From NCBI GenBank assembly GCA_000002445.1, contig CH464491.1, positions 96,001 to 160,000 on the forward strand: DNA of 64,000 bases. Reading direction: 5' to 3'. The notes under the pieces were generated by a model, which saw only the letters and a program-made list of their open reading frames with translations, was not told the origin of the DNA and did no database searches. This document shows, in pieces, positions 1 through 64,000 of this stretch. Position numbers and translations under genes: made by a program. Each line of letters begins with the position of its first letter. Position 1 is the stretch's first letter. This stretch comes from Trypanosoma brucei. Its lineage: Eukaryota.

Positions 1-216
1 GAAGAGGTTGGAGAGAGGTAACGTAAAGATAAACTGCAAAGAAGATCCATGGAGAGTTATTTGCTCAGAGCACCAAGAAAAAAAGAAAAGGAAAAGGAGC
101 GCAAAGAAAATCAAAGCAATGGAACAAATTCTCTCATAGAACACCACATTTATTACCTCACCAAAACTGCTACTCGAGAAGGTGATGGTAACCACCACAC
201 ACAACAGAAAGCGGGT

Positions 217-828
217 TCATTGCCACTCTCCTTCACCTTTCAAAATTCTTTGGATTGCTGTAATTTGTGCATCACAGTTTGCGCACCACGCCTCAAGTTT
301 CTCCCGCATTTTTCCAATTTCCGACGGCCGAACGTCCCTGGGGGCCCAATCCTTCAACAGAAATAAATCCTGTCGTTGGTCGATACATCCCTCAATAAGT
401 CCCTCAGACATCATCTCAAGCAAAAGCACTTCCACTTCAACATCGCCGCTTCCCCCAACGATCTCTCGTATATTTTTAAGGGAAATTACGTCGCCTCTAC
501 AAAGTGATAAAACGGACAACTTGCGCATCTTCTCATATATGGAGGAGGGCAGACGTTTCTGCACATCTGCGGGAAGTGCACACAACTCTGCGGTATTGCC
601 GTAGCATAAAACTTCCAGCAACTGCGGTACCCAAGCAAATGATGGGTTTGTAGCGAGTGCCATCACGGAGGGGATATGCAACAGCACACCATAAAAAAAA
701 ATATGGGGAGCCTCAACTGCCTCCATAATCAAACAAACTCTGTCGGAGTCATTCGTGGAGGCTGCGACCAAATGCGCGTACTCCTCAATGCTGCGACGCG
801 CTAAAGCCTCAGAAATTCCTTGTGTCAT
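217..828 (-). CDS. PCI-domain protein, CSN7-like (COP9 signalosome subunit 7 / eIF3m family)
   Basis: 203-aa ORF. C-terminal PCI/winged-helix pattern '...LEMMSEGLIEGCIDQRQDLFLLKDWAPRDV...LEAWCANCDAQI' closely parallels the CSN7 'IQGKLDQRNQLLEV...EWCDGCE' region. Co-oriented with all neighbouring genes. Confidence 0.5.
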   Translation of the reverse strand: MTQGISEALARRSIEEYAHLVAASTNDSDRVCLIMEAVEAPHIFFYGVLLHIPSVMALATNPSFAWVPQLLEVLCYGNTAELCALPADVQKRLPSSIYEKMRKLSVLSLCRGDVISLKNIREIVGGSGDVEVEVLLLEMMSEGLIEGCIDQRQDLFLLKDWAPRDVRPSEIGKMREKLEAWCANCDAQITAIQRILKGEGEWQ

Positions 829-1938
829 CTACCGTGGGATATAGTAATAAAAATATGGACCCCCGATGCGGCGTGTACCCTAGTCGAAACTCCCTTGGGT
901 ACCTGCTCATGTGACGAAAGGAAAAAGCCATTTTGAATGAATGGTAAAAAGATAAATAAAATAAAATAGGAATAAACATAAAGATACGAAGACACTCCAA
1001 GGACATTCCCGTCTACACCACCCCACTTTCCTTCACCTTGAGTGATATCAGTGGCAGGCACACATGGTAATAATATAAGCCCCTCTCATACCTTTGGTAT
1101 ATATCTCTTTGCAGTGCATACAACCATGTCTTGTAAGTAACTTCTCATCCCACCAATTTCACTCTTCCAACAAGAAAAGGAAAACCAAAGAAGTAAATAA
1201 TCCTCACGCACGCCATTAGTTACGCGGGACGCCACTTTTGTCTTCGCAACTTTTCTTTGCATGTGAGATACGCTCCTGTGGGTCGTTTTCCTTTCGCGCT
1301 CCCTCCTGCAGTTTCGACCAGAGATTAGAAACATCTCTTTTTACTTCCGCATAAGCGGCACTCAACCACAAACTGTGTCTCTTTACTGCATGACGCTCCA
1401 TGTGTGCGGTCCTTTGCGCTACTTGTCTAATTAATGGGGATTCCGCCCCCTTCTCCACAGCAAGTGAGTAAACCAAACGCTTAACAAAATTCATTGTCTC
1501 TCCCAATATAATATATATATATATTATATTTATATATGCGACCACAGGGACGCAAAAGTGGAGGGTGAAAAAGAACGAAAGGTGAATGACTCACTTGTGT
1601 AGACTTGAATAGCGGTGAGTCTCCAAAAAAACTGTACCCAGAAAAGGGTCTTAAACTAGCACACCGGAGAAAAGATAATTTAAAAGGGGAAACAAAGAAA
1701 AGAACACACATGCGCGGACGATCACCAAACAGTAGTTTGCGACAACGGGCCGAAAACTTACTACCTAATAAACAGCATCCTGAGGAGAAATTGCGCCCCA
1801 ACGGGTGCGATAAGTTAAAGGGACCGAAAGGTGAGAAGAAAAAGAAAAAGTAAAAGCGGTACAACTCGAGATAACACCAACCACCCCGTATGTCACACCC
1901 CCGCATCAACCGCAGCCACTAACATATGTCACGTATCG

Positions 1939-2820
1939 CTAGTTTCCGTAACATTTGACCTTCTTCTTGTCCTCCATTTTGTAAATTGCATCCTTGGGTA
2001 TGTTATATTTCCCGGGTAGCATCTCGACCAGCTGCTCGACCACATTTCCCTGAATGTCAATCATGCTTTGCTTTAACTCTTCAGAAGTTGTGACACCAGC
2101 ACCGCAAGAAAACATCTTTTTCCACTCCCTCGAAAGGTCTTTCAGGTTTAAACCGAACAAGTCCATACCCTTCACCGTTGTCGTCATCTTCTTATTTTTA
2201 CGCTGTGAAACCTCAATAAGAACAATACGCTCAATACCTTTCTTATTTCCGCTTCCTTTTACAAGGCGCTCAAGCCGTTCCCGCTCCGTCAGCACCCGCC
2301 TCTTCCGACCCCGTTCCTCAGCCTCTGCGAGTTCCTTGGCATGCTCAAGCAACCACGGGCGACATTGTTCATACATCCCACTGAACTCACACATTTCTGC
2401 TGGAAATGTGCAAATGGGGCAGTAAAGCACATCCACTGGTTCGTATCGCGTGACAGTCATTCCCTCAGTAAGTTTCTGTGCAAGTGCCTCCTCCTCTCCT
2501 CCAGAAGGGAGCAGTGCTTCTTCTTTATTATTATTTACTCTCTCTTGATCAGCAGCAGCTTTCTCCTCGGCAGCATTCGGCTCCTGACCATTTCCCTTAT
2601 TTTTTTTCCCACCCTTTCCACCCTGAGTTTTGTTGAGTTTATTCCCACGGTATTCTTTTTTCTTAGGAGCCGGATCCTCCGCATTGGGCGCGTCTTCCGC
2701 TTCGTCACGTGACTGGTCCTGTTCCACCTGAGGCGCTTGCTGTTGTTCTTCCTCATCTAATGCATCTTCTTCCGACTCATGGTGCAGCGCTGCTTTGCTC
2801 TTTTTCTTATTGCGTCCCAT
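1939..2820 (-). CDS. DENR: Density-regulated protein (DENR/TMA22 family): N-terminal zinc-binding region plus C-terminal SUI1 domain
   Basis: C-x2-C motif 'YCPICTFPAEMCEF' followed by SUI1-like domain 'IVLIEVSQRKNKKMTTTVKGMDLFGLNLKDLSREWKKMFSCGAGV...IQGNVVEQLVEML'. The ORF track extends to 3042, but the upstream 74 residues are low-complexity read-through. Start placed at ATG 2818-2820 (MGRNKKK...). Confidence 0.7.
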   Translation of the reverse strand: MGRNKKKSKAALHHESEEDALDEEEQQQAPQVEQDQSRDEAEDAPNAEDPAPKKKEYRGNKLNKTQGGKGGKKNKGNGQEPNAAEEKAAADQERVNNNKEEALLPSGGEEEALAQKLTEGMTVTRYEPVDVLYCPICTFPAEMCEFSGMYEQCRPWLLEHAKELAEAEERGRKRRVLTERERLERLVKGSGNKKGIERIVLIEVSQRKNKKMTTTVKGMDLFGLNLKDLSREWKKMFSCGAGVTTSEELKQSMIDIQGNVVEQLVEMLPGKYNIPKDAIYKMEDKKKVKCYGN

Positions 2821-3921
2821 CGCTATGTTACTGAACCGTCCACTGGAATCCTTGCGAAACCGGTGATTTCCTTCACTCGGTTGAAGTCTCCTTTGTTTCC
2901 TAAAATTGAAGAACCGAGTTAATAAAGTATAAGAAAATGTGAAGAAGCAGAGGAAAGAGAAGTTACGTTTTTCCTTTCCTTTCCTTGTTATTTCCCCCCC
3001 CCTCCCCTTAAAGGAAACCACAACCATTTGAACAGGTACCACATGTTGATCATCATACTCATCATCATTATAGCAATATCAACTTGAGGACGGTCGAAGG
3101 CGAAATAACATTTGAAAGGGAAATGTAGTATGACATGTTATGAAAATGTGGAAAATTGATAAAGATGTTAGTAGTAATAATAATAGAATGAAATGAAGGG
3201 GATCAATGGCATGACATCTTTACCCGAACCTCACTGCGGATAGCGGCCAAAACATCACAAATTTCCCTCATCAATTTCACAACCGCCCTGCGCATAAAAT
3301 TTAATGCACATACCTCCCACAGCATCAACTGCGAGAGAAAAATATAAAGAAAAGATGAAATAAAGAAAAAAGATACTGTAGCTACAATGACAATGACATG
3401 TCAGCGGCTACCCTCACGCGCAGATTCACATTCTCACCCGCATGTATACTTATGCATTTGTACACACATATACTCAGTAAAAAAAAAAAAGTAAGTACCC
3501 CACCTCAGCAAGCACACACACGCACATACCACCAAACACAACTTCAGCAACACGAACTAAAAAAAAAAAAAGATACACGTCGCCATCACCCAAGAAAACA
3601 ATATAATAGAAAGATGTCAACCGGTTGCAACACGACAGGTGAGCCTGCAGAGATATTTTACACCCTGTGTTATTGCCCGAATAGTGGTTGAATGAGAATG
3701 ATTTACAAAAAAAAAATTAAAGGTCCAAAGAAACGTTCAAAGTATAGAGGAGAGCTTCGTACCCAAAAAGAGGCATAACAGTGCCAATAATGCCTCCAAT
3801 AATATATGCATATATACGTGTGAAGCAGGCTATGCAAACGCCGAGGTGAGCATAACCAACAACTTCTTGTAATCCCACTTTGCTTCATTGCTTTCCCTCA
3901 CCCCCCCCTTTAAATAGTCAA

Positions 3922-6387
3922 CTATTTACTGGTGACGGGATAAGGCCCTGGTGAAGGAGACGCTCTCGCTCCCCGTACCAGTGGAGGAAGTAATGAAGCA
4001 GACACTGTATCAACATCTGCAAACCCGTGTGAAGGTCTTGAACCTCGCATTTGACCATCCAACTCTCTTTCACCAGATGCAGTTGCATTTGGTGAACCTC
4101 GCCTCACCGTGGTTGCATGAGGCACTCCCGCACTTGCAATATGTTCACCAGCATTCGCGGCGTATCCCTTATAATCTTTCTGAGACACTAGTGGGGATCG
4201 GGTGGGTTCCTCACGTGCCGCCGAGATTTGCAAAGCCCTTTCACTCAAAGCCGGCACAACTGGACGGCCCTTGCTTAGTCCATTCCCCTCCATGTTATGC
4301 TCAACTGGCGCTCTCGGGTTTGTTTGCATTTTCTCCGGCAGCGGTCGGTTTGCCGCTCCTGATGTCATTGTATCATCATTTGGGGCTGTGTTTTTCTTCC
4401 CGTAAGGACCCTCTCTCCCCCGTTCCTTAGTAAACGAATGAAGTGGCGCCTCTGATTCGGCTGGCAACACATACACCGCGTTTTCACCGCATTTTGTGGG
4501 GTCGTCTAAGCTCTTCCGCAATAACCGTATGACAGTCTTCTTTGGATTGCCGGCACCATCCTTCCCAGCGTTCTTCTCGACAGCTGCCCTGGCAGCCGTC
4601 AGTGCCTTTTCCACACGGGGCATTAACAGTTGGACGTCTGTTTTAATATCCGTTAGGGCCCCGCGGAACTCATCACTGCTATCCTTAACGATGTCGAGAG
4701 TGCTGTTGAGAAGCTCCTTGCGAGTGTGCCCAATCAAAGCAATCATCTCCTCTTTCGATGTGCCTAACCGTTTCTGTAGGTCACGAAGTTCAGTCCAAAC
4801 AGTATTAAGTTCCCCAGCAGCGTCGAACGGAACGAGGGCACTGCTTTCGGTGCTGACCCTCGCAAGTTCAGTGGAAACAGTACCTGCTGATTGTTTTTCC
4901 GTGCGGCGCTCGAGTAGTCTCCCCTTCTCCGCCAGCAACGCCACCTCTTTCCGCACAGCATTGTCGAGCACTTCAATCTGATTCTGTATAGCCTGAAATT
5001 CGCGCTGTGAAGTGAACGTCTCCCTCACTTCACACCACAATTTGTTGAGTGCGGCAGTCACCGCCGCGTGCATCTCCGAACGATAAGTCGTCAGCGGCCT
5101 CAACCGTTCCAGTAAATCACTATGGGTTGCACGTACCGTCGCCTCCATAACAGACTGCAGTTGCATCACACTGCGCTCAGCCAGCACCGAGAAGCTCCGC
5201 AACTCCTCCTGTAACCGCCGTCTCTCATCCTGCTCGGTTGCCAGCGAGCATTTAATCCTTGAAATGTCATCGCGTATCCCCTCTATTGAAGCGAGTCTTG
5301 TTTGAACGTTCCGCTCAATGTTATCCGTGGTGCGGTGGAGCTCACCAGCAACCTCCTCTACGCGGGCATTCACTTGGCCCAAGCTCCTCTGAAGAGTAGT
5401 TTCCACAACCGACTGTTTTCCACGAAGGCCCTGGCATTCGTCTTGCAGCTTTCCGGCGAGGTCAGTGAGGCTTGCTCTCCAGTTGGTATCTACTGTTTCT
5501 AACTGCTGACGATGAGATGACAGCTCAGTGAGAAGTTGTTGTTGCATTGCCCTTGAAGCCACTTCCTCCGACTGCAGGCGCGCAGAGAGCGTAGCGATAT
5601 CCGTGTTCACAGTACTATGCAATGATTGAAGCCCATCCCTCAAATTTGTGTCAACCGAACTGATTGTCTGCCTATCTGCAGAAATCTCGCGAGCTAACGT
5701 CCCTTGCAGGGTATTCAACCCATCCTGAAGCTTTTGATCAAGCGCCGCCAATGCTGCACTGGATGATTGATTGTAAGATTGCAATTGCATCTTGAAACTA
5801 TCAGACAACTTAACGACTTCATTGGAAAACATTCCCCTTAACTCATCTAAAGCACTTCGTACGGATGCCTCTAATTTCTCAACACGCTGCCGGGTTTGCA
5901 GCAGTTCTCCACTAAATGTATGTTGCACGGAAGCCAGTTCCCCCTGTATGGTTTGATCGGTAGACCTCAAGCAGTCCAACTGTGATTTTATGCCACTCTC
6001 TAGATTCCGTACGGAGGAGGTAAGTGATGTTTCCACAGTTTGCAACCGCTGATAACAGGCCAATATATCACAATTCACCTTTTGCTCCACAGTGCTAGCT
6101 ATGGATTTAACAGACTCCTCTAAAAGCCGCACGGTGGCGCCCTGCCTTTGAAGATCATTGTTGACTGTCTCTAACCTCACATTACACGCGTCCGCCACTC
6201 TATCCAACTTAAGCGCCAAACCATCACTGCGTGTGGCGCCTTCATTACGGTGCCGTCCCTCACTTGCTACCACGAATTCCTCTATTCCCTTAACACGTTG
6301 AAGAACCATAGCCATGGTGGATTCACTCCTACGCAGGAGTTCCTCCATGGAGGCCACTCGGCCGCTTAAAGATTGATATGCGTCCAT
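3922..6387 (-). CDS. Large coiled-coil protein with disordered C-terminal tail (conserved hypothetical)
   Basis: 821-aa uninterrupted ORF. About 580 aa of heptad-like, L/E/Q/R-rich sequence typical of a coiled coil, followed by a Pro/Gly/Ser-rich tail. No recognisable catalytic motif. Confidence 0.6.
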   Translation of the reverse strand: MDAYQSLSGRVASMEELLRRSESTMAMVLQRVKGIEEFVVASEGRHRNEGATRSDGLALKLDRVADACNVRLETVNNDLQRQGATVRLLEESVKSIASTVEQKVNCDILACYQRLQTVETSLTSSVRNLESGIKSQLDCLRSTDQTIQGELASVQHTFSGELLQTRQRVEKLEASVRSALDELRGMFSNEVVKLSDSFKMQLQSYNQSSSAALAALDQKLQDGLNTLQGTLAREISADRQTISSVDTNLRDGLQSLHSTVNTDIATLSARLQSEEVASRAMQQQLLTELSSHRQQLETVDTNWRASLTDLAGKLQDECQGLRGKQSVVETTLQRSLGQVNARVEEVAGELHRTTDNIERNVQTRLASIEGIRDDISRIKCSLATEQDERRRLQEELRSFSVLAERSVMQLQSVMEATVRATHSDLLERLRPLTTYRSEMHAAVTAALNKLWCEVRETFTSQREFQAIQNQIEVLDNAVRKEVALLAEKGRLLERRTEKQSAGTVSTELARVSTESSALVPFDAAGELNTVWTELRDLQKRLGTSKEEMIALIGHTRKELLNSTLDIVKDSSDEFRGALTDIKTDVQLLMPRVEKALTAARAAVEKNAGKDGAGNPKKTVIRLLRKSLDDPTKCGENAVYVLPAESEAPLHSFTKERGREGPYGKKNTAPNDDTMTSGAANRPLPEKMQTNPRAPVEHNMEGNGLSKGRPVVPALSERALQISAAREEPTRSPLVSQKDYKGYAANAGEHIASAGVPHATTVRRGSPNATASGERELDGQMRGSRPSHGFADVDTVSASLLPPLVRGARASPSPGPYPVTSK

Positions 6388-7044
6388 TGGGCTTAAAAGT
6401 GTTCACACTTCTCCTCTCACTCAAGTATACGTGTTTCTGACAGAAGGCAAATGTCCAACTACCTCTTGTGTAATCATTGGCAAATAAGAAACCAAGTTTA
6501 TTTGTTTTTTTTTTCATTGCAACGATGAACAGACATCAACCAAAAAATAAAAAAGAGGTAGGGCAGTGTAAAGTCATTGGCGTCGGAGTGAATAACATAT
6601 ATATATATATATATATATATATACTACTACTACTACAAGCCATATGTTGTTCCTCATTAAGCGCACAGTTATTACCGATATTAGATAGTAGAGAACACTA
6701 CCCTTCCTAAAAGGAAGAAGTTGTGCAGGGGGGGGAGCGGACGGAAAAAAAAACTGAGTAATAGAGACGCCTAGTGTCTGGTACTTCACTTTAGAACGCC
6801 CGCTTTATCACAAAATTAAAATGTGTATTTATACACTTATTTAGCCGCCCCATGCTGCTCACTCGACAACAATCCCATTCCTCTCATCACGTCCCTCCCA
6901 TTGTCACAACGTCCACACTACTACACATCCATAACCATCGGTGGTTGGCTTTCTTAGCAACACCGGTTCCACTTCAGGGTAGCCGCTTGCACATTTACAG
7001 GGTTTCTTTTTTTAAAAAAAAAAAAGAAAGTAGTCGGCGACACC

Positions 7045-9891
7045 TCAAGTCTTCTCACGGCGCTGCATTTTTGCTGGTGGCCTCGCAGCTGATGCCAGGC
7101 TGTGAACAAATGGCGGCTGACTGGTAAGTTCCGGAGGGACCAAAGAACGCGTTACGTAATCAATGTAATATGTCCTTCTCAGCATATCATGGACACGGTG
7201 AGTGTGGCGCTGCGTGTAAGCCAGTAACGCTTCAAGCACTTTAGAAATGGCAGGCATTTCTGCAAGCGTGGAAAAGTGGAAAGCCCTCAAAACAGTGTGT
7301 ATGACAAGACTAGCAACCCCACAGTGCCTGGCATTGGTGATCCATTCTCGAGTAAATTGCAGCAACCGCACCAACTGTTCCTCATTCAAGGCAGGAAGTA
7401 CTACTTTACATAGTGATTCTTCACAACCCTTCGCATCCTTAATGGACCACCGCAGCACCACTTGACGTAGATTACGCGGATGGTTTAGTTTCAGTGCAAG
7501 CATGAAAGCTTCCACGTATTCACCCTTACGCAACGCATTGGCCAATTCTTGTTCCTTCAATATTACGTCCCGCCGCTCATGTCGCACACGTTCCGCCTCC
7601 TCTGCCGTATAATCTTCCGTCGCTATGAGCACACCATCGGCGGAACCAGAGATAAAAGTTATATTTCCACCTTCAGGCTCAGAAACACAAAGCGCCCAAA
7701 TCTTCTCTTCATGCGTCTCCCCCGACCACACAACCTCCGCCACTGAAATCGCCCACACACGCAAAACTCCCTCGGCGTTGCCCGTCACGAGTTGTGTCCC
7801 ACCGTTGAAAAAAGAAAGCTGAAGCACCGGTATTCGATCCACCTGTAAGGCCTTGACGCACGTCAATGAAACCAATGACCATAAGCGAACACTCCCATCA
7901 TTAGACGCGGATGCTAATACACGATCAGTGGGCGAAAATGCCAGCGATGACACGGCGCGACGGTGGCCCTTCAGTGAAGCATCGCGAAAGAGTTTCTTCC
8001 CAGAAACGGTCCACAAGTTAACATTCTTATCCTTTCCTGCCGTTGCAACGTATTGGTCATTGGGAGCCACAGCCAAGGTATGAATGGAACCTTCATGTGC
8101 TGAATTGATACCAGCACGGTGAGTGAAAGTAATGGGGAGCGTTTCCTCTGATGAGCTCTTCCGCTTTGTAACAAGGGGCAGTACGTGCGTCCCCACATCC
8201 CAAAGGCATAAATTCTCATCCGTGCCGACGGAGAATAGTAAAAAGTAGCTATCGGACTGCTTTGCATTAAAGGATATAAAAGTAATGTCCGCATTGTGGC
8301 CCTTCTCACCTATTGCAATGGTGCTCCACGTCTCTGTCGACCAAAACCGAACCGTACAGTCCTTCCCCGCGGTCGCAATCAAGCACGTATCAACAGAAAC
8401 AGCGCATGTTAATACGATATCACTATGACCTGACAGACACACAGATGAAAGGCAACCTTGAGAAGGGTAGCAACGTAAATCCTTGCTGTTCGTGACCACC
8501 ACTCGATGAATGGGAGAATGAGGTGGAAATAGCTTCACGTCAAGAACCTGATCCAAAAAGCCCACCAGGGTGACGTCCGGAACGTAAGTTGCCTTTTCTG
8601 GGTGTGGCACCAAAAGTGAAATGTTAAAGGAAGCGTCTGCAGTGTACAACCGTGATGGGTTGTCATCTTCCACTACACCATGAAGTAAACCCACTTCATG
8701 CGTCCCTCTGGGTTTGTTTGCCACAACGAGACTACGGACTGCTAATTCACCATCGGATTCCTCGACATCACTACCAACTTTACGCCGCCTCCGGGAAAGT
8801 TGTAATGGTTCCGTTACACTAACGTTATATGTCGATATAACTCCATCCATTGCACCAATATGAAGCCGAAAGGCTGACTCGAATAACGCAGAAGAAACAT
8901 GCTCCTTTACTACAACGGCACGCAGTTCCTCCAATCCGGTTTTCGTCATCTTGTTAATGACAACTTTTCGGTCCCTTCCAACGGAAAGGAGGTGTTTGTT
9001 GTCTGCCGTAAGACAAATTGCTTCAACAGCTGCCACATGAGGCCGAGCATGGGCAACTAATGTTTTTTCGACAAAGTCAAACACAGCAACGTGCCCTTCA
9101 AAGCTCCCAACACAAATAAACTCCTTTGCAGAGTTCACGTAGAAGGAATGTGCAAGACATGCTGAAGGAGAGTGCAAATTGTGTGTGAGGTAATGTTGAA
9201 ACACATCCCACACCTTCACCCCTCCGTCTGTTGAGCCCGAGACGAGATGAGACCCATCAAAAGTGAACTGCACGACAGAAATTGCCTGCTGCGATGCCGT
9301 CCAAGACCGAAGCGGTGAGAGTGTGCAGATGAGATTTGTATCACTCACAGCCTTTGTAACTGAAGACGATATTATTCGCTGATCTCCTCCATCACCTCCC
9401 TCCTTCGTCTCGCCCACCTCAACCAAATTGGGGTAGGCGCCTTCAACTCGTAAAACATAAATTTGCAGAGAACGTGTTCCCACAGCAATGTAACTTCCAC
9501 AAGGAACTGCAGCATCAACTACTTTCGTATCTTCCCCATCCCTCACCTCATCGCGCTTCGTTTTCCTACTTTTCCCGTCGGCAACAGAACCGTGAGAGTG
9601 TTTGGTAGTAGCGGATGGTTTTGCAATGGGAGCTACCGTGACGGCATCAATGCGAAGAATCACGTCTTCTACAGGTAATGTATACGACGCCAACCGTTCG
9701 CCGTCACTTGCGCGTAACACATTAATTGTATCACCACATGCCGCCACGAGACACTCCACCCCATTCAAACACGGGGAATGCAATGAAGAGGAAATTTGAG
9801 AATTTGGAAGCAGCAACAGAGACGCGATGTTCCCACCGCTGTATAGTGGCACCTGCGACCACTGAGTACGGAAGCAGTTCTTTCCTTCCAT
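7045..9891 (-). CDS. UTP13: U3 snoRNP / SSU processome protein UTP13 (transducin beta-like 3 family): WD40 repeats plus C-terminal Utp13 domain
   Basis: 948-aa ORF. Multiple WD repeats (e.g. 'SGSTDGGVKVWD', 'ASNDGSVRLWS', 'GNAEGVLRVWA'). The C-terminal region 'GEYVEAFMLALKLNHPRNL...LLQFTREWITNARHCGVASLVIHTVL...LEALLAYTQRH' matches the Utp13 domain pattern. Confidence 0.75.
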   Translation of the reverse strand: MEGKNCFRTQWSQVPLYSGGNIASLLLLPNSQISSSLHSPCLNGVECLVAACGDTINVLRASDGERLASYTLPVEDVILRIDAVTVAPIAKPSATTKHSHGSVADGKSRKTKRDEVRDGEDTKVVDAAVPCGSYIAVGTRSLQIYVLRVEGAYPNLVEVGETKEGGDGGDQRIISSSVTKAVSDTNLICTLSPLRSWTASQQAISVVQFTFDGSHLVSGSTDGGVKVWDVFQHYLTHNLHSPSACLAHSFYVNSAKEFICVGSFEGHVAVFDFVEKTLVAHARPHVAAVEAICLTADNKHLLSVGRDRKVVINKMTKTGLEELRAVVVKEHVSSALFESAFRLHIGAMDGVISTYNVSVTEPLQLSRRRRKVGSDVEESDGELAVRSLVVANKPRGTHEVGLLHGVVEDDNPSRLYTADASFNISLLVPHPEKATYVPDVTLVGFLDQVLDVKLFPPHSPIHRVVVTNSKDLRCYPSQGCLSSVCLSGHSDIVLTCAVSVDTCLIATAGKDCTVRFWSTETWSTIAIGEKGHNADITFISFNAKQSDSYFLLFSVGTDENLCLWDVGTHVLPLVTKRKSSSEETLPITFTHRAGINSAHEGSIHTLAVAPNDQYVATAGKDKNVNLWTVSGKKLFRDASLKGHRRAVSSLAFSPTDRVLASASNDGSVRLWSLVSLTCVKALQVDRIPVLQLSFFNGGTQLVTGNAEGVLRVWAISVAEVVWSGETHEEKIWALCVSEPEGGNITFISGSADGVLIATEDYTAEEAERVRHERRDVILKEQELANALRKGEYVEAFMLALKLNHPRNLRQVVLRWSIKDAKGCEESLCKVVLPALNEEQLVRLLQFTREWITNARHCGVASLVIHTVLRAFHFSTLAEMPAISKVLEALLAYTQRHTHRVHDMLRRTYYIDYVTRSLVPPELTSQPPFVHSLASAARPPAKMQRREKT

Positions 9892-10293
9892 TGCTTGCGG
9901 GATTCACAAGGTGATACAATTTGCTTTGTATAATATCCAATTAACCCACCTTCCTTTAAACAACCTCGCTCGTATTTAGAAAAATAAAAAAAAAGAAAAA
10001 ACTGCTCGGCATTCAAAAAAAAAAAAAGCACAGCCCCAATGATTTACGGTAAAAATAGAGAAAACATAAAATAAACGGAGGATGAGAAAAAGAAGAAGAG
10101 GAATAGTTATGCACACAAGGACGGTAACAAGGGGTAACCAAGGAAAAAAAAAGTGAAACTTACGTGGAGTAATCCACCTACCAAAACTATGATAACAACC
10201 TCCCCTGCAGGTTTAAAAGGTTAGGGAAGGGGTGGAGGGACAAAACACAGAAACAAGTGACGACGAACAAACCCGATGTTGCACCACACACGC

Positions 10294-12120
10294 CTAAGCG
10301 ACCCATTCATCCTCCGCTGAGTTTTCTAAACCCGCAAGACCTGGAATCAGTTCATCAATTTGAGAAACGTTAATGGTAGATGCACCGCGGCGTCGAAGTG
10401 CCTGGGACACCGCGTCCTGCACCGTTAGATGCTCCCTAATGGGTTCACGGCGGCGCTTACGTGTCGAATGCGACTCTTCAAGTCTCTCAATTTCCTCCTT
10501 CGTGCGAGCAGCGCCGAGATTCCAACTTTCCCCATACAGCGCCTCGCCTACTTTTTGGCGTCTCAAGCGTTCCTCGTTATCAAGCACCAGATATGGTTCA
10601 AGGTCTGTCATGTCGTCTAATTCTGGATCCTGCAACACAATAAACTCCCAAGGCAGTGCGAGGGTACGCTCATTATCATACAATACCTCGGCTAGACAGG
10701 GATCTATTTTGAATTTGGCCTCTGCTGCACCTTCTGTCTTCACTACAGCTTCTTCCTCAGGCAGTTGAGGTGCCGGCACCACATCATCAGGGTTGACAGC
10801 CTCCATATCGAAATCGCGACGGATATCTAACACATTCGGATCACGTGTCATTAACATACGATAATAATCGGTCATTTCGGAAAGAGACATCCCTGCATTA
10901 GGTACAGGTGGTGCTCCCTTCTCAGGTGTACTCGGTTCCTGTCGCACGGGTTCCTGCTTGACCCGCTCAAGTTTCACCATAATTTTGTCCTCCTCTTCCT
11001 TCACACTTGCCCGCGCCTTCGACGAGTCGATCGGCTTGGTGTTGGGCAGGCCAAGAATCTGCAACTGTTGCTGAGGGGTTAATGTAGTTAAATCTAAACT
11101 AGCGTCACTTGGAGTTTTCCCCTCTAACGCACAGTGGCAAAGTAAAAAATGCCTCCACTTTTCGCAGCGATCTGGGGTGCTTGGGGTTGAAACCTTCGCT
11201 TCGGCCACAAGCTCGTAATACATTGCTGACAATTGCCGCAGCTCTGCATCACGCTTGTCCCCATCATACTTTTTCGTAGCACTGGTGAAAGCTGGTGGAA
11301 GTGAGCTGTCATCCCTTGTATACTTATCAATACTATCCAAGGCTGCTGTGCTTGTGGCCGCAAATTCGTCCAAACGCCTAGATATGGTCCCTGCGGTTAA
11401 CCTCACGAAACCACAAACTTCGTCAGGGGATCGCGGGATGTTAAACATGTAACATGCCACTAAAAGGGCGGCAACGCATACGCCAAGCGGCCGCCGACCG
11501 CACGCTATCCAGTCGTCATGCATGGCACGCAGAACCTTTAGTGCGCAAACCACTACTGATCTCGTCATTTGCCCTAAATTCATTTGCTCAGCAAACCTAT
11601 GCACGACACATGATGGGTCAATGACAGGTACCTCAGTCCGGGTAGCTTCGCAAACGAGATGCATGTATGATAATATATCATATGGACTCTCCCCGGTGGC
11701 ATCCGCGAAGTCGAACACCATATGAGATGTTCGTTCTCGACGGCACATGGCATACAAAACAGCGCAAAGAATAGCTGGTCGGGCGCCAGACACCGCGTTA
11801 AGACTAACTGCGAGTTTGTAAAGCCCCAGTGCTGCCTCCACCATGTCATCACTTACATCTAATTGTCGTGCAATTGTCGCCATCCCGCGACGAGCGGCCT
11901 CGATTGAAGGTCTGGCGGAGGGCATACGAACACTAACGGAGCCACGTGTGGGTCGCAAATGGCCAAGAGCCCGTAACCTTCCACCTTTATCACCACGTGC
12001 AAATATGGGATCCAATTCGAGTTGAGGATCCTGCACGATATCACCGCATAAAGTACAAGTGATGGTGCCGCGGGCGCGGTCTACATACTGAGCTGAGGTA
12101 GGATGCGAACAACTAGACAT
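10294..12120 (-). CDS. BRF1: TFIIB-related factor, BRF1-like (Pol III TFIIIB subunit): degenerate N-terminal ribbon, two cyclin folds, long C-terminal extension
   Basis: 608 aa. N-terminal 'CTLCGDIV' ribbon remnant. Cyclin-fold signatures 'ARRGMATIARQLDVSDDMVEAALGLYKLAV...ARPAILCAVLYAMCRRE' and a second repeat 'MTRSVVVCALKVLRAMHDD...GVCVAALLVACYMF'. The acidic/Ser-rich C-terminal half is typical of BRF rather than TFIIB (about 345 aa in trypanosomes, from memory). Confidence 0.55.
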   Translation of the reverse strand: MSSCSHPTSAQYVDRARGTITCTLCGDIVQDPQLELDPIFARGDKGGRLRALGHLRPTRGSVSVRMPSARPSIEAARRGMATIARQLDVSDDMVEAALGLYKLAVSLNAVSGARPAILCAVLYAMCRRERTSHMVFDFADATGESPYDILSYMHLVCEATRTEVPVIDPSCVVHRFAEQMNLGQMTRSVVVCALKVLRAMHDDWIACGRRPLGVCVAALLVACYMFNIPRSPDEVCGFVRLTAGTISRRLDEFAATSTAALDSIDKYTRDDSSLPPAFTSATKKYDGDKRDAELRQLSAMYYELVAEAKVSTPSTPDRCEKWRHFLLCHCALEGKTPSDASLDLTTLTPQQQLQILGLPNTKPIDSSKARASVKEEEDKIMVKLERVKQEPVRQEPSTPEKGAPPVPNAGMSLSEMTDYYRMLMTRDPNVLDIRRDFDMEAVNPDDVVPAPQLPEEEAVVKTEGAAEAKFKIDPCLAEVLYDNERTLALPWEFIVLQDPELDDMTDLEPYLVLDNEERLRRQKVGEALYGESWNLGAARTKEEIERLEESHSTRKRRREPIREHLTVQDAVSQALRRRGASTINVSQIDELIPGLAGLENSAEDEWVA

Positions 12121-12170
12121 CCACTACTAATAACAACAAAAAAATTCCAAATTAGTTAAGGCAAGCAACC

Positions 12171-12175
<5 letters not shown>

Positions 12176-12208
<33 letters not shown>
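12176..12208. repeat. (TA)n microsatellite, about 16 units, followed by (GTGC/GT)n
   Basis: Read directly from sequence, just upstream of the BRF1-like gene. Confidence 0.95.
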
Positions 12209-12209
<1 letters not shown>

Positions 12210-12836
12210 GTGCGTGCGTGTGTTTTCTTTTCTTTTCTTTTTCCTTCACAAATGGGCGTGAAAGGATATAAAAATATCACCAAACTACTAGTTCGTTCCA
12301 ACTAGTTACCTTCCTGAACACCTCTTGTATAAGAACTAATGGCAGGTAATGCACCAACGTACAGGAACAATCCCGTGCCTGAAATACAGTTACAACTGAA
12401 ACACGTACAACGAAAAAAAAAAAATTAAAGTTTAGGAACACAGTGAACCTCCAATGTGCCCTTGCTTCTCCACACTTGAAACGAGAAGACGCACTTCGGA
12501 TGAGTTACGTAAAAATTAGAAAGAACATTAAAAAACAAGGAGTTGAACGCAAAAAAAAAAAATTAAGATGAGTGAAGAGAACGAGCATTAGTGTTGAACG
12601 CAGTGTACTCATTATTAATCGTGCGGATGGTAGGCAAACTGAACAGTAACGACAGCGGCAACAATACGCCGGAGGAAAAGAGTTCGTTAATGAATAATTC
12701 ATTGAATGTCCGCGCGCACTGCCAAGCAACCTTACGACAAAAAAAAAGGCCAAAGAAAAGATGTAAAAAGCAAGGGGGCGAGAATGAAGAAGTAATTTAA
12801 GGATACCTCCTTTCTCAATCCCTCGCTTGCCCACGA

Positions 12837-13985
12837 TTACTTGCAGGACATTCCACCTGGCGTAATAAATGCTTGGAAAACAAACCGGTAACGGCCCTTC
12901 AACTCACGCTCAACAATGCGCTGTGCTCGGTAGCAAATCGCCTCTAGTTTTGCGTAAAAGGTAAACATGTATGCGGGCCTATCAAAAAATACCTCCGTAA
13001 TAACCTCAACCGTCCCAGAGTCTTTTTTCGTCCATCCAATGATCCGATGTCGCATTTGGTGTGGGATCTCATGCGGAAGGACCTCAAAAAAGCACTGCCG
13101 TAGCAATTCCATCACACGATCAACAGGAGTGGCATCCGTTGTTTCATTTCGAAAGAACTCCCAATCCCCTGGAGAGGCGTAACGGCAGAGAAGATCCTTC
13201 AACTCCACGAGCCCATTTCCACCCTTCACACTAGTTTCACTTACGCAGGCAATAGGAAGACATAAAGACTCCAAATCAGTCCGCATCGCAAAATATAACT
13301 CGCGGTGTCTTGGGGTTTGTACTCGGTCCATCATTGTAATAACCAAAACTACAGGCATCTTACGCAGTGATGCCCGGTGGACAACCTCACGGGCAACAGT
13401 CTTTTGTTCCGGCTCTACAAAACCGAGTCCCGCCGGTAGGGTTAACATAACGAGATCTGTAACGGTAAAAGCATCCCATGTCCGCGCAACAGGAGCAGCA
13501 TGACGGCGGCGGTCTTTTTCACCGTTACAAATAACAATACCGGGTGTATCGAGTAGCACCAATTGTGTATTGTGCACCGTTGCAACGCCCCTCGTCCACT
13601 CCCTAGTTACACCACTACGATTACTTACAGCACCAATATGACTTAGCGAAAGGGCATTTAGCAGTGATGTTTTCCCGCTGTTTTGAGTCCCCACAATTAC
13701 GGCTCGCAACTTGTGGGCGTCTGGGGGCTGCTGAAGTGTTGATTGCTGATTTATGTGAGATCCGGAGTTGCTCTCATCATTTAGTCCAACCCACCGAGCA
13801 GTATCGCGTAATGGAAAAGCTTCCTCCACAGGTGTAAAGCGTCTTTCCTTATAAATACGAGTAAAGCGCTGCGCGACAGCGTCAACGTTGGCATTCTTCT
13901 GCTCGGAAAGTACAGAAACGATGCGCTGCTCCCAGCGGCGTCTGCTGTACACGGTATTTAGTCGGGAAAAAGTACGAGACAGCAT
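12837..13985 (-). CDS. Era-like GTP-binding protein (probably mitochondrial)
   Basis: 382 aa. Walker A 'GTQNSGKTSLLNALS', G3 'DTPGI', and a C-terminal KH-like region. N-terminus is Arg/Ser-rich and presequence-like. Confidence 0.65.
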   Translation of the reverse strand: MLSRTFSRLNTVYSRRRWEQRIVSVLSEQKNANVDAVAQRFTRIYKERRFTPVEEAFPLRDTARWVGLNDESNSGSHINQQSTLQQPPDAHKLRAVIVGTQNSGKTSLLNALSLSHIGAVSNRSGVTREWTRGVATVHNTQLVLLDTPGIVICNGEKDRRRHAAPVARTWDAFTVTDLVMLTLPAGLGFVEPEQKTVAREVVHRASLRKMPVVLVITMMDRVQTPRHRELYFAMRTDLESLCLPIACVSETSVKGGNGLVELKDLLCRYASPGDWEFFRNETTDATPVDRVMELLRQCFFEVLPHEIPHQMRHRIIGWTKKDSGTVEVITEVFFDRPAYMFTFYAKLEAICYRAQRIVERELKGRYRFVFQAFITPGGMSCK

Positions 13986-15832
13986 GCTTGAAAATTAGAG
14001 CTGTTGTGCAACACAAACAGAGACACACACACACACACACAAAGGCAGAACCGTACACCTATAAGAAGAAAAAATAAGAAATACGTAAGTTTCGAAACCA
14101 ACCATTTGGAGAAATAAGACGATTACAAACACGTCAAGAACAGGGGGAAAAAAGGGAGGTAAAGCGCCTGGAGGAAACAAACCATTGAAGGGAAGGTGGT
14201 TCAGCATTTACCTCACTTAAACCGCAACCTCGTCGAACAGTAAGCACACGAACAAATGTGTGCATGTGAAAATAATAAACACGAACAACTTTCCCAATTG
14301 TGGCGAAATTTTATGATAATGATGGTAAGGAGGAAGAAAGGAAGAGGAGGAGAAGGGGGAATAAAAAAAAAATGCGACACAAAACTCCGCGCATCCGGCA
14401 GCTGCTGACATCAATCATAAAACCGGCAGAAATTGGTAACACACACGCACATGAGCCCACAGTAAAGCTGTGAACATCAGTGAGCTCATATACATTCTTT
14501 TTTATATATATATTTCTCTCGTAAGGAAGGAGGAGGGAAATTTACCGAAATCGCGTGAGACTACTGCACCCCTCCCTTCCGTGTTAACTATAAATGTAAG
14601 CAACTCGCCACTGCTTCTCCACAAACGGTAAATGAAACATGTGTTGTTTCTTGTTTCTGTTATTTTTCTGTTTTCTCTTTTTTTTTCTCTTGTGGCTGTT
14701 GTTGTTGTTTTTATTTTTTTTCCCCCTTTTGGTATGGCTGTTGTCTACAGATTTGATACGCCGCTGTACTCCCGTCCCAGTCGGCGTATGGCACCACGGC
14801 GAATAAATAGAAATACCATTGTACCAACTATTCCAATTAGCAGTAAATATGCAACTAAATACCGTTCCCGTGGGATCTCCGGTTGTTGTTGGCGTTGTTG
14901 TTTTTGTTGGAGTTGCTCATGAACCTTCGCGGCAATGGAGACATTTGTAATATTTTCCATATTCCACTACAAGTAAATATTATCAAAATAAATGGCACCA
15001 AAATACACCACTTACAAACTGGACACAAATTCGATGGAAAAATACTTGAAACAGTAAAAACGAAAACGAAAAAAAAAAGAACTACAATAATAAGAATAAT
15101 AATGATTCATTTATTTTTTGTTAATATTCGAAACAAGAAGAAAAAAAAAAGGAACAAAGTAGAGCTTGTTAATTTGTTTTCTTTTACAGCATCATGAGCA
15201 AATGATATGAATGATAAGCACAAAAAAAAAGATACCGACAAAATATAAACATGAGGGCAAGTTTTTAAAAAGAAATATGTGAATGTTACTGCAATAGGAT
15301 CTGGGGAAATTCGCACTGAATGGTGAGAAGTTTACCAAATGTTCAAAAACAAAAATAATTATATGGACACACAACCATCACAACTTTAAATGACCGGTTG
15401 AATACTCATTGGAACACGCCAAACTCTCAAAGAAATATTTCTCAACATTGCGCTCAAGCAAACGATGCAGTAGTAGCAAAAAGGCATGTAACTAAAATAG
15501 GCGGTAAGCAACGAGGAAAAGGAAAAGAAAAAAAAAGGAACGCAACAATAAAATATTCCTACAAATATACACAGTACCAATATATGAAGTGCGGTTCACA
15601 ACTACACCGAAGAGAAAATCGCGGTTGAGGTACAGAAGGATTTTAAAAAACAAAAAGAAAAAGAAAAACATTAGTGACTGTAACACGTCATTCCACACAC
15701 AATCTTTTTATATGCTTTCCTCCTCCTTTTCTTTTCTTTTCTTTCCTTTTCTTTTTCTTTTCTTTCCTTTCCTTTCCTTTTCTTTCCTTTTTCATATATC
15801 ATATTATATTTTCTTTTTCTTTTTTTCCCCCT

Positions 15833-16306
15833 TTACGTTTCAGCACCACATCGGCGCAATTCCTCCTGCAGTACGCGACAACACTCCGCGAAAGGCCTCC
15901 CGCTTCCACAGCAGCATGACGGAGCATCCGGTGGTGAATTAATGAGATTTTGACGGAATGCCTCATCTCGAATGACGCGAATGGCCTCCGGAGTCCCAAT
16001 ATTTTTTAGCGCATTAAATTCAACGCATCGCCTCCGTAATGACGCAATTGTGCCGAATCGCTCGTGAATATTAGATTTAACGCCTTCTCGTGGTATTTTC
16101 CGTCGCTGCCTCCAACCCAAAGCTGCAAATATGGCGATAAAAGTAGTAACAATAACATACATACGCAATGAATCTTGATGAAGCCTACTGATAATAACTG
16201 CACCAAACCACCACACAATTAACCAAAGAATGCGCCTCACCCATCGCTTTTTGCTTTTTAACGAAGCCCGCTGCCTTCGCTCCGAAATATCTGAAGGTGG
16301 AGCCAT
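15833..16306 (-). CDS. Small membrane protein with C-terminal SEC-C zinc-binding motif (conserved hypothetical)
   Basis: 157-aa ORF, the only convincing ORF in about 9 kb of low-complexity DNA. Two predicted TM helices ('ILWLIVWWFGAVIIS', 'YVIVTTFIAIFAALGW'). 'CCCGSGRPFAECC' matches the SEC-C consensus C-x-C-G-S-G-x(4-5)-C-C. Confidence 0.5.
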   Translation of the reverse strand: MAPPSDISERRQRASLKSKKRWVRRILWLIVWWFGAVIISRLHQDSLRMYVIVTTFIAIFAALGWRQRRKIPREGVKSNIHERFGTIASLRRRCVEFNALKNIGTPEAIRVIRDEAFRQNLINSPPDAPSCCCGSGRPFAECCRVLQEELRRCGAET

Positions 16307-19300
16307 TAGTTTCTAAAAGGAGGAGGAGGGGGGGACAATATGCGCAAATACGGAAGATGATACAACAAAATATATATATATATATATATATATTATTATT
16401 ATTATAAAGAGGATAGATCACAAGTGAATAAACGGGCGACGTAAACTGCATTCACAAATTGAACCATAAACTTTTTCTCACTCTTTTTGAGGTGACGATA
16501 TCATGGCGGCAAAAAAAAAAAAAGAGGAAAGCAAAATTAATAACACCGTCGCAGTTACTCACATGAGTTTTGTAATAGTTCCATAACATCAAAAATGCAC
16601 CTTCTAATAATTAGGATGAAAAATATAAAAAAAGGCTCATTCCTCCCCTCATCAGCTCTCAGTATTGACTTGAGCATCACTCCGTTCAGATTATAATACC
16701 ATATAATATAAAAGTGTAAGAGATAAGAGGAAGAAAAGAGGCTCCAGCACATTAACGGAAAAATAATACACACAAATCACTAAAGTGATGTTAATAACAA
16801 CCTCAAACTTCAATAAATAAATCAATATATATATATATATATATTAAATAAATAAATATGTATATTGATTTATTTATTTGATATAATGAAGTTTTATATG
16901 GTGTTTACCAGTACCCGAAAGGGAATACAACCGATCCAACGCACTTTTACAACATCATCAATGTAAGCCAAAAAGACCCGAAAGGATTTCTTTTGCTGCC
17001 ACTTTCAACACAACTCCATCATTACTCCTATCATTTATACCTAACATACGCACTGAATAGTAAAGAAGAGAGAAATGAAGAAAAATGAAGAAAAAGGAAA
17101 AAATAGAAAGAAAAATAGAAGAGTCATTAAACAATGATGAGTTATTGCAGTAAACATTCACAAGTCAAATCCGTATATTTAATGAAAGGAGGGGGGGCAG
17201 TCACACGCAAAGCTCCTGAAGGTTTCGCTGGGGGCAAGGCAACTTCATACAGCGGAGAAGACTTTTTTTAAAAGAGAAAAAAAGCGCCAGAACCATCAGC
17301 TACACACCAACAAAATAAAAAAAAAAAGGAGAGCGCCACTCCACTTTAACCATGCATATATTCACACAACACCCTCTTTTTCCTTGATTCTCACACTCTT
17401 TTTTTTCCCCCATTCTTCCTCTTCTTCTGTCCTTCCTTTTTTTTTAAAACCTTTCTCCCTTTTTCCACCATATAGAAATAAACGTGAACATTTAAATATG
17501 AATGTATACCTTTTTTTTTCACCTTTTGGGTACAGAGCTTTGACTACCACATGCAGAGCATACATATGTTAATCCCACAAAAATAATATAAATAGATACA
17601 GATATACTTTTTTATTTATATTTGTGCTTGCATGTGTGTGCGCGTGCGTGCGTGCTTGTGTTTGTTTGTTTGTTTGTTTATATCCATGTGTATAACCATA
17701 TACAAATGTATTTTATATTATATCAATACGCTGTCTTTGCTAATTTTCTTTTTTGTTTTTTTTGGTTTTGTTTTCTTTTCTCCTTCTCTTGCTTTTGATA
17801 TTTTTCCCCTCTTTTTTTTTTGCTTTTTTCTTATTCCTTCTTCGTTGTTGCTTCCTCAATTTTACTTCTGCTTATAAATATATATATATATATATACTAC
17901 CCAACCATTCTTCCAGGTAATTCAGCGCTGATGAGTATCGACTGTGAAATACTATCTCTAACAATCCGTAACAAAAATAAAACTGAAAAAAAACATTTTT
18001 TACCAATCGTCGCTACATCCAAATAATATGAAAAGGGCTCAGCACATCTCATGTTCATTTGGGAAGCGAAGACTCGCGGCTCCTTTTGTTTGTTTGTTTG
18101 TTTCTTCTTTTCTTTCTTTCGTTTAAACTCTTCTTTTTCCACTTCGACGTTTTTTTTTCTTTTTTTCCTTTCCATTCTTCCCTTTTCGTTTCCCGCTCAC
18201 ATCCCTTTTTTTTCCCCCTCTTATTTTGAATTTTTGCTTCTTTTCCCTTCTTGTTTGTTTGTTTGTTTGTTTGCTCTTTTTTTTTCTTCTTTATTTTGAT
18301 CTGACGTATTCGTTTTCGCTAGTTATTCCTTTTGTTTTCATAAAACACAAACGCCGCTCTCTCTCTCTCTCTCTCACACAAATTTCTTTCTTTCATTGTT
18401 TTTTTTTTCCTCTTTTGATCCTTTTTTTTTTTCTGCTACTATTGTTTTTGACTTAGTCATGAGCCTCATTTTCCCTTCTGTATTTTTCCCCCCTTAGAAT
18501 CCGTTCCACTCATTTATATATATATATATAATTTATAAATATTTAAATTTATTGTGAAAACCTCCTTTACGCCGACGCATGCGCGCTCTCACTTGTCCCA
18601 CCCTTTTTTTTGGTTCTTTTTTTTTTCTTGTGTGTCTGTCTTTGCGTATATTTTGTTTGTTTCTTCTCTTTTCTGCATTTTCTGCATTTTCTTCATGCCA
18701 CATTTCCACTCCAATCCTTTCGCCACTTCCGTTCCCTTTCATTTCCTTCCCATCATTATAACATTACTGTTCATACATAATATTCCCCAAATACAATATA
18801 AAACAGCGGTACCACATTTAAAAATAAATTAAAAAATTAAAAAATAAAGTAAAGTTAAGGTAAATAAAAGACATAAAAATAAGAAAAATAAGAGAAAGAA
18901 AAGCGAACCGCTGAAAACACACACATATATGCGCGTAAAAAACAAAAAAACAAAAGAAACAAAAGGGGAAAAGGAACAAAACAGAACAGAACAGAACTGA
19001 TGAGGGAAAGAAATGAAAGAAATGGGCAAAACGAAGAGAAGAGGCACCGAAAGAGTAAAAGTCATCTTTTTCTGTCTTTTATTTTTTTTTTTCGTTTCAT
19101 GGCCACAAAACATGAAGCCATACACGCACGTATACTCATGCACACGGTAAAAGCAGATGATTCCGGTAATAATTTTTTTTTGTAAAAATAAAAAAGAAAC
19201 CCCCAAAAAAAAAAATACACAAAAAAATGGTAGGTAACAAAAAGCCGCTGGTATATAAACACACTATATGATGAATCGTAAATATTGTGTTACTTATCAA

Positions 19301-19830
19301 ATGTTCATGATCCTCTTCCCTCACACACACACACACACAAACATACCGTAAGAGAGAAGATCAGGGACACTTCCAAACACAATAAAACGTAAAAAAAAAA
19401 AAAGAACGAAAAATGAGAGGAAATTCAGGCGGGACGACGCGAGAACTTTTCGAAAGGGAGGAATCGGTAAAATAGTGCATAACAAAAGGAGAAAAGAAAA
19501 AGAGAAAAAGAAAAAAAAGAAAAAAAAAAGAGGAGAAAAAAGGGAAAAGAAAAAAGAAAAAAGGGAAGAGGGAAAGAAGACAACAACGGTCAACTGGAAC
19601 GAAGGAAACCCACATATGAAAATAACTGGGTGGTGAAAACAGCAAAAATAGCATATGAACAACAACAACAACAACAAGAACAAACAAACAAACAAACGAG
19701 CAAAAAAAAGTAGAAAAAACAAAAACAAAAACAACCAAAAACTGACCACCCAAATTTGCCTAACACACGACACAAGAAATAATAGCCAAAAAGTATGCGC
19801 GAAGAAATATGAAAGCGAGGGAGTATAATT

Positions 19831-19872
19831 AAATGAAATGAAATGAATGAACGAATGAATGAATGAACGAAT
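19831..19872. repeat. (GAATGA/AATGA)n repeat
   Basis: 'aaatgaaatgaaatgaatgaacgaatgaatgaatgaacgaat'. Confidence 0.85.
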
Positions 19873-20763
19873 AGTGGGCATGAGATTGCACTTTTCAGTA
19901 GTTCAAGCCACTCAGAGGTGTTGTGAATCAAAAAAAAAAAATGTAAAACATGGACAAAGAAAACAGAAAGGCAAACACACACACAAAACAAAAAGTAAAG
20001 GAGATTTGCTTCAACCACATATAATGTGATTTAGAAAGAACAAAACAACAAACAAAAGGGAGAAAGGTACGTTCATGATGCACACAAAAAAACAAAAAAA
20101 CAAATACGAATTTGTACCAAATAAAAACAAAAAAGAAGTTAAGAGACACATTTTGCGTACGGACGCACTCAAAAATAAAAATGGTGCAGCGGTACCCAAA
20201 AGAGAGGAGTAGGGAAAAGGGGGACATACATGATGCCAACTGTAATGGTGACAGGAACAACACACACTGAAACGAAAACAAAACAAAACAAAATACCAAA
20301 CGAGACATGCGCTTAACAATGCAGAGTATTTCGCTTCAGCTCGTTTCGCCTCGTTTCTCATTCCTTTTTTTTTCATTTTTTTCTTTCATTTTTTTTTTTG
20401 CGATGTACCTCTCCCAACTCATTGCATCCTCTCATGTCATCTTGTGTTTTTTTTCCGCATTCCTTTTTATGTTGTTATTTCATCATCATCATTTTCATCA
20501 CAATAATCTCCTCTCTTCGGCAGCACATGCACTTCCACAACTTAGTGTGTGTATGTTTCTCTATCCCCTCCTTTTTTTTTTTGAATTCTCTCTTCTTTTC
20601 ATTCTTTTAATTGTTCGTTCGTTTGTTCTCCTCTGCATTCACTCAACTGTCCTTTCCTCTCATATTCAACGGAATGTGACATGTGGAGAATTGACAGACA
20701 TTTCAACGCGTCAAGTAAATGCTCCAAATCATCATGAGGATCTTTCTTCAATCTCATCTTGTC

Positions 20764-20795
<32 letters not shown>

Positions 20796-22955
20796 AAATC
20801 AATATTACCCCTTCGTTCATCCTCTCTTTCTTCCCTATTTTCCTATTACTTTTTCATTTTTCTTTTTTCCCTTCTGTTTTTTTTTATTTTTAAAGAAAAG
20901 GTTTCCCTCGCACTTTTCTGTCCGCACACATCCACACACACAAAAACAAACACACATGCAAAATCTCTTTCTTTACTCTTTCCTTTTTTAAAAAAAAAAA
21001 ATTTCCCCTAATCTTTCCAAATATTTATTCTCACTACCGTCAGGCAACTCTTCTCACTTCCTCTTCTTGGGTTTCTCTCGTATGTGATGTTATGTATTAT
21101 TTTTTTTCTTTTTTTTTGGGGGGGGGAGGGGAAGTGGAGACGAACACTGCTGTAAAATGTGTCTGTTTGCATAAGATGCGGGTTCACCTTCATTCGGTGG
21201 GGAATAAAGAGGGAGAAAGAAAGAGAGAAGTAGTTAAAAATAAAAAAGAGAAAAAAAAAGAAATGAAATGTGTATGTAACTGACTTCAGGAATATGTTGC
21301 GGGTAAATAAATATTTATTTTTGGACTCCAACTACTTTCATATTGCCACCATAATATTCCCCACATTCACATCCATTACTCCGTCGTATCGCGTTGTACC
21401 CTTTTTTTTTTATTTATTACTTTAATCCTAATCTCAACCACCTCAACACCATCCTTTTCAATTGCATTCTTTTCTCCTCTCCTCTTTTTCTCCCCTTTTG
21501 CTATATATTTCTCACCTTTTCTTTTCTCTCTTTTTTTTTTATTGTTTTGTACAATCAACTCTGTATGTTGTCACAATACGCGCATGGCTCCCTATACAAA
21601 AGAAAAACACAAATACATGTACACACGAAAAAGCGGAGACACATACGTCTTTCTTTCCAACGACGCGCTCGACGTGGTTGTGCTTAGGTTTTCATATTAT
21701 AATTTATTATTTTTTTTTAATTTTTCACGCTCAAAAATTGATTTCATTATGTTCTCCTCATTCCTTCCACTTCCACTTCCACTTCTCCCACCTCTTTCTG
21801 TTTCTCTTTCTGTTTGTTTCCCTTCCTTTTTCTTTTTGCGTTTTTTTTTCCACCTTTCATTCGTTCTTTTCAACCGGGTCTGGCTCACTTCTTGCTGAAG
21901 GTTCCCTTCATTATCATATTATTATTATTATTATTGCTAGTGAGCTATTCTTTTCTTCCCTTCCCTTTCCTTTCCTTTTTTTGGATTTATTTATTTTTAT
22001 TTATCATATTTTTTTTTTCTGTTTCTTATTTTTTTTTTGCCCTCTCCACTATACTTTTATACTTTAACCCTTAAGTTAAATAAACAAATAAAACACACAT
22101 TGCATCTCGGTTATGATATCTTATAGCATCATGCCTTTACCTCAATAAGATATTTCCCTTTTGCCCTTTGTTTATCTGTAAATAAATAAATAAATATAAA
22201 TATGTATACACGCATACCAAAATGCATATACTTAAATACTTTTGTTGAAATTGTATCTCTTCCTCCCTGTTTCCTTCTCTCCCTCACATTTCCGCTATCA
22301 TTTGTTTCACCATCTTCATTTTATCCGTTGGCTAATTTTCCTGATTACCGTTTCTTCTCTTTGGCTTTGCCAACTCCTCCCTCTTTTTTTCTTTTTTTCT
22401 TTTTTTTCTTATTCTCCCATCTCTTCCTCCCTTCTCTCATTTGTGTCAAATTACCCCTTCCTAATATTTTCTTTTGGTTTTTGTTTCATTTCATTTTCCT
22501 ACTCGTTTACCCTTTATGAACCTTTCCGTTTCGGTACACATCACTTATCCCTTCTTTTTCTTATTATTATTATTATTATTCTTATTATTATTATTATTTC
22601 TTTTCTTTTTCCCTCCACCCATCACCCCTCTTCCTCATCCAATTCGATCCAATCCAACATTCTTTCACATCTGACATCAGAGTGCATTCTGTACCGTAAC
22701 GAAAGAAAAAAAATACACACAGAAATATATATATATATATATATATATACTCATTCTTTGATGTTTTTTTTTTCTTTTCGTGTCTGAAAAGAGAGAAGAA
22801 AAAGAAACAATAACTATAACAATAACAATAACAAGTAACAACAAAAACAATAGTAATAATAATAATACGGCCAAAGAGTAAAGAGTAAAGAGTAAAGTCA
22901 CACCTGCCCACAAATATGCATCTCACATATCACATAAAAGTCACTTTTTACCCCT

Positions 22956-23615
22956 TCATTTACGGGCAGGCCGACCGCTTTGTTGCCCAGTTTGACCCGG
23001 TGCCTGCTGCGGAGGTGGTGGTGGGGGAAGTTGAGTTTGTTGAGGCGGTGCATGCATCATATACTGCTGATACATTGCCATCATTTGTTGTTGTGCATAT
23101 GGATTAGCAACGGGAGGATAAGCACCATAGCCACCATACCCGCCATAACCGCCATACGCATTGAAACCATTGTTCATGTTACGCCCACGTTGATGACCGC
23201 TAGCAGCCAGCGCTACCTTCAGTCGTTTGTTGAGGATTACAAAACCATTCAATGATGCAATCGCCTGTTGAGCACTCGAGGCGCTCTGAAACTTCACGAA
23301 ACCATAACCGCGACTTTGACGAGTCTCCCGATCACACACAATTTTAACCGACTCAATTGCCCCGAAGCGCTCAAACAACTGCCGGAGTTGCACCTCATCA
23401 ACAGTAGTTGGAATATAATTTACCATAAGATTGCGTAGAAAATCGGGTTCTTGATTCACTTGACCCAACGGTTGCGGAGGAGGTGCCTGTTGTTGTTGCT
23501 GCTGCTGCTGTTGTTGCTGTTGAGCGGGTTGTTGTTGTTGTTGCTGCAACTCCGACTGCGATTGCCCGGTGGTGTTGTAGGGGTCACATGGAGAAGCCAG
23601 TGGAACCTGAGACAT
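22956..23615 (-). CDS. UBP1: Single-RRM U-rich RNA-binding protein UBP1 (longer paralog: polyQ N-terminus, Gly/Gln-rich C-terminus)
   Basis: 219 aa. ATG at 23613-23615 and TGA at 22956-22958, both verified by reverse complement. RRM 'LRNLMVNYIPTTVDEVQLRQLFERFGAIESVKIVCDRETRQSRGYGFVKFQSASSAQQAIASLNGFVILNKRLKVALAASG' matches the kinetoplastid UBP1/UBP2 RRM as I remember it. A polypyrimidine tract lies immediately upstream on the coding strand. Confidence 0.8.
   Translation of the reverse strand: MSQVPLASPCDPYNTTGQSQSELQQQQQQPAQQQQQQQQQQQQAPPPQPLGQVNQEPDFLRNLMVNYIPTTVDEVQLRQLFERFGAIESVKIVCDRETRQSRGYGFVKFQSASSAQQAIASLNGFVILNKRLKVALAASGHQRGRNMNNGFNAYGGYGGYGGYGAYPPVANPYAQQQMMAMYQQYMMHAPPQQTQLPPPPPPQQAPGQTGQQSGRPARK
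23073..23438. repeat. Duplicated block, copy A (within UBP1): 366 bp, about 99.5% identical to 31244..31609
   Basis: Direct comparison of the two stretches. Identical except an adjacent CC/GG change at 23360-23361 vs 31531-31532. Flanks diverge sharply on both sides. Confidence 0.9.
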
Positions 23616-23624
23616 TTGTTTTGC

Positions 23625-23700
23625 GACTGCACCGTCAAAAAAATCAAGAAGAAAGTAAAAACAAAAATATAAAAAAGAAAAGAAAAAGAAAAAAAAGACC
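23625..23700 (-). promoter_or_regulatory. Polypyrimidine tract (coding-strand sense) immediately upstream of the UBP1 ATG; candidate trans-splicing signal
   Basis: Plus strand here is A/G-rich ('aaaaaaatcaagaagaaagtaaaaacaaaaatataaaaaagaaaagaaaaagaaaaaaaag'), so the transcribed minus strand is U/C-rich. Confidence 0.45.
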
Positions 23701-25907
23701 TTAATCTTTATGTACCGAGATGCGACGGATTATTTGGAGAAAGAAGGGGAAAAAAAGAATGAAAATTGCTTTGATTAAAAGATAAACAAACGGACAGGAA
23801 GTGAAGATTGAAGTGGAAACATCGGAAGTATCCCGCAGCATTATTTGAAATAGGAGGATGGTAAGAAAAAAAAAGTGGAAGTTAGAGTAGGGAGTGAATG
23901 TGGATTATATGAAAAAGAAAGATGATTACCAAACAAAAATATTAATGGGGAGAGGAGGAGGAATTCAAAAAAAAAATTAAATGAAGAAGGAAAGAAGGGA
24001 AAGGAGCGAATGCAAAGTTAAAGGATTAAAATCATAGAAAATAATCATTGCAAGATTCCCTTCTGAGTTAAGCCCCACTTAACATTTCTGCTGTCGTTGC
24101 AGCAAATTGTTGTCCTCCTCTCTCTCTCCTAACTCTTTTTTTTTGTTGTTGTTGTTACAACTGTTTTTTTTTCTTTTTATTATTTCCTCTCTTTCCTCAT
24201 CCTTTTCCCCCTTCTTGTCTGTTTATCTATACTTTTGTTCACCTATATATATATATATATATATATTTGTATTTTTGGTTTTTGTTTTGTCCCCTTTGTT
24301 TTGGAGGGATGTTTTTCTCTTTTTTTTTTTTCTTCTTTCGTTTTAATCACCTAATTATTCTCCTTTTTTTTTCTATTTAATTTTCCTCCTTTCAGAAGAA
24401 AAAAAGGAGCACCTACTCCCTTTCGCTTTCATCTTTATATTTATGTTATTTCATCCCTCTGTTGTTGTTTTTTTTCTTCTTCGTATTATTTTTCCCCCGT
24501 TACTTCTGCTAAAACTATACCATCAAACTCCCACCGCCTTGTTTTACAACACCACTGCATCGCAGCGAAAGGAAGGGGAGAAAAAAAACAAAACAAAAAA
24601 AAACACACACACACATAACACAAGAAAGAAGGAAGGAAGGAAGGGCACGCACACAGAAAGATTTAAAAAAACAAAACAAAATAAAATAAAGAAGAAAAAG
24701 AAAAAGAAAAAGAAAAAAAAGAGCGGGGAGAACAATAACAATAATAATCATCATAACAAAAGTTACCCAAGATGAGATGTTACGTCACACACGGGGTCAA
24801 AGAAACTCCTCCTCCTCCACCTCCCCTTTCCTCCTCTTGTCATAAAAAACACACAACATTTACACCTAATCCCATTTTTAACTTCCATTCATAATTCTCA
24901 TCCCATCATAACTCGTCAACTCATCCACATAAATTTTCTCCCGTTCCTCCTTTTTTCTTTTTCTTTTTGTTTTTTTTGTCACTTTGTTTGTTTGCTTGTT
25001 TGTTTGTTTTTGTTTTTGTTTGACGTTTCCCCCACACCCACACATACATACACATACACAATTGCATATCATATATGTAATATATATTATGTAAAACGAC
25101 ATACGTGTGCGTTACCTTTCTCTCGCCCTCTGTGTCCCTCTTCGTATCACAACTTGCCGGTGTTTCTTTTAATTTTTATTTTTTATTTTCTTTTATTCAT
25201 CTTTTTCTTCTGTTTGATGGTTTGCTTTCAAGTCCTCACCTCATTCTTTCCTTCTTTTTCTTTCCCATTTGTCAACATTTCGCTTTATTTCATTCTTGCT
25301 CTTTTTCTTTTTTTTTTTATATTTCTTTACTTTGCTTATTATCCTCAAACTGATGTAACTGACGTTGCTACCTTTTGTGGTAAATGCAGTAAATTTATTT
25401 AAGGCAACGCATAGGAAACAATAGAAAAAAAAAAGAAAAAAAGAAAAGAAAGAAAGAAGCGGGAACACGAAGAAAAATGAAAAAGCAACGAACTGACACC
25501 ATCGCAAAACAACAAACACTTTCGCGTGTATCACTTTTTTGTTTTATTGTTTTCTTTTTTCTTTCGCTTAAATTGCAAAAACTCCAACACTCGTGCATTC
25601 ATGTTTCCCTTCACTTCTCTTCTTTTTCACTTTTCAATTTGTTGCTGTTGTCGTTGTTTATTTATTTTTTTTTTTAATCTCTGCTGACAATTCCCCCTCC
25701 TTCTATTGGTGTTTCACCATTTTATTTAATATCCTCTTATAAAAAGCGCCAATTTTCATTTTTTTTTTTAAATTTATTTCCCCCTCCCCTCCCCTCCCCT
25801 CAAGTCCACCGTAGTGAAGTCACTTGAAAGTAACAAAATAAAATATACCATCATAAAAAGTATTTTATTTTATTTCTTTGTTTCGTATCCACATATCCAA
25901 TAATAAG

Positions 25908-25910
<3 letters not shown>

Positions 25911-25942
<32 letters not shown>
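25911..25942. repeat. (AT)n microsatellite, about 16 units
   Basis: Read directly from sequence. Confidence 0.95.
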
Positions 25943-25950
<8 letters not shown>

Positions 25951-28900
25951 ATACGTATATAACTACATATAAATATATGAATACAGGCACGTGAGGGAAA
26001 AACAAGAAACACAAACACAAACTGTCACACAAGAAAAAAAAAAACGACAAAAAGTTTACCGCAACCGCACGATGCCACAGCGGCAATAATAACAACCAAA
26101 TAGAGATGGAAAAATATGGGAGGAAAAATAAAAAGAAAAAAGAAGAAAAGAAGAAAAGAAGTACCGACGAACAAAAACAAAAAACACAAACATAAACACA
26201 CAAAGGAAGAGAAGTGTACGAGCCCAACTAAGGCAATGAAAAATTGGAAGAAAATAAAGGAGGTACGAGTTAGAAATGAAACACAAACACACAAACAAAG
26301 TCATTTCATTTCTTTTTTTATGATTCTTTTTTTTTAAAAAAAACCCATATACAAATACAAACACAATAACAATAACAACAGCATCGGTAGCGGCAATGAA
26401 TTTCCTTTTTTTTTCTTCATCTTCCTCTCATCCTCTTTTTCCTCTCACTTATATTTATATCAGTAATTTGCATCCTCTCAAACATAAGCCACTAATCCTC
26501 TCTTTACTCTGCCAGTGAAGGCATTGAGAGGACGTGAGAAAAGAAAAAAAGATGAAAAAGGAAAAGGAAAAGGAAGAGGAAGAGGAAGAGGAGGTAAGGA
26601 CAAAAAAGGAAAAGAAAAAAAGGAAAAAAAAGAAAAAAAATTTCAAAAAAACAACAATAACGACAATAACAAATACTCAAAAAAAAAAACACAAAAAGAA
26701 AAGAAAAGAAAAGAAAATCCGCTGAACAGAAGAAAAGGTATGGACTGCGGTGATATAATATTGACGGTGGTGTCAAGAAGGTCTCCTTCCCATGAGATTA
26801 ATTTCACGCGATAAAAAAAAGAAAAAGAGGAGAGGAATGAAAAAAAAAACAGAAAAGACGCAATCTTTTTTTTTCCTTTCGTATTTTTCTTTTTTTTTTT
26901 CTGTCACGTTTTGCTTTGTTGTTGCGGTTTCATTTTCTCAAGCATTTGAGGGACGTAACATCAAAGGTGCTGTTGTTTTTTTTTTCTTTTGCGCATGCGC
27001 GGAGTTCGTAGACATTTAAAAAAAAATTTTATATATATAAAACATACATATTATAAATATATAAATGTAAATATATGTATAGAATCAACGGATGGATTAA
27101 TTGAAACTGAAGAAAAAAAAAAGACCAACGTGTACACAGGTGAGCGACAACAATAATAATAATAATAATAACCGACACACACACACACACACAAAGGGAT
27201 TAAAAGAAAGGTAAAAGAAGGCGAAACAGCGGTGGAATATAGAAGTTTTTTTCTTTTTTCTTTTCAAACAAAAAAAATAAAAGATAAAGAAAAGAAAAGG
27301 AAAAGAAAGGAAAGTAAAGTAAAGTAAAATTGTGTCCTACGCCCTGTTCACATTAAAGCAGCACGCGACTGGAAACAAAAAATAAGGGGATTCAACACCA
27401 CAAACGCAAAGCATCATTTGGTGGCAAAACGAAACACAAAAAGAAATTTCATTTCTTTCGACTATTAAATCGCTCACCCCCTTTTTCCTTTTTTTCTTTT
27501 TCTTTTTCTTTCTTTTTTGCCTTTTCCTTTCACTTTTTTTTTTAAAAAAAAAGAAGAAAAAAAGGAACTTCTTTTTTATTTGGTTTTAGTCTCACTTACC
27601 TCCATCCCGCTCGGTTCATTTAACCTTCTCTTTTAATCCCCTGAAACTTCACCTCCTCTCTCTTTTCTTTTTCTTTTCATTTTCCTCCTCTTAAACTCTC
27701 GCATGCATTTTTTCTTTCTTTTTTTTTTTTAAACCCTCCCCCTTCCCCTCTTCACTTCAGCCGTCTAATCAGGAGGCTATACAAGAGGGAAAGGAGTATT
27801 TTTATTTTTTTTTAAAAAAAAAGAAAAAAGAAAAGAAAAGAAAAGCGAGAACCACTCGTTACAAAGGCGAGAAACAAAGCGGAACCAAATAGAGAGAGGA
27901 AAAAAAAAGAAAAAGGAAGAAAGTAAACAACAAACAACAACAAGTCAAATATTAACGAATAAGCGCACAACCAGGTAAGCGCACACATATATACATATAT
28001 ACATATATTTAATATTCACTCATATATATATATATATGTATACGTACACGTGGGCTACGGAGCCACAACAACAATAATGATGGTGATGATAATGATGATG
28101 ATGATAACAACAATAACAATAATAGTGATAATAGTAACAGCAACGGAGTTCAAAGCAGAATCAAAAGAAAAAACAAAAAAGAAGAAGCGGGAAACAAACA
28201 GTAGACAAAAACAAACAATTTTTTTCCTTATTTTCCTAATTACAAAACATTAGCAGTGCAGATCGGTGACATCCACCACAACAGGTTGAAGAAACTAGGA
28301 GATATATATATATATATATAAAGAGGTAGTCTGCTACGTAATTACCCACACGTGGAGAGACATAAAAATATAAAATCAATGGGGAAACATAGCCAGACAA
28401 ATCATAATAACAATAACAATAACAATAGTAATAGTAATAACCGAAACTCTTTGAATCCAATGCACACACCGCACCCTTTTCTTATATCGTCTTATCATGC
28501 GCAAAAAACTCACATGACAATTTAGCAGCGGATACGAAAAGAAATGTAACGAAATGTTTAAGAAAAAAGGGGGTGCGCGTACTGAACCAGTGACAAAAAG
28601 GAGCGAGGGGTATAAAAGGTAGCAAAAGAAAAAAAAAAGGAGGAAAACAAACAAAAAAAAGAGAAGTTCGGCGCCTGCATTTAACGCAACGTAGCGCGAG
28701 AACGAATAGGAAGAAAAACAAACCGACAGATGTCGGCACCATACAGGGCCAGGCAAAGCCGCGCAGCCAGAAGAAACAAACAAACAAACAAACAACAACA
28801 AAGAGAAGAGAAGAGAATAGGAAAGAAAAAAAAAGAAAAAAGCCACAGTCCATAACAAACAAAGGTAAGACCATGTCACAATCCAGAAGAAAACCAAAAC

Positions 28901-29853
28901 AGATATAATAATAATAATAATGATGATGATGAAAAATAAGAGAAAAGGAGGAAAATCGTCGGCACGGCGACGCTCGTCTGTCATCATTTCGTGTGTTTTC
29001 TAGGCAATAGAGAGGATCTTCTTTTTTTTTCCTTTTTGAAATAAAATGAAATGAATAAAAGGGTCAGCGCAACGCGAAGCTAATCAAACAATCACAAAAT
29101 ATCAAATAAGCGGCTAGGCGGGGTTTCTTTTTTTTTTTTCATCACATATTCGTATCGTCCCCTTTTTTTTTCTCTCTTTTCGCGATATTCAAACAGTTTT
29201 CAATTCCATTGGCGGGTTCCAACCGGGTATTGGGGGGACGACAGTCATTTACTTTGTTGTTGTTGTTGTTTCTTTTGGTAAATGGAAAAATGAAGAAGGA
29301 ACTGAGCGGATCAAATTTAAAAAAAGGAAGGAAGGTAGAACAAAAAAAAAAACAAGCGCCGTCCAACTTCACTGCTACGCAACAACGACATCAACGTTTC
29401 AGAAAACCGAATTTCAATGACAATAATAACATTTAGCAAATGCTGGTCGTTTATTTGAAATACTACTCCTCCCATTCTTTTCCTTTTAGCTTCTCCTCTG
29501 GTTGTTCTTATGTTGTGGCGTTCCCCAAAATCTGAATAAAAATACACCTCTCTTTTTTTTTTTTCTTGGTCTTTCCAATTTTATTCGGATTTCAACTTTG
29601 CTTTGTGTTTGCTTCTGGGTTTTGGCTTCTTCACCAGTTTCTTTCATTCTCCCCCATTTGAGATTCCATTGCAGACATTAAATCCCCACCCTTTTTCCTT
29701 TGTTGTTGTTGTTGTTAATAATTTTCCTCTCTTACTCCACTTGACTCTCTGTGTTACTCTTTTGCTTCTCTTTTTTTTTTCTCTCTCTTTCCCCTCGCGG
29801 AACACTTTCTTTTACCTTTGAGTCTTTCCTGTTTTGGGACCATGTTTTACAGT

Positions 29854-29856
<3 letters not shown>

Positions 29857-29897
<41 letters not shown>
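29857..29897. repeat. (AT)n microsatellite, about 20 units
   Basis: Read directly from sequence. Confidence 0.95.
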
Positions 29898-29899
<2 letters not shown>

Positions 29900-30660
29900 T
29901 TGTTTGTGTTTGTTTGTTTATTTTTTTCTTTAATCTTAACTGTCCACACATACTTAAATACACCAGAATGATTCAGTCTGCTCGACGTTAAACGAGCAAA
30001 TAGAAGATAACTCAGATGTCAAATATTTACTTACAAAAATATACGTTTGTGGGACGCGGAATTTTGTTATTGTTTCTGTCGTTGATGCCTCTGTCTTCTT
30101 TTTTTTTTCTTCGGTTTCGCCTCCTTTCTTTTTATTTTATTTTATTTTTCTTTTTAAGCCCTCTCCTCTATTCCCTCTCTATCCAACACCTTTCTGTCAC
30201 TATTTGCTCCACTTCATTCCTCTTCTCTTTGTGTTGTTCCTCTTTATTCGTTTTCTCCGACTCATGCTTCATTTTCTTTGTTTAAACCCTCTCGTATTAG
30301 TGGAAAAAAAAAATTCTTTGCATGGTGTGATTTCGACCTTTGTGACATTTCACACTTACCTCTGTTTTTTTTTCCTTTCCTTTCCTTTCTTTTAATGTTG
30401 GTTTGTTTTGTTTTGTTCTTTCGTCTCTTTTTCTCCTCCCCTCCATGGTTTTCTTTTTTTTTTCTTTTTTTAACTTCGTCATGATTCATCCATTCATTTG
30501 GGTCTAGTGGGGAGGGAGAGCCGCTTCTCCAACTATAAGGCTCATATTTTGTACACAAATATAAATGTATGTGTGACAACAAAATAAAGTAATAACAGTA
30601 ATAATGGTAATAATAATAATAATAATAAGCGAGAAGCAAGTAAAACCCAACCCCAACAAA

Positions 30661-30750
30661 ACATAACATAACATAACACAACATAACATGACATGGCACA
30701 ATATGACATGATATGATATGTGATATGACATGACATGACATGGCATGGCA
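30661..30750. repeat. (ACATA/ACATG)n pentanucleotide-type repeat, about 90 bp
   Basis: 'acataacataacataacacaacataacatgacatggcacaatatgacatgatatgatatgtgatatgacatgacatgacatggcatggcac'. Confidence 0.9.
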
Positions 30751-31189
30751 CAAAACACACATACAAACATACACACAAACAAACACAGACAACAGCTCTG
30801 TTTCAACGCCTCGCTTGTATGAAAAGAGCTCCCACTCCGCTCCGCCCCCCCCCCTCTTTTATTTTCTTCTTCATTTTATTTTTGCTTCAAAAATAAAAGG
30901 GAAACTTTCCTTCCCATTTCCTCCCTCTTGTGCCCTTACTTCTTTACATACACACTCCGACAGCCTCCTGGGGCATTTAAAGTTCATATTCCTTTTCTTT
31001 TCCCTTCTTTTTTTTTCTTTTTTTTTTGCATTTTCTGTCATATCACCTTTAAAATAATTAAAATTACTTATCCTTTAAAAAAAAAACCTTCCATTCTCTC
31101 TCACACCCCTCCATCTGCCCCACCGACCCTTGAAGGGAAGCTGACGGGTTGAGAACCCCCCAAAAAAAAAAAAAGAAAAAGAAAAAACA

Positions 31190-31717
31190 TTACTGACGGG
31201 ATATCGGAGGCATCGGGGAAGCGGCCATCATATAATGTTGTTGCATTGCCATCATTTGTTGTTGTGCATATGGATTAGCAACGGGAGGATAAGCACCATA
31301 GCCACCATACCCGCCATAACCGCCATACGCATTGAAACCATTGTTCATGTTACGCCCACGTTGATGACCGCTAGCAGCCAGCGCTACCTTCAGTCGTTTG
31401 TTGAGGATTACAAAACCATTCAATGATGCAATCGCCTGTTGAGCACTCGAGGCGCTCTGAAACTTCACGAAACCATAACCGCGACTTTGACGAGTCTCCC
31501 GATCACACACAATTTTAACCGACTCAATTGGGCCGAAGCGCTCAAACAACTGCCGGAGTTGCACCTCATCAACAGTAGTTGGAATATAATTTACCATAAG
31601 ATTGCGTAGCAAATCGAGATCTTGATTCATTGCTCCCATAGAAGGAGGAGGTGCCTGTTGTTGCTGCTGCTGAGGAGGCTGTTGTTGCGTTGTGTAATAC
31701 TGCGGTTGCTGGGACAT
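31190..31717 (-). CDS. UBP2: Single-RRM U-rich RNA-binding protein UBP2 (shorter paralog of UBP1)
   Basis: 175 aa. RRM identical to UBP1 except Ala->Pro (FGPIES). Shorter Q-rich N-terminus and a different C-terminus. Shares a 366-bp near-identical DNA block with the UBP1 gene. Confidence 0.8.
   Translation of the reverse strand: MSQQPQYYTTQQQPPQQQQQQAPPPSMGAMNQDLDLLRNLMVNYIPTTVDEVQLRQLFERFGPIESVKIVCDRETRQSRGYGFVKFQSASSAQQAIASLNGFVILNKRLKVALAASGHQRGRNMNNGFNAYGGYGGYGGYGAYPPVANPYAQQQMMAMQQHYMMAASPMPPISRQ
31244..31609. repeat. Duplicated block, copy B (within UBP2), offset +8171 from copy A
   Basis: As above. Confidence 0.9.
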
Positions 31718-32880
31718 TACGTAAATTACAGAACCTTATTATAAGTTATGATATAATACAAAAGTAAGATAGATAAATAAATATATATATATATATATAT
31801 ATGTATAGATATATATATATGTACTAGCTACGTTTTGCCAAGCTTTCTTTCCTTATTTTTCCTTCTAACCCTTTTTTTTGTCTTTGGTCTCTTTGCTTAC
31901 TTCCTATGTTCTAAAAAAAAAAAAAAAGACCTTTTCGATGATGTTTTTTTTTTTTTAATTTAATACCTTGTTAGCTTTCTGTAACTGTCCTAATTATTTC
32001 TCTTTGTTTATTAATCACTAGTAAAACACGGTTTCTTATTATTGTGTTGCGTTGTTGTTGTTGTTTTCGTTTTTGGTTGAGTGTTAACGTGGAAATGTGG
32101 AAGTTCCGACGGCAGCAGAGAGACGAATGAAAGAAATAATATATGTTCAGATATATGTATATGAAGGTAAAATATCAACCTTACACTGGTGCAATTAATG
32201 GAAAACAGAACTAAAAGCAATGCCTAACAATCACCCCAGCCGAAGCAAATCACAAAAAGATGATATTCAAAAAAGAAAAATAACGAATCGAGATGTTAAA
32301 CTGAACTCATAAATATTTTTTATATCTTTTTTTTTTTAATTCACAAAAAAAATAATAAAACGGACCTTCGCGCCGCAACACAACCCGCTACTTCCGAGAC
32401 ATTACGTGCGCTCAAATAAAATGGGAGACGAGAAATACGCCAAACAACCCGAGATGTATAATATATATGCATATATATATATATTGATGAAGCGAACAGG
32501 ACACAACAGCTATGAGGGTATATCTAATATAAAAAGAGATGCAAAAAAAAAAAAAAGAAACAATGATGGTTAAATAGTTCCACACATTTTTAAAGGTGGA
32601 CTCCTCCAGTCATCAGATTCATTTTGCCTCCTCCTCCTCCTCCTCCTCCTACCTTTTCATCCACTCCCCAGTGAAAAAAACTAATAACAAAAAAAAAAGC
32701 ATCTGTATTTTCTGTAACAATAAAAAATTATCCAGCCCCTCCCTCCTTCTCTTCTCCTTCAGCCTTCGCCACTAACACAAAACGGTATTTTACCATTCGT
32801 ACAAACGGTAAAAAGAATGATATTTGAAAAAAAAATTAAGATTAAAAAAGGACATTTTGTGCGATTGACTGCGAGGCATT

Positions 32881-34059
32881 TCATTGGAGGCCACTCCTCA
32901 ACTTCGCCTCGTCGATGCACCGTTCAAGGGTCACCCGAAGGTCATGTTCCCTGTTAATGCAGCGTTCCAATTGAGTAAAATCCCTACGATACGCCGCCTC
33001 TTGAGCTAACAAAAAGTCCTCAACAGCAGCTGCGGGTACGGGAGGCCCATCCGTTATGCAACATCCGCCTGCCGCATCCTCATCAGTTTGAAGGTTGACA
33101 TTCACGGATGAATAACTGGAGAAATTAATATTCGCCTGCCTCAGAAACATGCACGCCTGTTCCCGCTCAGTTCCCTCTACACCACCCACTGCAGCATCCA
33201 CTTTTAAGAGTGCTGCGACTGTTTCTGCAAGGTAAAGTAAAGCAAGGCGAAGCGCCACACGATGAGAAGAGGCAGCAGAGTTTAAAGGCAAATACGATAA
33301 GAGTGCGAGTGCCAGGTGGCGATCCTCCCGCAACTCAACACGGGCGGCGTCACCGGTAACAATGTGCAACGGAAGCAAATGTTTCTCCATCCATGGAATG
33401 ATATCACGCTCCAGTGCCTCATCTGTCACCGAAGCGCCAGCACAAATCCGACCTTGGAATGTTTCCCCGTCAGTTCCAGCAATACATGGTCCTATCCGTC
33501 GCATAGCATTGCGAATGGTTATGCGGGTGACGCGAAGGATGCTCAAAGGCTCGTTTTCAACGGTACTGCGTGGCAAGCAACTGAGAAGTTGCAGTAGGCA
33601 GTTAAGAATGTTACATCCCTCGTCACAGAGTGCATCCAATGGCGCATATTTCACAACTAAAACGGCCATTCGAAGCAGTGCTCCAATTGCTCGGGGACCC
33701 AACAGCGGGCGGTGCGCGAAACAATCAGCGAGACTCCGAAGGTTTTCTAACGAAATTTGATGCAAGCACGGCGCAGTTCCGGTCCCATCACCTCCCAATT
33801 CATTATATACCTGAAGGACATCCCTGACAGATTTCAGTATCATTTCCTCCATTCCAATAACCGCAGCCCCCGCCACATTGATGCTATTGCTGAGAAATAC
33901 CAATAATTGCGAAGTATGACGAGGCGCCTCTGGAAAACGAAAACCAGCAGAAATTCCACTAGAAAACAATGTGGCGTAAAAACTTCCTCCCGGTTTTCTT
34001 CCGTAAAGCGACGGTCCCTCGGGTGGGAAAGCAGTAACACCACCATTGCTCATTTCCAA
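32881..34059 (-). CDS. Conserved hypothetical protein (Leu/Ala-rich, helical)
   Basis: 392-aa ORF, co-oriented, non-repetitive composition. No recognisable motif. Confidence 0.45.
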   Translation of the reverse strand: MEMSNGGVTAFPPEGPSLYGRKPGGSFYATLFSSGISAGFRFPEAPRHTSQLLVFLSNSINVAGAAVIGMEEMILKSVRDVLQVYNELGGDGTGTAPCLHQISLENLRSLADCFAHRPLLGPRAIGALLRMAVLVVKYAPLDALCDEGCNILNCLLQLLSCLPRSTVENEPLSILRVTRITIRNAMRRIGPCIAGTDGETFQGRICAGASVTDEALERDIIPWMEKHLLPLHIVTGDAARVELREDRHLALALLSYLPLNSAASSHRVALRLALLYLAETVAALLKVDAAVGGVEGTEREQACMFLRQANINFSSYSSVNVNLQTDEDAAGGCCITDGPPVPAAAVEDFLLAQEAAYRRDFTQLERCINREHDLRVTLERCIDEAKLRSGLQ

Positions 34060-37000
34060 ATAGTTATATAACTCTTCCTATTAGTTTGTTTGTATTGTTT
34101 ATTTCGACACTCCACTCCAAGTTTCAACCCTCGTTACACCGCTTATGGATTATCAAATAGCAGTAAAGATGAAAATGTGGATAAAACAAAACAATAATAA
34201 TAATAGAAAATAATAATGAGATTATAATAAAGGATGGGGAATTTTTTTTTACTTTAGATATGATGGACATTGTGCCAAACAGAGTGTCAGAGAAGAATTC
34301 AAGTGATGTTGTTGGCGAGGCAAATCATTAAAATAAGTGTTGAGGCAAATTCGCATAGAAAAAGAGGAGTTTAGGTTTGAAATGTTTTATTATGCAAATT
34401 ACGCACCACGCATGCGCATATCATCCCCAGCATGTTGATTTCTTTTCTTCTTTCCCATGTGATTTGTCTCATTCCACTTCTTCTGCCACTGCCATTCCGT
34501 TTTGTTTGGTGTTTTTTTTTTCATTTCCTTTTTTAAAAAAAAGAAAACCACTTGTGTCAGTGTGTATAAGTGTGCGCTTATGTGCAAATATACATTAAAT
34601 ACATTATATATATGTATATATATGTATAGGTATGTATATATGTATGTATACGTCATGTGGATTTTGCACGTATGTGATATAGCTGAAACATGTTACATGA
34701 ATCAGAGTATATTCAAATATCACACATATGCTCAACATCACACAACAGACACACACACATATGCGCAAACACACAATGACAAAAAAGAAAAAAAAGACAT
34801 ATACACATATACATATATACTCATTTATATATATGTATATATATATATATATGCGGACAAAAGTTAAAAGAGCAAAGAAACAACAACAAACAAAAAAAAA
34901 CAAAAGTAAGACACATTTATGTCGAAGTATACGGTAACTCATTCCGCACGTCCATGGAAAACATTTTGCAACGGCAAGAGTTAAAAATCCTCGAGACACT
35001 GCTCGTAGAACTCCTTTCATAACTCTCAACCCCTTCGTCATCTCTTCTCCGCATTTAAAACCATTGTGTTGCGAAAAGTAACTGATTAAAAGCAGGGGAC
35101 AAAACAAAAACAAAATCAAAAAAAAACAAACACAAGCTCACGCGTAAGCGCAAAAAAAAAAAAAAAAGACGCTAATATCATACGTCACTCCTTACCTTTG
35201 CTTAGTCCGTGTGTGGACGTTCGTCCCTCCGCTCGTTCTCAAGGCCGCTCAACTTATAATAGTAGCGAAAAAGAAAAATACTTTTAAAAAAAAAAGGCAG
35301 CAAAAAAATGAAAAATAGAGAAATAAAAAAAGAAAACAAGCTCCTTCCTCCTTTTAATCAATCCTTCCGCTGTTGGACCCTAATGAAAAATCGGGCAAAT
35401 GCATATAATAATATAGTGGTAATATATATGTAAATAAATATGAATGTATATATATATATATATATATCATCAGCCTCTACACGGTTACAAAGGAATTAAG
35501 ACTGAGGGAAAAGCCCCCCCAAAAAAAAAAAAGAAACAAATCGAAGCAAAACAAAGCAAAGCGGAAGGTATTTATTTATATTATTAATATTTATATGTAG
35601 CACCAGTATCTGGAGGAGAGGAGGAGGAGGAGGAGAGGAAGAAGAAAAAACAACGTTTCAGCGCCTCCAACAAACCTCCCCCGCAACACAAAACAAAAAA
35701 AACAAAACAAAACAAAAATGAAAGGAAATGAAATGAAAAGAAAAGAAAATGAGGGATAGAGCAAATACAAGACAGCAACAACAACACAGAATTGAGAGAA
35801 ACAGGAAATAAAATAAAAAAGGGGGGAAAATATATTTACAAAAAGAAAAAAAGCAAGAACCCAATCGAGACAAAGACGGTCTCAAACACATCAGTTTATT
35901 ATTAATAAAAATATTCTTCATATCGTCTCCCACTGTTAATATTTAGTTATGTTTGTTTGTTATATTTCCTCAACTTAACCCTTCACGCATACTCTCCTTT
36001 TTCGTCTTTCTTTTTGTTTACTTTCTTTTTTTTTTCTTCTTTCCTTCGTTTCACGAAAACGTATTTTTCCCGTTTCTCTTTCTTTTATTTTTAATATATT
36101 TTTGTCCCCTTTCTCTCTTCTCTAATCCCTCTTTCCTCACGCATACGCGGACGAAAACAAAAAAAAATTAAAAAGGAAAAAAAAGAAAAAAGAAAAAAGA
36201 AAAAGAAACAAATTGGTCACTCTTTTTTTATTTATTTATTTATTTACTTTAGGAACTGCCGCTTCCTCCCTCTTTTGCCTCCATATCCTCTCTCCCGCAA
36301 ATACGCAAAAACATACACGTCTAAATAATATTCAAAACGGAGCGTTGCCTCATTTATTTATTTATTTAAAAATCACTTCACCGTTTGTTCTCTTCATCTT
36401 CTCTGCTTCTATTCACACTATTTGTTCCCTGATATTATTCTCTCACTGCTTTACTCCTCTTTCACTTCTTTTTATTTCCGATTAAATTCCAAACACCATC
36501 ATCATTATTTTCCCTTTTTATTATTTTTTTTTCCTTTTTTTATTTTACTTTTTTTTTAATTTTACGGAAATATAAAGAAAAAGAAGAAAAGGAGGGTAAA
36601 AGAAAGTAGCGACGGTATGACCCATTTAACTAAAAAAAATTTTCCCGTCCTCCTCCTCCTCCCCTGTTTTATTATTTTTTAAAAAAAAAAAAGAATCCAT
36701 TATATTATTGCGGCATCCGCCACACATGCGTAACACCCTCAATTAACAGAAGAGGGGAGGGGGGAAAAAAAAAAAAGAAAAGAAAAAAAAACGAAAACAA
36801 AAAAATTAAACCTACGTAAAGAAAAAAAAAATGAGAATACAAAGAAAAAAAAAGCAAAGCAAAAGCATAAACTGTCAAAAGCAGCAGTAAAACGAAAAGT
36901 AAAAAAAGAAAAAAGAAAAACAACCCCGTACCCGCCAACAGAAACCCCCCCCTTCTGCCCACAGGAAAAAAAAAGCATATAAATCGTGAACTTAAAAAAA

Positions 37001-37923
37001 AGAAAATCACCACACATTCATAAAAAAAAAAAAGATATAAAGAAAAAGAAAAGAAAAACAAATGCTTACAAACAATATAAGAGAAAACAAACAAAAAAAA
37101 GAGAGTTTACAACCGTCGCAAAACGCACAGGTTCTTCTTCTTCAGTTTTCAACCTTTCTTTTCTTTAAAAACATCAAACAATAATAATAATAATAACAGT
37201 AATAGTAATAGTAATAATCAATAATCAATAATCAATGATAGTTATAGCTATATTTATACTTATATATATTTATATCGGTGGTAACAGCAGCAGCAGCAGT
37301 AATAGTAATAGTAATAATAATAATAACAATAATAATCACACAATAAAGGCAACACAAAATAGAAGAGACGTTAAAAATTAAAAAGTGCCGCATGGGAGGA
37401 AAATATTTTGAAAAAAAAGAAAAAGATATATCCGCGTTCATACGTCACGGCCACTTTTAAAAAAGTTGCAGCAACCCGCCACAGTGCGTGTAAAACTTTG
37501 CGGTCCTCCAACAACGTCCACCACACTGAAAAAAAAAAAACAATCAAGGAAATAAACAATGTGGAAACGAACAAGGAGAAGATGGAAAAAGAAAAAAAGA
37601 GTGGGGGTATATATCGTAAAGGATTGAGCAACAACAAAACGGGAAAAAAAAAAGAAAAAAAGAAAAAGAAAAAAAAAAGATGACCGACATGAATCAGTGG
37701 GGCGATAATTCTTGGTGGCAAACCTGTGTACAAACAAGAAACAAAAAGAAGAAACCCCAATTTCCTTTTTCCCCCTTTCCTAATCTTTTCCCCAACCTCA
37801 TCCTTTACTTCTTTCCATCATTTCCCTCTTTCCTCCTCCTCTTCTTCCTTTCCACACACCACCCCCATACAATTCTACTTCCCAATAGCTGCTGTCACAC
37901 ACACAAATACACATTTCATAATG

Positions 37924-38541
37924 TTAATTCTGCTGCTGCTGCTGCTGCTGTGCGAGAAACATCTGCCGCTGGAAGATATTTTGCATAGCAGCCTGCTGTT
38001 GCATTGTAAACATCATGGCGGATGCACTCATGGCCTTGTAGCTTTCCATAGCCGCCTCCGCATTGGCAAATGCCACCTTTAATCGTTTCCCTGCAATGGG
38101 GTATCCATTCAACCATTGCACAGCATATGTGGCGCTAAAGAAATACATATACTTCACAAAACCATAACCTCGACTCTCTCTTGTAACCTTGTCGTAAATA
38201 ATCTTCACGCTCTCAATGGGACCGAATTGCGCAAACAGTTGGAAAAGCCGGTCCTCGTCCATCATGGGAGGCAAATAATTGACAATAAGGTTTCGCAACG
38301 GTTCCGGTTCCATCGAAAATGAGGGTCTCGGGGCGGCGAATGGAGCTGCCCTCGGAGTTAAACCTCCACTGAGATGTTGTTTCGACCCTTCAGGCGCCTC
38401 GGCTTCATTTGATGGAAGTTGAGGTGCTGATGTCATCGGTGGCGGCATTTGCGTGGAAATAAAAGGAGATGATGTGGATGCGGGCGCTGCCTCCCCTACT
38501 GGGAAGCTTTCACACTCCGGTTCCATTTGTATTGGTAACAC
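37924..38541 (-). CDS. RBP3: Single-RRM RNA-binding protein RBP3 (third UBP-family paralog in the cluster)
   Basis: 205 aa. RRM 'LRNLIVNYLPPMMDEDRLFQLFAQFGPIESVKIIYDKVTRESRGYGFVKYMYFFSATYAVQWLNGYPIAGKRLKVAFANAEA' is clearly homologous to the UBP1/2 RRM but diverged at the DNA level. C-terminal polyQ. Confidence 0.75.
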   Translation of the reverse strand: MLPIQMEPECESFPVGEAAPASTSSPFISTQMPPPMTSAPQLPSNEAEAPEGSKQHLSGGLTPRAAPFAAPRPSFSMEPEPLRNLIVNYLPPMMDEDRLFQLFAQFGPIESVKIIYDKVTRESRGYGFVKYMYFFSATYAVQWLNGYPIAGKRLKVAFANAEAAMESYKAMSASAMMFTMQQQAAMQNIFQRQMFLAQQQQQQQN

Positions 38542-39444
38542 TACTTGCGCAATAAATATTTATCTCTTTTACTTATTTTATTTTATTTTTGTTCTAGTTG
38601 CTTAGCTTAAAAATAATAATAATAATCACAGCGAGAAGAGAGAGCAAATTAAAATAAAGAAATAGCGATAAAAAGAAATAAATGAAGAAAGGGAACAGAC
38701 AGGGTGACGCAAAGATATGTTATTAGCATTACCGCTAGTCTCTACGGTCTGCCACCTGCGCGTACATATATATATATATATATTGGATGTGCTTGTGAAA
38801 ACATATAAACACTTAAGTGTGAAGAAACTCAGGCATGTGTGACGGGGGAAAAAAAAACATAACAGCAAAGCTATAAAACAAATATGCATCACATAGCGAA
38901 TAGCAGCGAGCGTACGAGCAAGAGCTACATGCAAAACGGAAAAATAAAATCAAGCTTCTCGAACGCTTCGACAAAGCAAATGGTGTGAAATACAAAACAA
39001 ACCAAACTAGACTTGACTACATGTCTCGAAAGAAAGTAACACGAACAGTGCCACGCCAATAGTCAAATGCACATTGTGATGATAAATAAACAGTTATTGG
39101 CCCATTCCAGCACATTCACGTTATAAAAATGGAAATGTAAAGGAGAGCACACACGTAATTTTCTCTAAAATTCACTACCGTTCGCCTGTTCAACAAAACA
39201 TCTTTCCAACTCTCTTTCATTTTCCCCCTCGTTCTTTGATGTTCCATTTACTCCTATATTCTACTCCCTGCACGCATGCATTATCGTTTATCCACAACCA
39301 CCACAACTAACATTTTTATCCACAACCATACACCTCAGGTATGAAATCATACTAAAGAACTCACGGCAACTTTCCCTCTTCTTTTTTTTTTTGTGAAGTG
39401 CCACGCCCCTATGAAGACGTCATGCACCTCTTCCAAATCATTTC

Positions 39445-41466
39445 TCACACCTCCGCCCCTGCCTCGAGAGTATCCGATTGCTGCTCTCTGACACTTTGAG
39501 GTAAAGGCAGTCCCACAAGTTGGCAGAAAAGAGGATGCATCCGAACTTCATCAAAACTTCCCTGCGCTACGGCGCGACCCCTCTCCAAGACAACAATGTG
39601 ATCAGCCTTACGTATCATACTAAGTTTATGGGCAAACATAAGTACTGTTCGCTTCTCACTCCCCTTCTTCGCATCCTCAATGAGCCGACTGACGGCTTCA
39701 TGCACCACAATCTCCGACTCACTGTCAAGTGCAGATGTGGCTTCATCAAGGATTAAAATGCCGGGAGAACGCATCAAAGCCCGTGCAATGGCAATGCGTT
39801 GCTTTTGACCACCAGAAAGTGACCGTCCACCCTCGCCAACATAAGTATTGTAACCTTCAGGTAAGGCGGTGACAAACTGGTGGGCATTAGCTTTCGTCGC
39901 GCTCTCAACAACAGATGAATACAGCCACCGATCAACCGCATCATCCCAGTCGTGTCCCTCAGCCCCATATGCAATATTCTGCGCAATTGTCCCCCCAAAT
40001 AATACCGGCTCCTGTCCAACATACCCAACCTTGCTCCGTAACCAGTGGGTGTCAATACTCTTAAGGTCCGTTCCATCCAGAGTTATTGTTCCGTCTGAGT
40101 GTTCGTACAACTTCATCAAAAGCATTGCCAATGAGCTTTTACCAGAACCACTACTCCCCACAATACAGGTACATCGCGAGGGTTTTATCTCTAGGCTGAG
40201 TTTCTCGTACACTGCAACCTCGGGACGTGTCGGATAGGCGAAAGAAACATCAGTTAATTTAATGTTCCAGTGGCACTCAAGAGGAACCATACCTTTCGTT
40301 TGTTCTTGTAACTTTTGTATTTCGTCCGCAGTATCAAGTATGTCATACACTCGTATGCTTGCACCAAATCCTTTGTTGATTTCAGTTGCCAAGTTGGTAA
40401 GACCCATAAGTCCCAGGCCGCAGTAAACCGTGTACAATACAAATGAGAAAAGGACACCGGACGATATCTGGTTCGCAGCCACAAGCATAGACCCCGCCCA
40501 TATGATGCAATACAGCGCACCATACCCCACAAACTGGATCGAACTAACATATGAAGCATTGAAAAACAACATACGCTTGCTTATCTGGAAGACTACATCG
40601 ACCTTCTTTTCGTACCACTTCGATTCTTTAGATTCCATAGCAAAGGCCTTTACAGTGCGGATGTTATTTAGTCGCTCACTTGCGACGCTTCCACTAACGG
40701 CGAGGGCGTCCTGCATTTGGCGCTGCAGTTTGCGAACAAATTTTCCATAAACCCCAGCAAATACGGCCAAAGGGGGGATCATGCCACACACCACACATGT
40801 TAAAGTGGGTGAATAATAGAGCATAATACCAATGCTCCCAAACGTTTGCAGGATGTTCTTACTTCCTTGAGTCACCGCGTCCGTAAGGGACGCGCCAATA
40901 AGGTTACAATCCATGGAAAGGCGTTGTGCAAGTGAGCCAGCGCTGTTTTCTGCCACATCAAAGAATGCTGCCGGTTGTCTAAAAATGGCACGATAGAGTT
41001 GACCGCGCAGACGGGCAATTACACGCTCGCCCGTATAGCCAATACAAGCCAGCCTGGCAAAGTTGGCAACACCGGCAAGTGTAAACCAGCCAAGCAACTG
41101 CATGGATGTCCCCAACGGTAGCTCCCCGTTTCCTGCAAAATCGATAAGTTTCCCAAAAGTCGCCGGGATTGCGAGAGTGGCCAAACTGTAAAACCCAACG
41201 CCAACCACCGCAGCCCCAATGAGTACCGCCTCCTGCCGCACTGTCCGAAGGTACCGCCAAAACGAACCTTTTCGTGTCGACGGCTCCACAACGTAAAGTG
41301 GCGAGAAGCTCCTGCTTGGTCGTTGTGTTGGTGATGCCTCACCGTAATGGTTACGCTGGCGAACACTCGAGGCAAAGCGCTTAACACTAAGCAAAGTTTC
41401 AGGATGATGTGGGTACCACAACAAATGAGCGTGGCGGACCATTTTAGTTATACAACGTGCTGTCAT
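39445..41466 (-). CDS. ABCB-type half-transporter (TMD-NBD), mitochondrial-type
   Basis: Walker A 'GSSGSGKSS', ABC signature 'LSGGQKQRIAIARAL', Walker B 'ILILDEATSALD', six TM segments N-terminal. The ORF track starts at 41535, but the first 23 codons look like UTR read-through. Start placed at ATG 41464-41466 (MTARCITKMVRH...); an alternative ATG ends at 41442. N-terminus is presequence-like. Confidence 0.8.
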   Translation of the reverse strand: MTARCITKMVRHAHLLWYPHHPETLLSVKRFASSVRQRNHYGEASPTQRPSRSFSPLYVVEPSTRKGSFWRYLRTVRQEAVLIGAAVVGVGFYSLATLAIPATFGKLIDFAGNGELPLGTSMQLLGWFTLAGVANFARLACIGYTGERVIARLRGQLYRAIFRQPAAFFDVAENSAGSLAQRLSMDCNLIGASLTDAVTQGSKNILQTFGSIGIMLYYSPTLTCVVCGMIPPLAVFAGVYGKFVRKLQRQMQDALAVSGSVASERLNNIRTVKAFAMESKESKWYEKKVDVVFQISKRMLFFNASYVSSIQFVGYGALYCIIWAGSMLVAANQISSGVLFSFVLYTVYCGLGLMGLTNLATEINKGFGASIRVYDILDTADEIQKLQEQTKGMVPLECHWNIKLTDVSFAYPTRPEVAVYEKLSLEIKPSRCTCIVGSSGSGKSSLAMLLMKLYEHSDGTITLDGTDLKSIDTHWLRSKVGYVGQEPVLFGGTIAQNIAYGAEGHDWDDAVDRWLYSSVVESATKANAHQFVTALPEGYNTYVGEGGRSLSGGQKQRIAIARALMRSPGILILDEATSALDSESEIVVHEAVSRLIEDAKKGSEKRTVLMFAHKLSMIRKADHIVVLERGRAVAQGSFDEVRMHPLFCQLVGLPLPQSVREQQSDTLEAGAEV

Positions 41467-42765
41467 GTGCCGAAGCAAGAAGAAAAGAAAGAAGAAACGG
41501 AGAACGATAAGTATATACATGTGGCATAGTCTCAAGCATATAGAGATCTAGGAACAGGCGCTCATTTGAGCACTCTCCCGCGGAAATACATCCTTGATGC
41601 AAAAGGTCATACACCGCAGGGGACACATATCACAATTTGGCCAACTTCGTATGTTGTTGTTGTTGTTTTTGTTGCCGATCTTCTTCCAGCGAGGTAAGAG
41701 GAAAGAAAGTCCCTCACCTCACCTTCCTCCGCGCAGGGGCAGTATTTAAAATGAGAGTATTTGGCCGGCAAAGTAACCTTTTTCCTTACTTGCTTGTGTG
41801 TTTTCTTCTCTTCTGTCCTCTTCCTCATTTCCTCTTCACGCGTATCATTTTTTTTTCATTTCATTTCCTCTCTTCACGTGGCTAAGAGGAACAGAATATG
41901 TATATGCATATCCCCCACTTCATTCCTTTCCGTCCCTGCTTCTCCCTTGTGATCCTCTCTTTCATTTCTTTCAGCTCCCGCTGTGCCTTCCTAAGTATTT
42001 CTCCTCATTTCTACGTATTATGAAAGACTTTAAAAAAAAAAAAAAGACGCCGCACGCTTCTCCCATCCCTCCCCTCTTCGGGTTTCCCCTCTTCTTTATT
42101 CCCTTCCTCTCTTATTCGTTTCTCTTCTTCTCTCTTTTAATGCCGTTGGGGGTAAATGCAAATATGACACACGGGTAGCTCTTGCTTTGTAGTTGTTGTT
42201 GTTGTTTTCCCCATTGCCTGGTCACTCCACAAGTGGCGGCAAACCACCGACACGAAAAAAAAAGAGAAATTTTTTTTTTTTTAAAAAAGGAAACACGTAG
42301 GTAGGGAGCAGAGCAGTATTCTTTACTAGTGTTTGTTTTCCACAAATATATTCAAGAAGACGAAGAGAAAAAAAGGAGGAGTAATGACTGCTATAGTGGT
42401 GATGATAAAAATAACAAACCTTTTTCTCCTACCCACTTTTTTAAAAAAAATTTTCCCATCCCTTCGAATTTATATTCCGCATTCCTTTTGCCTTAATTGT
42501 CTGCCGTTGTTTTAAACTGTTTATTGTTTGTTTGTTTGCATTCGCCACAGGAAGGAAAAAGTAGGGAGACACATGAAGAAATGGAAAGAGAAAAGAAAAG
42601 AAAAGAGCACCAGCGATGCGAAGACAAACAAACAAAGGCGAGAAGAAACTAAAGAGAAAAAAAGATATAAAGATATAAAAAAACAAATAAATGAATTAAG
42701 TGGATCGGACAATCCAACGGCAAATAAAAAAACACGCACACACAAACACACACACACATATATAT

Positions 42766-42802
42766 AAACAAACAAACAAACAAACAAACAAACAAACAAA
42801 CA
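42766..42802. repeat. (CAAA)n tetranucleotide microsatellite, about 9 units
   Basis: 'aaacaaacaaacaaacaaacaaacaaacaaacaaaca'. Confidence 0.9.
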
Positions 42803-44115
42803 CAAAAAAATGAGGGTGCTTAACAAGAACAGAAGAAGTGGTGGACAAAATTAGAGAAAAAAAGTGGGAGCTCCCCTAACCAAGAGACTTACCATCTACT
42901 CTTCATTCATACGCAGTTCACGGCGAGGACACCGCAGCGCGGTAAGAGGTTGCCAACCAAAGACCCACGGACTAAGAATAGGTTTGAGAATCATACGGGT
43001 GGCAACAGCATTGAACAAGAAAAAAAAAATTTCATAAAGTCATGGCGGAGGGGGGGAATGGGGAGGGAGGACGACAACGGAGGAAAAATGCACACACAGA
43101 CATATACATACTTACAAGTGAGGGGAAAAGTTTGAAAAAAAAAGCCTAAAGCCATAGTAAATGGTGAAGATAAAGGAAGTCAAGAAAAAATGATAAGTGA
43201 TCAATTAAAGATGAGGCACTACAAGGAATTACGCAGCACGTAACACAAAATGTTATCAAACAGCTACATTTACTCTTCCCTCCACAACCTTTTTCCCACA
43301 TCCTTTTCCCCTCAACACGCACCCTCCTCCCCCGCCACCACCCCAAACCTCTTCTCGCTGCCCTCTATCCACCGCAACGGTCAAATCGTGAAAACTAAAG
43401 GTAAATGTTTGGCCTCATCCCGCACGCTTACAGGTAGTTCCTTTCCACAACATGAACCCGCCAAGAGGAATGCTGACTTGTGATAATCAAGTAGGAGGGT
43501 TAATAATTTGATCCACTTCCCTCTACATAAAAACACACACACACAGCCACAACAATTATCCTCTATTCCGCAGCTTGCAGTCCCCCACGTTCCACCTTTT
43601 TTTTTCTCTTTCTTCCTCTCCTTACTTCCTCATCCCCTCATCTTTGGTTCTACCCCGAACCCCTCCGTCCATACGCCGACTTCAAGTAGCCGATTTCTTC
43701 CCGCTATTTTCTTTTAATCCTTAATTACTTTCCTTCCCCCACGCTAACTCCACCTCCCTTCTTTTACACCTTTCTTCCTTTATTTTATTTGCATATTGAC
43801 ATCCTGTTCATTTGCCCTCACCCTCTCTTTTTTTTTTCCTTTTCTTTGTTCTCAGCATTTATCCTGTGAACGTTTTTTTTTGTCCAAATCGGCTTCCATT
43901 CGCACTCGTATTTCCTTTTTTGTCGCTCTCCCCCTTCCCCTTTGTTCCACACGCCTACGAACATGTGAACATGCACACAAACATCCTCTTCTCCTTCTCA
44001 ATCCTTACATCTCCCCTTCTTAGTACATACGCCAAGCCACCGCACAAACTACCCCAAACCACCCACACATATTTCCCTAAGCGGTTATTTCGCAACTCCG
44101 CACCGGACGCCTTTA

Positions 44116-44961
44116 TTAGTTGTAGCGGCCGTTGTAACGTCCCCGGCCCCCACGGCCACGGCGAGGTCCGCGCATGTTTCCAACCATCTCACTTCCAAAT
44201 GTTTCGGCATCCGTTCGCTTCATCCCCTCACGGTCCAGTGGAGGCGCGCGGTCCTGCTGATCACAAGAAATCTTATCGAAGAAGTTGCTGCGGTCATACG
44301 CCTTGCTATGGTTCTTTGCATCCTCCTTAGCCTTTTCAAACTCGCTCTTCTTCTTTTCAAACTCTTCACGGCTTTTGATGAAATCGAAGTCGTCTTTAAA
44401 CTCCTCCTTGGCTGTGCCGGTGGCGGGATGGAAATCGCGGCCAGTGTGTGAGTCAACCCGTCGACCACTCCGGTACCCACCGCGGCCACCTCGCCTGTAG
44501 CCTCCGGAGTACATGTGCTGTTGTTTCTGGTGATGACCGGGTCCCATCGATGCGCCGCCGTGACGTTGTGGGCTCTGTGGCATCCTCATGTTGTTGTTAT
44601 TGTTGGAGTGGGCGTTGTTGTTGTTATTACCGCTGCTGGTGTTATTGTTATTGTTATTATTCCTTGCGGGAAGCGCAGTAACAACGGCAGGGTCCATCAT
44701 GGCGTTATGAGATTCCTCAAATACCGTCAGCTCCTCGATATCAGATCCACGGAATACAATCTGGTCAAAAAGCTGCTCAGCTGCGGGAACCTCAACTTGG
44801 CCCTTTTCCTTTGCACGACCTTCTGTACCGAAGACACGAACATTTGTCAAACTGACGGTATTCTTTGAGGCATCAATGTGACCCAAGGTACCCTCATAAC
44901 GAATCTGACTGTTCGTGATGAGGGTAATCGTACTTCCTATAGCACGTGTCGCAGCCATCAC
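44116..44961 (-). CDS. SCD6: SCD6/LSm14 (RAP55) family protein: LSm domain, poly-Asn tract, RGG repeats, FDF motif
   Basis: N-terminal LSm14 domain 'IGSTITLITNSQIRYEGTLGHIDASKNTVSLTNVRVFGTEGR'. RGG box 'GGYRRGGRGGYRSGRR'. FDF motif 'DFDFIKSREEF'. C-terminal 'RGPRRGRGGRGR'. Confidence 0.85.
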   Translation of the reverse strand: MMAATRAIGSTITLITNSQIRYEGTLGHIDASKNTVSLTNVRVFGTEGRAKEKGQVEVPAAEQLFDQIVFRGSDIEELTVFEESHNAMMDPAVVTALPARNNNNNNNTSSGNNNNNAHSNNNNNMRMPQSPQRHGGASMGPGHHQKQQHMYSGGYRRGGRGGYRSGRRVDSHTGRDFHPATGTAKEEFKDDFDFIKSREEFEKKKSEFEKAKEDAKNHSKAYDRSNFFDKISCDQQDRAPPLDREGMKRTDAETFGSEMVGNMRGPRRGRGGRGRYNGRYN

Positions 44962-45561
44962 GTCTGTCTGTCCTTTTATTTACTGATTGGTCAATAAAAT
45001 GGTGATGCAACTTACCGAACAAGACAAAATAAAAGGAAAAGTAGGTTCCCTTCACTTATATTATTATCAACTTTCAACACCCAGGTCTCCTCAATTGCTC
45101 TCTCTTCTTAACTTCTATAGTCTTCCGCTTGCAAAACGGTGCAAGTTTTAACTAATATTTCCCTTATACAATGCGCTTTCGAAATCTTCCAAGTAGAAGG
45201 TGGACGAAAAACAAAAATTGGCAGAGAAAACGTAGTGAATTTAAGATGCAGGTCAAACCGTGACAACACCATTTACGCGGCTAAGTCGGTCAAGCTTCTC
45301 ATTGCTCCGTAAGGCTGATGTAAATATGAATGCACGAACACGGTCACAAATATATATATATATGTATTTTTTACATGTACGCGCCCCTGTGCACAGCATC
45401 TTTAGGCCACAAGATTATTAAGTACAGTTGCAAGGCACATACCGGGTGGCACACACACAAAGCGTTCATGGTCACAAAGAAAGAGAAAGGGGAACTTACA
45501 CACTTAAGGAAAAATGACCCATGTCTTCTTCCAAAATATTCTACTATTGTGGATATGTTTG

Positions 45562-47121
45562 CTAGTCAGATGACATGATCGAGCGCACAATAGCCTCGAT
45601 CTGCTCATCAACCAGGTCCTCGTGAAGTATCACGCTATACAAAGCGCTTCCCACCACGTCGTGTATGTGCTTTGAGAATTTGTCAAGCGAAATACATGAA
45701 CCCGCGCTGCCTTCCCCATCCTCGCGACCCCGCTGGTTTTGCTGAACAGCTTCACGGCACAACAACTGCACAAGGCGGCAACAGTCCACGGCATTGGTGT
45801 TCTGCGCAACACCAAGGAGACGAAGGAATTTCAGCAACGTGAAATGTGTGCTGCGACGGGCCACGAGTCCCACGATGATTCTTCTTCTTGCTTCGAAATC
45901 CCAATCAGTCAACATAACCTTGACGGCTGTGGTTCCTAGCGTAATTTGATGACGACGGAGATTGTGAATGGCCTCGACGTCGTCATCGATCTCAACTACC
46001 AACCGGTTTTCATCAACTACATCAAGGCATCGTGACAAAATCTTCCCCGTGAGCTGCAGGTTTTTGGATACTAACGCCAGCAACTCACTACCCTCAGCTC
46101 GCACTGTCAGTTCACTATGATACAGTAGAGCGAACAGGGAGTCCAACAAAACCTGCGCGCTCCCGACGGGATCTTCTGGATTTATACCCACAACAGGGAC
46201 GGAGCCTGTATTTTCCGCATTATTAGCAGCCACAGAGTCCATGTATTTCTTCTCCCACGAGGTCTGATAGGTGCGTAATGTGCGTGCAGCGTACAGTGCA
46301 GCAGCAGCCGTTGTTTCTTCGTTGGGAAGGAGTCGTATGAGTCCAAGGTAAACAGGAGAGTTCAGCGAGCGGCTGCTCCCCTCACCAACCGCTAAGAACA
46401 GGGCGGAAAAAAGGTCAAGTATTTTTTCATCCTCTTCCCGACGCATTGCCTCTATAAGCAACTCTACACCATTTTCATCACAAATCATTTCACGGTAAAC
46501 ACGCCCCGCATTCGCGATGTACAGGAGCAGCAGTACAGCTTCCTGACGGTCCTCCACGCAAAGAGTCCCCGTGGCTAACGTGTCAGCAAGCGTCGTAGCT
46601 CCACCAACCTCTGCAAAGCAGGTTAGATAACGTACCCCCCGTATGAACACCGAAATCGCCGAAAGGACAGAACGGAGTCCGACGCCCAACTTGTAAGTTA
46701 GGCGCAGCCATGCTGTGATGCGTGTGAAGAAGAGAATAGAGGCATCACCAAGATCAACCTCTATTCGTCTACTGTTGCTCTCTGAGTGAAGAGTGAGGAA
46801 AGCCTCCAAAATCCTAAGTCTGACGCTACGGGACCCTCGGTCCCACTCCTGCAGCCAAACAGCCGCTCTCCTTCCCGCTAGCGTGGGACTCAACATAGCC
46901 TTCAAGGCCTCCTTCCGACGACCCTCCGTTTGTTGCACTCGCCAAACGCAAGGTTTGGTGTTCGACCTGGTTCCAGGAGAAACTTCGACAGGGGGAGAAA
47001 AGCCGTTCGCAGGCGACGGTTGTGAGCGTTCATTTAGTTCTAATTCCTCATCTACATCTGGTTCCTGTGGTGCTCCGATCCGTGGTTGCTTTCCCATCGC
47101 CACATCTTTCTTTGGTGGCAT
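45562..47121 (-). CDS. Conserved hypothetical protein (helical, possibly ARM/HEAT-like)
   Basis: 519-aa ORF, co-oriented with the unit. No diagnostic motifs. Confidence 0.45.
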   Translation of the reverse strand: MPPKKDVAMGKQPRIGAPQEPDVDEELELNERSQPSPANGFSPPVEVSPGTRSNTKPCVWRVQQTEGRRKEALKAMLSPTLAGRRAAVWLQEWDRGSRSVRLRILEAFLTLHSESNSRRIEVDLGDASILFFTRITAWLRLTYKLGVGLRSVLSAISVFIRGVRYLTCFAEVGGATTLADTLATGTLCVEDRQEAVLLLLYIANAGRVYREMICDENGVELLIEAMRREEDEKILDLFSALFLAVGEGSSRSLNSPVYLGLIRLLPNEETTAAAALYAARTLRTYQTSWEKKYMDSVAANNAENTGSVPVVGINPEDPVGSAQVLLDSLFALLYHSELTVRAEGSELLALVSKNLQLTGKILSRCLDVVDENRLVVEIDDDVEAIHNLRRHQITLGTTAVKVMLTDWDFEARRRIIVGLVARRSTHFTLLKFLRLLGVAQNTNAVDCCRLVQLLCREAVQQNQRGREDGEGSAGSCISLDKFSKHIHDVVGSALYSVILHEDLVDEQIEAIVRSIMSSD

Positions 47122-47257
47122 CCATACCTAACGTTTAAAAAATTGGCGTGACTCGGGAAGATAATAACAACACATAAAGGAATAGTAGAGCATCACAAAT
47201 GGATAAAATCAAACGTCTAAAAATGCAAACTCCCTAGCACATGGCAACCGATAGTTT

Positions 47258-47268
47258 GGGGGGGGGGG
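47258..47268. repeat. G11 homopolymer (C11 on the coding strand), in the intergenic region upstream of the 45562..47121 gene
   Basis: 'tttgggggggggggag' read directly. Confidence 0.9.
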
Positions 47269-47468
47269 AGTATCATTTCTTGTCATTTCTTTTGGCATAT
47301 GCCTGATTTCACCCCACCCTAGCACCCCAGACACGGTTGAAACTGGTCCACACCACCCATGCATGAACACACGTACACAAAAAAAAAACGTCTCATCCCC
47401 GGTGAGCCGCCGCAATGGATACGCCACAAACCAAATCATCCGGAAGATAACCCATTGCCCTCATAAAG

Positions 47469-48032
47469 TCAACGTGTCGCAGCGCGTAGCATCCGCTTAA
47501 CCGGGCGAAAGGTCATGGAAATTACAAGCATGGCAATACCCGCCAAAAACAACACCAACATCCCAGCCTGGGCCTTAATGAGACGCCGCTGCCGCTTTGG
47601 GAGCAGCTGAAACTGAAGCCGCTGGCGGTCACTGTCAGAAGAGTGCGCCCGTAAGTAATACGGTGAAGCAGGATCTTTTAGCACCTCATGCGCCCTGAAG
47701 ACGCGGTCAACCATCTGCGCGTTGGGAGTGGGGCCATTTGGTCCATATTTTGCGCTCATCCGCTTAAAGGCCTCATCAATATCGTCGACAGTGCATGATT
47801 CATTGAGGCCAAGCACATCCAGAGGGTTGAATTGAGCTAGAAAGGCCTCCTGGTCACGCTTTCCCGGAATCTGAGCGAACTGCGTACGCACTTGAACCCT
47901 GAGAAACGTGGGGCCAAGTAGTGAAGCGACAGCGGACCGCCGCAATCTAACGCTCACAGTATGTGGGGCACGAAGGTACAAGGCACTAGGTGCACCGCGA
48001 AGCACGGTGACACGGGAACACGACCGATTCAT
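47469..48032 (-). CDS. J-like domain protein lacking the HPD motif, with C-terminal TM helix (Pam16/Tim16-like?)
   Basis: 187 aa. Presequence-like N-terminus. J-domain-like 'DVLGLNESCTVDDIDEAFKRMSAKYGPNG...VFRAHEVLKDP' with no His-Pro-Asp. C-terminal hydrophobic 'MLVLFLAGIAMLVISMTF'. Confidence 0.4.
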   Translation of the reverse strand: MNRSCSRVTVLRGAPSALYLRAPHTVSVRLRRSAVASLLGPTFLRVQVRTQFAQIPGKRDQEAFLAQFNPLDVLGLNESCTVDDIDEAFKRMSAKYGPNGPTPNAQMVDRVFRAHEVLKDPASPYYLRAHSSDSDRQRLQFQLLPKRQRRLIKAQAGMLVLFLAGIAMLVISMTFRPVKRMLRAATR

Positions 48033-48549
48033 GGAAACAAGCTCCTAACGATAAATGAAGACGGTGCACACTCTTGTACACAAAACTCAGAGACTTCAAT
48101 TCGTAGCCCCTGAACTACGCCCCACAGCGATAGATTAAGTTGTTACTACCCCCTGCGGCGTACTATGTACAAGAGAGTTGAAGGGCGAAGGTAGACAAAA
48201 ACGTAGCAGTAAGGATTCACGACAATTTACGCACTGAAACAAAGGAAAGAGAAAGCATCGTGAGTAAACGGTGACACGAAGGTTGCTGTACCGATAGGGC
48301 CGACACACACATACACACACACACACGCACGTAGATACCTTCACTGAACTGCAAAGGAGGGAAGAAACCACGAGGTGGAGCAAAGCGATGAAAAAAAGGG
48401 AACACGCAAAAAAAATCCACAAAGACCCAATGACCACAGTTTTAAAAAATGCCGGGCACCATGCGAGCGACACAACACGCCAGTCTCACCTAGTGCAACA
48501 GCATGATGTGTTTTTTTCTCCTCTCTTCTGCGCTGTTTCCCTCTCCACC

Positions 48550-49131
48550 TTAGTCGTTTTCATAGAAAAGGATAGTTGGTTTCCGGCCATTCTTAAGTTC
48601 TGTGCTAACCAGGTCCCTGTCGAACAGTGCAATGAACTCCTCATTGTCGGCGCGGCTCTTATCTTGTGCATACCGTCTGTACTCCTCCAATATGCTAACC
48701 AAGTTCCAGCCCTGGAGTTTCCGCAGGCAGCCGCACACAATACCGGTGCGGTACCTGCCCATACTGCAAGTCAGCAAAAGAGGATAGCTGATGGGGTCAA
48801 TCAACTCATGCAGTATCCCTACAACAACAGGCTCCGAAAGCGTCATGCTCCCTCTATGATGACCAACTCCACTCATCTCAACGCAAGTGCGACTTGGGTG
48901 AGAATCATCGTGCAGCGGGCATACGGTGCGTATGTTGTTTTCGCGCAACCACTGAACAAATGCCTCGTCATGACTGTCCGTCAAGAGCACACAGGTGCGT
49001 AACTTAAGAGAAGCTAAGAAGCCGTAGTGACATGGCTCCGGCGCACCACATCGGTAGATGCGCTCCTCGACGTACCCAAAATTTGACGGTACTATCATGC
49101 TGCGCCAGTTGCAACTAAGAACTGACTCCAT
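48550..49131 (-). CDS. Protein-tyrosine-phosphatase-like protein, Siw14/OCA/PFA-DSP family (CX5R active site)
   Basis: Active-site loop 'LTCSMGRYRTGIVCG' (C-x5-R). Preceded by 'RIYRCGAPEP' and 'VLLTDS', typical of PF03162-family phosphatases. Start placed at ATG 49129-49131 (MESVLS...) because a polypyrimidine tract lies immediately upstream on the coding strand. The ORF track's longer version (to 49191) translates that tract. Confidence 0.55.
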   Translation of the reverse strand: MESVLSCNWRSMIVPSNFGYVEERIYRCGAPEPCHYGFLASLKLRTCVLLTDSHDEAFVQWLRENNIRTVCPLHDDSHPSRTCVEMSGVGHHRGSMTLSEPVVVGILHELIDPISYPLLLTCSMGRYRTGIVCGCLRKLQGWNLVSILEEYRRYAQDKSRADNEEFIALFDRDLVSTELKNGRKPTILFYEND

Positions 49132-49190
49132 CGTGGGGGAAAACAGGAAGAAAAGAAGGAACACAAAAGCAAAGAGATTTTTGACGCGCA
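49132..49190 (-). promoter_or_regulatory. Polypyrimidine tract upstream of the phosphatase ATG; candidate trans-splicing signal
   Basis: Plus strand 'gggggaaaacaggaagaaaagaaggaacacaaaagcaaagag' gives a C/U-rich minus strand ending at the ATG. Confidence 0.4.
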
Positions 49191-49373
49191 AAAGGTACTG
49201 TGACGGTGCTCAGTGACAAACACCCTCCCCTGCTGGAGTAGTTCTGCCATGAAGAGAAGAAGTTACTCCACCCATTGCGATGATAACAAAAGATTAAAAT
49301 GGGCAAGGGAGCGGTTTCCACAAATCGAGACAAGCCAAAACCGACGCAACCTGCTGTGAAACAGTCCCCATGT

Positions 49374-49976
49374 TTAGAAAGAAGGAAGCTTGGCACCAAA
49401 TTCTCCCTGTTGCCTCTGCCGCATTGCCGCATAGGGGTCGTGTCCGCCATCTGCCGCAACCTGTGTTTCGTGCATATCACGCTTCTCACGAATCCGCTCG
49501 TAACTCTCCTGTATTGCACACAGTGTGAGAGACATTTTCTTGTTTGTCTTAAGCTTTTCTCGCAACTTCATCATGAATTCGTCGTCATGCCCCGTGGACT
49601 CTGTCAGCACATTCATGTCTTTCGCCACACCACCCTCACGGCGAAGCGTCTCCACCCACTCAGCGTCATTTCGCATCTCCCGTTGGACCGCCTGCAGCCA
49701 CTTTTGATCGCAGCAAGCCTGCAAAACCTCGTGGTATAGTTGTGGGTTAAACATACGACCGCATGCAGTGGGATAAGGCGAATGCAACCCCACGCTACTG
49801 TGAAGGTGGTGACCGCGCCGTAACTCCCAACCAGGTGCCCCCTCTCCACCCGTCCCGTTACCGTGTCGCAGGGAATCATCTGTTGGTATCTGTCCCGGTA
49901 TAACACTCCGCTGCTGCAGGGCGATAAAAATACATGGAAGGTGCCCCCGAACGGTCCCTCCTAACGTGCGCCGCAT
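49374..49976 (-). CDS. Hypothetical protein
   Basis: 200-aa ORF, co-oriented, non-repetitive. No motifs recognised. Confidence 0.35.
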   Translation of the reverse strand: MRRTLGGTVRGHLPCIFIALQQRSVIPGQIPTDDSLRHGNGTGGEGAPGWELRRGHHLHSSVGLHSPYPTACGRMFNPQLYHEVLQACCDQKWLQAVQREMRNDAEWVETLRREGGVAKDMNVLTESTGHDDEFMMKLREKLKTNKKMSLTLCAIQESYERIREKRDMHETQVAADGGHDPYAAMRQRQQGEFGAKLPSF

Positions 49977-50961
49977 CGCTAAAGAAGCAAATTTAATATT
50001 TTATTCGGAATAACAAAGGCTAAGAAGGAGTTGGATTAAACGCGAGCGTTAGTCACCCCAATGCTCTCAAATAACAGTGGCTGGTTGCTTGCAGTAGGAA
50101 CGAATGGCACCATACGCTAACACTTTAGTTAAACGAAGCAACACCCCCTCCCCTCGGGGTTCGTATGAGGTACGAAAATCAACGGCACCCAAACCAAGAT
50201 CAGTCCCACGCGCCACCAGCCTAGCGGAACCGGCGAAATAGTGCTCCAAGGAACTTGCCCAAAGAGCAGGACAAAAAGAGCATAGATATCACTACTTCTT
50301 GGGTATTCTCCCTTCCCCCAATCTTGCAGGCACAAACATGATGCAACCAAATCTGAAGCATACAAATACACGTATATATGGAGCCGTTTTCGCTAATCAC
50401 ACTCAGACCCATTAACACCATCAGCATACACACAGAACCAACGAAAGGGTCATGCTGAACCGTCTGCCACCATTTACCACTATCTGGAGCGCTGTTCCGA
50501 CTGGAGCAGAGTGCTAGTGCCTGCGTGGCAGCCGATCCTCCTCGTGGCGTTGTCAGCTATTGACAAACTATTGAAAGAAAAACAAAGGTATGGGCAGAAT
50601 AGAAAGGTGTGAGCTCCAATAGACGGACCCAAGAAAGTGTTTGCAAAATATAGATAGACGTAAAACCCCTTCCACATTCCTACACCCTGTGTCAGGTAGT
50701 AACGACCACGCGATGCGCACAAGTAAAGTGCGTGCACACCATCAGCTGAAACGACATAACGACAAAAGAAAAGACAAAAATATATAAATATGTTCCTTCT
50801 TCCACTACTCCACACATTTCGCAACAACAAGAACAGTGTGTTACACCAACTCAGACCATTACGATTCTCCTATTATGGCATCGCCCACCCAAGTGTGTCC
50901 CTTTTCCACCATCCCGGACCGAAAGGAGGGGAGAAGGGGAGGGGTGCCCAATTGTTTCCTA

Positions 50962-51282
50962 CTACTTAGTGAAAGCTTCAGCAAGCTGCTGGAGCTCTGC
51001 GGGCACACCTTCAAGCTGACCTGGAGTGGTGGCCCTGACGCCTTGCTGCATCAGCTTGATGGAGTCCAGTGCCTGTTGCCTCTCAACGTTCTGCTGTCGA
51101 ACCTTGCGCTGATGCTCCACCCACAGCCGGTCGTTAGCACTTTTTTCAATGTAGCCCTTCTGTACTCCCAACCACGCCGCAAAGAAGTACGCCACGTTGC
51201 GCACCTGATGAAGTGTCTTTGGAGCTGCCTTAGCCGACATAAAGTGTGTGCAAGGCTTGTACCTAATTCCTTTTGGAGACAT
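50962..51282 (-). CDS. Small hypothetical protein with one predicted TM helix
   Basis: 106 aa. 'VAYFFAAWLGV' hydrophobic segment followed by a charged helical tail. Resembles small mitochondrial membrane-complex subunits, but I cannot name one. Confidence 0.35.
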   Translation of the reverse strand: MSPKGIRYKPCTHFMSAKAAPKTLHQVRNVAYFFAAWLGVQKGYIEKSANDRLWVEHQRKVRQQNVERQQALDSIKLMQQGVRATTPGQLEGVPAELQQLAEAFTK

Positions 51283-51628
51283 GACAAAATTTCAACCGGA
51301 GAAACGCACCGAAAGAGCACCATACGCTCTGTTATCACAACAAAGATTTAAATAGCAGCCACGGATGATACTGAACGTGGAGGTAATGAAAGAAAGTGGC
51401 TCAAAAACGTCAGGTCTCACACACATGAATACATATACGATTTGGACCAAACGTGCAGATCGTAAATGAGCGTATCATCGATATATTCAACCATTAGCGA
51501 CGGACGCTTATCAAATAACTGGAGGAAGTCTTACGTAAGCAGAAGAATAGCGCCATTAAGCCAAACAACAGGGACAGGGTTACACAACCACAACACCTAC
51601 AATCGGGCTTGAACAACAACAAAAAAAG

Positions 51629-52187
51629 TTACTTCACGCTTACTCCCTCGAATTGGGAGGCGCCATCAACGAAGCCATCCGCGGGTGGCTCCCTAGTGCG
51701 GGAGCGGAAAGCTGCTGCGGGGATGTAAACGTCACTCTCAGTATGCACCTTACCCAACGCATTACCGCGGAAACAAACGTTTATGCACGCAATACCGCAA
51801 AGACAAACTGCGGCTCCCTTCAGTGATCGCTTCCACGAACCCGTCGCTTCTGTTCCCCCAAACCACGTCGCAGAGGCCGCCTCCCGATAAGCCACCTGGT
51901 GCGGGATCGAGCAGTAACCACCCACAACAGGTGCGCTCAGCCTCCTCATAAGCAGTTTTGCTATCCCACACGCACCCTCGACACTCCCCACTCTGTGATG
52001 TATATACCCTTCTTTTACAACAGCCTAAATCGAAAGAGAGGAGGGGAAGGAAAACAATACTTACAGTTGGCCATCTTTGTTGCAACCTTGTAGTTCCCGA
52101 GAGTCCCCAACAAACAATGGGGCACGGATTTCCGCCAATATGTGCTACAAATGAAACAAAAGAGGTAAGTTTACGCACGCTATGCAC
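51629..52187 (-). other. Ambiguous coding region: two overlapping minus-strand ORFs in different frames (120 aa and 141 aa)
   Basis: ORFs 51629..51991 and 51762..52187 overlap by about 230 nt in different frames. Either one small gene, a frameshifted/degenerate gene, or chance ORFs. Confidence 0.15.
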
Positions 52188-52248
52188 GTGTGTGGTGTCT
52201 AGTATACATCCCAGCTATCAGCGCCCACGTTGCACGTCACTAGGGATG

Positions 52249-53319
52249 CTACGCCAGTTTGAAGTTGTGTCGACTCATGCGACTTGGCTTCAACTCCACG
52301 CCAGGCCCGTAGCGGTCCTCTGGAACCGGGTCCAGTTTCTGTACCGGTCGTGTGAGTGTGGGCGCAGACTCTTCAATCGTATGAAAGGTACGACCAAATT
52401 TACTGCAATAAGTGGGAATATGGCCAGCGTAACCAGGTAGAAACCGTTTGTACATTTCCCCTGGAGGTCTTTCCTCACGACCGCGGATCCACTCGTCCTT
52501 ATTATCGCGGTCGGTATAATAATCAAACCCGCGTTCCCTCCGTTGAGTGAGAGGCAACACGGGAGGGAGAGCGGGGGCAACCTCATGTGGTGATTCCGGC
52601 GAAAACCTCACCATCGAGAGCCAATCTACAACCGATTCCTCGTCCCCAACTGCATTAAGAAGTATAGCAGCGAAAAAGTTCAAAACATCCCGGGGAGGCA
52701 CATATCCTTTGGGATATAGCGACGGAGTAAATACGGTTTGCAGCTCCACAAGTGCAGAGGCGATGACAGGCGATTCGCCTGCCTCCGGGGTTGCGCTCCT
52801 TGCAACCAGCGCCTCCTCGAGGGTGCGTCGCAGGACATCCAAAGGAATCATTGGCGCGGAGTCGTAATCAGTATACATTCCCATCAGCATGCTTATCTGC
52901 TCCTCCCGAAGGCATCTAAGAGGACACACAAGCTCAAGGAACTGGTCAACAATAAACCCTCCCTCGTCCGAGTAGGCTGCTCGAAGGGACTTGTGTTCCT
53001 CTGGAGTAAGCAAAACTCCACACTGAACCATAACCGACTTAAAGGTTACGGGATTGATGCGACGTCCTTTTTTGCTGTCATCGCTGTCTTTTTCTGTGCT
53101 CCTGTGCAGCATCTTCTCTAGATTCAGGTAACCAAACGCGCCCCCCCGCAGTAACAGATTGGTTACCTTCTTTAATATCGGGGCGTTCCGCTCCTTGTAG
53201 ATTATTATCTCCGTGGGGCTGAGAACGGCGTAGTCGAAACTCATATTTCCCTTTAAGATGATAGTAGATTCGATGGGGAAAAAATACATCCACGTGGTCA
53301 CGAAAAGCTTATGAATCAT
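52249..53319 (-). CDS. Hypothetical protein with C-terminal 'PGYAGHIP' motif (possible CIMIP2/FAM166-like ciliary motif)
   Basis: 356-aa ORF. Alternative start at ATG ending 53244 (MSFDYAVLS...). 'RFLPGYAGHIPTY' resembles the repeated (V/I)PGY(T/S)G(F/Y)IP motif of DUF2475 axonemal proteins. Single copy only, so weak. Confidence 0.4.
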   Translation of the reverse strand: MIHKLFVTTWMYFFPIESTIILKGNMSFDYAVLSPTEIIIYKERNAPILKKVTNLLLRGGAFGYLNLEKMLHRSTEKDSDDSKKGRRINPVTFKSVMVQCGVLLTPEEHKSLRAAYSDEGGFIVDQFLELVCPLRCLREEQISMLMGMYTDYDSAPMIPLDVLRRTLEEALVARSATPEAGESPVIASALVELQTVFTPSLYPKGYVPPRDVLNFFAAILLNAVGDEESVVDWLSMVRFSPESPHEVAPALPPVLPLTQRRERGFDYYTDRDNKDEWIRGREERPPGEMYKRFLPGYAGHIPTYCSKFGRTFHTIEESAPTLTRPVQKLDPVPEDRYGPGVELKPSRMSRHNFKLA

Positions 53320-53507
53320 AAAATTGCCAACGGAACTCGTGAAATTTTTTTAGGAAACGTGAAAAAAAAAAGGTGGTGGAAAACATGCTCACACGAAAGG
53401 GAAACCACCCCCTCTTCACCGCCCTTCCCCACAACTCGTTACACGTTACTCCTTCCAGAAACACAGCAAGAACACAAACAACACAGAGGCTGGCAACCAA
53501 ATAGTGC

Positions 53508-56500
53508 TCAGTGCACAACTAAAATCTCACCTCCTACAGACATAACTCGCCTCAAGGGGTGCACTGCCAACGATCCCGGAAAAATTGGTCCCTGAACCCT
53601 CGTTTGGATCGCCCTGCGCAGAATCGGCCGGCCCCGCGCATTTAACGCCGTGTACGTACCATCTGCGAAAAGCACACCCAACATGCCCGTGTGCGTGCCC
53701 GCGTCAAAAGCACGAATCGGTGGAGGTTTCGCCGCGGAGGAAGGGACAACTGCATCACAGAGTTCGTTTACACGAACTTCAAGATACGGCGCATTGACTT
53801 TCCGCGTGTCGTACAGGTACACTGCACTACGGCTTGCCATTGCAATCGTTAACTGTGCCACATCTCTCTCGACAGGTCCAGCTCCCAGAACGGCCTCCAT
53901 TGGAGAATATGAGGTTGTACCACAGCGGAGAGACCCTACTGCGCCTAAAAATCCTTGCTTCTGTCGGTCATCGTAGTAACGGACAAGGCCATCTGAGCAA
54001 CCCGCAAATACCGCACGGCCAGTTGTATGTGCACTGAGAGAGGTGATGGTAGGATCGCCTGACACCTTCAACTGTTGAATCACCTGCTCCTCATCAAGCG
54101 AAAGGATGTGTATCTCAGTTCCACCGCCATAGCCGATGGGTCCCCCATAAATGAGGTTAGCGTTGTGCGAACGGTACGCAGATTTGATGTCCACTGTGCG
54201 TTGAGGTGGACACGCAGAGAATACAGCCACCTCCACTGGCGAACCCTGGGTCTTTTCCCAGCAGTCCCGTATCAGACTGTAGCCACCACGCTGATTCACG
54301 AGCAGTAGACCCGCTTGCTCAGAGGCATCGTTGATCACTAAAATATCGTGCAATGGTGAGGCAAGATGAACTTGAAAACTGTGAACTGTTTCCTGCACGC
54401 TATACGACTCATATGACACGTGATAAATATACTGATTTCTTGTGGCTATCACCATCGCCGTCTCGAGCACACGGAGAGTGGAACAGATCACTTGATCGCA
54501 CGGAAGCAGACTTTGCAATATTTGATGTGGTGCGTAAACCAAATCCAAGTTCACTTTCTCATCTCCAGCACCGGGTATACCTGAACTGTGATTAGCGTTA
54601 TAAGTCGCGGAGTGGCCATCCACCGCTAACGACCTTGTCCTGTTGGCCGCAGTTGTGCACATTGACGGAGGCTCGGTCTTCTGGTCGTGCAGGTCAAGAA
54701 CAATTCGCTGCATGTTGTCAGCATTCCGTGTCACACGCGCGCGTTCCGCCTCCGACATAAAATGCGTTGAATTGGCAGACACAACACTCGACATACTGCG
54801 GAGGCTCTCATTCGTAAACCGCTGCGATTCGGGTCGCTTATTGTCACCTAACTTCTCCAACGCCGCTGTAACCATCACTTTGTCGCACGCCTGATACAAG
54901 CTGAAGAGCATCAGTGCAGCATCGTGTACCATTCCTCGTAATACCGGGAGGTCCTCAGAACGAATATCATCCATAGCGAGAGGAGTCCATGGCGGCTCAG
55001 TTAAATCAGCCGGAGCGCATGGTGCATTTTCGAACACGCTTTTACTGTTAAAACACCTATTAGCTGTGGGACGAGATGTGTTAAGCATTGACTTAACCTG
55101 GACATCAGGTTCATCAAGAAACCAACTAGGGAAACACTGACCAACCTCCTGCATGTAAACCACATAACGAGTTTTGGCAGTGGTGTCTTGCAGTGACGGC
55201 AAAAAGGGGCCGTAATGAAACAACACCGTGCACGCAAAAAGAACCAGCTCTTGCCTAACGATCACGCTGGCATCGTACACCATGCCGCGCAGCTTGATTA
55301 GAAGCGTCTTCTCCACCTGCAAGCGCCGCACTGCGTGCTCACCGGGGGCCTCGCTTACTCGGAAACCAATCAGCGAGGACAGCAGCGTGACGCAGGAACC
55401 GCGCACAATCGGTGACTTGTCCTGCAGTAAGTGCGTAAACAAACCCACATGCGTCGTACACTTTCGTGATACAAAGTCCTTAGCGAACTGCAGACTAAAA
55501 AGAAGCTGTGCAAGAACTAAGCATGACCACGACCTCACTTCGGCACTGGGGGATTCTAAGAGGGATGCCGCAGCGTTGAGCAACCCACCGTTCCAACACT
55601 CTACACATGCAGTGGTGCCACCATGTCGAAGAAGTTGACAAAACAAGTAGCATGCAATTTCCTTGCATCTTCCGAGATCCACTCCCTCCATGAGGTAGCA
55701 TGAAATCTGTGCTGGACACGCAGAATTGTTACCACTTGCTTGGGTGTCACCTCTCCCAACACGGCGGTTCACGTTGTTCAACGCGCGCAACGGCGCCACC
55801 TGCCCGCGTTCCACAGTCTGGACACATAAATCCTTTTCCGTCAGCGTCAGTACTTTAATGAAGCGGTTTCCCAGCCGCCTCTTAATCAATTCGGACGTAC
55901 CCAGACTTTCATCAACCCGTAACACTTGCATCCAGAGCACACTTGCCATAAGAAACAGCTCTTGGTTCCTCAACAAACTGGTGATGTGTGTGAGAATGCC
56001 GCAAAGAATCGCCCATTTTCCTGCAATCACGTCTGAGTCTAAATAAGTGACTAGCAGTGTGAGTGCGGCAACACAACATTGGGGACGCTTCAAGGCCGAG
56101 AGAACAGAGGGCAACTCCTCAGGTTGTTCCCTCATGTCTCCCGACTTCAGCCAAACCTCAAATGACATCAACTGATCTTCAAAAAATGTTGATGGCTTGT
56201 ACGTGTAGTTGGGATTTAGCACTAGATCTCGCGTCAGGAGGTCTGGTAGTTGACAAATAACATTCTCCAACGTGTAGTCCCAGAGGTCCCAAGCATGGTG
56301 CAAGTGGGCTTCTTCGGGTATGGGTGGATGAGTTTGCGGTACGCAGCCAACCTCGCGTAGGAGCCGATCGGCCAGTAAGAAATTCCGAAACAGTACCATC
56401 GTGGTTTCGTCCCGCCGAAACAACTTGCAATACAACGGGGAAGGCACGATGCACCAAGCGACAATGTCAGTCACAGCAGTCAAGATAAGCTGCAACTCAC

Positions 56501-57467
56501 CCAAAGGTGTCCTTTCATCAGATATATCTCCAGGAACGTTGCGGATCATCTCCGCCGTCACGTGCGGCAGAAGATGTTTTCTGTGCGAAAAATTTATATA
56601 CCACTCCGAAGCCATTCTCAGCGGTGTGGTGAGAGAAGAGGTAAGAACATCCGCCGGGAGTTGTGGGTTCAAAGGAAGAAAGGCCCCCGCGCTGCAGGCG
56701 CATATAAACATATCGTCCGGCCGGGTTTCATGCAAGCGTTCCTCACACCAGAACTTCAAAAGCGACCCAGCAGAATTACAGTCAAAAACGTACAACGTTG
56801 GAGAAGAGAGATGCTCCGCCATTTCAGCCAAACTAAGCGGAACATAACTTGTCCTCTTTTTATCAAACATCCATATCTCACCGTACCCTGTCGCACGGGG
56901 CATACCATGACCATTATAATGGAAAACTACAAGCTCCTCTCTCGCATCCAATCGGATATTGGCCATCCGCTTTTTGGCATCTTCCAGCTCCACTTCCACA
57001 GCCATACTGCTCACCGCACCCTGCAACTGTGAGTGATATTGTCTCTGTAACAAAGCGGCAATACGCTCGCTCCCGCCGCCGGTAACGATATGCGGCATCC
57101 GTGCAATATATGGCTCCTCCCAACATTCAAGACGTGCACACGGATCGATTCTGGAAAAGTCAGGAGGGTCGTTCCCGTTGTTCAAACACAAAATTAAAAG
57201 AAGTCGCGGGCATCGTCTACCCCTCCCCCCGCGGTACCACTCCCTGTGTCCATCGATATCCTGAATGTCTTCTGACGATCGGCCCATATCAAAACCAGTG
57301 GACAGTGACGGTAAATGGTGAGGAGCAAACGCAGCCAACAATTCATTTACAAGAGCGCTCGTTGAGGAAGTCACACTCACACGCCGCCGGTTCCTCATAA
57401 TGCTCTGTATTGGTAAACGGGAAAAAACTACACGACACGGTGTTATAATACGTGTTCCACGCTTCAT
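53508..57467 (-). CDS. RAPTOR: Raptor (regulatory-associated protein of TOR, TORC1 subunit)
   Basis: 1319 aa. Raptor N-terminal caspase-like (RNC) domain 'LCLNNGNDPPD...PCARLECW...LVVFHYNGHGMPRATGYGEIWMFDKKRTSYVPLSLAEMAEHLSSPTLYVFDCNSAG' is near-colinear with human RAPTOR. HEAT-like middle region and C-terminal WD40-like repeats. Confidence 0.85.
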   Translation of the reverse strand: MKRGTRIITPCRVVFSRLPIQSIMRNRRRVSVTSSTSALVNELLAAFAPHHLPSLSTGFDMGRSSEDIQDIDGHREWYRGGRGRRCPRLLLILCLNNGNDPPDFSRIDPCARLECWEEPYIARMPHIVTGGGSERIAALLQRQYHSQLQGAVSSMAVEVELEDAKKRMANIRLDAREELVVFHYNGHGMPRATGYGEIWMFDKKRTSYVPLSLAEMAEHLSSPTLYVFDCNSAGSLLKFWCEERLHETRPDDMFICACSAGAFLPLNPQLPADVLTSSLTTPLRMASEWYINFSHRKHLLPHVTAEMIRNVPGDISDERTPLGELQLILTAVTDIVAWCIVPSPLYCKLFRRDETTMVLFRNFLLADRLLREVGCVPQTHPPIPEEAHLHHAWDLWDYTLENVICQLPDLLTRDLVLNPNYTYKPSTFFEDQLMSFEVWLKSGDMREQPEELPSVLSALKRPQCCVAALTLLVTYLDSDVIAGKWAILCGILTHITSLLRNQELFLMASVLWMQVLRVDESLGTSELIKRRLGNRFIKVLTLTEKDLCVQTVERGQVAPLRALNNVNRRVGRGDTQASGNNSACPAQISCYLMEGVDLGRCKEIACYLFCQLLRHGGTTACVECWNGGLLNAAASLLESPSAEVRSWSCLVLAQLLFSLQFAKDFVSRKCTTHVGLFTHLLQDKSPIVRGSCVTLLSSLIGFRVSEAPGEHAVRRLQVEKTLLIKLRGMVYDASVIVRQELVLFACTVLFHYGPFLPSLQDTTAKTRYVVYMQEVGQCFPSWFLDEPDVQVKSMLNTSRPTANRCFNSKSVFENAPCAPADLTEPPWTPLAMDDIRSEDLPVLRGMVHDAALMLFSLYQACDKVMVTAALEKLGDNKRPESQRFTNESLRSMSSVVSANSTHFMSEAERARVTRNADNMQRIVLDLHDQKTEPPSMCTTAANRTRSLAVDGHSATYNANHSSGIPGAGDEKVNLDLVYAPHQILQSLLPCDQVICSTLRVLETAMVIATRNQYIYHVSYESYSVQETVHSFQVHLASPLHDILVINDASEQAGLLLVNQRGGYSLIRDCWEKTQGSPVEVAVFSACPPQRTVDIKSAYRSHNANLIYGGPIGYGGGTEIHILSLDEEQVIQQLKVSGDPTITSLSAHTTGRAVFAGCSDGLVRYYDDRQKQGFLGAVGSLRCGTTSYSPMEAVLGAGPVERDVAQLTIAMASRSAVYLYDTRKVNAPYLEVRVNELCDAVVPSSAAKPPPIRAFDAGTHTGMLGVLFADGTYTALNARGRPILRRAIQTRVQGPIFPGSLAVHPLRRVMSVGGEILVVH

Positions 57468-58045
57468 TCAATTTCAATTTTATTATATTTTATTTGCATT
57501 TTCCGGGGAAAGAAGAAAAGGAGGAAAACGATAGAAACGCCTTGGTTCATTTTGCTCTATGGTACACCAAGTAACACCCACATTCTCTGAACCGTCCAAG
57601 CCTCGTGGAAGATGCGAAGAAGGTCCCATTATTAGAATAGTGTACGTACCACAGTTTTCAACTCCGTGCATGCATAGATGTACGGGTGTGTGCACCTGAG
57701 CAAAGATACACTTGTTTTTTTTCTTTTTAAATACGCCACATGCGCATCAAAACATACACGCCGGCACAACCCCAGGTATTGTCAGTGACAACATAGTTAC
57801 CTACTATCATTTCTTCTTAATTCGCTTCGTTACCTCTTCTCTAACATCACCCATTTACTCGTCTTAATATCGCAACTAGAGGAGTGGTGAAGAAGAGGGG
57901 TCATTAAAAGAAAAAAAAGCACCAATCCTCCACTTTCCGTTCATTCTTCCGTGTATCTCTTCCTTTTGTTCCTTTTTTTTTCGTGCATTCCGTCTCGTTG
58001 AAAATACTCAGTACAGATATTCGCATGCCTCTCTGAGTTGCCTCC

Positions 58046-61000
58046 TTACAAGGATGTTTCACTGGTCTTCAGCACAACTCGAATGCCGACGCTTGTAAGC
58101 TCCGTTGCCCAGAGACGAAGCACCTGCGGGATCTCAACGAAAGCTATTGTGTCATCTGTCTCGTGCAGACCTGCACTGCAGAATTTGCACGTTTTCCACG
58201 TTGAATATTCTGTTGCGTGTCGTTCGTAAATGGACAGCATAGAGCCGCACTCAACACAAATAAAAGCCTTCGTTTTATCGGACACATGAAGCAGCCTGTC
58301 GATAACGACCTCAGCCACACCGTGGGAAAGCAACGCGTCACGCTCCATCTCACCGACGCGGACGCCACCGTGGCGCTTACGTCCCTTCACTGGTTGCCCT
58401 GTTTTCGTCACTGCTCGATGAGTGTGGGAATCTGTCCTGGCCCGCGCCTGCCACTTGTCACTTACCATGTGCCGCAAGCGCTGGTATCCCGAGATGCCTA
58501 CCAATACTTCAGCTTCGATTTCCTCCCCAGTTATGCCATCTATAAGTTTCTCACGGCCATATCGGTTGTAACCGAGTGCCTCAAGGGCGTCGCCAATCGT
58601 TTTAGCGGATCGGGGCTGCTCATCAATAACACTCCATGCACTATGATCGCACAACCGACCTTGGATACAGCCCAGCTTCGCACCCATCATCTCCAGCACC
58701 ATGCCTACTGTCATGCGGGAGGGGAAAGCATGAGGGTTGATAATAATGTCAGGCGTAATACCATCACGTGTGCTGAACGGTAAATCGTGAGAGCGTATGT
58801 CAAGGGGAAGTGTCCCCTTCTGTCCATGGCGCGAGGAAAATTTGTCACCGATAACAGGCGGGCGCGGGATACGGAACAAAACCAGCACACTGGTGGGGTC
58901 CGGTCCGTCATATGTTAGTGGAATGACGCTGTGGACCCATGCATCCTCACCTTTGTCAAAGTGCCTCCACTTCGTTATTTGGTGACGTGTGTATTCATAA
59001 GTCTTCTCATTGGTTAATGGGTCGATGTACTCAAAGCGCTTGGCACAACAATACACTGCACTGCTATCCCTCAACGACGGATATTTGTGATCGGTATCAA
59101 ACGAGAAATACGCCGTTGCATTGGGCACTGCACGCTTTTTCGGAAGGCCGTGACGATCCAACTCCGGTGTGAAGGGCTGCCCATCTGGAAGACAGTTGTG
59201 AAACACGAAGACATCGTTGCTGTCTCCTTTCCCACTGGCTTTTACGATCTTTGCAACGGTAACACCAGCATTAAGCATACCAAATTGTTTCGCTGTGCTG
59301 TTTAGTATCATGGCATCGTCCAAATCATAGCCTGTGTAGGCAAGGATGGCAACCACCGCATTAACTCCCAAGCTTACGTCATCTAGGCCAAAGTAATCCA
59401 TCGGGAGTGTACGACTAATATAACGTTGGGGATAGTACATGCGGAAGAGCTTCGCATCCCGTCGCCATGCCTGAGTTTGGAGTTGTGTACCAGCCGTCTG
59501 TTTTGACAATCCACACTGAAAAAGGTTACGGGGAGAACAGTTATGTTCAAAGAATGGAATCGTCGAGGAAGTGAAGCTCAATATGTTGAACCCGTTTTGT
59601 TCCATAAACTCGTACTTGCGTCTCAGTTGGTCAAAACCATCAAAAAGGTCGGAGGGGACGGCAGCAATGTCCCTCCACGACTGCTCCCAAGTACCTAGGT
59701 AAACGACAGGAAATGGAAGGTCGCCGCCGCGAGACGGCGACTCAATTTGCAGCACCGGGCGCATGAGTCTTCCGTACTGGTAAAATATGTACAACCCCAT
59801 TGGATCCTTGCTCCCAGGCGGTATGTAGACAACCTCCATAGTGTTTAGAGAACTTATACTGTCGCGCCTCACGATACCTGTGACACCCACAACTCCCCGG
59901 CTTCGTAATGCCTTCTTCTGTGTGAGAGCTTTGGAGGCACTCAGAGCCTCGTTAGGTGAGAGGTAACCCAGCAGCCTTCCTTCCAACCACACAGGAACGG
60001 TACCGACCAGCTGATCCACACAGGAAATCAGTGATGTGGTATTCCTAACATTCTTTAGCTCTTCCTCAATGAAAGCCAGGAGAATTTTGTACTGGCTTGA
60101 CCCAACTCGAGGAGAGGCAGAAAGAACCGTGCTTATACTCAGGTGATTTAAGACACCGCAATCCTCGCCATCGGGGCTATGAACCATGCATATAAACCCG
60201 TAAGCCTCGCATGGGTACCTGCGCACATCACTCGAACGCATTTCTGCGATCGATTTACCACGATGTACGCACATGAGCTGCTCAAAGGAGCGATAGAAGT
60301 TTAAGTGTTCCGTCATAACTGCCCAGCCAGCGGTTTGGGGAGAATAAAAATCTTCTTCACGGTCAAGGGCAAAGTTTCCCGTAAGAAGCAACCGATTGAG
60401 TGTAATAAGTGGATCAGGTCCATTGTTACGACAGCTGTATTCCAGTAACTGATTCAGCTTCTCAAGGGTATTGGCGGCTTCTCGTATTGGAGTTTCTGCC
60501 AAGCACATAGTGGCTTGAAATATCTCAGGGGAAAGTTGACCTGCCATACGAAAGGTCACTGCCCCCATGGTTTTCATCAATGACACCTCGAAAGCACCTA
60601 TTAGCACTTGCGAAACCGTGAACACCTCCTGATAAGCGAGCACGTCGTTCCCCTGGTTACCCGTTGCACCGTCATTAAAAACCAACAGCTGACGCAAGAT
60701 ACCAATTAATGCATCGAACTTCGCAGCTAGCTCCTCCTGGAGTCCAGTGGAAAGCCACTCCCTGATCTCTCGTGAGGTGGCTGTAGGCGGCAAATCCGGC
60801 GTAGCCTCAGCAGTATTCAAGTGCGGCAACATATGTCGTCGCAGCATGAACAAACCATACCAGGCGTCGTGCTGAGTGGCAAAAGAAGTGTGATACTGCG
60901 GGAGAAACCGAAAGATAAAGGATGACTCGTGGTACCGTCTGTACATCAGACCCACGACCGCTAAATAATCCAGGAAATTGTCGAGAGTACTGTACGGCAT

Positions 61001-62860
61001 CTGGCTATGGTGCTGCAAAAGTGCCTCCACACGCGCAGCATGAGGGCTTCTACCGTTGGTGAGGCCAATGGTAAGAAGCTTGTATATATCCAGCGAAGTC
61101 CGATGCCGGGTGTTCAGGGCAGATAATACCAATAGGGCCGGGATATTCCACACGACCCTCCGTGCGAAGGTAAAGATCACCTCACCCTTGGTTGCATAGT
61201 AGAAGTAGTTTTGGACGGTTAAACCACTCGGACGCTTGCAACGGATAATTACCGCCCTCGGAGAAAAGAAAGAATCCACGGTCGCAAACCGCTCACGCTC
61301 GATATTAAGAGGAACATTGCAGCGCTGTAGAATGAGGTTCCGTAGAATACGCTCACCACCGCGCAAAACGAAATAACCGCCTACCTCCTTTTGCTCCTCT
61401 AAGGCACGAAAGTGATCAAGTCGCTGGTTCACACCGCGGAGGGCGCAGCGAGCACCCAATACCATCTCCGGTAACTCTCCCAGGGATAACCACAACTCGT
61501 ACTTACTGGGTGCAAGGGTGGCAAAACGCTCTTGATCAGAAGGGGCAATCCCTTGTTGGCGCATGAGAATCAAGAATTCTGGCATAAGATTATATATCAA
61601 CTGCGTCTTCGTTCGAGAGACTGATCCATCTCCCTTGGCAACGAACTTAAAACCCACCCGCACATGGCAAGGTTGGGAATATGTCTCACTCCGAATGCGA
61701 CAGTATTGCGGAGACGCAAAAGGAAGGCACGCATAAACTGTTCGATCATGTATTGCTTGCGCCTCCTCAATCACCGTCGACTCCTTCACTCGCTTTGCAT
61801 CAATAATTGACTGCAAACCTTGAACCCCAGTACCGGCGCGTGAGAATATATCCCCTTCGTCGTGATCCCACTTATCCCTTATTCTTTCCAATTCCTCCTT
61901 AGCTTCTCTTAAACGGCCACGAATAACCTCGAATTCGAGAGACTGCATCCTGTGATGTTCGTTATTGCTACTGTCTTCCTCCGCCCCAAGGGTTAGATCG
62001 GCTTTGTCAACACGAGACTTGAGCCTGGCCAAGTTGTGAAGGGCATGCTGAATCACCAACCTAGCAGAACGCCCAGGTCGAACTCCGATGGCGACATCGA
62101 CAATGAACACTGACAGAAGTCCAATCGCATTGGCAGGTTGTTGAGAATCATTTATTACTGAAGAGAAAAGGAAACCCTCGTTTTTCAATTCTTGTAAAAA
62201 CTCTGGCACGCGCTGCTCTGCAAAGGCATCAAATTCGGCCACATGAGGAGAAACCAGGTCAGCAAGTAGTTTCAAAGATCCAGCGCTCTCCATATCTGAT
62301 GGCGCACCAGATAGCAACCCTACTAAGTTCTCCAACTCGCGATGTGTATCTTGGAGCTGGTGATACGCAAGACCCTCGTACACAGCTTCGCTTCGGTCCA
62401 TCGCTTGTTCACATTCGGAAATAATGGTCGATGCCTCTCCCAGAAGAGCATTCGCGTGCCCTCTGATATAATCAAGGTGCTTTGGTGCACCGACTTTGGA
62501 TTTTGCGACTACACGGGGGTTGTACTCAAGCTTCAGTACTCGCTTGCGTAGTCCCTCGAAGAAACTCAGCAGCCGGTCACCACCGGTTGTGTCGAGCTTC
62601 GACGTGTGACGATGGCGCTCACCAAGATAGCGCAGCCGCGCTATGGAGCAGCGCACAAGTTTGAGCCTCTCCATTGCGGTCATTGGTTCCGAAGGATTCT
62701 TCACGTAATCGTACTGCTGCCGTCTCTGCCTAGAATGCCGAGAGGATGTCCCACTGCGGGTTGATGTTACTGTCTCACCCGCGGTTGACGCATGCGACCC
62801 GGAAGCCGAACCTACAACGGAATTCTTTGTTGACATGTTTGCACGCTTCACGCCTTCCAC
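58046..62860 (-). CDS. RPA2: DNA-directed RNA polymerase second-largest subunit with about 250-aa N-terminal extension; most consistent with Pol I RPA2/RPA135
   Basis: 1604 aa. Universal signature 'GDKFSSRHGQKGT'. C-terminal Zn ribbon 'CVECGS...CKFCSAG'. The size and the Ser/Thr/Arg-rich N-terminal extension fit the trypanosomatid Pol I second subunit rather than RPB2 or RPC2 (about 1150-1200 aa). Confidence 0.65.
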   Translation of the reverse strand: MEGVKRANMSTKNSVVGSASGSHASTAGETVTSTRSGTSSRHSRQRRQQYDYVKNPSEPMTAMERLKLVRCSIARLRYLGERHRHTSKLDTTGGDRLLSFFEGLRKRVLKLEYNPRVVAKSKVGAPKHLDYIRGHANALLGEASTIISECEQAMDRSEAVYEGLAYHQLQDTHRELENLVGLLSGAPSDMESAGSLKLLADLVSPHVAEFDAFAEQRVPEFLQELKNEGFLFSSVINDSQQPANAIGLLSVFIVDVAIGVRPGRSARLVIQHALHNLARLKSRVDKADLTLGAEEDSSNNEHHRMQSLEFEVIRGRLREAKEELERIRDKWDHDEGDIFSRAGTGVQGLQSIIDAKRVKESTVIEEAQAIHDRTVYACLPFASPQYCRIRSETYSQPCHVRVGFKFVAKGDGSVSRTKTQLIYNLMPEFLILMRQQGIAPSDQERFATLAPSKYELWLSLGELPEMVLGARCALRGVNQRLDHFRALEEQKEVGGYFVLRGGERILRNLILQRCNVPLNIERERFATVDSFFSPRAVIIRCKRPSGLTVQNYFYYATKGEVIFTFARRVVWNIPALLVLSALNTRHRTSLDIYKLLTIGLTNGRSPHAARVEALLQHHSQMPYSTLDNFLDYLAVVGLMYRRYHESSFIFRFLPQYHTSFATQHDAWYGLFMLRRHMLPHLNTAEATPDLPPTATSREIREWLSTGLQEELAAKFDALIGILRQLLVFNDGATGNQGNDVLAYQEVFTVSQVLIGAFEVSLMKTMGAVTFRMAGQLSPEIFQATMCLAETPIREAANTLEKLNQLLEYSCRNNGPDPLITLNRLLLTGNFALDREEDFYSPQTAGWAVMTEHLNFYRSFEQLMCVHRGKSIAEMRSSDVRRYPCEAYGFICMVHSPDGEDCGVLNHLSISTVLSASPRVGSSQYKILLAFIEEELKNVRNTTSLISCVDQLVGTVPVWLEGRLLGYLSPNEALSASKALTQKKALRSRGVVGVTGIVRRDSISSLNTMEVVYIPPGSKDPMGLYIFYQYGRLMRPVLQIESPSRGGDLPFPVVYLGTWEQSWRDIAAVPSDLFDGFDQLRRKYEFMEQNGFNILSFTSSTIPFFEHNCSPRNLFQCGLSKQTAGTQLQTQAWRRDAKLFRMYYPQRYISRTLPMDYFGLDDVSLGVNAVVAILAYTGYDLDDAMILNSTAKQFGMLNAGVTVAKIVKASGKGDSNDVFVFHNCLPDGQPFTPELDRHGLPKKRAVPNATAYFSFDTDHKYPSLRDSSAVYCCAKRFEYIDPLTNEKTYEYTRHQITKWRHFDKGEDAWVHSVIPLTYDGPDPTSVLVLFRIPRPPVIGDKFSSRHGQKGTLPLDIRSHDLPFSTRDGITPDIIINPHAFPSRMTVGMVLEMMGAKLGCIQGRLCDHSAWSVIDEQPRSAKTIGDALEALGYNRYGREKLIDGITGEEIEAEVLVGISGYQRLRHMVSDKWQARARTDSHTHRAVTKTGQPVKGRKRHGGVRVGEMERDALLSHGVAEVVIDRLLHVSDKTKAFICVECGSMLSIYERHATEYSTWKTCKFCSAGLHETDDTIAFVEIPQVLRLWATELTSVGIRVVLKTSETSL

Positions 62861-63222
62861 AACTTATTCTGTTAGCATTACGAGGATGAAGAAGAGGGAG
62901 AAAGTGCATAGCATGTGCAGAACCACCCGGCAGGGCCACAACGACCGCTTCAACCGGAAATAGCATGAATGTGAAAAACGACAATAGAGGGGGGAAACAG
63001 CAAGACCTGTGCTGCAAGCAGCGCGGCAGATTCTCCCCTCTCTTTGAATCAGCGCGCCCGCACCCCAAAACGAGCAGTAAGGAAATATACCAACAAATAA
63101 GATGAAGACATGTGAATGTGCGTCGCAACAACCTCACAACTGGGTAACTGTTTACGGAAAACGAACTTCAAATTATCCTGACGAAGTAAAGACCCAGCCA
63201 CCCAGGCAACCTCCTGAGGCCA

Positions 63223-63993
63223 CTAAATACCATAGTTGAACAGGTGGAGGGCAGCGATGGTACAAATGGCAGTGAATATAGAGTTTATTGCAGCCCAATT
63301 GTATCGAATAAAAACACCAAACACGTAAAATATTCGAGGCACGTCGATAAAACAAAGCTTTTGAAGTCGACCGCCCTCTGCATCGCGCATAAACTGCTCT
63401 AATTTTAGGTGCGTTTCCACTTCCTCTTTGGAGCGAATCATACGAAAAATGGGTGCATAAGTAACAAATGTACGACGAATCCCCTTCGCTTTCATCTCCG
63501 ACACTACATCGAGAGCCTTCTCGAACTCATCATGCAAGCAGTAGGCCCGCACCATTTGGTTGGTTAGCTCTCGCTGCACTACTTTAGGTTGGGCGACAGA
63601 GCAGTCCATCAGCTCATCGTACAGCTCCTCCGCCATATGCAGAGACATCCTCCCTCGTTCGACATCATATGCTAGCAAGCTGAAAAGAGGAACGAGGTGA
63701 TGGGCGCCAAGCGTCGACAAAATGTGTTGATTTTTGCGGATACCATCCTCGTGGAACCAAAGCATGTGAAGCGACGGGCGAACTGGTGCATGTAATAAAT
63801 GTTTTTCAAGGAAATCTTCGGCGTTACGAATACCAAGGGCCAGCTGAGACAGCGTCATTTCTACTTGGCGCTCCACACGTTGAAGCGCTATGGCATTTTC
63901 GATCTGTACAATTTGGTCTAAGCGGTTGTACAATACGGGCGGCAGAGTGACGTTGGTCCCGATCGCTCTCAGTGGCCGCTGAGGGCGCATCAT
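63223..63993 (-). CDS. PPR-like helical-repeat protein with C-terminal hydrophobic segment (probably mitochondrial)
   Basis: 256 aa. ATG at 63991-63993, only 7 nt from the window end, so upstream context is unseen. 'LYDELMDCSVAQPKVVQRELTNQMVRAYCLHDEFEKALDVVSEMKAKGIRRTFVTYAPIFRMI' resembles pentatricopeptide repeats. Confidence 0.35.
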   Translation of the reverse strand: MMRPQRPLRAIGTNVTLPPVLYNRLDQIVQIENAIALQRVERQVEMTLSQLALGIRNAEDFLEKHLLHAPVRPSLHMLWFHEDGIRKNQHILSTLGAHHLVPLFSLLAYDVERGRMSLHMAEELYDELMDCSVAQPKVVQRELTNQMVRAYCLHDEFEKALDVVSEMKAKGIRRTFVTYAPIFRMIRSKEEVETHLKLEQFMRDAEGGRLQKLCFIDVPRIFYVFGVFIRYNWAAINSIFTAICTIAALHLFNYGI

Positions 63994-64000
63994 CTTGTAA

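What the first reader, a model, noticed from the sequence alone, without database searches (positions are those of the whole stretch)
13986..38000. A 24-kb gene-poor island around three regulatory RBP genes, made of kb-scale alternating homopurine/homopyrimidine blocks
Outside this stretch the unit is tightly packed, with a gene roughly every 1.5-3 kb. Between 13986 and 37924 there are only five ORFs (SEC-C protein, UBP1, UBP2, a hypothetical, RBP3). The rest, about 20 kb, is extreme low-complexity DNA in strand-asymmetric blocks. The plus strand is CT-rich at about 17200-18800, 20300-22700, 24100-25700, 29450-31100 and 35950-36700. It is AG-rich at about 18830-20300, 26500-29400 and 36740-37100. 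Long UTRs are expected for regulatory RBP mRNAs in trypanosomes, but kb-long homopurine:homopyrimidine tracts can form triplex/H-DNA. On the mRNA they would also provide U-rich and A/G-rich landing pads. The proteins encoded here bind U-rich RNA, so autoregulatory or cross-regulatory binding to their own UTRs is a concrete possibility.
Basis: partly seen in the sequence, partly recalled or inferred. Interest (0 to 1): 0.5.

Follow-up and report, generated by a model that had tools for sequence, protein, structure and literature searches.

The report
Long UTRs of trypanosome RNA-binding genes
The 24-kb "gene-poor island" is the already mapped set of very long 3' untranslated regions of the Trypanosoma brucei UBP1, UBP2 and RBP3 genes, and its purine-rich and pyrimidine-rich blocks are a published type of translation-control sequence, so it is real but ordinary for this organism.

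Summary
The window is T. brucei TREU927 chromosome 11 (chromosome coordinate = window + 96001), with all genes on the minus strand. Coding density is 12% in 13986-37923 against 67-72% in the flanks. Purine fraction swings in blocks of 0.4-2.4 kb far beyond shuffles (sd 0.12-0.17 vs 0.03). "Homopurine/homopyrimidine" is overstated: blocks are 63-72% pure, only 20% of bases lie in perfect tracts of 12 nt or more, and the longest perfect tract is 97 nt. A sixth small annotated ORF (Tb927.11.485) was missed. The same architecture occurs outside the island at 41589-44115.

Published annotation based on long-read RNA sequencing (Trenaman 2024) gives 3'UTRs of 5.8 kb for UBP1 and 7.3 kb for UBP2. That paper's reporter screen scored three fragments from these UTRs as strong positive elements, and all three lie on mRNA-sense A-rich purine blocks. 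Long 3'UTRs on RNA-binding-protein mRNAs, A-rich polypurine activators and U-rich polypyrimidine modulators are all published.

New here: the gene order, long downstream regions and block alternation persist in T. vivax, T. cruzi, T. theileri and L. major, without any UTR sequence similarity. Kb-scale H-DNA is not supported. Autoregulation remains untested. Verdict: already known, low interest.

The parts
37924..38541 (-). RBP3 (Tb927.11.530) coding sequence, single RRM
   Evidence: ORF. Pfam RRM_1 E=3.6e-18. Syntenic ortholog in T. cruzi and T. theileri.
34060..37923 (-). Region downstream of RBP3, 3.86 kb: inferred RBP3 3'UTR plus the splice signal and 5'UTR of Tb927.11.520. Pyrimidine-dominated in mRNA sense.
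   Evidence: pPyT proxy 9.3/kb against pPuT 3.6/kb. Purine-fraction sd 0.116 against 0.031 in shuffles. No published UTR coordinates were found in the held table, so the boundaries are inferred.
32881..34059 (-). Tb927.11.520 hypothetical protein CDS (probable ATG start at 34053)
   Evidence: ORF. No Pfam hit. Its stop matches the published UTR end. 390 aa in T. b. gambiense.
32202..32880 (-). Tb927.11.520 3'UTR (679 nt)
   Evidence: Published coordinates 128203-128881 minus the 96001 offset.
31190..31717 (-). UBP2 (Tb927.11.510) CDS, single RRM
   Evidence: ORF. RRM_1 E=2.5e-22. 94% identical to UBP1 over 31226-31692.
23845..31189 (-). UBP2 3'UTR, 7,345 nt. Order in mRNA sense: purine block (31150-29401), pyrimidine-rich stretch (29000-25901, interrupted at 27800-27401), purine-rich stretch (25900-24001, interrupted at 24850-24501).
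   Evidence: Published UTR 119846-127190. Blocks. pPuT 7.1/kb and pPyT 6.5/kb. The MPRA fragment at window 29014-31657 was positive, log2FC 5.4.
23616..23844 (-). Processing region between the UBP2 poly(A) site and the UBP1 ATG: polypyrimidine tracts (mRNA sense, 23760-23730 and 23698-23671), an AG acceptor near 23628, and a short UBP1 5'UTR
   Evidence: Sequence read directly. 28-nt perfect tract at 23671-23698.
22956..23615 (-). UBP1 (Tb927.11.500) CDS, single RRM
   Evidence: ORF. RRM_1 E=1.9e-21. 99% identical to the T. b. gambiense protein.
17174..22955 (-). UBP1 3'UTR, 5,782 nt. Order in mRNA sense: purine block (22750-20301), pyrimidine block (20350-18751), purine block (18850-17601).
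   Evidence: Published UTR 113175-118956. Blocks. pPuT 9.5/kb and pPyT 3.5/kb. The MPRA fragments at window 20738-23369 and 16406-18337 were positive, log2FC 4.8 and 5.9.
16307..17173 (-). Region downstream of the UBP1 poly(A) site: long polypyrimidine tract (mRNA sense, about 17125-17060), candidate AG acceptors, and the 5'UTR of the SEC-C-like gene. Contains an AT-rich palindrome at 16812-16878.
   Evidence: Sequence read directly. Inverted repeat.
15833..16306 (-). SEC-C-motif-like small protein CDS (157 aa)
   Evidence: ORF. Only a sub-threshold SEC-C motif hit (E=0.15). CCCGSGRPFAECC is visible in the translation.
14855..15028 (-).
   Evidence: The published 3'UTR of Tb927.11.485 ends at window 14854, exactly below this ORF's stop codon. 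No Pfam hit.
14159..14854 (-). Tb927.11.485 3'UTR (696 nt)
   Evidence: Published coordinates 110160-110855.
19484..19580 (+). Longest perfect homopurine run (97 nt on the plus strand, so a U/C tract in the UBP1 3'UTR). The best local candidate for any triplex or H-DNA test.
41589..44115 (-). Comparison element outside the island: the Tb927.11.550 3'UTR (2.5 kb) with the same purine-pyrimidine-purine block order
   Evidence: Published UTR 137590-140116. sd 0.158 against 0.032 in shuffles. Block map.

Best explanation
The island is not empty DNA. It is transcribed sequence within a single minus-strand polycistron, dominated by the 3'UTRs of UBP2 (7.3 kb), UBP1 (5.8 kb) and, by inference, RBP3 (up to about 3.7 kb).

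The compositional blocks are clusters of two known classes of cis-element, read in mRNA sense. [quoted passage not shown] (b) U-rich polypyrimidine tracts are general binding platforms for U-binding proteins, potential cryptic trans-splicing signals that must be masked in the nucleus, and proposed modulators or maskers of the purine tracts.

Shown: the UTR boundaries, the positive reporter activity of three purine-block fragments, the tract densities, the local lack of RNA structure within blocks, and conservation of UTR length and alternation without sequence conservation.

Inferred: that the kb-scale segregation itself matters, for example through long-range purine:pyrimidine pairing; that the pyrimidine blocks act negatively here; and that the UTRs are what distinguish the regulation of two paralogs whose coding cores are kept nearly identical by gene conversion.
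For: - The coordinate offset to Tb927_11_v5.1 was checked at seven independent stop codons.
- The UTR annotation rests on nanopore direct RNA reads plus spliced-leader and poly(A) reads. UTR lengths are 5,782 and 7,345 nt against a median of 388 nt.
- MPRA fragments at window 16406-18337, 20738-23369 and 29014-31657 all scored 'increased' (log2FC 4.8-5.9, FDR 0.052). Their UTR portions lie mainly on mRNA-sense purine blocks.
- A-rich purine tract density is 7.1-9.5/kb in the UBP1 and UBP2 UTRs, against 1.4/kb in short intergenic regions and 0.8/kb in CDS. This fits UBP1 and UBP2 being abundant proteins.
- The published model covers pPuT activation and pPyT modulation, and notes over-representation of 'mRNA binding' genes among long UTRs rich in both tract types. 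RBP and kinase mRNAs have unusually long 3'UTRs.
- Canonical poly(A) site, polypyrimidine tract, AG and ATG anatomy is present at both UTR ends.
- The order ABC-RBP3-hyp-UBP2-UBP1 is seen in T. b. gambiense, T. cruzi and T. theileri. The UBP2-UBP1 pair is also seen in T. vivax and L. major. Downstream regions of 2.4-9.5 kb occur in all five.
- Block alternation is kept (sd 0.11-0.19 in Trypanosoma, 0.08-0.13 in L. major) although only the ORFs align between species.
- Blocks are predicted to be locally unstructured: -12 against -34 kcal/mol per 150 nt (-13 against -27 at matched GC), Spearman 0.77.
- In the whole-UTR MFE, 752 of 1,855 pairs join purine blocks to pyrimidine blocks.
Against: - The UTR boundaries and reporter data come from one publication, not from reads I could inspect. 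Reporter hits sit at the dataset's minimum FDR (0.052) and were not individually validated, by the authors' own caveat.
- The held part of the table has no fragments from the pyrimidine-rich middle of either UTR, so their effect is unknown.
- RBP3 UTR coordinates were not found.
- My tract counts use a proxy, not the paper's motif model.
- The long-range purine:pyrimidine pairing is purely compositional: shuffles within 100-nt bins give the same number of block-to-block pairs. Kb-scale MFE predictions are also unreliable.
- The lack of sequence conservation, and indel-rich divergence between T. brucei subspecies (gap columns 3-6% in UTR against 0.1% in CDS), also fit weak constraint.
Confidence: 0.78

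Rival explanations
1. Largely neutral low-complexity sequence. Slippage-prone purine and pyrimidine microsatellite-like tracts have expanded in UTRs where constraint is weak. If anything is selected, it is only overall length (long mRNAs tend to be less abundant) and the terminal processing signals, not the blocks.
For: - No UTR sequence similarity beyond T. brucei subspecies.
- UTR gap columns are 3-6% against 0.1% in CDS, and substitutions about 1% against 0.5%, between T. b. brucei and T. b. gambiense.
- There are 87 tandem-repeat rows of short units.
- Clayton's review lists low abundance through length as one of two explanations for long UTRs.
Against: - Purine-block fragments have strong positive reporter activity.
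- Length and alternation are retained in five trypanosomatid lineages despite complete sequence turnover.
- UBP1 and UBP2 are abundant proteins, so length is not simply lowering expression.
Confidence: 0.25
2. DNA-level non-B structure. The purine:pyrimidine tracts form H-DNA/triplexes or R-loops that pause RNA polymerase II, position nucleosomes or affect replication, and this is the selected function.
For: - 18 triplex-type mirror repeats in the island against 1 in the rest of the window and 0-2 in local-composition shuffles.
- 72 perfect tracts of 20 nt or more.
- R-loops in T. brucei are enriched in inter-CDS/UTR regions, with polypyrimidine and poly(A) motifs.
Against: - There are no kb-scale homopurine tracts. 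Purity is 63-72% and the longest perfect tract is 97 nt.
- The mirror repeats are short (arms 10-17 nt) and very A/T-rich.
- Reporter activity was scored on fragments in their native orientation, and the authors report that inverted U-rich fragments became A-rich activators. That points to the RNA, not the duplex.
- The R-loop association is genome-wide at all inter-CDS regions, not specific to this island.
Confidence: 0.08
3. The blocks hold independent transcripts: lncRNAs, or spliced-leader-capped polyadenylated RNAs produced from internal polypyrimidine tracts. On this view the annotated UTRs are composites.
For: - Internal U-rich tracts are numerous: 20 in the UBP1 UTR and 48 in the UBP2 UTR.
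- Loss of DRBD18 or DRBD3 activates cryptic splice sites in long 3'UTRs and yields UTR-derived RNAs.
- The reference genome carries 1,491 annotated lncRNAs. About 20% of them are detected only as parts of UTRs.
Against: - The manual long-read-based annotation calls continuous UTRs of 5.8 and 7.3 kb.
- There are no Rfam families at gathering threshold and no tRNAs in the window.
- ORFs inside the blocks are low-complexity artefacts on both strands.
Confidence: 0.15
4. Auto- or cross-regulatory loop. UBP1 and UBP2 (U-rich binders) bind the pyrimidine blocks of their own and each other's 3'UTRs to set their own levels.
For: - The UBP2 UTR has 48 U-rich tracts and the RBP3 downstream region has 36.
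- UBP1 overexpression is toxic, so dosage matters.
Against: - No enriched motif distinguishes UBP1-bound UTRs from unbound ones.
- U-rich tracts are ubiquitous in trypanosome UTRs.
- Self-enrichment in pull-downs is usually an artefact of the nascent peptide, and no UBP1 value is tabulated.
- No autoregulation is mentioned in the two T. cruzi UBP1 transcriptome papers I searched.
Confidence: 0.2

Closest known systems
Poly-purine / poly-pyrimidine 3'UTR regulatory 'code' of T. brucei (Trenaman, Tinti, Wall & Horn 2024, PMC11405848)
   Same: Same organism, and these very UTRs are in the paper's data table. Long (over 2 kb) 3'UTRs of mRNA-binding-protein genes carry dense A-rich polypurine and U-rich polypyrimidine tracts. 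The purine-rich fragments score as positive elements.
   Different: The paper treats tract density and dosage, and shows base-composition tracks. In the text I read it does not describe the kb-scale ordered alternation (purine, then pyrimidine, then purine, then splice signal) or its persistence in other trypanosomatids. Whether UBP1/UBP2 fall in its 'bloodstream up-translated' cohort was not checked.
Unusually long 3'UTRs of trypanosome RNA-binding-protein and protein-kinase mRNAs (Clayton 2019 review, PMC6597758), e.g. RBP10 (>7 kb) and ZC3H20-22 (>4 kb)
   Same: RRM-protein genes with multi-kb, low-complexity 3'UTRs inside a polycistron.
   Different: Many of the classic examples are low-abundance, stage-specific regulators. 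UBP1 and UBP2 are abundant proteins, and their UTRs are purine-tract-rich positive elements.
DRBD18/DRBD3-masked cryptic polypyrimidine tracts in long 3'UTRs
   Same: Many internal U-rich tracts that resemble trans-splicing signals lie inside the UBP1 and UBP2 UTRs.
   Different: No data were available on whether these particular mRNAs are DRBD18 or DRBD3 targets.
H-DNA-forming mirror-repeat polypurine:polypyrimidine tracts
   Same: Short mirror-symmetric R:Y tracts are enriched (18 in 24 kb).
   Different: Tracts are 21-37 nt, not kb-scale, and the block purity of 63-72% is incompatible with continuous triplex formation. Structure formation is untested.
Inter-CDS R-loops of T. brucei (Briggs et al. 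2018, PMC6294496)
   Same: The same kind of sequence (UTR/intergenic polypyrimidine and poly(A) tracts) is where DRIP-seq signal concentrates.
   Different: It is a genome-wide property of processing regions. No locus-specific signal was examined here.

Membership tests
[quoted passage not shown] | The sequence lies between the stop codon and a mapped poly(A) site, on the coding strand of a polycistron | tested here: met
   Published curated UTR coordinates map exactly below the UBP1 and UBP2 stop codons. The offset was verified at seven genes. All ORFs are on the minus strand. For RBP3 the boundary is inferred only.
[quoted passage not shown] | The encoded protein is an RNA-binding protein | tested here: met
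   Pfam RRM_1 at E=1.9e-21 (UBP1), 2.5e-22 (UBP2) and 3.6e-18 (RBP3).
[quoted passage not shown] | Length of several kb, far above the genome median | tested here: met
   5,782 and 7,345 nt against a median of 388 nt and a mean of 622 nt.
pPuT/pPyT regulatory UTR (Trenaman 2024) | High density of A-rich polypurine tracts in mRNA sense | tested here: met
   Proxy count (9 nt or more of [AG], at least 60% A): 9.5/kb for UBP1 and 7.1/kb for UBP2, against 1.4/kb in short intergenic regions. The paper's threshold of more than 20 FIMO motifs per kb could not be applied without its motif matrix.
pPuT/pPyT regulatory UTR (Trenaman 2024) | Fragments raise reporter expression in their native orientation | tested here: met
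   Three fragments from these UTRs scored 'increased', log2FC 4.8-5.9, FDR 0.052, in Supplementary Data 1. This is a literature look-up, not a new experiment.
pPuT/pPyT regulatory UTR (Trenaman 2024) | Co-occurring dense U-rich polypyrimidine tracts | tested here: inconclusive
   UBP2 6.5/kb, RBP3 region 9.3/kb, but UBP1 only 3.5/kb by my proxy.
pPuT/pPyT regulatory UTR (Trenaman 2024) | Bloodstream-form up-translation of the mRNA / conditional unmasking | not tested
   No ribosome-profiling values were retrieved. In silico, purine-block:pyrimidine-block pairing is possible but purely compositional.
H-DNA / intramolecular triplex element | Uninterrupted homopurine:homopyrimidine tract of the claimed (kb) scale | tested here: not met
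   The longest perfect tract is 97 nt, only 20.5% of bases lie in perfect tracts of 12 nt or more, and blocks are 63-72% pure.
H-DNA / intramolecular triplex element | Mirror-repeat symmetry within R:Y tracts | tested here: met
   18 short mirror repeats (arms 10-17 nt, spacer 8 nt or less, at least 90% R or Y), against 0-2 in local shuffles. These are short elements only.
H-DNA / intramolecular triplex element | Single-strand-specific nuclease or chemical sensitivity under supercoiling | not testable with these tools
   Needs S1 or permanganate footprinting.
Autoregulatory RBP-own-mRNA loop | Direct, preferential binding of UBP1/UBP2 to their own UTRs, with an effect on their own expression | not testable with these tools
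   No CLIP or RIP values were available for Tb927.11.500/510. The literature reports no specific motif for UBP1.
Independent ncRNA genes inside the blocks | Match to a known RNA family or a tRNA | tested here: not met
   Rfam at gathering threshold: 0 matches. ARAGORN: 0 genes. Uncharacterised lncRNAs cannot be excluded.

The most novel reading that the evidence does not exclude
The kb-scale ordered alternation is itself a selected RNA architecture. After the stop codon comes an A-rich purine block, then a U-rich pyrimidine block, then a second purine block, then the splice signal. This order has been maintained across Trypanosoma lineages despite complete sequence turnover. Each block is intrinsically single-stranded and can pair only with a block of the opposite type hundreds to thousands of nt away. 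That gives a tunable long-range duplex, sensitive to temperature or to protein binding, that hides or exposes the translation-activating purine tracts. Abundant U-binders such as UBP1 and UBP2 could compete for the pyrimidine block and so feed back on their own mRNAs.
Probability: 0.12. Interest if true: 0.55.

Novelty: already known. Interest (0 to 1): 0.17.

Why it matters
It matters little as a discovery. Long low-complexity 3'UTRs on trypanosome RNA-binding-protein mRNAs, and the activating role of A-rich purine tracts, are published, and these very UTRs have been annotated and assayed.

Two modest points are useful. First, the locus is a clean natural example: two paralogs whose coding cores are homogenised by gene conversion differ almost only in their 3'UTRs. 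Second, block alternation and UTR length survive complete sequence turnover between trypanosomatid lineages. That argues for selection on composition and architecture rather than on sequence, and it gives a simple comparative test of the published 'masking' model.

Tried and rejected
- Self-BLAST of 13000-39000, to test whether the UBP2 and UBP1 units (ORF plus UTR) are a tandem duplication. Only the ORF cores match (94% over 471 nt). The UTRs share nothing but (TA)n and other simple repeats.
- Rfam (gathering threshold) and ARAGORN over the whole window: no hits.
- Cross-species BLASTN of the island against five orthologous loci, to find conserved UTR elements: none beyond the ORFs, apart from two short low-complexity hits.
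- An apparent threefold higher substitution rate in pyrimidine blocks than in purine blocks between T. b. brucei and T. b. gambiense. This was traced to one poorly aligned stretch at 35-36 kb next to an assembly gap and was rejected as a signal.
- A 'purine block first after the stop codon' rule. It does not hold for the short-UTR genes in the window (R 0.32-0.70), so it is not a general rule.
- Specific complementarity between purine and pyrimidine blocks. Local shuffles give the same block-to-block pairing. The roughly 10% more stable native MFE was compared with mononucleotide shuffles only, so I do not interpret it.
- Hartmann et al. 2007 (Northern sizes of UBP1/2 mRNAs) is not held. Supplements for the lncRNA, DRBD18 and Erben papers are not held. 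I therefore obtained no lncRNA coordinates and no RIP values for this locus.
- ORFs inside the blocks (up to 234 aa, both strands) are F/L/S/K-rich translations of low-complexity DNA and were not pursued.

Full report
**Identity of the window.** All long ORFs lie on the minus strand. UBP1, UBP2 and RBP3 each carry one RRM. Supplementary Data 1 of Trenaman et al. 2024 (PMC11405848) lists 3'UTR coordinates on Tb927_11_v5.1. After subtracting 96001, those coordinates end exactly one base below the stop codon of seven ORFs spread over 39 kb of the window: Tb927.11.485.500.510.520.550.590 and .620. The window is therefore T. brucei TREU927 chromosome 11, about 96,002-160,001. The T. b. gambiense ortholog aligns at 94.6% (gaps counted) over the 15-kb segment 21179-36027.

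**Check of the observation.** Coding density is 11.9% in 13986-37923, against 71.5% and 67.3% on either side. The sd of purine fraction in 300-nt windows is 0.12-0.17, against 0.03 in dinucleotide-preserving shuffles, and no shuffle comes near.

The wording "homopurine/homopyrimidine" is too strong.
- Blocks are 63-72% pure.
- One fifth of non-coding bases lie in perfect tracts of 12 nt or more.
- The longest perfect tracts are 97 and 79 nt.

There is also a sixth, very small annotated ORF (Tb927.11.485, 14855-15028). The 2.5-kb 3'UTR of Tb927.11.550, outside the island, shows the same alternation. The pattern therefore belongs to long UTRs, not to this island.

**What the island is.** The published annotation was curated by hand from nanopore direct RNA reads and from reads containing spliced leader or poly(A). 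It gives a UBP1 3'UTR of 5,782 nt (window 17174-22955) and a UBP2 3'UTR of 7,345 nt (23845-31189). The genome median is 388 nt. The UBP2 UTR ends 230 nt upstream of the UBP1 ATG. That gap contains polypyrimidine tracts and an AG just before the ATG, which is the usual coupled polyadenylation/trans-splicing layout. The same layout follows the UBP1 UTR end. The 3.9 kb downstream of RBP3 is presumably mostly its 3'UTR, but I found no published coordinates for it.

**Reading the blocks on the mRNA.** Because the genes are on the minus strand, plus-strand CT-rich blocks are A/G-rich in the mRNA.
- UBP1 UTR, from the stop codon: purine block, pyrimidine block, purine block, then the splice signal for the next gene.
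- UBP2 UTR: the same order, with interruptions.
- Tb927.11.550 UTR: the same order.

A-rich purine tracts (proxy definition) reach 9.5/kb in the UBP1 UTR and 7.1/kb in the UBP2 UTR, against 1.4/kb in short intergenic regions. The RBP3 downstream region is instead pyrimidine-dominated, at 9.3/kb U-rich tracts.

**Published function.** Trenaman et al. report three things. A-rich polypurine tracts in 3'UTRs raise translation according to dosage and density. U-rich polypyrimidine tracts co-occur with them in long UTRs. mRNA-binding-protein and kinase genes are over-represented among long UTRs rich in both tract types.

Their positive-selection table contains three fragments from these UTRs, at window 16406-18337, 20738-23369 and 29014-31657. 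All are 'increased', with log2FC 4.8-5.9. The UTR portion of each lies mainly on a purine block.

Other published background fits.
- ZC3H28-bound UTRs are long and enriched in poly(AU) and polypurine tracts.
- DRBD18 and DRBD3 are proposed to mask polypyrimidine tracts in long UTRs that would otherwise act as cryptic splice sites.
- UBP1 pull-downs favour long-3'UTR mRNAs, without a distinguishing motif.

**Comparative evidence obtained here.**
- The gene order ABC transporter-RBP3-hypothetical-UBP2-UBP1 is seen in T. b. gambiense, T. cruzi and T. theileri. The UBP2-UBP1 pair is also seen in T. vivax and L. major. Leptomonas has four tandem UBP-like genes.
- The regions downstream of UBP2 and UBP1 are 2.4-9.5 kb in all of these species.
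- Purine/pyrimidine alternation is strong in Trypanosoma (sd 0.11-0.19), moderate in L. major (0.08-0.13) and weaker in Leptomonas (0.06-0.10).
- The single Bodo saltans contig is compact, with about 1 kb spacing.
- Between species only the ORFs align.
- Between T. brucei subspecies, UTRs differ by about 1% substitutions and 3-6% gap columns, against 0.5% and 0.1% in CDS.

Length and architecture are therefore retained while sequence is not.

**RNA structure.** In 150-nt windows the blocks are predicted to be almost unstructured: -12 kcal/mol against -34 for balanced sequence, and -13 against -27 at matched GC, with Spearman 0.77. This follows from the chemistry, because a purine-rich stretch has few partners nearby.

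In whole-UTR minimum-free-energy folds, 752 of 1,855 pairs in the UBP1 UTR join purine blocks to pyrimidine blocks, and 707 pairs span more than 500 nt, against 250 in a global shuffle. Shuffling within 100-nt bins gives the same picture. The potential for "masking" is thus a matter of composition, not of specific complementarity, and such long folds are unreliable. In the UBP1 UTR, purine-block bases outnumber pyrimidine-block bases about two to one. Full masking of the purine tracts is therefore impossible there.

**DNA-level ideas.** Eighteen short mirror-symmetric R:Y repeats (arms 10-17 nt) lie in the island, against one elsewhere in the window and 0-2 in local shuffles. They stem from short tandem units such as (AAAAG)n. 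Nothing approaches a kb-long triplex-forming tract. Published DRIP-seq shows that R-loops concentrate in inter-CDS and UTR regions genome-wide, with polypyrimidine and poly(A) motifs. The authors also report that inverted U-rich fragments turn into A-rich activators, which points to the RNA as the active molecule.

**Autoregulation.** The idea is reasonable but untested. I found no CLIP or RIP values for these genes, no UBP1 entry in the self-enrichment table, and no mention of feedback in the two T. cruzi UBP1 transcriptome papers I searched.

**Verdict.** The H-DNA idea is not supported at the claimed scale, and autoregulation remains open. Novelty: already known. The only additions are the cross-species persistence of length and alternation without sequence conservation, and the sharp confinement of UBP1/UBP2 gene conversion to the coding cores.

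Noticed in passing
window 23055-23522 vs 31226-31692; L002, L003, L004, L005: UBP1 and UBP2 coding cores show concerted evolution. Within each species they are 86-99.8% identical at the DNA level (T. brucei 94%, T. vivax 91%, T. cruzi 91%, L. major 99.8%, T. theileri 86%), whereas T. brucei matches the other species at only about 68-78%. The conversion tract stops at the ORF edges, so the paralogs differ mainly in their termini and 3'UTRs.
   Followed up: partly
window 41589-44115: The 2.5-kb 3'UTR of Tb927.11.550, outside the flagged island, has the same purine-pyrimidine-purine block order (sd of purine fraction 0.158 against 0.032 in shuffles).
   Followed up: yes
window 14855-15028 (minus strand), 3'UTR 14159-14854: A tiny ORF (57 codons from TTG, 29 from the first ATG) corresponds to annotated gene Tb927.11.485, which has its own 696-nt 3'UTR and a weakly positive MPRA fragment. 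It has no Pfam hit.
   Followed up: partly
window 16812-16878: An AT-rich near-perfect palindrome (67 nt, 87% self-complementary) lies in the long region between the UBP1 poly(A) site and the SEC-C-like gene ATG.
   Followed up: no
window 20764-20791, 22725-22749, 25911-25978, 29857-29897, 31769-31823, 34605-34641, 34799-34852, 35422-35467: (TA)n microsatellites recur through the UTRs. Poly(AU) tracts, together with polypurine tracts, are reported as enriched in ZC3H28-bound long 3'UTRs.
   Followed up: no
window 35000-36800 vs L001 4961-5700: The region downstream of RBP3 is about 500 nt shorter in T. b. gambiense (3,350 vs 3,864 nt). The gambiense sequence contains a 100-N assembly gap, and it holds most of the apparent substitutions between the subspecies. 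This is probably a repeat-length difference or an assembly problem.
   Followed up: partly
window 20307-21011 (+), 19321-19881 (-), 28376-28987 (-); L001 15265-15744, 16583-16897, 19175-19501, 19802-20122: Long spurious ORFs (up to 234 aa) run through the low-complexity blocks on both strands. The T. b. gambiense record has called genes in the equivalent places, none with a Pfam hit.
   Followed up: no
L007 5598-17536: Leptomonas pyrrhocoris carries four tandem UBP-like single-RRM genes spaced 2.8-3.9 kb apart, instead of two.
   Followed up: no
L003 (T. cruzi), literature: A 2024 paper reports a chimeric UBP2(1-17)/UBP1 mRNA arising after CRISPR disruption of TcUBP1. That implies RNA- or DNA-level exchange between the two tandem genes across their 4.6-kb spacer.
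   Followed up: no

What the first reader, a model, noticed from the sequence alone, without database searches (positions are those of the whole stretch)
22956..31717. UBP1/UBP2 tandem paralogs share a 366-bp, about 99.5%-identical block confined to the RRM, a gene-conversion signature
Blocks 23073..23438 and 31244..31609 are identical except one adjacent dinucleotide (CC vs GG). On the minus strand that changes only Ala to Pro in 'FG(A/P)IES'. Immediately outside the block, the 5' coding regions (polyQ lengths), the C-termini and both UTRs are unrelated. Such a sharp boundary with near-zero synonymous divergence inside indicates ongoing homogenisation, or very recent conversion, of the RNA-binding domain. 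The flanking regions, which plausibly determine localisation and partners, are free to diverge. The 8.2-kb spacing between copies is unusually large for a tandem pair.
Basis: seen in the sequence. Interest (0 to 1): 0.6.

Follow-up and report, generated by a model that had tools for sequence, protein, structure and literature searches.

The report
Gene conversion keeps UBP1/UBP2 RRMs identical
Two neighbouring trypanosome RNA-binding protein genes, duplicated long ago, keep copying their central RNA-binding segment onto each other, so that part stays almost identical while their ends diverge; this is a clear but ordinary case of gene conversion between tandem paralogs.

Summary
Window 23073-23438 and 31244-31609 differ only by one adjacent dinucleotide. 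They lie in two minus-strand genes, UBP1 (22956-23615) and UBP2 (31190-31717).

Two details need correction:
- The block is not confined to the RRM. It covers codons 60-181 of UBP1, and about 31% of it is the Gly/Tyr- and Gln-rich segment after the RRM.
- The adjacent coding flanks are diverged homologues, not unrelated sequence. Only the UTRs lack similarity.

- RRM-core nucleotides cluster by species (bootstrap 88-100).
- Within-species paralog dS is 0-0.13. Between-species dS is 0.3 to saturated.
- N- and C-termini and gene order cluster by paralog, so the duplication is old.
- Tract ends differ by lineage.
- One synonymous site co-varies in both copies between T. b. brucei and T. b. gambiense, which suggests conversion within T. 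brucei.

Verdict: recurrent interlocus gene conversion is well supported. Partial conversion in trypanosome tandem arrays is a known process and the RRM near-identity is published, so this is a new member of a known kind. Interest is moderate to low.

The parts
22956..23615 (-). UBP1 coding sequence (219 aa; downstream copy of the pair)
   Evidence: ORF. Arg131 matches Tb927.11.500 as described in PMC4967103. 99% identical to T. b. gambiense P0001. Pfam RRM_1 at aa 63-133. Best solved-structure match is TcUBP1, PDB 1U6F, E = 5e-55.
31190..31717 (-). UBP2 coding sequence (175 aa; upstream copy of the pair)
   Evidence: ORF. Identical to T. b. gambiense P0003. Pfam RRM_1 at aa 40-110.
23073..23438 (-). 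Homogenised tract, UBP1 copy (codons 60-181)
   Evidence: 364 of 366 nt identical to 31244-31609. dS 0.012 inside against about 1.9 in the aligned coding flanks.
31244..31609 (-). Homogenised tract, UBP2 copy (codons 37-158)
23187..23438 (-). RRM-core part of the tract in UBP1 (LRNLMVNY...SGHQR, 84 codons). This part is homogenised in every species examined.
31358..31609 (-). RRM-core part of the tract in UBP2
23073..23186 (-). Gly/Tyr-rich linker plus PYAQQQMMAM part of the tract in UBP1 (38 codons, outside the RRM). It is UBP2-type sequence that replaced the ancestral UBP1-type linker.
   Evidence: In the alignment, T. cruzi, T. rangeli, T. theileri and T. grayi keep paralog-specific linkers. 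T. brucei, T. congolense, T. vivax and T. melophagium carry the UBP2-type linker in both copies.
31244..31357 (-). Same linker segment in UBP2 (inferred donor)
23360..23361 (-). The only difference inside the tract, UBP1 side: GGG GCA (Gly85-Ala86). Ala is derived and specific to T. brucei UBP1.
   Evidence: Every other orthologue sequence of either paralog has Pro here, except T. theileri, which has Gln in both.
31531..31532 (-). The only difference inside the tract, UBP2 side: GGC CCA (Gly62-Pro63)
23271..23273 (-). Ala115 codon of UBP1. It is GCT here and in this window's UBP2, but GCC in both copies of T. b. gambiense.
   Evidence: The background substitution level between the window and T. 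b. gambiense is about 0.9%.
31442..31444 (-). Ala92 codon of UBP2, which co-varies with UBP1 Ala115 between subspecies
23439..23504 (-). 5' shoulder in UBP1: homologous to UBP2 31610-31672 but diverged (about 75-80% identity). It includes a 28/29 identical QQQQQAPPP patch.
   Evidence: (family D19).
23055..23072 (-). 3' shoulder in UBP1 (YQQYMM versus QQHYMM in UBP2 31226-31243), 14/18 identical
   Evidence: (family D12).
23616..31189 (-). 7.6-kb gene-free spacer between the paralogs. By inference it is mostly the UBP2 3' UTR plus the UBP1 5' UTR and processing signals. It is not part of the repeat.
   Evidence: Only low-complexity ORFs. No Rfam family. No paralogous similarity. That it is UTR is an inference.
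37924..38526 (-). RBP3, the third RRM paralog in the cluster. It serves as a non-homogenised control.
   Evidence: 55% nt identity to the UBP1 RRM, with a longest exact run of 11 nt.

Best explanation
UBP1 and UBP2 are an old tandem duplicate. The pair is present with the same gene order (ABC transporter, RBP3, hypothetical gene, UBP2, UBP1) in five of the Trypanosoma species examined.

Their central coding segment is repeatedly homogenised by non-crossover, interlocus (non-allelic) gene conversion.

Inferred mechanism:
1. A break or stalled fork in one copy is repaired by homologous recombination, using the paralog a few kb away as template. The template may be on the same chromatid, the sister or the homologue.
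2. This copies a patch of tens to hundreds of bases.
3. The patch can extend only while the two copies remain similar enough. It stops at the indel-rich, diverged poly-Gln and Gly-rich low-complexity flanks.
4. Strong purifying selection on the RRM protein sequence slows divergence of the core. This keeps it a good recombination substrate, so the process sustains itself.
5. Crossover or single-strand-annealing outcomes would delete the spacer and fuse the genes. They are presumably removed by selection.

In the T. brucei lineage the tract covers the RRM plus the Gly/Tyr linker through QQQMMAM, and the linker was copied from UBP2 into UBP1. At least one conversion happened after the T. brucei/T. 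congolense split. One more probably happened within T. brucei diversification, without erasing the UBP1-specific Ala86.

Shown here: the pattern (species clustering, near-zero dS, orthologous flanks, lineage-specific tract ends).
Inferred: the repair pathway, the role of heterology and mismatch repair in setting tract ends, and selection against crossovers.
For: - Exact block: 364 of 366 nt identical.
- Synonymous homogenisation within T. brucei: dS 0.012 in the block against about 1.9 in the aligned coding flanks, Fisher p = 7e-15.
- Same pattern in every species. RRM-core paralog dS: T. b. brucei 0.017, T. b. gambiense 0.034, T. cruzi 0.128, T. melophagium 0.017, T. theileri 0.035, T. rangeli 0.017, T. 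vivax 0.017, L. major 0, T. grayi 0.017. Between-species dS is 0.31 to saturated.
- The NJ tree of core nucleotides groups paralogs by species, bootstrap 88-100.
- T. congolense proteins share five block differences from T. brucei in both paralogs.
- The duplication is old. N-terminal 13-mers and C-terminal tails group by paralog across Trypanosoma, and synteny and gene order are conserved.
- Tract ends differ by lineage, which requires independent events:
  - RRM only, to GHQR, plus a small second identical block, in T. cruzi, T. rangeli, T. theileri and T. grayi.
  - RRM plus linker in T. brucei and T. melophagium.
  - To near the UBP2 stop in T. vivax.
  - Almost the whole CDS, plus 15 nt past the stop, in L. 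major.
- Recent activity: the Ala115/Ala92 codon is GCT in both copies here and GCC in both copies of T. b. gambiense, against a background divergence of about 0.9%.
- T. cruzi assemblies show patchy sharing of states between paralogs.
- Control: RBP3, 6 kb upstream and only 55% identical, is not homogenised.
- Partial gene conversion is documented as common in T. brucei tandem arrays, with 21 of 47 arrays chimaeric (PMC1855330).
Against: - No conversion event was observed directly. Everything is inferred from sequence patterns.
- Evidence for conversion within T. brucei rests on one co-varying synonymous site in two genomes. Parallel mutation is unlikely but not excluded.
- The Ala86/Pro63 dinucleotide survives in both subspecies only 87 nt from that site. 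So conversion is either infrequent, short-tract, or opposed by selection there.
- T. cruzi paralogs differ at 7 synonymous sites in the core (dS 0.13), so homogenisation is slower or patchier in that species.
- Flank dS relies on alignments through poly-Gln runs and is only approximate.
- No T. congolense DNA was available, only proteins.
- There is no GC3 excess in the converted core, so no sign of GC-biased conversion.
- For Leishmania I could not tell whether the two copies are orthologous to UBP1 and UBP2 or an independent duplication.
Confidence: 0.9

Rival explanations
1. Purifying selection alone. The RRM is so constrained, at protein or codon/RNA level, that the two copies have simply not diverged since an old duplication.
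For: The RRM protein sequence is extremely conserved across Trypanosoma, Leishmania and Bodo. dN in the core is near zero everywhere.
Against: Synonymous sites in the same 84 codons are saturated between T. brucei and all other species, and reach dS 0.3 even between T. theileri and T. melophagium. Yet paralogs within a species have dS 0-0.13. Species-specific substitutions, both synonymous and amino-acid, are shared by both paralogs in every species. Selection cannot cause the same new change to appear in both copies.
Confidence: 0.02
2. Independent recent duplications, or recent insertion of a copied RRM cassette, in each lineage rather than conversion between old paralogs.
For: Near-zero divergence of a block is what a young duplicate looks like. 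In L. major almost the entire CDS is identical and both copies have UBP2-like ends, so a younger duplication there is not excluded.
Against: Across Trypanosoma the N-terminal motifs group by paralog: MSQ[VI]PL.S..DPY versus MSQQ.QYY. So do the C-terminal tails...RPARK versus ...[MV]PRQ. Gene order UBP2 then UBP1 and the neighbouring genes are conserved. Flank dS within T. brucei is saturated. Replacing an internal segment between two existing homologous genes is, by definition, gene conversion.
Confidence: 0.04
3. A single conversion event in the ancestor of T. brucei, now inactive. The block is a frozen relic rather than an ongoing process.
For: The Ala86/Pro63 dinucleotide is fixed in both T. 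b. brucei and T. b. gambiense and has not been erased. With about 0.9% background divergence between the two genomes, zero to two new differences in 366 nt are expected in any case.
Against: The Ala115/Ala92 synonymous site differs between the two subspecies genomes but is the same in both paralogs within each. That needs an exchange more recent than the Ala86 mutation, or parallel mutation with a chance of roughly 0.3%. Every other lineage shows its own separate homogenisation with its own tract ends, so the process recurs across the family.
Confidence: 0.15
4. Assembly artefact. The repeat was collapsed or cross-polished so that two truly different copies look identical.
For: The T. grayi draft assembly has reciprocal chimeric gene models on short contigs. 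This shows that assemblers do have trouble with this repeat.
Against: The same structure appears in independent assemblies of ten taxa. These include four different T. cruzi assemblies and a separately assembled T. b. gambiense chromosome. The copies retain a few stable, paralog-specific differences, such as Ala/Pro in both T. brucei genomes and Cys/Ala in all four T. cruzi assemblies. Collapsing or cross-polishing would have removed them.
Confidence: 0.02

Closest known systems
Partial gene conversion and concerted evolution in T. brucei tandem gene arrays (Jackson 2007, BMC Evol Biol 7:54; PMC1855330)
   Same: Same organism and same process. Tandem duplicates show chimaeric copies and paralogs that become more similar over time. 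[quoted passage not shown]
   Different: The UBP1/UBP2 pair is not in that paper's catalogue of arrays. Here the tract is an internal domain-plus-linker patch between two functionally distinct genes with unique ends and a 7.6-kb unique spacer. It is not a dosage array of near-identical units. It is also traced across ten taxa with lineage-specific tract ends.
The published TcUBP1/TcUBP2 and TbUBP1/TbUBP2 gene pair
   Same: These are the same genes. [quoted passage not shown] It also reports 73% global identity in T. brucei (PMC4967103) and adjacent genes in one polycistronic unit about 3 kb apart in T. cruzi (PMC11139272).
   Different: In the searchable library no paper connects UBP1/UBP2 with gene conversion or concerted evolution. 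The two hits mention the terms separately (one search checked one of them). The key primary paper (Hartmann et al. 2007) could not be read, so prior mention there cannot be excluded.
Concerted evolution of beta-tubulin and amino-acid transporter paralogs in trypanosomatids (PMC1533823, PMC1810246)
   Same: Coding sequences are homogenised by gene conversion while the untranslated flanks diverge. This is taken from the titles and abstracts listed.
   Different: Those are multi-copy families homogenised over whole coding regions. Here it is a two-gene pair with a sub-genic tract. I did not read those papers in full.

Membership tests
Kinetoplastid UBP1/UBP2 single-RRM U-rich RNA-binding proteins | A single canonical RRM with RNP2 (LMVNYIP) and RNP1 (RGYGFVKF) motifs | tested here: met
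   Pfam RRM_1, E = 2e-21 and 2.5e-22, one domain each. The motifs are visible.
Kinetoplastid UBP1/UBP2 single-RRM U-rich RNA-binding proteins | Orthology to the characterised T. cruzi and T. brucei proteins | tested here: met
   Best solved-structure match is TcUBP1, PDB 1U6F, E = 5e-55. Arg131 position as published for Tb927.11.500. 99-100% identity to T. b. gambiense proteins. Conserved synteny.
Kinetoplastid UBP1/UBP2 single-RRM U-rich RNA-binding proteins | Binding to U-rich RNA | not testable with these tools
   Taken from the literature only (PMC3070815 and PMC6597758).
Interlocus (non-allelic) gene conversion / concerted evolution | Within the tract, paralogs of one species are closer to each other than to their orthologues | tested here: met
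   dS matrix. NJ tree with bootstrap 88-100. T. congolense proteins.
Interlocus (non-allelic) gene conversion / concerted evolution | The duplication predates the speciations, with regions outside the tract grouping by paralog | tested here: met
   N- and C-terminal motifs group by paralog. Linkers are paralog-specific in four species. Conserved gene order. Not resolved for Leishmania.
Interlocus (non-allelic) gene conversion / concerted evolution | Synonymous sites are homogenised too, not only amino acids | tested here: met
   Block dS 0.012 against flank dS about 1.9, Fisher p = 7e-15. Core paralog dS 0-0.13 in all species.
Interlocus (non-allelic) gene conversion / concerted evolution | A discrete tract with no change in copy number or flanking arrangement (non-crossover) | tested here: met
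   Two copies with unique flanks in every contiguous assembly. Tract maps.
Interlocus (non-allelic) gene conversion / concerted evolution | Direct observation of a conversion event, or dependence on recombination genes | not testable with these tools
   Needs experiments or phased population data.
Array homogenisation by unequal crossing-over | Copy-number variation, and homogenisation of whole repeat units including spacers | tested here: not met
   There are always two copies. Spacers and UTRs share no similarity. Only an internal coding patch is homogenised.
GC-biased gene conversion signature | Raised GC3 in the converted tract relative to the rest of the gene | tested here: not met
   GC3 in the core is about the same as in the rest of the gene in T. 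brucei (0.43 versus 0.41-0.43). There is no consistent excess in other species.

The most novel reading that the evidence does not exclude
The homogenisation may be directional and shaped by selection rather than a neutral by-product.

On this reading, UBP2, the upstream gene, acts as a master copy that repeatedly overwrites UBP1. All three tract extensions whose direction can be inferred go from UBP2 to UBP1: the salivarian linker, both edges in T. melophagium, and the C-terminal region in T. vivax. The effect would be to hold two abundant RNA-binding proteins to one identical RNA-binding module, so that they compete for or share the same targets and differ only in their disordered tails.

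The T. brucei UBP1-specific Ala86 would be kept by selection against conversion.

Three of three is not statistically significant (two-sided p = 0.25).
Probability: 0.15. Interest if true: 0.5.

Novelty: new member of a known kind. Interest (0 to 1): 0.35.

Why it matters
**Biological consequence.** The two proteins cannot drift apart in RNA-binding specificity, because their RNA-binding module is repeatedly reset to one sequence. Any functional difference between UBP1 and UBP2 must therefore lie in the Gln-rich N-termini, the C-terminal tails or the very different UTRs. This is a useful constraint when interpreting knock-down, tethering and target-identification experiments.

**Practical consequences.**
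- Short reads, RNAi fragments, antibodies and guide RNAs aimed at residues 60-181 of UBP1 cannot tell the two genes apart.
- Published variant calls inside the block deserve a second look. One example is R131L, reported as homozygous in UBP1 in two independently selected lines (PMC4967103).
- Breaks made in one gene may be repaired from the other. This is an alternative reading of the chimeric UBP2/UBP1 transcript recovered after Cas9 cutting in T. cruzi (PMC11139272).

**Evolutionary value.** The pair is a compact, well-resolved example of sub-genic concerted evolution maintained over the whole Trypanosoma radiation, with different tract ends in sister species.

Tried and rejected
- **T. congolense DNA.** The exact-protein look-up found nothing, so only proteins were used.
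- **More T. brucei strains.** A look-up with the window's own UBP1 found nothing on record. The UBP2 look-up returned only T. b. gambiense. The within-T. brucei inference therefore rests on two genomes.
- **Bodo saltans, to date the duplication.** The UBP-like gene sits at the start of its contig, and the neighbouring 177-aa gene is unrelated. Uninformative.
- **Hartmann et al. 2007,** the primary TbUBP1/2 paper, is not held in the library.
- **Jackson 2007.** Main text and supplementary tables were searched for the pair and it is not listed.
- **Rfam scan of 20-40 kb.** No RNA family in the spacers.
- **GC-biased conversion.** No GC3 excess.
- **Automatic block delimitation.** It cut the T. 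cruzi block short because synonymous differences cluster there. For T. cruzi I rely on the fixed 84-codon core and the site table.
- **Rejected explanations** (see rivals): chance, purifying selection alone, recent duplication, unequal crossing-over and assembly collapse.
- **The CC/GG dinucleotide as a micro-inversion.** I considered whether this was meaningful. Any GG-to-CC change is formally its own reverse complement, so nothing can be concluded.

Full report
**1. The observation**

Window 23073-23438 and 31244-31609 are 366 nt long and lie 8171 nt apart. They differ only at 23360-23361 (CC) versus 31531-31532 (GG) on the + strand.

Both copies lie in minus-strand ORFs: 22956-23615 (219 aa) and 31190-31717 (175 aa). 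In coding orientation the difference is GGG GCA versus GGC CCA. That is one synonymous change in Gly and one Ala/Pro replacement.

The block corresponds exactly to codons 60-181 of the first gene and 37-158 of the second.

**2. What the genes are**

The 219-aa protein has Arg131 at the position published for TbUBP1, Tb927.11.500 (PMC4967103). It is 99% identical to the T. b. gambiense protein. It has one Pfam RRM_1 domain at residues 63-133. Its best solved-structure match is T. cruzi UBP1, PDB 1U6F (E = 5e-55).

The 175-aa protein is identical to T. b. gambiense UBP2.

A third, more distant RRM gene, RBP3, lies at 37924-38526 on the same strand.

**3. Two corrections to the finding**

- The block is not confined to the RRM. 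The RRM core (LRNLMVNY...SGHQR) is 84 codons (23187-23438). The remaining 38 codons (23073-23186) encode the Gly/Tyr-rich linker and PYAQQQMMAM.
- The coding flanks are not unrelated. About 65 nt on the 5' side and 18 nt on the 3' side still align at about 75-80% identity. Further out the ends are diverged or unalignable.

The UTRs share nothing but simple repeats.

**4. The comparative test**

A protein search returned both paralogs from many trypanosomatids. I fetched DNA for these loci:
- T. b. gambiense (L001)
- four T. cruzi assemblies (L002-L005)
- T. melophagium (L006)
- T. theileri (L007)
- T. rangeli (L008)
- T. vivax (L009)
- L. major (L010)
- T. grayi (L011, L012)

Gene order is ABC transporter, RBP3, a hypothetical gene, UBP2, UBP1 in T. 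brucei, T. cruzi, T. melophagium, T. theileri and T. rangeli.

Results for the 84-codon RRM core:
- Within-species paralog dS is 0-0.13 (T. b. brucei 0.017).
- Between-species dS is 0.31-0.39 for T. theileri versus T. melophagium, and about 0.9-1.2 for T. cruzi versus T. rangeli. It is saturated for T. brucei against all others.
- An NJ tree of core nucleotides pairs the two paralogs of each species, with bootstrap 88-100.
- T. congolense, available only as protein, shares five block differences from T. brucei in both of its paralogs.

Outside the tract the pattern reverses:
- The first 13 residues and the C-terminal tails group by paralog across Trypanosoma.
- The Gly-rich linkers are paralog-specific in T. 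cruzi, T. rangeli, T. theileri and T. grayi.

Within T. brucei, synonymous divergence is 1 of 81.7 sites in the block against 22 of 32 in the aligned coding flanks (Fisher p = 7e-15). The flank value runs through poly-Gln alignments and is approximate.

They exclude purifying selection alone and recent duplication.

**5. Tract ends differ by lineage**

| Lineage | Extent of the homogenised tract |
|---|---|
| T. cruzi, T. rangeli, T. theileri, T. grayi | Ends at GHQR, the end of the RRM. A short second identical block lies at YGAYP...QQQMMAM. |
| T. brucei, T. melophagium | Runs through the linker. |
| T. vivax | Reaches nearly to the UBP2 stop. |
| L. major | The copies are identical over about 500 nt, including 15 nt past the stop. 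|

T. theileri and T. melophagium are close relatives with different tract ends, so separate events are required.

In the three cases where direction can be read, UBP2-type sequence replaced UBP1-type sequence. These are the salivarian linker, both edges in T. melophagium, and the T. vivax C-terminal region. This is only suggestive (p = 0.25).

**6. Timing in T. brucei**

Ala86 of UBP1 is derived. Every other orthologue sequence has Pro at that position, or Gln in both T. theileri copies. Ala86 is present in both T. b. brucei and T. b. gambiense.

The Ala115/Ala92 codon is GCT in both copies in this window and GCC in both copies in T. b. gambiense. Background substitution divergence between the two genomes is about 0.9%. 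Parallel mutation is therefore unlikely, with a chance of about 0.3%.

This implies an exchange more recent than the Ala86 mutation, with an end between the two sites, which are 87 nt apart. Conversion therefore appears to be still active but short-tract, or opposed by selection at Ala86. This rests on one site and two genomes.

In T. cruzi, four assemblies show patchy sharing of states between paralogs. For example, the UBP1 of one assembly carries the UBP2 state at two adjacent codons.

**7. Mechanism (inferred)**

The likely process is non-crossover homologous repair using the paralog as template. Tracts are limited by the diverged, indel-rich low-complexity flanks.

Crossover or single-strand-annealing products would fuse the genes and delete the spacer. 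They are presumably lost.

RBP3 is only 55% identical, with no exact run over 11 nt, and is not a partner. There is no GC3 excess in the core.

The spacing between paralogs varies from 2.9 to 10 kb among species without affecting homogenisation. The 8.2-kb spacing in T. brucei is therefore incidental. The 7.6-kb spacer and the 9-kb stretch downstream of UBP1 have no convincing ORFs and no Rfam hits. They are most simply long UTRs, which is an inference.

**8. Comparison with what is known**

- Similar RRMs with different ends for UBP1 and UBP2 are already in the literature.
- Partial gene conversion is documented as frequent in T. brucei tandem arrays (PMC1855330). That catalogue does not list this pair.
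- No paper in the searchable library links these genes to gene conversion.
- The primary 2007 TbUBP1/2 paper could not be read.

I therefore rate this as a new, well-resolved member of a known kind.

**9. Caveats**

- No event was observed directly.
- There is no T. congolense DNA.
- Only two T. brucei genomes were compared.
- Orthology of the Leishmania pair is unresolved.
- The T. grayi gene models are probably mis-assembled.

Noticed in passing
L011 9213-9836 and L012 1704-2252 (T. grayi): The two T. grayi gene models are reciprocal chimeras. One has a UBP2 N-terminus with a UBP1 linker and C-terminus, and sits at the UBP2 syntenic position. The other has a UBP1 N-terminus with a UBP2 C-terminus, on a 2.3-kb contig. 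The likely cause is an assembler swapping paths through the near-identical RRM repeat in a short-read draft. A real rearrangement is not excluded.
   Followed up: partly
T. cruzi loci L002-L005, UBP2 about 6373-6873 and UBP1 10001-10675; literature PMC11139272: A 2024 paper cut TcUBP1 with Cas9 near codon 6 and recovered a chimeric mRNA, UBP2(1-17)/UBP1(32-end). The authors attribute it to an unusual RNA rearrangement. The junction coincides with the 5' edge of the sequence shared by the paralogs (PAQMNPEPD). Repair of the break from UBP2 at the DNA level, or template switching during RT-PCR, are alternatives the paper does not discuss. This is my inference.
   Followed up: partly
window 23221-23223 (UBP1 codon 131) and 31392-31394 (UBP2 codon 108); literature PMC4967103: The published R131L mutation was reported as homozygous in UBP1 in two independently drug-selected T. 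b. rhodesiense lines. It lies inside the 366-nt block that is identical in UBP2. The paper does not mention Tb927.11.510 in the mapping context. Short reads there cannot be assigned to one paralog. The same paper obtained homozygous knock-in clones at UBP1 after a single transfection.
   Followed up: no
window 37924-38526 (-): RBP3 is a third single-RRM gene of the same subfamily in the same cluster, 6 kb upstream of UBP2. It is 55% identical to UBP1 over the RRM at both protein and nucleotide level and shows no homogenisation.
   Followed up: yes
window 13986-22955 and 23616-31189: Two long stretches lack any convincing ORF: 9.0 kb downstream of UBP1 and 7.6 kb between the paralogs. They are rich in homopurine/homopyrimidine runs and (TA)n microsatellites and have no Rfam match. 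They are presumably very long UTRs. The T. b. gambiense annotation calls short low-complexity ORFs there, with no Pfam hit on record.
   Followed up: partly
window 23476-23546 (UBP1 poly-Gln) versus L001 18099-18755: UBP1 differs between this window and T. b. gambiense by one Gln codon in the CAA/CAG run, several synonymous CAA/CAG swaps, one Ala-to-Ser change near the C-terminus, and a GAC/GAT synonymous change. UBP2 differs at only one site. The exact 219-aa UBP1 of the window is not on record in the contig index.
   Followed up: partly
L002-L005 (four T. cruzi assemblies), RRM core codons: UBP2 exists as two haplotypes that differ at four synonymous sites. At these sites one haplotype matches UBP1. 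In addition, the UBP1 of one assembly carries the UBP2 state at two adjacent codons (CGA CAA). This is a mosaic pattern consistent with short conversion patches segregating within T. cruzi.
   Followed up: partly
L010 34-537 and 10001-10534 (L. major): The two Leishmania copies are identical over about 500 nt, including 15 nt beyond the stop codon. Both have UBP2-like C-termini and they lie 10 kb apart. Whether this is near-complete conversion of a UBP1/UBP2 pair or a separate duplication is open.
   Followed up: partly
L009 4545-5162 (T. vivax): The T. vivax UBP2 orthologue (205 aa, with an unusually long poly-Gln N-terminus) has no Pfam hit on record although it contains the full RRM. It did not appear among the protein-search hits.
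   Followed up: partly
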